A stretch of DNA of 34,441 nucleotides from Candidatus Eiseniibacteriota bacterium. Lineage in GTDB: Bacteria > Joyebacterota > Joyebacteria > Joyebacterales > Joyebacteraceae. A program made the position numbers and the translations under genes. The notes beneath the pieces are model-generated. The model was not told where the DNA came from and did not search any database. It saw only the letters and a list, made by a program, of their open reading frames with translations. The stretch covers positions 1 through 34,441 of the forward strand of contig JBDRFG010000012.1 in the NCBI GenBank assembly GCA_043819135.1, read 5' to 3'. Positions 1 through 34,441 of the stretch are shown piece by piece (the first letter of the stretch is position 1; every line of letters begins with the position of its first letter).

Positions 1-82
1 CTCGCTTGAGTTGCTTCTTGCGCTCCTTCTCGAGAGCAGAGAAATCCAAGGACTTGCCTAGATACTCCGAAAATACGCCCAT
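1..82 (-). CDS. 5' end of a gene running off the left edge; possibly an SDH/S49-family ClpP-fold serine protease
   Basis: Not in the ORF track. The minus strand reads AAGGAGGT-TTCT-ATG (RBS at 87-94, ATG at 82), then MGVFSEYLGKSLDFSALEKERKKQLKR, open to the edge. The N-terminus resembles my recollection of SDH-family Clp-fold proteases, but only 27 codons are visible. Confidence 0.55.
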   Translation of the reverse strand, partial: MGVFSEYLGKSLDFSALEKERKKQLKR

Positions 83-194
83 AGAAACCTCCTTCATAAG
101 GCGACGTACCGCGGGTCACGAGTTGCCACAGGGGCGCAGGCCTAGGCCAATCTCGCGCAGTAGGGCGCGCGTTGGGTCACAACATAACTGAGGA

Positions 195-221
195 CCACCC
201 AGCCCGCAAGGCGGCGGGTGG
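195..221. other. Bulged GC-rich hairpin just before the tldD truncation point
   Basis: CCACCC-a-GCC-c-GC-aag-GC-GGC-GGGTGG: 11 paired positions with two single-base bulges; no U-tract. Confidence 0.4.
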
Positions 222-230
222 AAGTGACGG

Positions 231-486
231 CGCCGACGGCAGGCCGGATGAGGTCGTGCGCGGCGTCGACATCGTGGGCACGCCGCTCACGAGCTTCAGC
301 AAGATCATCATGGCGGCCGACGACGCAGACGTGTTCAACGGCACGTGCGGCGCCGAGTCGGGCTGGTGCCCGGTCTCCGCAGTCTCGCCGAGCCTCCTCG
401 TCACGGAGATCGAGGTCGAGAAACGCCGCAAGGGACAGGACAAGCCGCCCATTCTTCCCCCGCCGAGCGCAGGAGGTGACAGGTGA
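231..486 (+). pseudogene. 3' remnant of a TldD-family metallopeptidase gene (catalytic-type subunit)
   Basis: ADGRPDEVVRGVDIVGTPLTSFSKI...VFNGTCGAESGWCPVSAVSPSLLVTEIEV is a TldD/PmbA C-terminus, including the GxCG Cys that is a zinc ligand in TldD. Upstream of ~231 the frame is unrelated. The stop overlaps the next start (GTGA, 483-486) after a GGAGG RBS. Confidence 0.8.
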
Positions 487-2186
487 GAACGACCCTTCGC
501 ACCATAGCAGCCTGCGTCCTCCTCTGCGTGTTCGCGGGTGGCGTAGCGGCTCAGGACGACGTGCTCTTCCGCGCGATGCAGGACGAGATGGCCCGCTCGA
601 TGACGGACCTCCGCATCGAGGGAATGGACCCGCCCTACTTCCTCTCCTACGGGCTCCAGGACGTGGACGCCGTGCGGGTCGAGGCGCGCTACGGCGCGCT
701 CGTCCGCTCCGACGTGACGAAGGCGCGCTACCTTTACGTCGAGTGCCGCGTCGGCGACCCATCGTTCGACAACACCAACTTCGTGGCGGGCTGGTCTGAC
801 CTGAACCGGCAGAGGACCGGCGTCGTCGAGGAGGACGACTACGGCGCGCTCCGCCACTCCATCTGGCTGACGACGGACGAGGCATACAAGAACGCGCTCG
901 AGCAGCTGGCTGGCAAGGAGTCCTACATCCAGACGCACCCGCAGAAGGAGGCGATCCCGGACTTCTCCCCGGCCGAGCCGTTCGTGCACATGGAAGCGCC
1001 GGTGGCACTCGTGGTCGACGCCGGGGCCTGGGAGGACGAGGTCCGGGCAGCAGCCGAAGTGCTCGGCGAGTACCCGTCGCTTCAGGATTGGAAGGTGACG
1101 TTCTCCGCGGTCGGCTCGAACAAGCGGTACCTGAACTCGGAGGGGAGCAGCCACCTCAAGGGCGGGCTCTTCAGCGACATCGAGGTCGCGGCGACCGCAC
1201 AGGCCGAGGACGGCCAGAGGATCACGAACTTCCTGCGGTACTCGACGCGCGGCGGCGACGCGCTGCCGACCGGCGAGGAACTCGCGGCCGACGTGCGCGG
1301 GATGGCGGACGAGCTGGAAGCGCTGGTGGCGGCCGAGACGCTGGACGAGTATGCGGGGCCGGTGCTGTTCACCGACGACGCAGCCGCGCAGCTCGTGGCG
1401 CAGATGTTTGCGGCACAGCTGTCGCCGGTCAAGTCTCCCCTGCTGGCCGAGGAGTGGATGAAGGACTATCTGCCTGGCGCGAAGCTCGCGGGTAAGCTCA
1501 ACCGCCGCGTGATGCCCGAGTTCATGACGGTGCGGGACGAGCCCACGCGCAGGAGCTGGGAGGGCCGGATGCTCGCCGGCTACAAGCTCGTGGACGACGA
1601 GGGCGTGCCGACCGAGAACGTGACGCTCGTGGAGGAAGGCCGGCTGGTGGGCCTGCCGACGAGCCGCGGGCCGACGAAGAAGCTGACGGAATCCAACGGC
1701 CACGCCATCACGTTCCCGAACCAGTGGACAGTGCCTGCGGCGTCGAACCTGTTCGTGGAATCGAAGAATACGAAGAAAGATCTCGTGAAGGAGCTGCGGA
1801 ACCTGGCGAAGGACTTCGACAGCGAGTTCGGGCTCCTGGTAACGAGGCTCGATGTGCCGGAGATCTCACAGCAGTACCAGTGGACCGAGAACTTCGACGA
1901 GCCGGGCGGGGCGCTCCTGACCGGACCGGTCATTGCCTACAAGGTCTACGCGGATGATGGCAGGATTGAGCCGGTACGCGGCCTCGCGTTCGACGAACTG
2001 AGCATCCGGACGCTGCGCGACATCTACGCGCTTGGCAAGGAGCCCGCGCTCACGAACATGGGGCAGTCGGTCGGCCCGGGCATGTACTACCGCATGGCCG
2101 TCGTGACGCCGGACATTCTGGTGGAGGAGATGGAGTTCACGGCGAGTTCAGCGGGCGAGCCGATGATGGTTGGGGGGCGGCCGTAG
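483..2186 (+). CDS. Secreted TldD/PmbA-family protein, TldE/PmbA-like (non-catalytic) subunit, 567 aa
   Basis: Signal peptide ending GGVAA-QDD. Family motifs include AMQDEMARS, PPYFLSY, RVGD..FDN, YAGPVLF, VRDEPT, GYKLVDDEGVP, LVEEGRL and SNGHA. There is no HExxxH at the expected position (AAAQLVAQMF). Translationally coupled to the tldD remnant. Confidence 0.85.
   Translation: MRTTLRTIAACVLLCVFAGGVAAQDDVLFRAMQDEMARSMTDLRIEGMDPPYFLSYGLQDVDAVRVEARYGALVRSDVTKARYLYVECRVGDPSFDNTNFVAGWSDLNRQRTGVVEEDDYGALRHSIWLTTDEAYKNALEQLAGKESYIQTHPQKEAIPDFSPAEPFVHMEAPVALVVDAGAWEDEVRAAAEVLGEYPSLQDWKVTFSAVGSNKRYLNSEGSSHLKGGLFSDIEVAATAQAEDGQRITNFLRYSTRGGDALPTGEELAADVRGMADELEALVAAETLDEYAGPVLFTDDAAAQLVAQMFAAQLSPVKSPLLAEEWMKDYLPGAKLAGKLNRRVMPEFMTVRDEPTRRSWEGRMLAGYKLVDDEGVPTENVTLVEEGRLVGLPTSRGPTKKLTESNGHAITFPNQWTVPAASNLFVESKNTKKDLVKELRNLAKDFDSEFGLLVTRLDVPEISQQYQWTENFDEPGGALLTGPVIAYKVYADDGRIEPVRGLAFDELSIRTLRDIYALGKEPALTNMGQSVGPGMYYRMAVVTPDILVEEMEFTASSAGEPMMVGGRP
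1431..2186 (+). repeat. Copy A of a ~756-bp direct repeat (3' end of the tldE-like gene); other copies at 21299-21897 and 25678-26433
   Basis: Direct comparison: copies A and C differ at 10 of 251 residues plus many synonymous sites. All three copies begin at AAGTCTCCCCT. Confidence 0.95.
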
Positions 2187-2246
2187 AGTGGCAGATATCT
2201 GAGTGCGAGGAGAGCCGGGGGGAAGCTACACGTAGGGGATGGAGCA

Positions 2247-4073
2247 TTAGCCATCTTCCTTGAGTCTGCAGACAACGCGGAACCCGATGCTGGCCTTCGT
2301 AGTACCCCGCGGCTCCCAGGCCCTTGCTCCGGCACGACACCGGTTGGAGTCGCTCAAGATGGAGCCGCCCCGAAGCGGCTCCCGCCCGGCCTCGTAGGAG
2401 GACATCCATGCTGGGGCTCCTTCCTCCCGCCTACACCACTCAGCGACGTTTCCAAGCGTGTCGTAGAGTCCGATCACGTTCGGACGCTTGAGCCCGACAG
2501 GAAACGCGCCCGACCCCACCTTGTTGTCAAGGAACCACGCGTGTTGCTTCTGTATGTACACACGTGATTCCAGATTCTGCTTACATTTTCGTCTAGCGCT
2601 CGGGTCTGCCGATGGAATCGGTCCTTCCTTCGGATGCAGCCCCCCCCTGCAAGCGATTTCCCATTCGCCCTCCGTCGGAAGGGAGTAAACGAACACGGGG
2701 TCCTGCGCCGTCAATCGATTGCAGAAGTCGACAGCCTCGTCATATGAGATGCTGTGCGCCGGATGATCAGGACCCGTGTGGTGCTCCCATTGACGATCGA
2801 CGTACTTCTGATATGTCTGTTGCAGTACCTCTGTCGTGCTGATGAAGAATCCCTTCTTTCTCAAGAGGAAGGGGTCGGATTCAAGCCTATCGTCCCGTGC
2901 CTGTTCGTCGGGCGCCGTCCCGACCCAATAGGAACCGCTGGGAATGTACGCGAAGCTGAGACCTGCGACCTGCGGGAACGAGTCTGGAGGCTGTTCGTGA
3001 GGCAACACCGGCGGGGGCTCGCCCAGAACCAGACCAGCAAGCCTAGCTCTGCCCGACAACCGTTCTGTCGGCAGCGACTCCCAAGTTCCCCCGCCCCCGA
3101 ACATCGAGAGAAAATCACCCAGCTTGAACGAATAGCCAACCCTCACCGAGATGATCCTGTTCATAACCGAGTAACTCTCCTCATACCCGCCAGGATACAT
3201 CTCAGCCAGATCGAGATCCCCGGCCTTCTGGAAACCCGCCCGTATCTCAAGGCTCAGGGCTCCGAGCCCTCCCAATCCCACTCTGAGGCCGCTCCCAGCC
3301 TCGTAGTACCAGTACTCAGGGCTCCAGTCATCGCGTGAAAGCCACTCGTTGGTTCCTGCGAGGCCGTAGTTCCCCACACCGACACCAAACCACATCAGTC
3401 CCACAACGATACGGCCATCAACAACGAAGTACTCAACATCCCCCATCTCACCGTACCCGTCCGCGGAGCGTTTAGTAGACCTGTGATGGCCGTAGCTCAG
3501 CCCGACCTCCCAGGGATTCGTGCCCCGTGGAATCGACAGAAACACCCTGTACATCATGTTGTCCACAAGCTGGAAGTCCTCTGACAGGAATCCGGAATCG
3601 AAGACCCCAGACTCTATCTTCGTGTTCCATTCGAATCTGACATCGCTCAGGATCTCAAAACCTAACTGTGTCCCACGGCGTCGACCGCCTTCCTTCCATC
3701 TCCATCGACTTGCCGTCGCGTCTAGGCGTACGTCGAGATTCCCGCTCAGATAGCGATCGGCGTCATTCAGTATCGACCACGAGATCTGCCGGTTGCGCCC
3801 TGCGGACAACCCCGGTCCGTAGTTCCCTCGTATCGAACGTGGGATGATCTCGTGCCGCGCCGAATCAGAGAAGACCGCTGTCATGGAAACGTCGTACACG
3901 TACTTGAGTCCGTCTGAGGGCTCAGCGAGATCGTAGTACACGATGATCTTCCCACCACTCTCGGACACTCTCACGTCGGATAGCCCCGTCCCCCCTGCGT
4001 TCCCGAAGGTCAGCAGCAGAATCACAACGGCCGGCAACAGCGCGCGAGCCAACCCGGAGATGTTGGTCAGCAT
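2247..4073 (-). CDS. Secreted FGE-sulfatase (SUMF1/TagR-like) domain protein with an N-terminal beta-sandwich-like domain and a central OM beta-barrel-like region, 608 aa
   Basis: Start moved to the ATG at 4073, which overlaps the upstream TGA and aligns with the paralog start at 23863. Signal peptide present. FGE motifs: IPSGSYWVG, FFISTTEV, SLPTEGEWEIACRGG, PNVIGLYDTLGNVAEWC, RGGS, IGFRVV. Lacks the catalytic Cys pair of true FGE. Confidence 0.85.
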   Translation of the reverse strand: MLTNISGLARALLPAVVILLLTFGNAGGTGLSDVRVSESGGKIIVYYDLAEPSDGLKYVYDVSMTAVFSDSARHEIIPRSIRGNYGPGLSAGRNRQISWSILNDADRYLSGNLDVRLDATASRWRWKEGGRRRGTQLGFEILSDVRFEWNTKIESGVFDSGFLSEDFQLVDNMMYRVFLSIPRGTNPWEVGLSYGHHRSTKRSADGYGEMGDVEYFVVDGRIVVGLMWFGVGVGNYGLAGTNEWLSRDDWSPEYWYYEAGSGLRVGLGGLGALSLEIRAGFQKAGDLDLAEMYPGGYEESYSVMNRIISVRVGYSFKLGDFLSMFGGGGTWESLPTERLSGRARLAGLVLGEPPPVLPHEQPPDSFPQVAGLSFAYIPSGSYWVGTAPDEQARDDRLESDPFLLRKKGFFISTTEVLQQTYQKYVDRQWEHHTGPDHPAHSISYDEAVDFCNRLTAQDPVFVYSLPTEGEWEIACRGGLHPKEGPIPSADPSARRKCKQNLESRVYIQKQHAWFLDNKVGSGAFPVGLKRPNVIGLYDTLGNVAEWCRREEGAPAWMSSYEAGREPLRGGSILSDSNRCRAGARAWEPRGTTKASIGFRVVCRLKEDG

Positions 4074-5479
4074 AGGCAGAACCACTCTTTGCAGACAGAC
4101 AGTGAGATCAGCCGCCCTGTTTTGGGCCGGCAGATCACGCGAAAACCGATGCTGGTCTTCTTGCTGTCCCGGGGCTCCATCGCCCGCGAGCCAGCTCGAC
4201 ACCGAGCGTACGTGCTAGTGAACGACCCGCCCCGAATCGGTTTCTCCCCCAGATGATCTTCGTACCATTTCGGATGGCCCGGATCACAACGGCACCACTC
4301 GGACAGATTGCCGTGCATGTCGTAGAGGCCAAGATCGTTCTTCTCCAACTCCGCGACCGGGCTCGGACCCGGGTCCATCCGCTTGTGCCCCATGAACCAC
4401 GCGAACTTCTGCATGGCGAGTCGCGCCGAATCAAGGCTCTTATCGAACCTGTTCTTGAACGGTCCCTCAATCCCGACCGGCCCGTTGGACGGAGGGAGGC
4501 AGGCGCGACAGGCGATCTCCCACTCAGACTCGGTCGGCAGAGAGAACTTGAAGAAGGGATCGCGCGCCGTGATTGAGTCGCAGTACGCCGTGGCCTCTGA
4601 GAAAGTGATGCTGTGCGCCGGGTAGTTGTCCCCGCTGTGCTTCTCCCACTCGAATGGTATTACGGCCCGGAAAGCGTGCTGAGTCACTTCTGTCCGACTA
4701 ATATAGAACGCTTCCACACCGACCTTCTCAACCTCGTGCTCGGTCATCGCGTCACGGCCATGCTCACCGGCGGGGGTCCCGATCTCATAGCTGCCGCCGG
4801 GAATCCTGACGAAGTCGAGGCCGAAGAGAAGCGGCATCTCCTTCGGGATCTCGTCCTCAGCTCTTGCTATCGCGTCCGGTCCGATTCCGAGCCTCCGGCA
4901 CTCGTCAATCACAGCAAAGGCGGCAGGAATGTCACCGTTGCGAACGTGGTCTCTCACCTGGGCGACGAGTTCATCCCCCCTGCCGCGCAGGGCCCGGTCG
5001 ACACTCTTCAGAACGCCGCTCAGTTGCCTTTCCTGCGACTCAGAGAAGGAACCCTGATTGATGTAGAACGCGACGAGACTGCGAACCTGCTTGTACTTGC
5101 CCTGCGCCACGAGGTCGTTCAGGACCTCCAGAGCATCCTGGAGGTGCAGTTCATCGGCCGTCCGCTTGACCTTCTCAGCCATGCTGCGACACGCCAGGTC
5201 AGCCTCATCGATCTCGGAGACCGTCGCGGCACCTGAAGCCTCCAGGCTATCGACGGCCGCCTGGAAGGCCGCGAGATGGGTCCTGGCCGACTCCACGTTC
5301 TCCAAGGCCAGCGCGTTCCGGACCTCCGTACGAGCGCGACCCCAACGCCCGTAGAGGGGATTCGTCGGAGTCAGAGGCTCCGGTTCACGAGGCAGAAAGA
5401 CGAAGACTGCCACGGCAAGAAGAGAGAGCACCGCAAGGGCAACGATGAAGACCACCTGCGGTTTCGCTAGTCCTCGCAC
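4067..5479 (-). CDS. Membrane-anchored FGE-sulfatase (TagR-like) domain protein, 470 aa
   Basis: N-terminal TM helix (VVFIVALAVLSLLAVAVFVFL), a helical spacer, then FVRIPGGSYEIG, FYISRTEVT, LPTESEWEIACRA, NDLGLYDMHGNLSEWC, RGGSF and IGFRV. Confidence 0.85.
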   Translation of the reverse strand: MRGLAKPQVVFIVALAVLSLLAVAVFVFLPREPEPLTPTNPLYGRWGRARTEVRNALALENVESARTHLAAFQAAVDSLEASGAATVSEIDEADLACRSMAEKVKRTADELHLQDALEVLNDLVAQGKYKQVRSLVAFYINQGSFSESQERQLSGVLKSVDRALRGRGDELVAQVRDHVRNGDIPAAFAVIDECRRLGIGPDAIARAEDEIPKEMPLLFGLDFVRIPGGSYEIGTPAGEHGRDAMTEHEVEKVGVEAFYISRTEVTQHAFRAVIPFEWEKHSGDNYPAHSITFSEATAYCDSITARDPFFKFSLPTESEWEIACRACLPPSNGPVGIEGPFKNRFDKSLDSARLAMQKFAWFMGHKRMDPGPSPVAELEKNDLGLYDMHGNLSEWCRCDPGHPKWYEDHLGEKPIRGGSFTSTYARCRAGSRAMEPRDSKKTSIGFRVICRPKTGRLISLSVCKEWFCLC

Positions 5480-5481
5480 GG

Positions 5482-7413
5482 TCAGTCAGTCACTTTCACC
5501 AGCGCCAACCGGAAGCCGGTCAGATCGTCCCGGTCGGACCACTCCCGGGATCGGCGAACCCCCACCTGAAGCAGGGGCGCAGGCTCTCCGTTGGCGCCAC
5601 CTCTCACGGCGACAGGTGCAGATTCCTTGTGTGACGATGGCAACGGAGTGATGAGACCCTCGGTCAGGAACGGGTCTCGGGGATCCCATCCCTCGAACAG
5701 CAACGCTTTTCTCTTGGCATCGAGCGTGGTGAGCATGTCCCGGTCGAAGTGCGTGCAGGTCAGCTCGCTCACGTTGCCGGTCATATCGCAGACCCCGCGA
5801 TCGCTCTTGTCATACCTGTTCGAGCAGACAGCCCGCAGCCCCGGAGTTCGGATGCTCTCCAGCGCTTCCTCGGCGGTGCTGTTCGGGAATGAGTACTTGC
5901 GATCATCCGCACGGGCCGCCATCTCCCACTCGATCTCATGAGGGAGCCTGATTCGCCACTCGGTTCCGGTTCCCAGCTCAGCCTGGAGCCACTCGATGAA
6001 AGGGACCACATCCAGGTAACTGAGTCCTGTGACCGGCAGGCTTGCGATGTCTTCAGGAAGCTCCGTCTCTTCCCATCTCTTGAACCTCTTGTAGTGCGAC
6101 TGGAGAACCGAAGGAACATGAGCTTCGGAGCCCTCGTCGCTCGAGAGATACTGCCAGTACTGGTCGCACGAGACCTCGGAGCGCTGAATCAGGAATGGGT
6201 GGAGAAGGGGCACAGAGACCAGAGCCTTCCGTAGGGAAGCACTGACCTCGGAGAATCCCCTCTTGAGAAGGTACGGATCATCGCGCTGCTCCTCGGTCAG
6301 ACCGACCACGTAGGCTGTGCTCCCGGTCCTCTCGGGTATGAACACGAAGTCGTAGGTGGAGTTGCCAATGTGAATCTCGCCCGACCGCCGATCCAGGACT
6401 ATGCCATCCAGCCTCTCGCCTGGATCTTCCACTGCTTCACTGCGTGCATTCCTCTCTGTGCTGTCCGAGGGATTCCAGGTCCAGACGTCATAGTTGATCC
6501 GGCTAACCCAGCCGCCTTTCCTCTCGTAGAGAGTCCTGCCGGCCCACACCACCTTGATCGCGAGGACGGACTCCGTGGATTCGATCCCCTCCGTCATCTC
6601 GCCCGTGAGCTCGATCATGTTTCCAGCTGGCGGCTTGCGATTGAGCTCGACCTCGTTATCCGGGGTGCTGCTCCAGCAACCCACGACAACATCCTCATCG
6701 AGGTGATGTCCATAGAGGGAAACCCTGAGTTCCTTCGACTCCTGGTCCAGGGTCGCCGTCACGTCTTGGACGCCGGGGGAAGGGATGACCGTGACGTCGT
6801 CGCTCCAGATAGCCTGACCGAAGGCCATGATGGTGAGTTCGCTCTCGTCTCCGGAGAGACCCCACGGCACGGAGACCTTCAGCGTCGCGTCGGTCGGAGT
6901 TGACTCAAGGGAGACCCTCTCCAGAGTCACCGAAAGCTCCGACAGAGGAACGCCAACTTGCGTGATATCAAAAGAGCGACCGGCCTGGAGTGTCCGGGAC
7001 CCTCCCGTGAACTCGATCCGAGGTTTCTCCACCACGAAGATCCCCTCGTGCCATATGTAGCTGCGGTCACCTACTCTGACCTCGACCGGCTTCGGCCCGG
7101 TTTCGGCAACAGTGTACAGCACGAACTCGACCTCGACCTGATCTCCCTCACGGCTCGTGACTTCCGCGTCCTTCCCGTTCACCCAGACACGCAGGTCCTG
7201 ATCCTCCGGCAGCCCCTCCACCGTCAGAGTTGCGGTCTCATTCCGTTCTCTGCTCTCCCTGAGGTAGCACCGAGGTTGAACGTCGAGAATCTTGACCTGG
7301 CTGTCGGCGGCGAGCAGCTCGACCGAGGGCACACTCGCCAGAGCCAATGCCAGGGCGGCGACGGGCAGGAACAGCGGCCGGAGACGCACACGAATCGGAC
7401 ACAGCGGATACAT
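5482..7413 (-). CDS. Secreted protein with Ig/IPT-like beta domains and a divergent C-terminal FGE-sulfatase domain, 643 aa
   Basis: RBS-like AAGGTGAGG and a signal peptide. The N-terminal half is beta-rich. FGE motifs: FLIQRSEVS, LPVTGLS, RLPHEIEWEMAAR, GVCDMTGNVSE, RGG, GFRL. The Ig assignment is less certain than the FGE assignment. Confidence 0.8.
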   Translation of the reverse strand: MYPLCPIRVRLRPLFLPVAALALALASVPSVELLAADSQVKILDVQPRCYLRESRERNETATLTVEGLPEDQDLRVWVNGKDAEVTSREGDQVEVEFVLYTVAETGPKPVEVRVGDRSYIWHEGIFVVEKPRIEFTGGSRTLQAGRSFDITQVGVPLSELSVTLERVSLESTPTDATLKVSVPWGLSGDESELTIMAFGQAIWSDDVTVIPSPGVQDVTATLDQESKELRVSLYGHHLDEDVVVGCWSSTPDNEVELNRKPPAGNMIELTGEMTEGIESTESVLAIKVVWAGRTLYERKGGWVSRINYDVWTWNPSDSTERNARSEAVEDPGERLDGIVLDRRSGEIHIGNSTYDFVFIPERTGSTAYVVGLTEEQRDDPYLLKRGFSEVSASLRKALVSVPLLHPFLIQRSEVSCDQYWQYLSSDEGSEAHVPSVLQSHYKRFKRWEETELPEDIASLPVTGLSYLDVVPFIEWLQAELGTGTEWRIRLPHEIEWEMAARADDRKYSFPNSTAEEALESIRTPGLRAVCSNRYDKSDRGVCDMTGNVSELTCTHFDRDMLTTLDAKRKALLFEGWDPRDPFLTEGLITPLPSSHKESAPVAVRGGANGEPAPLLQVGVRRSREWSDRDDLTGFRLALVKVTD

Positions 7414-7420
7414 ATCAGCC

Positions 7421-10400
7421 TCACCTTTTCTGCGACTCTTTGAGGGCCACGACGGGATCGACGCGAGACACCGCCCTTGCAGGGAAATAGGTGCCCACGA
7501 CGCATACCAGCACTATGGCGACAGCGACCCAGAGGAAGTCAACGGGGCCCAGCGCGCAGGCCGACTCCCCCACGATCAGGTTGATCAGGCCCGCGATCAC
7601 AAGCCCGAAGATCACAAGGAGCACACCAGAGATGAGTGCGACCAGGATGCCCTGAGTCAGCAACAGGGTCATGACGCCACCTCGAGAAAGACCCATGATC
7701 CGCAGCGTGCCGATCATCCCCTTCTTGCGTTCACTGACGTCGTGGAACACGATCCAGACGGTCGCAAACGCGATGACGACGCCGATCACCGAAAGGACAT
7801 TGACGAGGAAATCCAGGATCGACCGGTACTTCTGGACCTCCTTGACTCTTGCCTGATTGGACCGAACGCCGAATCGCCCGCTCAGCTTCTCGTGCATGCC
7901 GACGACCTGGTAGACATCGTGGACGAAAACCCGGGCCTTGTAGTACTGACGCTCTTCCGCTTGCGATCTGAACTGACCCAATCCCGTGTCAGGTTCGGCG
8001 ATCCCGTCCCTCGTCATCAAGATGTGAGCCAGGAACGCCGCCGGGACTATCGCGAGGCGAGGCGGCTCCGGCTCCTCGACAGGAACGGTGTCTGCAGCCG
8101 TAGCCGTCTCCGCACCCGGGGGCGAATCGGGAGCGGCCGCGCCGACCGAGGAGTCAGCTGCGCTCGCCGATGGAGAGTCACCGATCACACCGGCCATCTC
8201 CTCCGGCACGTCCTCTGCCGGACTCGGCGAATCCACACCATCGTCCGGGCCGTCATCTCCGTCGGCAGCCAGGTCCGGCTCTGTTTCTTCGGCCTCGCTG
8301 AGGCCTGCGGCTGTGACCCCAGGCACGACGGAGTCCGCGGCGGTGTCAGCGTGGCCATCGGTGTCGGGAGACCCGGTTCCGGATTCCTCCGCGACGACGG
8401 TCTCCGGGGGTTCGGCGTCAGGTCCGGCGCGGGGTTCTACAGCATCCCGCTCCTCCGACCCGTGTACATCGACCGGCAGGTTCAGAACGAGGGTGTCAAG
8501 CGCGACGGCAAGCCTGCCCGATTGTGTCTCCTCTCCGCGATCGCCAAACGTGACCTGCCAGTCGTGCTCCGTCTTGGGGAAGGGACCCCGCGGGTATCTC
8601 AGGTACCTCCGCAGCCACCGGGACGACGCCGACATCCCCACCAGGGTCACCTCTTCGCCGTCCAGGGTCGCCGAGATCGGCTGATTCCATGGCATCACTA
8701 TGGCATCGCTGTCGGTCAGGAGATCCTCTACGCTCCAGATCCTCTCTCCCAGCCAGCGAAGGTCGCCTTCCTGCCGACCCGAGAGCAGGCGATAGACGAG
8801 CGGTCTGAGGAGTCCCATGGCGTTGGTCTCTTCGCGGCTCTTGAGGAATCCCCAGAGGTTCGCCGCAGGATCATCCGGTTCGAGCCTCTCTACCTCCAGA
8901 CCCCGGCTTCTGAGGGCCGTCTGCTCCCGCCCGCTCAGCTCGTTCTTGGCGAACAGAAGGAACGCCTCATACCGCGGATCGATCGGTTGGGGACTCCCGG
9001 GCCAGCCACGGGCAGGCACGTGCCGACCGGCTTTGAAGTCGGCGATGTCGCCGGTCAGATCCAGATGTATGTAGGCCGTCCGTGCGGTTACGTCGCCCAG
9101 GATGTTGCTTACTCGAAGTGTCGCCGGCTGGTACTCCTTCTCTACGCCTTCCTCGTCAACGAATCTGCTGACCCACACCGTCGCATCAGAACCGACCTCG
9201 ACCTCAAGCTCCTCTGCGAGACTGGCGGGCAGCACGATGGAATTGCTATCGAATCCCGTGAAGTCCTGATCCGCGTATACCATCAGGAGCTTCGGATCGG
9301 TCGGTAGCGTTCCGGTGAGGGTGATGCTGAGTTCGCGATCCTCATATCTCTCCGGGAACACGACGTGCGTCACGCTGGGGATCACCATCTCTATCTCCGG
9401 GTGACTCGCAGCGATCTCGCTCAGCGCCTCGCCGGTCAGGCTGCCGGTGCTTGCCAGCGGGGTGATGGTCAGCTCCCTTGCGGTGGGGCTCTTCGTCAGG
9501 TCCCGCTTGAAGTCCTCAACAAGACCCGATCGCATACCGCGCAGCAGGAGCATCAGTAGACCGATCGCAACGATGACCAAGGCGCTCCTGCAGGTCCTAA
9601 GTAGGAACGACGGGTCCCTGCTGTGTTTCTTGTCCCGGATGAAGGCGATCGGGTTCTCGAAGAAGCCGTAGAGGGGCCCCAGAGCGTCCTTTACTCCCAG
9701 ACGTGCGTGCTCGAGGACCTCGTTAAGCCTCCCGCGCGGCGCCACGGGCGAGGCCGGCTCAGAACCGACTTCCCTCACGGGCGGGATCGAAGCCGGTTCG
9801 GCTTCCGACGCGTCCGGCGGCACAGGCTCGATCCCGGAATCCGATTCGGGCAGCTGGTCGTGAATGTCCTCCCTGGGCTGATTGCGGTCGACGTGGGTGA
9901 CCGAACCCACTCGCGGGGCCACATCGTCCATCTTGATGATGCAGTCGGAGAAGTCTCGCGCCAGAGTCTCGTCGTGGGTCACCATAATCACTGTCTGCCC
10001 CAACCGACGAGTCTGCTTCCTCAGAGCGGTGATTGCCTGTTCCGCTGTCTTGCGGTCCAGGTCGCTGGTCGGCTCGTCCAGCATCACGAGGGGCGGATCG
10101 TGGATCAGGGCTCTGGCGAACACACCTCGCTGCCTCTGCCCACCCGACAGCTCGCCGGGCAGGTTCCCGATCTTCGAGCCCGTCTCGGAATCGAGCCCGA
10201 GCTGCTTGAGTCTGTCCCTCGAATGCCGGTCGGGTTCACTCAAGCCGCCCAGCAGTCTCGGAATCGCGACGTTGTCGATGAGCGGCAGCGACGGAATCAG
10301 CTCCCCGCCCTGCAGGCAGAAGCCGATGAGAGACCTGCGAAGCGTCTCGCGCTCTATCCGGGTCATCGAGGGTTCGCCTTCATGACCCTTGCCCCCGTAG

Positions 10401-10702
10401 ACGTAGTAATCCAGCTCGGTGGCGCCGGGCAGTGGCGTCCCCAGGTGGAACGAGAGTTCGTTGCATGTGATGGAGAACCCCTCGTCCTCGAATCCCCTCA
10501 TGAGACCGAGGGTCATGAGCAGCGTCGTCTTCCCGCAACCGCTCTGTCCGAGGATCGTGGTGAACAATCCCCGGGGTATATCGAGAGAGGGGACCTTGAG
10601 TGTGAACGGCTCCTTCGTTCCCACGACGATCTCGAGGTCACGCACGACGATCAGTGAACTGCCGTCGCGTGGAGATTCCCCGGTACCCTTGCCTTGCTCC
10701 AT
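7421..10702 (-). CDS. Fused ABC ATPase plus FtsX/MacB-type permease (TagT-TagS-like); alternative start at 10780
   Basis: Walker A GQSGCGKTT, signature LSGGQRQR, Walker B VMLDEP and H-loop MVTHD. These are followed by one TM, a large extracytoplasmic domain, and three C-terminal TMs with ERKKGMIGTLRIMG and PARAVSRVDPVVAL (FtsX-like). Confidence 0.9.
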   Translation of the reverse strand: MEQGKGTGESPRDGSSLIVVRDLEIVVGTKEPFTLKVPSLDIPRGLFTTILGQSGCGKTTLLMTLGLMRGFEDEGFSITCNELSFHLGTPLPGATELDYYVYGGKGHEGEPSMTRIERETLRRSLIGFCLQGGELIPSLPLIDNVAIPRLLGGLSEPDRHSRDRLKQLGLDSETGSKIGNLPGELSGGQRQRGVFARALIHDPPLVMLDEPTSDLDRKTAEQAITALRKQTRRLGQTVIMVTHDETLARDFSDCIIKMDDVAPRVGSVTHVDRNQPREDIHDQLPESDSGIEPVPPDASEAEPASIPPVREVGSEPASPVAPRGRLNEVLEHARLGVKDALGPLYGFFENPIAFIRDKKHSRDPSFLLRTCRSALVIVAIGLLMLLLRGMRSGLVEDFKRDLTKSPTARELTITPLASTGSLTGEALSEIAASHPEIEMVIPSVTHVVFPERYEDRELSITLTGTLPTDPKLLMVYADQDFTGFDSNSIVLPASLAEELEVEVGSDATVWVSRFVDEEGVEKEYQPATLRVSNILGDVTARTAYIHLDLTGDIADFKAGRHVPARGWPGSPQPIDPRYEAFLLFAKNELSGREQTALRSRGLEVERLEPDDPAANLWGFLKSREETNAMGLLRPLVYRLLSGRQEGDLRWLGERIWSVEDLLTDSDAIVMPWNQPISATLDGEEVTLVGMSASSRWLRRYLRYPRGPFPKTEHDWQVTFGDRGEETQSGRLAVALDTLVLNLPVDVHGSEERDAVEPRAGPDAEPPETVVAEESGTGSPDTDGHADTAADSVVPGVTAAGLSEAEETEPDLAADGDDGPDDGVDSPSPAEDVPEEMAGVIGDSPSASAADSSVGAAAPDSPPGAETATAADTVPVEEPEPPRLAIVPAAFLAHILMTRDGIAEPDTGLGQFRSQAEERQYYKARVFVHDVYQVVGMHEKLSGRFGVRSNQARVKEVQKYRSILDFLVNVLSVIGVVIAFATVWIVFHDVSERKKGMIGTLRIMGLSRGGVMTLLLTQGILVALISGVLLVIFGLVIAGLINLIVGESACALGPVDFLWVAVAIVLVCVVGTYFPARAVSRVDPVVALKESQKR

Positions 10703-10780
10703 GCCTACCGCCTTCCATGCTCCCAGGTGGGCAGCGGCCCGGTCGCATGGAACCTGCAACCGGGCCTGCCCGCCTGGCAT

Positions 10781-12748
10781 CTATGGCAGATCCGCGAGGG
10801 CCACAAAGGCATGGGCCTCCCGGTCGCGCGCCGTCGGATGGAGCTTGTGCCAGATATTCGGGTTCTCTGTCAGGCTGTCGAGGGTCTCGGTGGTGCTCCT
10901 CACCCCGTTGACCCAGTCGTCATAGTCCACCTGGGACATCGCAGCGAGATCCCCGATGGTAACGTGGAAGATGGGTGTCTTGAGCGGGAACCCGAGCAGG
11001 ACCAACAGGAACTTCTCGAGGGGCATATCGGCTGTGATCGGCTCCGAGAGGTTCAGGCTCGTGGTGATGATCTGCAGGCTCTTCAGGATGTTGCCGACGT
11101 CCCGATGTCCAGGCGCCCCGGCATCCTCGAGAGCTCCCTGCAGGAACTCGAGCATAGAGTTGAACGACTTGAGCTGACCCATTCTGACGAAGACGTGCGG
11201 CACGAAGAGCCGATTCCCTTCGTAATCGAACTCAGTGCAGTACCTGCTCCCGAAGCGCATGCCGTCGCCGCCGTCACCGTCATCCGAGAGTGTTCCGATA
11301 ATGTCCAGGACGGGATAGGGGAAGTACGATTCCTTGGTACCCGGTTCAGCCGCTTTGCGGCCGCCACCTTTTCTGACGGCAACATCGAAGTTGTCCATTC
11401 CTGTGAGGATGAACTCTGTGAGCTGCCCGGAGAAGTCCTCCGGTGAACTGCCGCCCCGCACGGGGATCATCAATCCCATATACTCCCGACCCGTTGTGAG
11501 CTCTGTGAACTGCCTGTCGCCTATGGGATGATCTGCGCTGTACTCCGGGTCCTTCAAACGGACCGCTGAGACGACGAAACCGCTCTCCAGCAGCGCCTGC
11601 GTATCGCGACTCGGCTGGAGCTTGGCCTTCATCCCCGGGATCGAGCGGGAACTCTCGTTCTTCTTGAAACCGGACATCGGGTGGCTCGGCCCCTTGAGAC
11701 TGGAGTCGCCGACGATGACGATGTTCTTCCAGGCGAGCGGATTCCATTTCATTTCGGCTGCCGTAGCTCGGTCCACACCCGCAAGGACGTCCTCCGGATA
11801 ATCCCCCCCACCCCCTACGTCGATCCCTCCCAGCACGCTCAGCAAGTGGTCGTGGTCCTTCCCCTCCTCAAGAGTGCAGAAGATCTTGGACACGTAGGCG
11901 TCGCCGCTGTCTCGGTAGCCGACCAGCCCGAAGCGCAGCTTCTCTCTGAGATCCTGCTTGGACGCAAGGCCATTGACGACGTCGGAGATCGAGCGACGAA
12001 CTTGCGCGATCGGGGGTCCCATGCTGCCCGTCGTATCCAAGACAAACACGATGTCAACAGTGGACAGTTCCCTGACTTCGTTTGGAGTCAGCCGGTGATC
12101 GATTCCGGGCACGTCGATTCCGCCTTCGCCGGTCGGATCGGTCGCACCCGCTCCCGGGCGGCCGGACAAGAAGGCGACCTCGAACAGGTTCATCTCCACG
12201 TCCGCGGCCTTGATCTCCCTGGAATCCAAGAGAGGCATCAGAATCAGGTCGCCTTCGGTAGCTTCTGGCTCGCGGTGCGAGGCCCCTTCGACATCACCGG
12301 TGGATGCCGCGCGTTCTGACTGCTCCTGCTCGGGGAAGAAGTGTGCCAGATCGCGTGACGTCCTCTTCGCGAAACGCAGGGCCTGGCGGTGGTGCCACTC
12401 GACAACGTCATCCTCGTGAATCCAACCTTTGAACTCACCCTCCGTGTCCCCGGCGGAGACCCGGTAGAATCCATCCTTCGTAACGGACTCCAGATCCGCG
12501 AGCTTGCGAGACGGAGCCCCCCGGTCCGGAGGCAGAACGTACCAATACCTGAACACGGGGCAGGGCGAGCTCTTGCTTTCCCTGCTGGGAGATTCATGAA
12601 GCTGGCAATCGTGTGTGGTAATCACCTTGACGCTGATGCCTGCTCTGTTCAGGACTGCGCCCCCGGACTGGGCGAGAGCCACACTGCTCAATGCAGCAGT
12701 GAGGACGAGCGAAGCTATGAAGACCCGGCACAAAAGGGAACGACTCAT
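10781..12748 (-). CDS. Secreted vWA-domain protein resembling the extracytoplasmic part of PpkA, without a kinase domain, 655 aa
   Basis: ATG at 12748 after GGAGG; signal peptide ending VALA-QS. MIDAS region DIVFVLDTTGSM, LRFGLVGYRD, PEDVLAG, IVIVGD. Flanking segments (GWI..EW..ALRF; C-terminal W...FVALADLP) match my recollection of the PpkA C-terminal region. Confidence 0.85.
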   Translation of the reverse strand: MSRSLLCRVFIASLVLTAALSSVALAQSGGAVLNRAGISVKVITTHDCQLHESPSRESKSSPCPVFRYWYVLPPDRGAPSRKLADLESVTKDGFYRVSAGDTEGEFKGWIHEDDVVEWHHRQALRFAKRTSRDLAHFFPEQEQSERAASTGDVEGASHREPEATEGDLILMPLLDSREIKAADVEMNLFEVAFLSGRPGAGATDPTGEGGIDVPGIDHRLTPNEVRELSTVDIVFVLDTTGSMGPPIAQVRRSISDVVNGLASKQDLREKLRFGLVGYRDSGDAYVSKIFCTLEEGKDHDHLLSVLGGIDVGGGGDYPEDVLAGVDRATAAEMKWNPLAWKNIVIVGDSSLKGPSHPMSGFKKNESSRSIPGMKAKLQPSRDTQALLESGFVVSAVRLKDPEYSADHPIGDRQFTELTTGREYMGLMIPVRGGSSPEDFSGQLTEFILTGMDNFDVAVRKGGGRKAAEPGTKESYFPYPVLDIIGTLSDDGDGGDGMRFGSRYCTEFDYEGNRLFVPHVFVRMGQLKSFNSMLEFLQGALEDAGAPGHRDVGNILKSLQIITTSLNLSEPITADMPLEKFLLVLLGFPLKTPIFHVTIGDLAAMSQVDYDDWVNGVRSTTETLDSLTENPNIWHKLHPTARDREAHAFVALADLP

Positions 12749-13246
12749 TTGAAACCTCCGCAGCAGCTCTGCCCGCGCCCCCAAGCGACAGCTCACAGAC
12801 GGCACTCGCAAGAATGGGCGATCTACTAGAGGTAGCTGGATTGGTTCGATGTACATCCCGAGAGTCGGACAGTCTTGACCCCCGGGTCACGCGATCAGCC
12901 ACGAGTCCTGAGTCCCCGCCAACCTGACCGGCAGGGCCTGATTCCTCAGTACTGAGTGCCTCCTTTCCCCGTTGCAGTAGTCCACCTGTTCCACTAAAGA
13001 CCACCCCGAGCTCACGCAAATCCCCCCGCCTCCAGAAAGAGCGAGTGGCTCTCACTCTTGAAGCGGGAGTTCCACACGGGAAGTGCGGCCTTGGCCTCTT
13101 CGTCTCCCGGCAACTTCTCGGCGCCGGTAATCGGAACACCCGTCAAGATGCCTGGGCGTCCGACGGGAGGTCAAACCGCACATGAAACACGTATCTACAT
13201 CTCGGGAATCGGCGTGTTGTTCTGCGCGAATCACGAGCGCTCTATA

Positions 13247-13276
13247 CTTATACTCGACCGACCATGCTGATGTCAA
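13247..13276 (-). promoter_or_regulatory. Putative sigma70-type promoter for the leftward vWA-ABC-FGE operon
   Basis: Minus strand TTGACA (13276-13271), 18-bp spacer, TATAAG (13252-13247), in a locally AT-richer patch about 500 nt upstream of the start codon. Confidence 0.5.
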
Positions 13277-13286
13277 GTCCATCTTA

Positions 13287-13319
13287 AGGGAGTCGAGGTC
13301 GAGGGAGTCGAGGGAGTCG
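13287..13319. repeat. Short tandem repeat AGGGAGTCG x3 plus one partial unit
   Basis: AGGGAGTCG AGGTCG AGGGAGTCG AGGGAGTCG, immediately upstream of the leftward -35 box. Confidence 0.6.
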
Positions 13320-13668
13320 CCCCGGCGGCCGTGTCTCCTGTTCCGCGTGTCAAGACGATGGACAGAGGAGCGGGGGGCGTCCGGTCGCGGTCAGATCGGG
13401 CGCTTCGCGCGTGCATCCCACCGACCGGTCCTGCCCTGATGGCCGGCGCCGGGCAGGGGGCAGTGATCAGGAACGTGATCGGGGGAAGCTCGAGGTACCG
13501 AGCGCAACGCGAGGCTCTGCCAGCCGGAGGCGAGGCGGGCGTGTTCCCCGCGCTCGACCGGCGGATGCTCGGCCACACACGTGATTCCATCGCGTGAAGG
13601 GAACACTCCCTCATTGAGCAGCTACGCGCGGCATGGCTCGATCGCCAGCACGCTCCCTCCCGTATCGC

Positions 13669-13697
13669 TTGACTAATCCTCATTCAACAAGTATGCT
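13669..13697 (+). promoter_or_regulatory. Putative sigma70-type promoter for the rightward vWA operon
   Basis: TTGACT (13669-13674), 17-bp spacer, TATGCT (13692-13697), about 90 nt before the start codon. Confidence 0.6.
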
Positions 13698-13785
13698 GTA
13701 GTAGGTTTCGTCACGACGTAGTGTCACGCCAATATCTGTTGGTGCTCCGCCCTTCACACCGCCACAAACTGCGAGCGAGGTGGAA

Positions 13786-15726
13786 ATGCGATCGACCATA
13801 TCCGTAGCCCTGATTGCTCTGTGCAGTCTGGCCCTGTTGCCGCTTCCGTCACTCGGACAGACCGGAGGCGCAGTGATCAACGACGCTGGCACCAGCGTCA
13901 AACTGATCACGGTCCGCGACTGTCGTATCTACGATCGACCGGATTCGACGGAGAGCGACACCGCTCCGTGCGAGGTTTTCAGGTACTGGTACGTACTGCC
14001 GCCCGATCGTACGGCGCCGTCACGCGCGTTGAAGGATCTGGACTCGATAACGCTGAACGGCTTCTATCGCGTGGCCGCGGGTGACACAGAGGGTGAGTTC
14101 AAAGGATGGATCCACAAGAGTGACGCCATAGAGTGGCACCATCGCCAGGCGGTCCGATTCTCACCGAGGAGAGCGCGCGACCTGGCCTATTTCTTCCCTG
14201 CGCCGGAAGACGCGGTCGCATGGGCGACGAACGGAGAGGCGAAGACCGCCACGCACCGGGAACCTGAGAGTACTGGTGGCCAGTTGGTGCTGATGCCCTT
14301 GCTGGATGCAGACCCGATCGGGATCAACGGCGCGGAGATGGAGCTCTTCAAGGTCGCCTTCGTCTGGGGACACACTGGCTCCGAAGCTCCTCTGCCGACG
14401 AAGTCGGTTGTGCTCGAGGAGACGACTGTTGACATCGTCTTCGTCCTGGACACGACCGAGAGCATGGGGCCGTCCATCGCGAAGGTCCTCAGGTCCATTG
14501 AGCAGGTTGCCGAGACCTTGGCTTCCGATGACACGATGAGGCCGAGGCTGCGCCTTGGACTGGTCGGCTATCGGGACACGGTCGGCGACATGACCGACTA
14601 CTACCTCACGAAGACGTTTTGCACGCTTGAGGAGGGCAGCGACCACCGGCTGTTCATTGAGAGACTCAAGGGTGCCGTGACACCCACGGGTAGCCACAGG
14701 GACGACTACGCCGAGGACGTGCTGGCCGGCATCGATCACGCCCTGGGCGAGCACATGAAGTGGAATCCCTATGCGTGGAAGAACATCATCGTTGTGAGCG
14801 ATTCGAGCATCAAGGAACCCGACCATCCTCACCCCGAGAGCCGACACAACGCGGGGTCGAGGACCATCGCCGGCTTGCTGAGCAAGGTCCAGCCGGGCTC
14901 GGGCGCGGTGGAGGAGCTCCTGAGCAGCGGCCACGTGATCTCCAGCGTCTGCGTGCGTCATCCGGACTCACCGGATGACTACAATGCAGCCGATAGGCAG
15001 TTTCGCGAACTCACGACGGGCCGAAGTTACGAGGGCCAGCTGATGCGTGTGCGCGGCGGCAGTGATCCCGAGGACTTCTCCGACATCCTGTCACGGAGAG
15101 TCCTGAAGCTCGTGGAGAACTTCGAGCGAGGAGTGCTGCATGGGGAGCCCGTGAAGGAAGAAGACTGGCCGCTCCCGGTCCTGGATCTGCTGACGGCCCT
15201 TGGCGATGCTGACAGCACAGGCGCCGCCAGTGGCAAAGCCGACACCATGGGATTCGCGAGTCGATTCTGCGCCGAGTTCAATCACAACGGAGATCGAGTC
15301 TTCATTCCTCACGTCTTCACTCGTAAGGGCCAGTTGCTCCAGTTCAATTCCATGCTGGAGTACCTCGAAGGTGCCCTGGAGGATGCGGGAGAACCAGGCA
15401 GCAAGGACGTGGCCACAATCCTCCGGAGCCTTCAGGTGGTTTCCACGAGCCTCAACCTCGCCGAGCCGATCACCGCCGACATGGAGCTGGAGAAGCTGCT
15501 GAAGCTACTGCTCGGCTTGCCCCTGAAGACCCCCATCTTCAGGATATCGATCAGCGATCTTGCATCCATGTCGCAGGTCGACTACGACGACTGGCTCAAG
15601 AGCGTCCGCGGTTGTCACGACACACTCGAGAGCCTCCTGGAGAATCCGACCATCTGGTATCGGTTGCACCCCACGGCGCGCGACAGGGAGATGCACGCCT
15701 TCATCGAGCTGGCGGACCTGCCGTAG
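13786..15726 (+). CDS. Second secreted PpkA-periplasmic-like vWA protein (paralog of 10781-12748), 646 aa
   Basis: ATG at 13786 after GAGGT (the ORF track uses GTG at 13780). Signal peptide ending SLG-QT and MIDAS DTTESM. Colinear with the leftward paralog throughout (FRYWYVLPPDR, EWHHRQA, LNL.EPITADM, LHPTARDRE). Confidence 0.88.
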   Translation: MRSTISVALIALCSLALLPLPSLGQTGGAVINDAGTSVKLITVRDCRIYDRPDSTESDTAPCEVFRYWYVLPPDRTAPSRALKDLDSITLNGFYRVAAGDTEGEFKGWIHKSDAIEWHHRQAVRFSPRRARDLAYFFPAPEDAVAWATNGEAKTATHREPESTGGQLVLMPLLDADPIGINGAEMELFKVAFVWGHTGSEAPLPTKSVVLEETTVDIVFVLDTTESMGPSIAKVLRSIEQVAETLASDDTMRPRLRLGLVGYRDTVGDMTDYYLTKTFCTLEEGSDHRLFIERLKGAVTPTGSHRDDYAEDVLAGIDHALGEHMKWNPYAWKNIIVVSDSSIKEPDHPHPESRHNAGSRTIAGLLSKVQPGSGAVEELLSSGHVISSVCVRHPDSPDDYNAADRQFRELTTGRSYEGQLMRVRGGSDPEDFSDILSRRVLKLVENFERGVLHGEPVKEEDWPLPVLDLLTALGDADSTGAASGKADTMGFASRFCAEFNHNGDRVFIPHVFTRKGQLLQFNSMLEYLEGALEDAGEPGSKDVATILRSLQVVSTSLNLAEPITADMELEKLLKLLLGLPLKTPIFRISISDLASMSQVDYDDWLKSVRGCHDTLESLLENPTIWYRLHPTARDREMHAFIELADLP

Positions 15727-15740
15727 AGGGGTCGGTCTCA

Positions 15741-15908
15741 ATGGCGTCCATGTCGCTGACCGACTACTACGATTGGCTCAAGAGCGTCCACGGTTGTCAC
15801 GTCACACTCGAGAGCTTCCTTGAGGATCCGACGATTTGGTATCGGTTGCACCGCACGGCGCGAGACAGGGAGATGCACGCATTCATCGAGTTGGCCGACC
15901 TGCCCTGA
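15741..15908 (+). pseudogene. Tandem extra copy of the vWA gene 3' end (55-aa mini-ORF)
   Basis: 15744-15908 aligns without gaps to 15562-15726, with 21 mismatches in 165 bp (hand count). Confidence 0.8.
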
Positions 15909-15999
15909 GCAACTGTGATCTCGCGCACGACGGATCAGTGGCCGTCCCGTGCCTCTGGATGTAGAGCAGGCGCGCGGGACAGATAAGGAGGGAAGGACC

Positions 16000-17079
16000 A
16001 TGGAGAGAAAGATGCAGACCCACGGTGGGCTTGGGTGCCGCTCGCTCCTCGGTGTGGCTCTCGTCGCACTCCTCGTTGCGGTCCCCGGTGCGGCACCGGC
16101 TCAGGACGACGCTTACACGTACACCTACCCCGACACGGCCAATCCGATGAAGCTCTACTGGCAGAACACGCGTTTCATGATGGAGGGTCTGGCGTCACTT
16201 GAGAAGGCGGCGAACTGCCTGAACGAGCACTTCGAAGACGACCAAGTTCATGAGTTCGTGCAGGAGATACACGACTACGCGGACTCTCTGCGCAATGGCG
16301 TCGAGGCGCATGAAGCGGGGTCGTTGTCGTTTGCACGATCGCGCACGCTCGAGGAGGGCGCCAAGTACCTTCTCGGGAAGATGCCCGACGTCGTCACGGC
16401 CCTCAAGGCGACCGGCAAGATCTCGTCAGACTTCATGCTGCCCGCCCCGTCCGCAATGGCCGACCTCGCGACCGCGACAGGCAGGATCATCGGCTCCGGC
16501 GGCAGGTTCGACATTGAGACGACCACGTACTGCCTGGACTCATTGGCCAAGGGAGCCTGGTGGACTGTGGGCTACCTGAAGGGGGGTCCCGCGTTGGCCG
16601 GAGCCTACGAGTCGCTCGCCGGTGCCACACTGGAACTCGGGAGAGAGGCCACATACCCGCTCTTCGAGAGAGGCTGGAAGGCGGCGACCGGAGCGGCCAG
16701 GGATAAGATCGATGCCTGGGAAGGGATCAAGACGAGGAGCCTAGCCTCTGGACTCCCGGTGCCGGCCATTTCCGAGATGTTCGGCGGTCGCGATTATCTC
16801 CTGAAGAACGGCTTCAGCGGCGCGATGATAGACCGGTACGACACCGAGGCACTGAACCTCAACAACCGGTTCTCGGCCATGAGGGCCGATTTCAGTCCCG
16901 CAACGTTCACGGACCTCTCGAGAACAGGCACGTTCGATGTGGGAGGCGTCACCATCGATCCGGACCTCGTGAGTCTCGGCGAAGGCGGGGCAAAGCTCAA
17001 GACGCAGACGATGGACGCTCGTCCCTCGGAGGACGATCTGTCCTGGCCAGTTGACCTGCCCGACGAGGAGGACGACTGA
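16000..17079 (+). CDS. Secreted hypothetical protein, 359 aa
   Basis: Strong RBS AAGGAGGG before the ATG at 16000; signal peptide ending AAPA-QDD; stop overlaps the next start (TGATG). Confidence 0.8.
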   Translation: MERKMQTHGGLGCRSLLGVALVALLVAVPGAAPAQDDAYTYTYPDTANPMKLYWQNTRFMMEGLASLEKAANCLNEHFEDDQVHEFVQEIHDYADSLRNGVEAHEAGSLSFARSRTLEEGAKYLLGKMPDVVTALKATGKISSDFMLPAPSAMADLATATGRIIGSGGRFDIETTTYCLDSLAKGAWWTVGYLKGGPALAGAYESLAGATLELGREATYPLFERGWKAATGAARDKIDAWEGIKTRSLASGLPVPAISEMFGGRDYLLKNGFSGAMIDRYDTEALNLNNRFSAMRADFSPATFTDLSRTGTFDVGGVTIDPDLVSLGEGGAKLKTQTMDARPSEDDLSWPVDLPDEEDD

Positions 17080-18347
17080 TGAGGACTGCCGCACGAGCGC
17101 TCCTGGCGCTCTGCATTCTCGCCGCATGCCTGCCTCTTGAGACCGGCCCGGCGTCTGCCGGGAAGCCGAAGGGCAAGGCAGTGTCGCTGAGGGTGCTCCA
17201 GAGGAAGCTCGGGGAGTGTGAACCCGGAGGAACGTGCCCGGACGAGGTCCTTCATCTCGGCGGCATCACACGCATCGTCGGCTACGTGACTGACGATGAC
17301 ACAGGCGACGTCATACTGGTCGGCGAGACAGACGAGTCCGCCCCTCCCCTGCATCTACAGGATTTCATCGTCGCTCTGAAGAGCGCGCGTGGGGACTACG
17401 CCGAGCTGAGAGGCGGCATCTACTTCTACTCCAATCCCGGATGCTCGATAGACCCGAATCCGGACGTCATGATGGATCTCACCGAGGTGTCCGAGAGCAT
17501 CGACTCGGCGACCACCGAGGAAGAGGTCGCTCTTGGGATCCTGGACTGGTACAGCGCGTGCCGCGAGCCACAAGAGGTCAAGGTCTTCGGGGTGCCGTTC
17601 GACACACGATTCGCGAAGGTCATGGTCGACGCGGACTACGAAATGAAGCGGCTCGTCGACGGCTCGGATTCGCTGGACATCCGAGGCTTCCGGAGTCTGA
17701 CCGACATGTCGCTGGCCCAGGCGAGAAGGGACATGCTGGCGGATGATGATTCGGACCCGCTCTCGTCCCTGAACCGCTTCTGGTTCTACCCAGGGGAGGT
17801 GACCTACCGCGAGGATGAGGGCGTCAAGGTGATCGAACAGTGCCCCGTCGTTCTGCTCACCGAGGAGGAGTATCTCAGCAGCTCGGGGGAGTCCGTGGGG
17901 TCGGGACGCGCGGACGCTCTGGCCGCCGAGTTCGCGGGGGACTTCACGGACCACTACGACGAGATAGCGGATGAAAGACCCATCTATCGGGAGCTCGAGG
18001 GCCTGTTCAGCATGGTCGCTCTCTCGAAGCTGATGAAAGCCGACGGCGTTCTGACAGAAGCGCAGTTCGACCTGAGCTACCTGCTCGACAGGTACCGGGT
18101 TCCCGAGACGCCGGTCCCCAGAACTCTCACAGGTCACGCGAACGTGAAGGCTGTTGCTGTCCACATTGAAGGCTACATGCCGTCGAAGACGTGGCTCCCG
18201 AGTTGCGGTGGGGTGGGGATGGACATTCAGGCTACGGACGAGAACATCCTGCCCGATGTCACGGGCAGGCTCGAGAGGCTCGGAAACGCGGTTCTCCTCT
18301 CCAGGCCCGGAGCGAGTGTGCTCTCGTGGCAGTTCACGTCGGCGTGA
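17079..18347 (+). CDS. DUF1598-like secreted protein, 422 aa
   Basis: Signal peptide. Motifs VSLRVL, LGGITRI, DVILVG, LQDFIVAL, GCSIDP, VFGVPFDTRFAKVMVDADYEMK, RFWF, LLTEEE, FTDHYDEIA...PIYREL and a late GGV match my recollection of DUF1598. Confidence 0.75.
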   Translation: MRTAARALLALCILAACLPLETGPASAGKPKGKAVSLRVLQRKLGECEPGGTCPDEVLHLGGITRIVGYVTDDDTGDVILVGETDESAPPLHLQDFIVALKSARGDYAELRGGIYFYSNPGCSIDPNPDVMMDLTEVSESIDSATTEEEVALGILDWYSACREPQEVKVFGVPFDTRFAKVMVDADYEMKRLVDGSDSLDIRGFRSLTDMSLAQARRDMLADDDSDPLSSLNRFWFYPGEVTYREDEGVKVIEQCPVVLLTEEEYLSSSGESVGSGRADALAAEFAGDFTDHYDEIADERPIYRELEGLFSMVALSKLMKADGVLTEAQFDLSYLLDRYRVPETPVPRTLTGHANVKAVAVHIEGYMPSKTWLPSCGGVGMDIQATDENILPDVTGRLERLGNAVLLSRPGASVLSWQFTSA

Positions 18348-18425
18348 GTTGCGGTGCAGTCGACGTGACAGCCAAGCTCGTCGGGCTGCATACGCCAATT
18401 GGACTGCCGGCTGACTGCCGCCAGT

Positions 18426-19439
18426 TCACTTCACACTCGGCCATTTGGAGGCGAGTGCGAAGAGGACGATTCCGGCTCCGATGACGGAGCGCAGCGAGAT
18501 GAACGTCCGCTTCGAAAAGCCGCCAACGTAGAAGATCTCACCGGAGTCGTATGTAATGCCCAGAATCGTAAGCAGCAGGGCCCACAGCCATATTGAGTTC
18601 AGAAGAACTGGACCCGCCACGTCCACCAAGAGGGCCGCGGGAGACACGATGATGAATGCCAGGAGCAGAGCCCAAGCTGCGATCTTGAATCCGAACGTCC
18701 AGGCGTAGGTGAAAGCAATCATGCGTCGCTCAAAGGTCTCCTCGATCATGAAGACCAGCAGGGCACCGACTGCGAACACAAACGCGAAGAGCTGCTCGAC
18801 GCTCAAGCCCACGGTCGTTAGAACGCGGTTCAGGAGGAAGCCAAGCTCGAAGCTGAGTATCGCGCCGAGTCCACCCATGAGAAGCGATGTGCTGAGCACG
18901 TCGCGGTGATGCTCTGTGAGCAGCTGCCTGAGCCGAGTTGCCACATCGCCCGGTGTGCTGGAACGGAACACGAGCCTCGACCCTAGAGTGTTCATGTGGA
19001 CCACCAAGTCCTCCGCGTTGCCGAGAATCGTGATGCCGCTGGGCGTCGCGTCCACAATCGTCCGCCCGACGACCCGGCGCTTGGCACCTGCCACGTGCGC
19101 CGCGACCTCCAGAGGATCCTCTAATTCGAGCGCCGCCACCTCCGTCTCGAGGTTTCCTGGAAGCGCCGGCATCAGAAGACTCCTCAGACTGCCGATGGTC
19201 GGGCTGGGACCATGCAAGCACCACACTGGCAAGATCACCTCTCGCCTCTTCTCTGACGGAAGGGCCTCCCAGGCCAACCGGAGATCCCGCACGGCCGCTT
19301 TGAGAGGCATTGGGCCGCGAGACTCAGGCTCGTGCAGAGACGAGATCTCGAGGCGCCCCGCGCGACCGCGTGCCAGACCGCATAGCCAGTGGCGTGAGAC
19401 TTGGAGACCATTGCGCGTCACTCTGAGTTCCTCTTCCAT
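18426..19439 (-). CDS. Hypothetical polytopic membrane protein (soluble N-terminal half, about 5-6 C-terminal TM segments)
   Basis: Long ORF filling the gap, co-oriented with the upstream gene, with successive hydrophobic stretches. Start uncertain (ATG 19439, GTG 19448 or later). Confidence 0.65.
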   Translation of the reverse strand: MEEELRVTRNGLQVSRHWLCGLARGRAGRLEISSLHEPESRGPMPLKAAVRDLRLAWEALPSEKRREVILPVWCLHGPSPTIGSLRSLLMPALPGNLETEVAALELEDPLEVAAHVAGAKRRVVGRTIVDATPSGITILGNAEDLVVHMNTLGSRLVFRSSTPGDVATRLRQLLTEHHRDVLSTSLLMGGLGAILSFELGFLLNRVLTTVGLSVEQLFAFVFAVGALLVFMIEETFERRMIAFTYAWTFGFKIAAWALLLAFIIVSPAALLVDVAGPVLLNSIWLWALLLTILGITYDSGEIFYVGGFSKRTFISLRSVIGAGIVLFALASKWPSVK

Positions 19440-19477
19440 GGGCTGCACACGCTAGTTCGGATGCTGTCGCAGGTTCC

Positions 19478-21094
19478 CTACTTCGAGCGAGGTGCGAACG
19501 AGATCTCGCGAATCTTGTCGCGCTCAAGTTGCAGCAGAATGCCGGACTCCAGAGTGATTACGAGAACCTCCTCCTCCAACATCCCCAGAAGTGTGTCACC
19601 GTTCCAGAGGGCGATCTCGTCGACCTTGGACACGCCGCCCTCGAAGGTAATCCTGGAAATCTGTGACGTCTTGAGAGTGATGGTATCGTCGGACGTCCTC
19701 AGCGTCAGAGAAGGAGTCTGCACAGTCCCGGAGAGAATGGCGCCGCTAGTCAGAGCGAAGGCATCGAGGCTCGATGCTGCAGGGTCACGAGGTGCTTCGG
19801 GAGTCACATCCGTGAAGGCATCGAGGCCCGGCGCGGCAGGGTCATGAGGTACTTCGGAAGCCACATCCGTGGCCGGCCCCCGGCCACCAGAGGTCACTCG
19901 AAGACTGATGATCTTGTCCGGCGCCGTCACCGTGCCGTTGCGCGAACTGTCTCCTTTCTTGATCGAGTCGATCACATTCATGCCTTCAATCACCTCACCG
20001 AAGGCGGCGTACTTCCCATCCAAGTGTGGGGCATCTCCCAGCATGATGAAGAACTGGCTACCGCCGGAGTCGGGGTCCGACGCGCGAGCCATCGACACGA
20101 CGCCGCGCTTGTGATGCACCTCACGAGTGAACTCGCCCGGGATTGTGTAGCCGGGCCCGCCGACCCCCTCCTTGTGCTCCACATCCCCCGTCTGAGCCAT
20201 GAAACCACCAATCACACGGTGGAACGTCACGCCATCATACCTGCCTTCGTTGGCAAGATACGCGAAGTTGACCACTGTGTTCGGCGCAACGTCTTCCCAG
20301 AGCTTGATGCGAACAACGCCCTTCGTGGTCTCCATGAGTGCCGTCTTCTCACCCGGCGGCGGATAGGAAACCTGCTTTTCAAGGAGCGCATTTCCGTCGC
20401 TGTACTTCAGAGTGGCCTCACTGAAATGCAGATCCTCGAGGTTGGACCGGGCCCGATCGGTTAGGGCGTCATCCGCGGTTGATTCCGCGAGATAGCGCTC
20501 GACCTGCTCGATATTGGCGCGTGCGATGGTAGCTACCTCGCCCTCCGGCGCGATCTCGACGACGGTCTCCCACTCTCTCACCGCACCGGCCAGGTCATCG
20601 GCGTCCGCGTGCCACACAGCGAGATTGAAGTGTGCTTCCACGCAATTGGGATCAATGGCCAGCGCTTCCCGGTACATGCGAACCGCGTCAGCAGAACGCA
20701 GCATGACGTGGTACACCGACCCAAGGCTCGCGCGCGCCATCGCGCTGGAGGGATCGAGCCGCACTGCCCGTTGCAGTTCCCTCAGTGCTCGTTGGTGGTC
20801 CCCGCGGTCAGTGTACGCCGCTCCGAGGTTGATTCTAGCTCCAGCATGGAGGGAGTCGATCCGTATCGCTTCAAGGTACGCGTCGATCGCCTCGTCCAAC
20901 AAGCCGCTCTCGTAGTAGCTGTTCCCGAGCTCTATTCTCAACTCGGCATCATTGGGATGGGCGAGAACCTTCTCGTTCAGCCGGGCCGTCTCATGACTGG
21001 TTTCCGTCGCCTCGGCAGCGATCGACGCACACGCCAGGATTGCCAATAGGGTGAGCCCGAAACGCCCTCTTGTCGCCGCCCATGTGATTCGCAT
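19478..21094 (-). CDS. Secreted TPR-repeat plus cyclophilin-type peptidyl-prolyl isomerase with a C-terminal beta-rich tandem domain, 538 aa
   Basis: RBS GAGGAGG before the ATG at 21094; signal peptide; about 4 TPRs (ELGNSYY..G..DEAI, NLGAAY, SLGSVY, AHFNLA). Cyclophilin motifs FHRVIGGFMAQTGD, GGPGY, GVVSMAR, SQFFI and HLDGKYAAFGEV. Confidence 0.9.
   Translation of the reverse strand: MRITWAATRGRFGLTLLAILACASIAAEATETSHETARLNEKVLAHPNDAELRIELGNSYYESGLLDEAIDAYLEAIRIDSLHAGARINLGAAYTDRGDHQRALRELQRAVRLDPSSAMARASLGSVYHVMLRSADAVRMYREALAIDPNCVEAHFNLAVWHADADDLAGAVREWETVVEIAPEGEVATIARANIEQVERYLAESTADDALTDRARSNLEDLHFSEATLKYSDGNALLEKQVSYPPPGEKTALMETTKGVVRIKLWEDVAPNTVVNFAYLANEGRYDGVTFHRVIGGFMAQTGDVEHKEGVGGPGYTIPGEFTREVHHKRGVVSMARASDPDSGGSQFFIMLGDAPHLDGKYAAFGEVIEGMNVIDSIKKGDSSRNGTVTAPDKIISLRVTSGGRGPATDVASEVPHDPAAPGLDAFTDVTPEAPRDPAASSLDAFALTSGAILSGTVQTPSLTLRTSDDTITLKTSQISRITFEGGVSKVDEIALWNGDTLLGMLEEEVLVITLESGILLQLERDKIREISFAPRSK
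19757..19870. repeat. 57-bp tandem duplication encoding a 19-aa linker repeat
   Basis: Units 19757-19813 and 19814-19870 are 49/57 identical; they encode TDVASEVPHDPAAPGLDAF and TDVTPEAPRDPAASSLDAF. Confidence 0.9.
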
Positions 21095-21298
21095 CCCACT
21101 CCTCCTCAGCGGCTCTCCCGCACTTGCGCGAGTGTCCATCGGTCCCGTCGAGCACCCCTCTCTGCCAACATGAATGAGACACAGAGCCTACTCTAGTTTA
21201 GTGTAGAGGGCGAGCAGGGAGCTCGTTATGAATGTCGACTCAGGAGTGGTTCTCGAACGAGAGGTAGAGGTCTTGGCGAAGGCCGCGCGGCGCCCGAG

Positions 21299-21897
21299 AA
21301 GTCTCCCCTACTGGCTGAGGAGTGGATGCAGGACTACATGCCCGGCGCGAAGCTCGCGGGGAAGCTCAACCCGCGCGTGATGCCGGAGTTCATGACGGTG
21401 CGGGACGAGCCCACACGCGAGAGTTGGGAAGACACGAGGCTCGCCGGGTACAAGCTCGTCGACGACGAGGGCGTGCCGACCGAGGACGTGACGCTCGTGG
21501 AGGACGGTCGGCTGGTGGGGCTGCCGACGGGCCGCAGCCCGACCAAGAAGCTGACGGAATCCAACGGCGACGCCATCACGTTCCCAAACCAGTGGACCGA
21601 GAGCTTCGACGAGGGAGGCTCGGCGCTCTTGACCGGGCCGGTCGTGGCCTACAAGGTCTACGCCGATGGTGGTTGGATGGAGCCGGTGCGCGGTCTGGCG
21701 TTCGATGAACTGAGCATCGGACGCTGCGCGACATCTATGTGCTCGGCAAGGAGCCCGCGCTCACGAACAAGGGGCAGGCAGCAGGCCCGAGGATGTACTA
21801 CCGCATGGCCATCGTGACGCCGGACATTCTGGTGGAGGAGATGGAGTTCACGGTGAGTTCAGCGAGTGAGCCGGCGATGGTTGGGGGGCGGCCATAG
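21299..21897 (+). pseudogene. Copy B of the tldE-like 3' end, degenerate
   Basis: Starts at AAGTCTCCCCT. Carries a 156-bp internal deletion at 21588-21599 and a -1 frameshift near 21717 (AGCATCGGACG vs AGCATCCGGACG). The ancestral TAG is at 21895-21897. Confidence 0.92.
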
Positions 21898-22009
21898 GAC
21901 GGCAACCGAAGACTGATTCACTTCGCGCTGGGATCAGCATCAGCAGAGCTATGAACCGCAGGCTGCTTGTCGTGGACATCAGCCTTCGCGGGCTGTCGTG
22001 ACAGAGAGG

Positions 22010-23863
22010 CTAGTCCTGGCGACCATCCTTCGGCCTGCAGATGACCCGAAATCCGATGCTGGGCTTCTTGGTGTCACGCGGCTCCCAGGCCCTCGCACCG
22101 GCACGACAACGACCGAAGTCGCTCATGATGGAACCGCCGCGTAGCGGCTCCTTCCCAGCCTCGAAGGCCCCCTGCCATGCAGGGACTCCTTCCTCCCGCA
22201 TGCACCACTCAGCGACGTTCCCCAGCATGTCCTGCAACCCGATCACGTTTGGCTTCTTGAGTCCGACGGGGAACGCGCCGGATCCCACCTTGTTGCTCAG
22301 GAACCACGCGTGCTGCTTCAGCACGTAGTCGCACGATTCCAGGTTCTGCCTGCACCTCCGTCTGTCGGCCGGGTCCGCTGCGGAGACAGGGCCCTCCTCC
22401 GGGTCCAGTCCACCCCGACAGGCGATCTCCCACTCGCCCTCAGTCGGAAGAGAGTAGACGAAGTCCCGGTCCTGCTCGGTCAGGAGCCTGCAGAACTCGA
22501 TGGCTTCGTCGTAGGAGACGCTGTGCGCCGGGTAGTCAGTGCCACTGTGGTACTCCCACTGACGATCGACGTACGCCTGATACGTCTGCTGCGGCACTTC
22601 TGTCTTGCTGACGAAGAACGCCTGCTTGCGCAGAGAGAAGGGCGCCGGTTCGAGCAGCGGATCTCTGGCCTCCTCATCGGGCGGTGTTCCGACCAGATAG
22701 GAACCGCCGGGAATGTACACGAAGTCGAGGCCGACAACCTGCGGGGATGGACCGGGCGGCTGTACCTGGCGAGGGATCCGCCGCGGTGCGCCCATGGTCA
22801 AATTGGCGAGCCTGCCCGCTCCGGTCAGGCGCCTCGTCGGCAGGGGCTCCCACCTCCCTCCTCCCTTGAACATCGAGACGAAGTCTCCCAGCTTGAACGT
22901 GTAGCCGACCCTGACCGAAGTCACGTTCCGTCTGAACGTGAGGGACTCGTCCTGCCAGGGCAGCACCTCCTGGCTGATATTCCCGATCTTCTGGGTTCCA
23001 ATCCGCGCGTCAACGCTCAGCGACCCGAGGTTCCACAACCCCATTCTCAGGCCGCCCCCGACCTCGTAGTACCAGTACCCCGGATCCCAGTCCTCGTGCT
23101 CGAAACCTTCGAAGTCGAGGAGCCTTCGCTCCTCCAGGGCGTGGTCCCCCGCCCCCAGACCCAGCCACAACCTTCCGAGGACGATGCGGCAGTCTGCAAC
23201 GTAGTACCTGATCTGGTGAACTGAGTAGTAGGCGTCCTCGTCGCCGTCCAAGGTGGACCCGTGATAGCCGTAGCTGAGTCCGAGCTCCCACGAGTCCGTT
23301 CCCAAGGGAAACGACACGAAGAACCTGCTCATCAGGTTCTGTCCGGGCTCGAACCCGTCTGAAGAGAACTTGGTGTGCATGTCCCCTTCCGAGTCCGACT
23401 CGATCACATCGTCCAGCTCGAACCAGACGTCGCTCATCAGCTCGAAGCCCAGCTGCGCGCCGGGACGACCTCCCCGTCCCTCCTGCCACCGCCATCGATT
23501 GATCGTCGCGTTGAGACGTATGTCGAGATCCCCGTTGAGGTAGTTTCCCGCGTCCTCGAGTATCGGCCACGAGATGCGTCGGTTGTTCCCCGGGGGCAGC
23601 TTGCTGCCGTAGTCCCCGCGGATCGAACTGGGGCGGATCTCGTACGCCGTGGAGTCAGTGAAGACCGCCGACATGGAGATGTCGTACTCGCACTTCTGGC
23701 CACTCACCGGCGGGGCGAGGTTGTATAGTACGATGACGTCCTGTCCCTCCGCGGACACCCGTATGTCGGACACTCCCTGTGCCCCCGCGCCCACGGAGAA
23801 CACGAACTGGAACAAGATGGCCAGCAGAGACGCGCGAGTCAGTCTGTAGATGTCGGCATGCAT
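22010..23863 (-). CDS. Paralog of 2247-4073: secreted beta-barrel plus FGE-sulfatase domain protein, 617 aa
   Basis: Intact and colinear with 2247-4073, with the same FGE motifs (SLPTEGEWEIACRGG, GNVAEWC, RGGS, IGFRV). Start MHADIY aligns with MLTNIS. Confidence 0.85.
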   Translation of the reverse strand: MHADIYRLTRASLLAILFQFVFSVGAGAQGVSDIRVSAEGQDVIVLYNLAPPVSGQKCEYDISMSAVFTDSTAYEIRPSSIRGDYGSKLPPGNNRRISWPILEDAGNYLNGDLDIRLNATINRWRWQEGRGGRPGAQLGFELMSDVWFELDDVIESDSEGDMHTKFSSDGFEPGQNLMSRFFVSFPLGTDSWELGLSYGYHGSTLDGDEDAYYSVHQIRYYVADCRIVLGRLWLGLGAGDHALEERRLLDFEGFEHEDWDPGYWYYEVGGGLRMGLWNLGSLSVDARIGTQKIGNISQEVLPWQDESLTFRRNVTSVRVGYTFKLGDFVSMFKGGGRWEPLPTRRLTGAGRLANLTMGAPRRIPRQVQPPGPSPQVVGLDFVYIPGGSYLVGTPPDEEARDPLLEPAPFSLRKQAFFVSKTEVPQQTYQAYVDRQWEYHSGTDYPAHSVSYDEAIEFCRLLTEQDRDFVYSLPTEGEWEIACRGGLDPEEGPVSAADPADRRRCRQNLESCDYVLKQHAWFLSNKVGSGAFPVGLKKPNVIGLQDMLGNVAEWCMREEGVPAWQGAFEAGKEPLRGGSIMSDFGRCRAGARAWEPRDTKKPSIGFRVICRPKDGRQD

Positions 23864-23896
23864 GATCAGAACCATTCGTGTGAAGGGGATGCGATG

Positions 23897-24462
23897 TCAG
23901 TCGCCTTGCTTGCGTCGGCAGACGACACGGAAGCCCAGGCTCGTCTTCTTGCTCGCACGGGGCTCCATCGCCCGTGACCCGGCCCGACACCTCGCGTAGC
24001 TGCTGGTGAACGAACCGCCCCGTATCGGTTTCGACCCAAGATAGTCCTCGTACCGCTCCGGATGGCCGGGGTCACAACGGCACCACTCCGCCATGTTGCC
24101 ATGAACGTCGTACAGGCCGAGTTCGTTCGGTTCCAGCTCTGCCACGGCCCCGGGGCCAGGGGGAACCCGCTTGTGTCCGAGGAACCAAGCGAACTTCTGC
24201 ATGGCGAGACTCGCCGAGTCCAAGCCCAGAGCGAACCTGTCCTTGAACGGTCCCGTGATCCCCACCGGCCCGTTGGACGGAGGGAGACAGGCGCGACAGG
24301 CGATCTCCCACTCGTACGGTATCACTGACCGGAACGAGCGCTGAGTGACCTCGGTGCGGCTGATGTAGAACGCCTCAACGTGGACCTGTTCAACCTCGTG
24401 CTCGGTCATCGCGTCACGCCCGAACTCACCTTCGGGAGTGCCTATCTCGTAGCTGCCGCCGG
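23897..24462 (-). pseudogene. Truncated, internally deleted paralog of 4067-5479 (FGE domain only)
   Basis: Homology begins at GGSYEIG (24462); the TM anchor and spacer are missing. A 126-bp in-frame deletion at 24304-24313 removes the core PAHSI...LPTE segment. Confidence 0.88.
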
Positions 24463-24490
24463 TTGGGCAGCAGTGTTCATCGGTGGAGCG

Positions 24491-25363
24491 CTAGAAGACC
24501 TGGGCGATGCCTACGGTGAGCTGCATCCCCCCGAAGTCCAGTTCGACGGGACCGCCATCCTCGGTGGAGAAATAGCCTCCCCACTCGTCCCTCGCCCACC
24601 GGAGAACCTCTCCTTCGTTAATGCCCCACGCTTCGTAGGGAACGCCGTTCTCTGTTGTCCTGAACTCGTCGACCTCAAGCCTGTCGATCTGTGCTTTCCG
24701 GAACGTCGCGCACGCTGTCACCAACAGCTCATCCGTGAGATTCCACTCCGCTCCCAGACCGCAGTGGAATGCTCCCCCGCTCCCGGAGGTCTCAATGCGC
24801 TCGTCCAACACCACTTCGTATTCCCATCCGTCGTACTCAACATACCGGTCACGGCCGTAGAAGGCGTGTGCGAACGTGCCGTGGAGATAGCCCACGCCGG
24901 CAACAAGTCGCAGCGACACGCCCGTGTCTCCCAGTGGTAATCGGTAGATGCCATAGAGCGATGCCACGGTGGCCGTTGGAGCGTAGTCCGCATCGGCCTC
25001 TATCCACCACCACCCGTACTCGTCCTCAATGGAGATAAACCAGTCGTAGCCCCCGCCGCCGGAGAACCACACGAACTCCGCCCCGACGCCGAACCTGTCG
25101 CTGATCAGATACTCCGCGGAGAGGCCGCGGGTGAGCATTCCTTCTATGTGATCGGCGTTCCGGCCGGACTCGTCCTGCCGCCAGATGCCCCCCATGCCAG
25201 ATTCGTCGATCGTCATATTCAGGTCTTCCTGGCCACCCAGCCCCCTGCCCAGCAGGCCCCCGACTCGGAACCGCGCGAAGTCGTCTTGCGCCAGTGCCGG
25301 CCGCGCCCCGGCGGACAAGAGGATCGCGCACGCGACCGCCGCAATGACCACCCGCTGCAGCAT
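24491..25363 (-). CDS. Outer-membrane beta-barrel protein (OmpW/OmpA-barrel-like, long loops), 290 aa
   Basis: Signal peptide ending PALA-QDD. Amphipathic strands (GLSAEYL, FGVGAEF, SLYGIYRL, LRLVAGVGYL, FHCGLGAEWN) and a C-terminal strand ending in Phe (LTVGIAQVF). Confidence 0.8.
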   Translation of the reverse strand: MLQRVVIAAVACAILLSAGARPALAQDDFARFRVGGLLGRGLGGQEDLNMTIDESGMGGIWRQDESGRNADHIEGMLTRGLSAEYLISDRFGVGAEFVWFSGGGGYDWFISIEDEYGWWWIEADADYAPTATVASLYGIYRLPLGDTGVSLRLVAGVGYLHGTFAHAFYGRDRYVEYDGWEYEVVLDERIETSGSGGAFHCGLGAEWNLTDELLVTACATFRKAQIDRLEVDEFRTTENGVPYEAWGINEGEVLRWARDEWGGYFSTEDGGPVELDFGGMQLTVGIAQVF

Positions 25364-25677
25364 GCTTCCCCCGATCTCAGGACGCACCTGACCTGCTACT
25401 GTCCGACCACAGGTCGTGCCGTGCAAATCGCCGTCTAGGATAGGAAGGTGAATTCGGACTGGGCCGGATCGCCCTGCTCGCGCACGCGCCCGATGCTGGC
25501 TCCGAGCCCCGCAACATCGATACTACAATCGAGCAACGCCCGCAGACAAGCCCCTTCAGCGACACGTCACCACAGGCGGCGGCTGGCTCACACAGGAGGT
25601 GCTCTGTGGGCAGTAGGAGGTAGTCGTCTGTGCGGATTGCTGGTCCGCCAGCGAAGATGCCCGAGTGAACACCGGTG

Positions 25678-26433
25678 AAGTCTCCCCTATTGGCAGAGGA
25701 GTGGATGAAGGACTGCATGCCCGGCGCGAAGCTCGCTGGGAAGCTCAACCGCCGCGTGATGCCCGAGTTCATGACTGTGCGGGACGAGCCGACGCGCAAG
25801 AGCTGGGAGGGTCGGATGCTCGCCGGCTACAAGCTCGTCGACGACGAGGGCGTGCCGACCGAGAACGTGACGCTCGTGGAGGAAGGCCGGCTCGTGGGCC
25901 TGCCGACGAGCCGCGGGCCGACCAAGAAGCTGACGGAGTCCAACGGCCACGCCATCACGTTCCCGAACCAGTGGACCGTGCCTGCGGCGTCGAACCTGTT
26001 GGTCGAGTCCAAGAAGACGAAGAGCGACCTTGTTGGTGAGCTGCGGAACCTGGCGAAGGACTTCGACAGTGAGTTCGGGCTCCTGGTAACAAGGCTGGAC
26101 GTGCCGGAGATCTCGCAGCAGTACCAGTGGACCGAGAACTTCGACGAACCGGGCGGGGCACTGCTCACCGGGCCGGTCGTGGCCTACAAGGTCTACGCGG
26201 ATGACGGGCGGATGGAGCCTGTGCGAGGGCTGGCATTCGACGAGCTGAGCATCCGGACGCTGCGTGACATCTACGCACTGGGCAAGGAGCCCGCTCTCAC
26301 GAACATGGGCCAGTCGGTCGGCCCGGGCATGTACTACCGCATGGCCGTCGTGACGCCGGACATTCTGGTGGAGGAAATGGAGTTCACGGCGAGTTCAGCT
26401 GGTGAGCCGATGATGGTCGGGGAAAGGCCGTAG
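25678..26433 (+). pseudogene. Copy C of the tldE-like 3' end; frame intact but 5'-truncated
   Basis: 251 codons nearly identical to 1431-2183. Similarity extends about 6 bp upstream (CCGGTG vs CCGGTC) and then stops. No signal peptide or convincing RBS. Confidence 0.9.
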
Positions 26434-26461
26434 GGCGCAGACAGGACTCACATGGCGGCAA

Positions 26462-26508
26462 TCGAGCTGAGGGGGCGACCGACGGACGGTCGCCCCCTCT
26501 CAGTTCGA
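26462..26508. terminator. Strong hairpin downstream of copy C (terminator- or stabiliser-like)
   Basis: Perfect 13-bp stem GAGGGGGCGACCG (26469-26481) / CGGTCGCCCCCTC (26487-26499) with a 5-nt loop, extendable outward. No U-tract, so the function is uncertain. Confidence 0.55.
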
Positions 26509-26644
26509 ATGCGATGATATGGCTCCCCAGGGAAGGGGTGTTTGGAGTACATTGCGACGGCCCATAATCACCTTCGAAGAGGACGACTGAGGCGGTATGA
26601 TGAGGCATTCTCACGCGGCTCATACCTCATGGCGCGGGGGCGTG

Positions 26645-29600
26645 ATGGAAGCCGATCTGGCGGGCAGGACAGTCTCTCACTTCAGAATCCTCGACAAGCT
26701 CGGTGAAGGCGGCATGGGCGTCGTCTACAAGGCTGAGGATACTCGGCTCCAGCGCGCGGTTGCTCTGAAGTTCGTCTCGCACCACATCCTCTGCTCGGCA
26801 AAGGCAGCCGCGAGATTCATTCGCGAGGCGCAGGCCGCCGCCGCATGTGAGCATCCGAACGTGTGCACCATATACGAGGTCGGCGACAGCGATGAGGGCA
26901 CCTTCATCGCTATGGCCTACATCGAGGGTCGGAGCCTGAAGGACCGGATTGCATCCGGAGCGCTCTGCATCGATGAGGCAGTCGACATCGCCATTCAGGT
27001 CGCCCGGGGCCTGGGCGCAGCACACCGCAGAGGTATCATCCACCGCGATGTCAAACCCGGCAACATCATGATGACACCCGAGGGCCTCGCGAAGATCATG
27101 GACTTCGGGCTGGCGAGACCTTCTGACGCGACGCGGCTCACAAAGGACGGTTCCGCCGTGGGCACGATCGCGTACATGTCTCCGGAGCAGACACGTGGCC
27201 TGGAGGTCGACGAGCGGTCAGACATCTGGGCACTGGGCGTCGTCCTCTACGAGATGCTCACCGGTCGCAGGCCGTTCCGTGGCGGCTATGACCAGGCCGT
27301 TGTGCACTCCATCCTGAATGATGAGCCCGACCTGATGGCGGACGCCCAGCAGGGCGTCCCCGCTGAGCTGGCGCGAGTAGTCTCCAGGGCTCTGGCCAAA
27401 TCGCCTTCCGGCCGCTATCAGCGTGTCGAGGAGATGCTGGCGGAGCTCCTCCGGTTGGGATGCAGCGGCGCGGAGCCAGCGACGAAGCTCGTGACGGTGG
27501 AGGGAGCAGGCTGCCGCCTCACTAACATCCCTGTGCAGTTGACCAGCTTCGTCGGGCGGAGCGAAGTGGTCGCTGAGGTGGTCGCCCTTCTCCGCAGGGA
27601 GCGCCTCCTCACTCTGGCTGGCGCTGGTGGCTCTGGGAAGACGCGCCTGGCGCTCGAGGTCGGGACGGCGATGCTCCAGAGTCTTCCGGACGGCGCCTGG
27701 CTGGCTGAACTGGCAGCGCTCCGAGACCCGGCGCTGGTTCCTCAGACGGTGGCGGGAGCCATGGGTCTGATGGACGCACCCAACCGAACGCCGACCGAGG
27801 CCTTGGCTGACCACCTGCGAGGAAGGAACATGATGCTCATCCTGGACAACTGCGAGCATCTGCTCGGAGAGTGCGCGCGGTTGGCTGACAGAATCCTCCG
27901 TGCCTGCCCCGATGTGAGGATTCTGACAACGAGTCGAGAGCCGCTGGCGACCGAAGGCGAGACGGTCTTCCGCGTGCCGTCACTGCCCGTTCCTGATGCG
28001 GATGACCGTCTCTCACTGGCTGAGCTTGCCCAGGTTGGAGCGGTCAGACTCTTCGTCGAGAGGGCGGCTGCCACTGAGGCAGGCTTCCATCTGACGGATG
28101 ACAACGCAGAGGCGATTGGCGATATCACCAGAAGACTCAACGGCATACCGCTGGCACTGGAGCTGGCCGCTGCCAGGACCAGCGTGCTCTCGGCGGGCGA
28201 TATCGCCGAGCGGCTTGAGGATCGGTTCGTGCTGCTGTGCGGTGGCTCCAGAGCAGCGCCCGCGAGGCATCAGACGCTGCGTGCTCTGGTGGATTGGAGC
28301 TACGAACAGCTCTGCCAGCGAGAGCAGATTCTGCTCGGGCGCCTCTCGGTCTTCTCGGGTGGGTGGACACTTGAGTCTGCCGAGGCCGTATGTGCAGGAG
28401 ACGGGATTGAGGAGAAGGACGTTCTGGGACTCATGTCAAACCTCGTGAGGAAATCACTCGCCGAGAAACTGACCAGTTCCGAATCAGGTGCTTCGCGCTA
28501 CCGCTTGCACGAGACAATTCTGGCCTACGCGCGCGAGCGCGTGTCTGACGCCGAGCATGCAAGGCTTGCAAAGGGGCACCTTGACTACTTCCTTGAGGTG
28601 GCGGAGCGGGCAGAGATACAGTTGTGCGGCGGCGAACAGGCAACCTCGCTCAGGCGCCTCGAGGGCGAGCGCGAGAACCTGCGCACCGCGCTTGAGACAT
28701 GCCTCGTGGAGAGCGCTGGGATCGACGTGGGGCTGCGACTGCTGGGAGCAATGGGACCCTACTGGGAAATGAGTGGACACTGGACAGAGGGCAGAGACGT
28801 CTGCAGGAGACTCTTGCGGCACCCTGAGGCCGGCGCAAGAACAGCCACCCGTTCGCGGGCTCTCCGTCTCGGGGGATCTCTGGCGCGCCGTCAGGGCGAC
28901 TACGAGGATGCGCGGGTGCTGCTCGAGGAAGCACTCGAGATTTCGCAGGAGACTGGAGACCGGCGGGGCGTTGCCGAATCCCTCTGGCACCTGGGAGTTG
29001 TCGCGTGGAGAGAGGGTGACGCCTCGGGGGCCAGGGCGGTGTACGAAAGGAGTCTCGCCTCTGCTCGTGACCTGTCAGACGGTCAGCTGGTCTCAAGGTG
29101 CCTCAACAGCATGGCTGCGCTGGAAGAGGACTGGGACACCAGGCACGGGCTGTATCTGGAGAGCCTTGAACTCGCTCGAGGTCTCCAGGACCGCGACGGC
29201 GAAGCGGTCGTGTTGTGCAACCTCGGTTCGATGGCCTCGAACGCGGGGAGGTACGAAGAAGGACTGTCGCTGTTGGAGAGGGGTCTCGCTTCCTATCGCG
29301 AACTCGGTCAACCCCGCGGCGTCGCGGTGGCGCTTCTGTCCGTGGCGGACGTTGCCGCCGATGTGGGCGACCTGGAGAGAGCGCGCCCGCGGGCGGAGGA
29401 AGGTCTGCGGCTCACCAGGAAGCTGGGGGCCCGCCACTGGGAATCCTACGCTCTCTCGATACTTGGGCGAGTCGCACGGCTGGAAGGTGACCTGGAGCGC
29501 GCTCGCGAGCTGTTCGAAGAGAATCTGCCGATCGCCGAGGAGGCTGGGGACAGGTCCGAAGCCCACGCGTTCCTCGGGCTCGGACTCGTGTTCCTTGACC

Positions 29601-29977
29601 TTGGGGACTACGACCGCGCCCGCGGATTCCTCGTCGAGAGTTTGCGGCTCTACTGGAAACACATGTTCGAGAGGGGCGCCGCGGACGCGATCGAGGGACT
29701 GGCGAGGCTGGCGACGGTCGATGGCAGTCAAGCCCGCGCCGCGCGGCTCTTCGGCGGCGCCGACGGGCTCCGGCGGGAGCACGGCTGTCCCGTGCACCCG
29801 GTCGACGAAAGCAGGATTGAGAGCTGGCTCGCGGCCGCACGCAATGAACTCGGCGACCGGGAGTTCGAACGGGAATGGTCGGTTGGCAGGTCAATGCCTG
29901 CCGGGAGGGCAATCGAGTACGCCTGCGCCCGGGGCAGCGATGGAGGAACACGATCCCCCCGGGGCTGGCGCCGGTGA
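26645..29977 (+). CDS. Soluble Hanks-type Ser/Thr kinase plus STAND-type (AfsR/NB-ARC-like) ATPase plus TPR repeats, 1110 aa
   Basis: Kinase motifs GEGGMG, VALKF, HRDVKPGN, DFG, YMSPEQ and DIWALG. ATPase motifs TSFVGR, GAGGSGKT, LILDNCEH, TSRE and GIPLALELAAAR. C-terminal TPR-like helices; no TM segment. Confidence 0.93.
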   Translation: MEADLAGRTVSHFRILDKLGEGGMGVVYKAEDTRLQRAVALKFVSHHILCSAKAAARFIREAQAAAACEHPNVCTIYEVGDSDEGTFIAMAYIEGRSLKDRIASGALCIDEAVDIAIQVARGLGAAHRRGIIHRDVKPGNIMMTPEGLAKIMDFGLARPSDATRLTKDGSAVGTIAYMSPEQTRGLEVDERSDIWALGVVLYEMLTGRRPFRGGYDQAVVHSILNDEPDLMADAQQGVPAELARVVSRALAKSPSGRYQRVEEMLAELLRLGCSGAEPATKLVTVEGAGCRLTNIPVQLTSFVGRSEVVAEVVALLRRERLLTLAGAGGSGKTRLALEVGTAMLQSLPDGAWLAELAALRDPALVPQTVAGAMGLMDAPNRTPTEALADHLRGRNMMLILDNCEHLLGECARLADRILRACPDVRILTTSREPLATEGETVFRVPSLPVPDADDRLSLAELAQVGAVRLFVERAAATEAGFHLTDDNAEAIGDITRRLNGIPLALELAAARTSVLSAGDIAERLEDRFVLLCGGSRAAPARHQTLRALVDWSYEQLCQREQILLGRLSVFSGGWTLESAEAVCAGDGIEEKDVLGLMSNLVRKSLAEKLTSSESGASRYRLHETILAYARERVSDAEHARLAKGHLDYFLEVAERAEIQLCGGEQATSLRRLEGERENLRTALETCLVESAGIDVGLRLLGAMGPYWEMSGHWTEGRDVCRRLLRHPEAGARTATRSRALRLGGSLARRQGDYEDARVLLEEALEISQETGDRRGVAESLWHLGVVAWREGDASGARAVYERSLASARDLSDGQLVSRCLNSMAALEEDWDTRHGLYLESLELARGLQDRDGEAVVLCNLGSMASNAGRYEEGLSLLERGLASYRELGQPRGVAVALLSVADVAADVGDLERARPRAEEGLRLTRKLGARHWESYALSILGRVARLEGDLERARELFEENLPIAEEAGDRSEAHAFLGLGLVFLDLGDYDRARGFLVESLRLYWKHMFERGAADAIEGLARLATVDGSQARAARLFGGADGLRREHGCPVHPVDESRIESWLAAARNELGDREFEREWSVGRSMPAGRAIEYACARGSDGGTRSPRGWRR

Positions 29978-31765
29978 TGCCGCGCCAGGTTCGCGACGGC
30001 GACCAGACGACTGCTCCGAATCGGCTACGAATCGGGCCCCCGCTACCACCCCGATGCAAACACCCGTCTCTCCGGAGGCGGGTGTTTGCTTGGATGCCGG
30101 AAGGGGTGGGCGGCCGAAGAGATGCATGAGGATGTCACCGGTGTCGGGATTCAGGTCGATCTCCTTGACGAAGAGGCGAACGAACTGGCGCTTCTCCTCC
30201 CGAGTCCCCACGTCGAAGACGTCACCGAAGGCCTGCCGGCAATGCTCCACGAGGTCCGGGTCGATTCGAGTGGGCTGGCTGTGAGCCTCCATCCGCCCTC
30301 GGCGCTCAAGAAGCTCGTCCCGGCAGATCTTCAGGCGCGCGAGTTCGTCGTTGGCCCAGGCGATGTCCTGGAGCCCTGCTTTGATCGCGCTGCGCAGGTT
30401 CTCGGTTTCCTGTTCGACCCTGGCCAGCTCGCGCTCTATCTCTATGGCACCTTCGGACCGCTGCTGATCCACGGCCTTCAGCTCTTCCTCCATGAGTCGC
30501 TTCAGACGCTCACCGTCTGTCCACGACCGAAAGAGATGCCCGATTTCCTCGACGACTGCATCCTCTATGTCGTCCTTCCTGATCTGCAATCCCTCACCAC
30601 ATCCCAGACCCTGCCTGTACGCCTTTGAGCCACACACGTAGTAGAGCCTGTTCTGATTCCGATAGCCCACCATGTTGGCGTCACATCTCTTGCATACGAA
30701 GAGCCCACCAGAGAGGAGGTATCGGCTGCCCTTTGTCCGGACCTTGGCCATTCGCCCCTTGGATCTATCCTGAGCGACCCGGCTCTGGCGCTTGTTGATC
30801 TCCATTATCGCCTCGGCCTCGTCCATCGTGATGATGGCCGGATGTGCGTTCTCGACGATCTCCCACTCCGAGGGGGGCTTGCGGCGTCCCCGCGCACTGT
30901 GGACATTCCAGACGCCGTACCCTGCGTACTGGAGGAGGGCTGAGGGCTGAAGAAGCGAGTACAGACTGCTCTTGCTCCAGTACCGCTTTCTTGGCGACGG
31001 TACGCGTTGCTCGTTGAGGAACTTCTGGATCCTGGAGAGGGAGGCGTGCTCACCGAGCCGCAGGTCTACTAGCACATGCTGGGCCCACCCCCACACGCAC
31101 GTACCTGCGACGACTGTCTCGTCCTTATCCCACAGCGTCTTCATGACCGGGCCGCCTCGTCGGTCCACTCCCCTTTCCACTCTGTACGAGGTGAATCCCC
31201 AAGGCGCAGCCCCACCGTTCTTGTAGCAGAAGCCAATCTCCGGGTCCCGGCGAGACAGGTTCTCCCGCATGCCCTTGCGTGTGTGGAAGGCCACATCCAA
31301 GGAGTACGAAGCGTTCTTGAACTCGGTCATCTTCTCAATCGCGAGGCCAGCTGTGGTACGGGGATCATACTCGGGCTCGGTCGCGGAAACTACGCGGACA
31401 CCGTGCGAGAGAAGTTCTCCCTTCACCATCGGACCGGCATACGGGTCGCGGAAGAAGCGAGAGAAGTCATGCACCAGGATTCCAGTGATCTGTGGGTCGC
31501 CGTTTGCCCGTTCAACCATGCGCCTGAACTCAGGTCGCTTGCTCTCGTCGGAGAAAGCACTCCCCGTCTCCTGGAAGACCTCGGCGATGGCGATTCCCTT
31601 CCGCCGAGCGTATTCCTCGATCTCCCGAATCTGTGCGGGCATGGACAGCCCTGCTCGTTCCTGCTCATCCGTAGAGACTCGTGCATAGGCAAGATACCGC
31701 TCGGGCGCTGTGTTCTCATCGGCGGCAGCACCTGTTGTGCCATTCACGATATCCAAGAGCCGCAT
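29891..31765 (-). CDS. Large serine recombinase (integrase)
   Basis: ATG at 31765 after GAGAGGGG. Catalytic YARVSTDEQ, resolvase motif VHDFSRFFR, recombinase domain (HPAIIT), zinc ribbon CKRC...YYVC...GC and coiled coil. The last ~45 residues look like read-through and overlap the kinase gene end by 87 bp. Confidence 0.93.
   Translation of the reverse strand: MRLLDIVNGTTGAAADENTAPERYLAYARVSTDEQERAGLSMPAQIREIEEYARRKGIAIAEVFQETGSAFSDESKRPEFRRMVERANGDPQITGILVHDFSRFFRDPYAGPMVKGELLSHGVRVVSATEPEYDPRTTAGLAIEKMTEFKNASYSLDVAFHTRKGMRENLSRRDPEIGFCYKNGGAAPWGFTSYRVERGVDRRGGPVMKTLWDKDETVVAGTCVWGWAQHVLVDLRLGEHASLSRIQKFLNEQRVPSPRKRYWSKSSLYSLLQPSALLQYAGYGVWNVHSARGRRKPPSEWEIVENAHPAIITMDEAEAIMEINKRQSRVAQDRSKGRMAKVRTKGSRYLLSGGLFVCKRCDANMVGYRNQNRLYYVCGSKAYRQGLGCGEGLQIRKDDIEDAVVEEIGHLFRSWTDGERLKRLMEEELKAVDQQRSEGAIEIERELARVEQETENLRSAIKAGLQDIAWANDELARLKICRDELLERRGRMEAHSQPTRIDPDLVEHCRQAFGDVFDVGTREEKRQFVRLFVKEIDLNPDTGDILMHLFGRPPLPASKQTPASGETGVCIGVVAGARFVADSEQSSGRRREPGAASPAPAPGGSCSSIAAPGAGVLDCPPGRH
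30030..30048 (+). other. Putative att junction resembling the 3' end of initiator tRNA-Met
   Basis: AATCGGGCCCCCGCTACCA versus the tRNA-fMet 3' end AATCCGGCCCCCGC(A/T)ACCA. The 5' part of a tRNA is absent. Lies inside the recombinase 3' end (VVAGARF). Confidence 0.6.
30056..30089 (+). terminator. Hairpin directly after the tRNA-like motif
   Basis: GCAAACACCCGTCTC-tccg-GAGGCGGGTGTTTGC: 15-bp stem with one G:U pair. Confidence 0.65.
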
Positions 31766-31787
31766 GTCACATCCCCTCTCATCAGGC

Positions 31788-32300
31788 TCAGGACTTAACC
31801 CGCGATGACCGCTTCTTGCCCGGAGTCGTGTCCTTGCCGACGGCCGGATAAGCGGACTCGCCTTTGTTCTCATAACGCTCGGATCGGGTGAACCACCAAG
31901 AGAGGCCGCTCGTGTTGTGATAGGCACCCGGCGTTCTGGTGCGAGGTCGGACGCTAGCCCTTTGTCCCAGAGAGCCCTTCCGTCCCGTTCTCTCCCAGCC
32001 TCTCCTCTCCATCAGTATGCGCACGACTACCCCAATCGCCTGGCGCATACGCCTCGTCGTGTGACCGTCGTAGCTCAGGAAGAAGCTCTTGAACGGCTCA
32101 GCGTTCTCGAACTCCCGCACGACTCCAGCCAGAGCGGGCCTATCGTGGTGCTTCTCGGAGTCTTCCATTCGAATCTGACGCGCGGATTCGTTGAAGAAGT
32201 CCAAGACGGCCTGGAAGTTCAACCTGGGGTCCTTCACAACATCGGTGAACCTGCTTCCCTGCTTATCCGACAGGAACCCCTTCATCGTCAGTCGAGACAT
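31788..32300 (-). CDS. Hypothetical basic protein, 170 aa
   Basis: RBS AAGGAG before the ATG at 32300. Fills the gap between the primase and recombinase genes; Arg/Lys-rich C-terminal half. Confidence 0.75.
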   Translation of the reverse strand: MSRLTMKGFLSDKQGSRFTDVVKDPRLNFQAVLDFFNESARQIRMEDSEKHHDRPALAGVVREFENAEPFKSFFLSYDGHTTRRMRQAIGVVVRILMERRGWERTGRKGSLGQRASVRPRTRTPGAYHNTSGLSWWFTRSERYENKGESAYPAVGKDTTPGKKRSSRVKS

Positions 32301-32342
32301 TGCTCACACTCCTTGGACAGTCATAATCAGGACCTGCAGATT

Positions 32343-32371
32343 ACGATAGTACGGGCGTGCTCCAGTGTCAA
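32343..32371 (-). promoter_or_regulatory. Putative sigma70 promoter for the 170-aa gene and the recombinase
   Basis: Minus strand TTGACA (32371-32366), 17-bp spacer, TATCGT (32348-32343). Confidence 0.6.
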
Positions 32372-32387
32372 GGCCCTTCTCAGACCT

Positions 32388-34441
32388 CTATGACAACCCG
32401 AGAGAAGCGTCACAAGCGTCACTTGCGTCACTGCAGGTGTCTGACGGGCCTTGGAGCAGCTTGGGGGATGACGCGGCGTGTGACGATGCCTCCGAAGCCC
32501 CGTCGCTGGCAACCTCCGCCTTGCCACCCACCGGTGCCTTCCTGATCACAACCGAGCGCCGCCTAGCGCCCCTGCGCGTCTCGATCTCTATTCCCACCGC
32601 CGCCAAGTTCGGGCGGACCTCGTTCAGTCGGCGCGTTAGAACGTGAGGCGCGCGAGGCCACTCCCTAGCCTTGGTGTTCACAGCATGCCCCTTCGCCAGC
32701 ACCTCCAATTCTGCCAGAAGCTCTGTCGCGGTACCCTCCCACTCCGTCGGATGCTCCATGAATTCTATCACCATCGCCGCGACTGGGCTGGCCTGCAGAG
32801 CTTCCTCGTTCCGGGCTGTGGCGTTACCCTCGTATGCCGCCAGGAACTCCTCCCCGGAGTGACCCAATGCCTCTGCGACCGCGTACCCCCACAGAGCGAA
32901 GTCGGCCATGCGAGGCAATCGGGCGAGCCGGATGGACTTGCGCGACACCATCGCCCGCGACAGCACATCGAGAGCGCTGCCCAGCAGCCGTGGCCGCTCC
33001 TCTTCGAAAGCCCTCCAGATCGACTCCTCAGGCTTCCGGCACTCTGGGCGTATGGACTCAAGGCCAAAGAGGACGCACCGGTCGAGAAGGTCCGGCTTGT
33101 GAGCTGCGACGTTCACGCCATTCATCCCGACGCATCGCCGGAACTCGTAGATAATGTCCTCATCATCGCTGAACAGCTCCCGCTTGCTGAAGCCCTCGCC
33201 AGTCACAGTGCGGCAGAGGATGTCGCTCACCGAAGTCGGGATGGAGCTGATGTTGTCGTAGAAGAGCGCCCAATGATGTGACAGTTGCTGGACCAGCTCA
33301 GTCGGGCTATGTGGGAAGCTCAGCACCTCGAGCGCTGAGGGATCGATGAGCTGGCGCAGCATACGGAACAAGGTAGTCTTGGCCGATCCCTGCGGACCAT
33401 ACAGCACCGGAATCGGGTGAGGAATGTCAGGGACGAAGCAGCACACGACATAGACCAAGAGCAGCAGCCCATGAGATGGGTCGCTCAGATTCACGAAGCG
33501 CAGCAGGTCATGGAGATCGCCGCCGCTGACTGGCTCCGGCAGTGCTCGTTGGTGGGAGTACCTTCGGAACAGAGCCGGCGGATCGGCAATGACCTCCCAC
33601 CTGTTGTCCGTGACCCTAACCGCTCTCCATCCCTCGTTGGCCAGATCAAGCCAGATGGCATCATCGTACCGCGCGACCCGGTTGTACAGCGTGTACCTAC
33701 TACCTTCGAACAACGCTCTGGCCGCGATGACGTTCAGTGCGGAACTGAGCGCTTCGGATCCAACGGCCTTCTCTTCGCTATCCCAGAAGCTCCTCGTGAG
33801 CCACCCTCGGAAGTTCTTGCTGCGACAGCTCCACACCTCAGCATGGCCGCTGACGGGGACGCGTGCGAAAGCGCCGCCGAGGTCGTCATGAAACAACTCC
33901 ACTCCCTCGGCCTCCACCAGGGCGACAAGTCGATCGGCCTGTGAGGCGCTCCTCTTGGACTCGCCCGCAGCATCGGGTGACTCACCGAGATTAGCATCCG
34001 AAGGCTGCCAGAGCGGCGAGCTTGCAACCAGGTCTTTCAGCTCCTGGGTTGTGCGGCCCGCCGACAGCCAGTCGGAGACGTCACCCTTCTCAGGCAGATC
34101 CGGCAGTGTGATAATCTTGACGGTCTGCGCCACGCCGAGCAGACAGCGTCCAACCTGTCGCGCATGCTTGCGGCCAGGCTCGTCGTTGTCCGGGAGGATG
34201 ACGACGTCTCGACCCTGCAGTGCCTCACCGAATTCCCTGCGCCACTTGCCAGCGCCGCCGGAGTTCGTGGTAGCGACCAGGTCCCCGCGGGCCAGTCGGT
34301 CCGCGTCCCTCTCTCCCTCCACGATGTAGACGACGGCCTCTGGGCGAGCCAGCAGATCAGGCAGGCGGAAGAGCACACGCCGCACGCGCTTCAAGTCCCA
34401 GGCCCATCCCCCGTTTCCGTCAGGCCGGCGTTGACGGAAGC
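32388..34441 (-). CDS. Toprim-domain primase fused to a P-loop (helicase-like) domain; 5' end outside the window
   Basis: The frame is open to the window edge (FRQRRPDGNGGWAWDLK...). Toprim motifs YIVEGERDAD and ILPDNDEPG, then KGDVSDW; Walker A GPQGSAKTT; ALFYDNI; C-terminal WEGTATELL...WP winged-helix-like segment. Confidence 0.85.
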   Translation of the reverse strand, partial: FRQRRPDGNGGWAWDLKRVRRVLFRLPDLLARPEAVVYIVEGERDADRLARGDLVATTNSGGAGKWRREFGEALQGRDVVILPDNDEPGRKHARQVGRCLLGVAQTVKIITLPDLPEKGDVSDWLSAGRTTQELKDLVASSPLWQPSDANLGESPDAAGESKRSASQADRLVALVEAEGVELFHDDLGGAFARVPVSGHAEVWSCRSKNFRGWLTRSFWDSEEKAVGSEALSSALNVIAARALFEGSRYTLYNRVARYDDAIWLDLANEGWRAVRVTDNRWEVIADPPALFRRYSHQRALPEPVSGGDLHDLLRFVNLSDPSHGLLLLVYVVCCFVPDIPHPIPVLYGPQGSAKTTLFRMLRQLIDPSALEVLSFPHSPTELVQQLSHHWALFYDNISSIPTSVSDILCRTVTGEGFSKRELFSDDEDIIYEFRRCVGMNGVNVAAHKPDLLDRCVLFGLESIRPECRKPEESIWRAFEEERPRLLGSALDVLSRAMVSRKSIRLARLPRMADFALWGYAVAEALGHSGEEFLAAYEGNATARNEEALQASPVAAMVIEFMEHPTEWEGTATELLAELEVLAKGHAVNTKAREWPRAPHVLTRRLNEVRPNLAAVGIEIETRRGARRRSVVIRKAPVGGKAEVASDGASEASSHAASSPKLLQGPSDTCSDASDACDASLGLS
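32407..32485. repeat. Iteron-like GCGTCAC repeats in the primase gene 3' end
   Basis: GCGTCAC at 32407, 32416 and 32425 (9-bp period); inverted partial copies TGACG at 32442, TGACGC at 32469 and GTGACG at 32480. Confidence 0.6.

Follow-up and report, generated by a model that had tools for sequence, protein, structure and literature searches.

How did three copies of the 3′ end of one gene, tldE, come to lie in direct orientation in a single stretch of bacterial DNA, all starting at the same point inside the gene? The initial annotation of this locus proposed a gene-restoring tandem island system, in which a defined site inside tldE repeatedly receives cargo together with a replacement gene end. 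We analysed the window, that is, the whole stretch of 34,441 nucleotides, which is contig C12 of a 2.69-Mb MAG (174 contigs, 92%-complete, short-read), and compared it with the rest of the genome and with related genomes. Our preferred answer, to which we assign a probability of roughly 55%, is that foreign alleles of the variable region between tldE and ispG were captured additively by homologous recombination, all inheriting one old joint.

Results

The tldE gene and its repeated end

Near its start the window holds an intact tldE. The name rests on a match to Pfam PF19289 and on the missing HExxGH motif, which is present in the upstream partner tldD (contig C4) and absent from the 567-aa gene of the window. 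The features that concern the repeat are as follows.

231–486, forward strand: tldD 3′ fragment (codons 484–567), with a hairpin before it and unrelated cargo upstream that continues on contig C108
483–2186, forward strand: intact tldE/pmbA-like gene, 567 aa, Pfam PF19289, no HExxGH motif
1422–2186, forward strand: copy A (codon 314 to stop), the 765-bp repeat inside intact tldE
21291–21897, forward strand: copy B, a 607-bp tldE 3′ fragment that lacks 156 bp internally and is frameshifted by 1 bp
25669–26433, forward strand: copy C, a tldE 3′ fragment with an open frame of 252 aa from the GTG at 25675

The common 5′ breakpoint described earlier for the three ends was borne out, with AAGTCTCCCCT at 1431, 21299 and 25678. 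Homology to the native alleles extends to the left of AAG by 9 bases in C and 8 in B, so that the repeat measures 765 bp, with codon 314 as its start, which B and C share within one base (window positions 1422, 21291 and 25669). All three direct copies end at the stop codon, as had been described, and the DNA is unrelated within a few bases after each stop. The replacement end of ~756 bp that had been proposed held for A and C, at 765 bp after remapping, and failed for B, with its 607 bp, deletion and frameshift. The start point falls just after a degenerate metal-binding helix, and in the native alleles an imperfect palindrome centred on CAGCTG ends there. The C-termini of the tldE copies are 85–96% identical. 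Copy A is itself preceded by the tldD 3′ fragment (231–486) and thus represents a fourth unit with another start.

At the nucleotide level A and C are 91% identical, the pieces shared with B 88–90%, and the 3′ piece shared by B and C 84%. The differences between A and C were mostly synonymous, as first noted (10 amino acid changes in 251 codons; dS 0.37, dN 0.023, dN/dS 0.064). Over the 15 pairs among six copies of this genome, dS ranged from 0.27 to 0.49 and dN/dS from 0.06 to 0.29, values that mark them as alleles from different lineages, held under selection over most of their past; the earlier suggestion that A and C once served as functional gene ends agrees with these ratios. The longest exact stretch between any two of the six copies was 65 bp, and the contig overlaps of the assembly run up to 141 bp. 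With a maximum exact match of 65 bp, the copies match over too short a length to collapse in assembly, and the repeat is not due to chance. Residues unseen in full-length alleles occurred at 40 of 1138 sites in the fragments and at 19 of 2032 in full-length alleles, about four times as often, in a count whose rows are not independent and whose three reference proteins are identical over the compared part. Judged by their sequence, the fragments show relaxed selection; a 5′-to-3′ gradient of damage within them was not significant (p = 0.09, inflated by the misaligned start of the G020 copy).

Cargo between and after the copies

The DNA that separates and follows the copies contains four further features.

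2247–21139, no strand assigned: cargo unit 1, with three FGE-sulfatase-domain genes, ABC/FtsX, two VWA genes, DUF1598, TPR-cyclophilin and ORFs without assignment; GC3 0.69–0.80 (tldD/tldE 0.89–0.91)
22010–25426, reverse strand: cargo unit 2, with an FGE-domain gene, a truncated second FGE gene and an outer-membrane beta-barrel gene
26462–26508, no strand assigned: GC-rich hairpin after copy C, called from the sequence
26597–29977, forward strand: Ser/Thr kinase-NTPase-TPR gene (cargo)

As the initial annotation held, cargo was added behind tldE repeatedly with the gene end kept whole. Empty loci occur in relatives. The hairpin and kinase gene reported after copy C are present at the positions given above; no T-run terminator was called at the hairpin. 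The claim that the same two FGE genes follow A and B stood in so far as the pairs are homologous, and fell short in that their nucleotide identity is only 71% and the second gene is cut down to 170 aa after B. Pfam matches in the cargo comprised FGE, VWA, ABC, OMP, two-component and FlgD. Cargo GC3 was 0.69–0.82, compared with 0.88–0.91 in tldD/tldE. Host ispG/selB had values of 0.76–0.80, so GC3 alone is no proof of a foreign origin of the cargo.

Further copies and empty loci

The same genome carries a second array on contigs C4 and C19 (exact 81-bp overlap), in the order tldD, tldE J1, cargo, J2, cargo, J3, 85 bp and a tRNA-fMet 3′ fragment. J1 is a tldE frameshifted near codon 481, J2 starts at codon ~329 and J3 at codon 314. 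Open frames are kept in C, J2 and J3, and J3, like C, has a 252-aa frame from GTG. A broken further tldD lies on contig C65. The protein of the repeat was matched in 10 of the 31 genomes of the phylum, with most contigs breaking at the repeat, and many of the 24 matches in the protein search were broken or partial tldE ends. A search of viral contigs for the array returned 0 loci.

Among the eight fragment starts mapped in assembled DNA, four are at codon 314 (B, C, J3 and locus L015 of genome G020). The others are tldD codon 484 and tldE codons ~329, ~508 (G020 L017) and ~521 (G004 L016). Scattered breakpoints, which the initial annotation had named as evidence against its own proposal, are thus partly present, at four of the eight mapped starts. 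The L017 fragment lies directly after a whole tRNA-fMet and a hairpin. The L016 fragment lies behind the same C108 cargo at 97%, so its start at ~521 was made by a later deletion. In two contigs of an independent run, X2, the overhang before 1431 shows homology to the left flank of B.

The empty site predicted earlier, tldE followed directly by the hairpin and the kinase, did not turn up; in the empty state, tldE is followed by 85 bp, a tRNA fragment and ispG. In the empty locus of G002 (L013), tldE runs from codon 269 (the contig start) and is followed by 117 bp as after J3, 200 bp, and convergent ispG and selB. Empty loci L019 and L021 read tldD-tldE, a hairpin, and then ispG, selB, murA, prmC, prfA and thyX. 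Here ispG, selB and thyX pass NCBIfam cut-offs, and the three genes between selB and thyX are presumably murA, prmC and prfA. In genome G016, from a different genus, it is the ispG-selB side that is duplicated, with a different joint: an ispG of foreign type (78%) and pieces of its own selB, joined at the selB start, are followed by 5.7 kb of cargo and then by the native ispG. By eye, the tail of protein P0047 reads through the empty-locus spacer.

A nested serine recombinase system

No recombinase was found among the 24 ORFs between the repeats, in agreement with the initial annotation. Beyond copy C, however, two features belong to an intact recombinase.

29891–31765, reverse strand: large serine recombinase, intact, ~3.5 kb past copy C, its 3′ end reading across the tRNA-fMet att
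30028–30048, forward strand: 3′-end fragment of tRNA-fMet, the att of this recombinase, belonging to an array found across the genus

Exact copies of the att core numbered 8 in the window genome and 2–9 in each of seven genomes of the same genus (reversed control 0–4). Recombinase tails occur at several att copies, and in the genus an att of this kind separates tldE from ispG. The recombinase and the tRNA-fMet att are best read as a second, nested array system with its own site. As G020 L017 suggests, this system may mobilize parts of the tldE array; it does not account for the shared start. The tldE start was also considered as a look-alike of the tRNA-fMet att and rejected, since its resemblance was not above background (12–18 of ~667 windows scored as high in A and J1, and 158 of 672 in L019). 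ARAGORN and Rfam called no tRNA in the window and gave two sub-threshold chance matches. Recombinase matches in the whole genome comprised seven of PF00589 and three of PF07508.

Host DNA to the left of the shared start

Two of the four fragments with the common start, J3 and G020 L015, share a left flank derived from selB, which goes part of the way towards the single truncation that had also been named as evidence against the island proposal. In G020 L015 the flank consists of 218 bp of antisense ispG 5′/selB 3′ end, 92–94% identical to natives of the same genus type. In J3 it is ~60–70 bp of antisense selB, decayed to 73% identity, for which selB was the best non-self match among 53,512 genome windows (nhmmer E = 5.9e-5). 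Both flanks end at selB alignment column 94–95 (codon ~602), 32 codons before the stop, at a site that in empty loci lies ~2.1–2.2 kb downstream of tldE codon 314. The selB and codon-314 sites share six identical bases, which are retained in J3 and replaced in G020; microhomology of 6 bp is common by chance, with 2463 such pairs between tldE and the next 3.2 kb. The two joints differ at five of the six bases, and the G020 remnant, with 14 differences in 218 bp from its closest native, is young, that of J3 old. These differences in bases and age fit an independent formation of the two joints as well. The parent genes are intact outside the unit: tldE as A, and on contig C53 selB 280–633, continuous across the joint site, together with a continuous ispG. 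An antisense selB end fused to tldE codon 314 has the form of a tandem-duplication joint and not that of an att arm. The idea of a cross-genus joint in G020 was dropped; its fragment contigs look like DNA of another genus (91% to G002, compared with 70–72% for the bin's own ispG).

The left flank of copy B offers a further lead.

21215–21290, reverse strand: left flank of B, weakly resembling the 5′ part of host thyX (a lead only), with a homologous flank in run X2

Within the seven-gene operon its best joint-anchored match was thyX codon ~22 (L019, 10.4 kb downstream), with p = 0.03 at 22 nt and 0.11 at 30 nt, uncorrected for seven flanks and two lengths. The B flank reads AFAKTS like thyX, and the X2 flank, by eye, reads VAFAKT. 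A second test gave p = 0.08–1.0, and thyX was absent from the top matches of genome-wide scans. Profile and joint-anchored searches detected no selB remnant left of B, C or J2 (p = 0.19 for B and 0.49 for C at 16 nt); under our preferred explanation, the remnant would therefore be gone from both B and C almost up to the joint, with at most a few bases left. The C flank had no match in the 10–48 kb downstream in five relatives, and searches of the downstream operon of five relatives and of the own genome gave nothing significant for the flanks of C, J2, the window start and G004. Six pairwise tests detected no common arm left of B, C, J2 and J3 (p = 0.19–0.99).

Recombination within tldE

The full-length genes A and J1 differed at 17 of 477 positions (3.6%) up to window position 960 and at 71 of 462 (15.4%) from 960 to 1422 (Fisher P = 2e-10), whereas A and L019 differed by 19% and 24% in the same two parts. 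The jump in A/J1 divergence near 960 (codon 160) points to an exchange inside tldE away from codon 314. This switch in ancestry of two close full-length alleles at ~960, and not at 1422, is compatible with an earlier site-specific event. Signs of mosaicism inside the 765 bp were weak, with p = 0.93 (incompatibility) and, for max-chi, p ≤ 0.05 in 4 of 15 comparisons (best 0.005, uncorrected). RecA-type exchange through the long repeats, which the initial annotation had raised, is the likely motor, with the A/J1 switch inside tldE in its favour. ComEC and DprA are encoded in the genome, which is 92% complete; a search of it for a VirD4-type coupling protein gave no match. No excision joint at the site was seen among the sparse contigs from four runs of other samples with small shares, and none of these bridged a unit boundary of the window.

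Discussion

Proposed additive capture and its rivals

The preferred reading, additive capture by homologous recombination, starts from an array, empty loci, a selB joint in two fragments, recombination inside tldE and fragments under relaxed selection. The variable region would lie between tldE and the operon ispG-selB-murA-prmC-prfA-thyX, which the host carries in convergent orientation. On one occasion or more, a duplication-type joint would have linked the antisense selB 3′ end (codon ~602) to tldE codon 314 across the 6-bp microhomology, yielding a unit made up of the tldE 3′ end, variable DNA, ispG and the selB end. Later units would have been added by homologous recombination, with the 765-bp tldE end as landing pad, probably after natural transformation. 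Each incoming end would complete tldE and move the old end further downstream, so that new cargo with its joint comes to lie in front of it. Decay and deletion would then remove the redundant ispG/selB DNA, leaving a sharp common start and unrelated-looking left flanks, and later deletions would produce the other fragment starts. We infer that B and C descend from the same selB joint, and the direction and route of transfer, with transformation as carrier, are put forward in the same sense.

It is possible, if doubtful, that codon 314 is instead a place of repeated cutting or initiation, joined each time to variable places downstream, with homologous recombination spreading the units. What acts there could be a nick, a start of the relaxase or one-ended transposition kind, or a tendency of the site to form structures, and the far ends would be selB twice, thyX once and another place once. 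This would account for a start common to four assembled fragments and two X2 contigs, for the CAGCTG-centred palindrome that ends at it, and for the G020 and J3 joints that differ in sequence and age; the thyX match of the B flank (p = 0.03, uncorrected) with its AFAKTS reading also suits it. Copies B and C and the unusual G020 joint are better accounted for in this way than by a single joint. However, the thyX match is borderline (p = 0.11 at 30 nt, not in the genome-wide top matches), the C flank is without a match in the 10–48 kb downstream of five relatives, and neither a candidate enzyme linked to the site nor a VirD4-type coupling protein was found. In its fullest form, which is about as doubtful, codon 314 would be a fixed end rejoined to variable points of an essential operon. 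Host gene ends would become mobile 765-bp landing pads on which surface-region alleles are stacked without an integrase, a one-ended capture by which an island of the replacement type becomes additive.

We consider it unlikely that an integrase acts in trans on an attB at tldE codon 314, with islands that carry the 765-bp replacement end in their attP. The architecture of gene-restoring tandem islands, the common start and the empty loci would suit such an enzyme, as would the ten recombinase matches of the genome (7 PF00589, 3 PF07508). But B, C, J2 and J3 lack a common left arm, the flank is host selB where it can be traced, the nearest recombinase has its own tRNA-fMet att, whose resemblance to the tldE start is not above background, the A/J1 switch is not at codon 314, and the replacement end is about three times as long as the longest known identity blocks. 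With no common arm, no linked integrase, four of eight starts elsewhere and a flank of host selB, the defined integrase site in tldE that had been proposed was not upheld.

Selection on an expressed C-terminal TldE domain is a far less probable keeper of the boundary: C, J2 and J3 have open frames and the start follows closely on the degenerate metal-binding helix, but B is disrupted, a deletion affects the G020 copy, unseen replacements are about four times as frequent in fragments, no promoter-like site precedes C and a signal peptide is absent. An artefact of assembly or binning deserves hardly any weight, since A, B and C lie on one contig with at most 65 exact bases in common, a B-type flank is joined to a fragment in the independent run X2, and G004 has a fragment behind the same C108 cargo, even if the MAG is built from short reads, the second array and C65 could stem from a co-binned relative, and the G020 fragment contigs look foreign to their bin.

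Comparison with known systems

Gene-restoring integrative islands and their tandems are described in the Islander work on tDNA islands (PMC4383910). Like them, the tldE array has an intact target, cargo, co-oriented displaced 3′ fragments in tandem, and empty loci. Prophages in icd and CIME accretion are further examples of gene-restoring islands. Unlike in these, no unit of the tldE array holds an integrase (24 ORFs between the repeats and 10 ORFs of C19), there is no shared att arm, the traceable left flank is a neighbouring host gene, and a crossover lies away from the repeat start. The repeat itself is 765 bp, whereas known identity blocks reach up to ~250 bp, a third of this length (bioRxiv 10.1101/2022.07.18.500453). 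By two tested features, a site-specifying integrase and a conserved arm, the tldE array is outside the integrase-driven island family.

Tandem duplications, or merodiploids, with a novel joint can form during natural transformation (PMC3784515). They resemble the tldE array in a joint from downstream to upstream host DNA, direct orientation and surviving parent genes, and may do so in a microhomology at the joint; in both, the repeats then serve homologous recombination, and here competence genes are present. Homology-facilitated illegitimate recombination is a related route. The tldE array differs from such duplications in that its copies are alleles of different lineages (dS 0.27–0.49), each with other cargo, and in being an old, stable arrangement in which one flank has worn away and the other persists.

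Two other systems come close. The additive flexible genomic islands of Alteromonas (PMC4898812) share with the tldE array a variable number and kind of cassettes, direct repeats of the target end and envelope-related cargo; their repeat, however, is a tRNA end and their integration is called site-directed there, whereas ours is about three-quarters of a kilobase of a protein gene. The orphan mafB-CT toxin cassettes (PMC4287609) likewise line up as 5′-truncated copies behind a complete gene and can be swapped by homologous recombination. In contrast to them, the tldE C-terminus is conserved, the DNA after the stop varies, and no toxin-immunity pairs occur among the Pfam matches. The open-access literature that we searched contained no report of tldE as an integration target or of gene-end arrays of such length.

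A breakpoint held in common does not by itself prove that a site-specific enzyme is at work, and programs that look for islands by an integrase plus a short att pass over arrays of this kind. If the thyX lead is true, a fixed-end activity would be left without an explanation and would be worth finding. On the preferred reading, an integrase-like tandem array can arise without an integrase: one duplication joint makes a variable region additive, and each incoming allele repairs the gene in which it lands.

Cargo of the tldE arrays

The cargo of the window, that is, the DNA between gene-end copies, includes two genes with VWA domains, which are divergent paralogues (about 70%):

10781-12856, minus strand: VWA gene 1
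13780-15726, plus strand: VWA gene 2

VWA gene 2 ended in a sequence that recurred as a direct repeat of 161 bp (89%; 15562-15904), and the TPR-cyclophilin gene held a 57-bp tandem pair (86%; 19757-19870). Contig C108, which continues the cargo directly left of the window, carried at locus L028:

45-1220: SDH-type serine protease gene
1478-3793: AEP-TOTE primase/helicase gene

These two genes possibly form a conflict system, and counterpart DNA for the stretch was found in the related genome G004 (97% identical). The second tldE array, on contigs C4 and C19, contained three separate pairs of a sigma-54 response regulator and an FG-GAP histidine kinase (L024-L026): each cargo unit included one such pair, and the remaining pair lay upstream of tldD. 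A third tldD copy (L027, on C65) carried an internal deletion and was preceded by an insertion of 3.9 kb; over 1.8 kb, this locus shared 99% identity with relative G002.

Integron-like repeats

At ~18344-18400 the window held a degenerate copy of a repeat whose motif had 26 matches across the genome. Most copies end in GTTAG, with spacings of 0.6-4 kb on contigs C2, C66, C79 and C121, and they resemble the attC sites of an integron. At the end of contig C126 lay a partial IntI-like gene (256 bits over 212/315 positions).

A tRNA-fMet att array and its serine recombinase

The right end of the window contained:

29891-31765: large serine recombinase gene, its reading frame running across the att
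30028-30048: att, tRNA-fMet 3' end
32388-34394: 668-aa ORF

The tRNA-fMet 3'-end att sites form a tandem array, found genus-wide and served by a large serine recombinase of this kind; the system was also noted on C68, C137, C92, C97, C53 and C19. They occur in two lengths, about 34 bp and 13-20 bp, and one copy lay between tldE and ispG, away from the tRNA gene's own flank. According to the 2014 Islander paper, tRNA genes were not among the known targets of serine integrases (PMC4383910). The 668-aa ORF had no Pfam match and, at residues 6-130, a weak match to PRK07078 (NCBIfam); it may be part of the same element as the recombinase.

A mirror-image array at ispG

Genome G016, from another genus, contained two ispG copies on contig C23 (L035), one foreign (78%; 1072-2053) and one native (7718-8753). 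The foreign copy was fused to deleted pieces of the genome's own selB, followed by 5.7 kb of cargo and then the native ispG. This arrangement is a mirror image of the tldE array, on the opposite flank.
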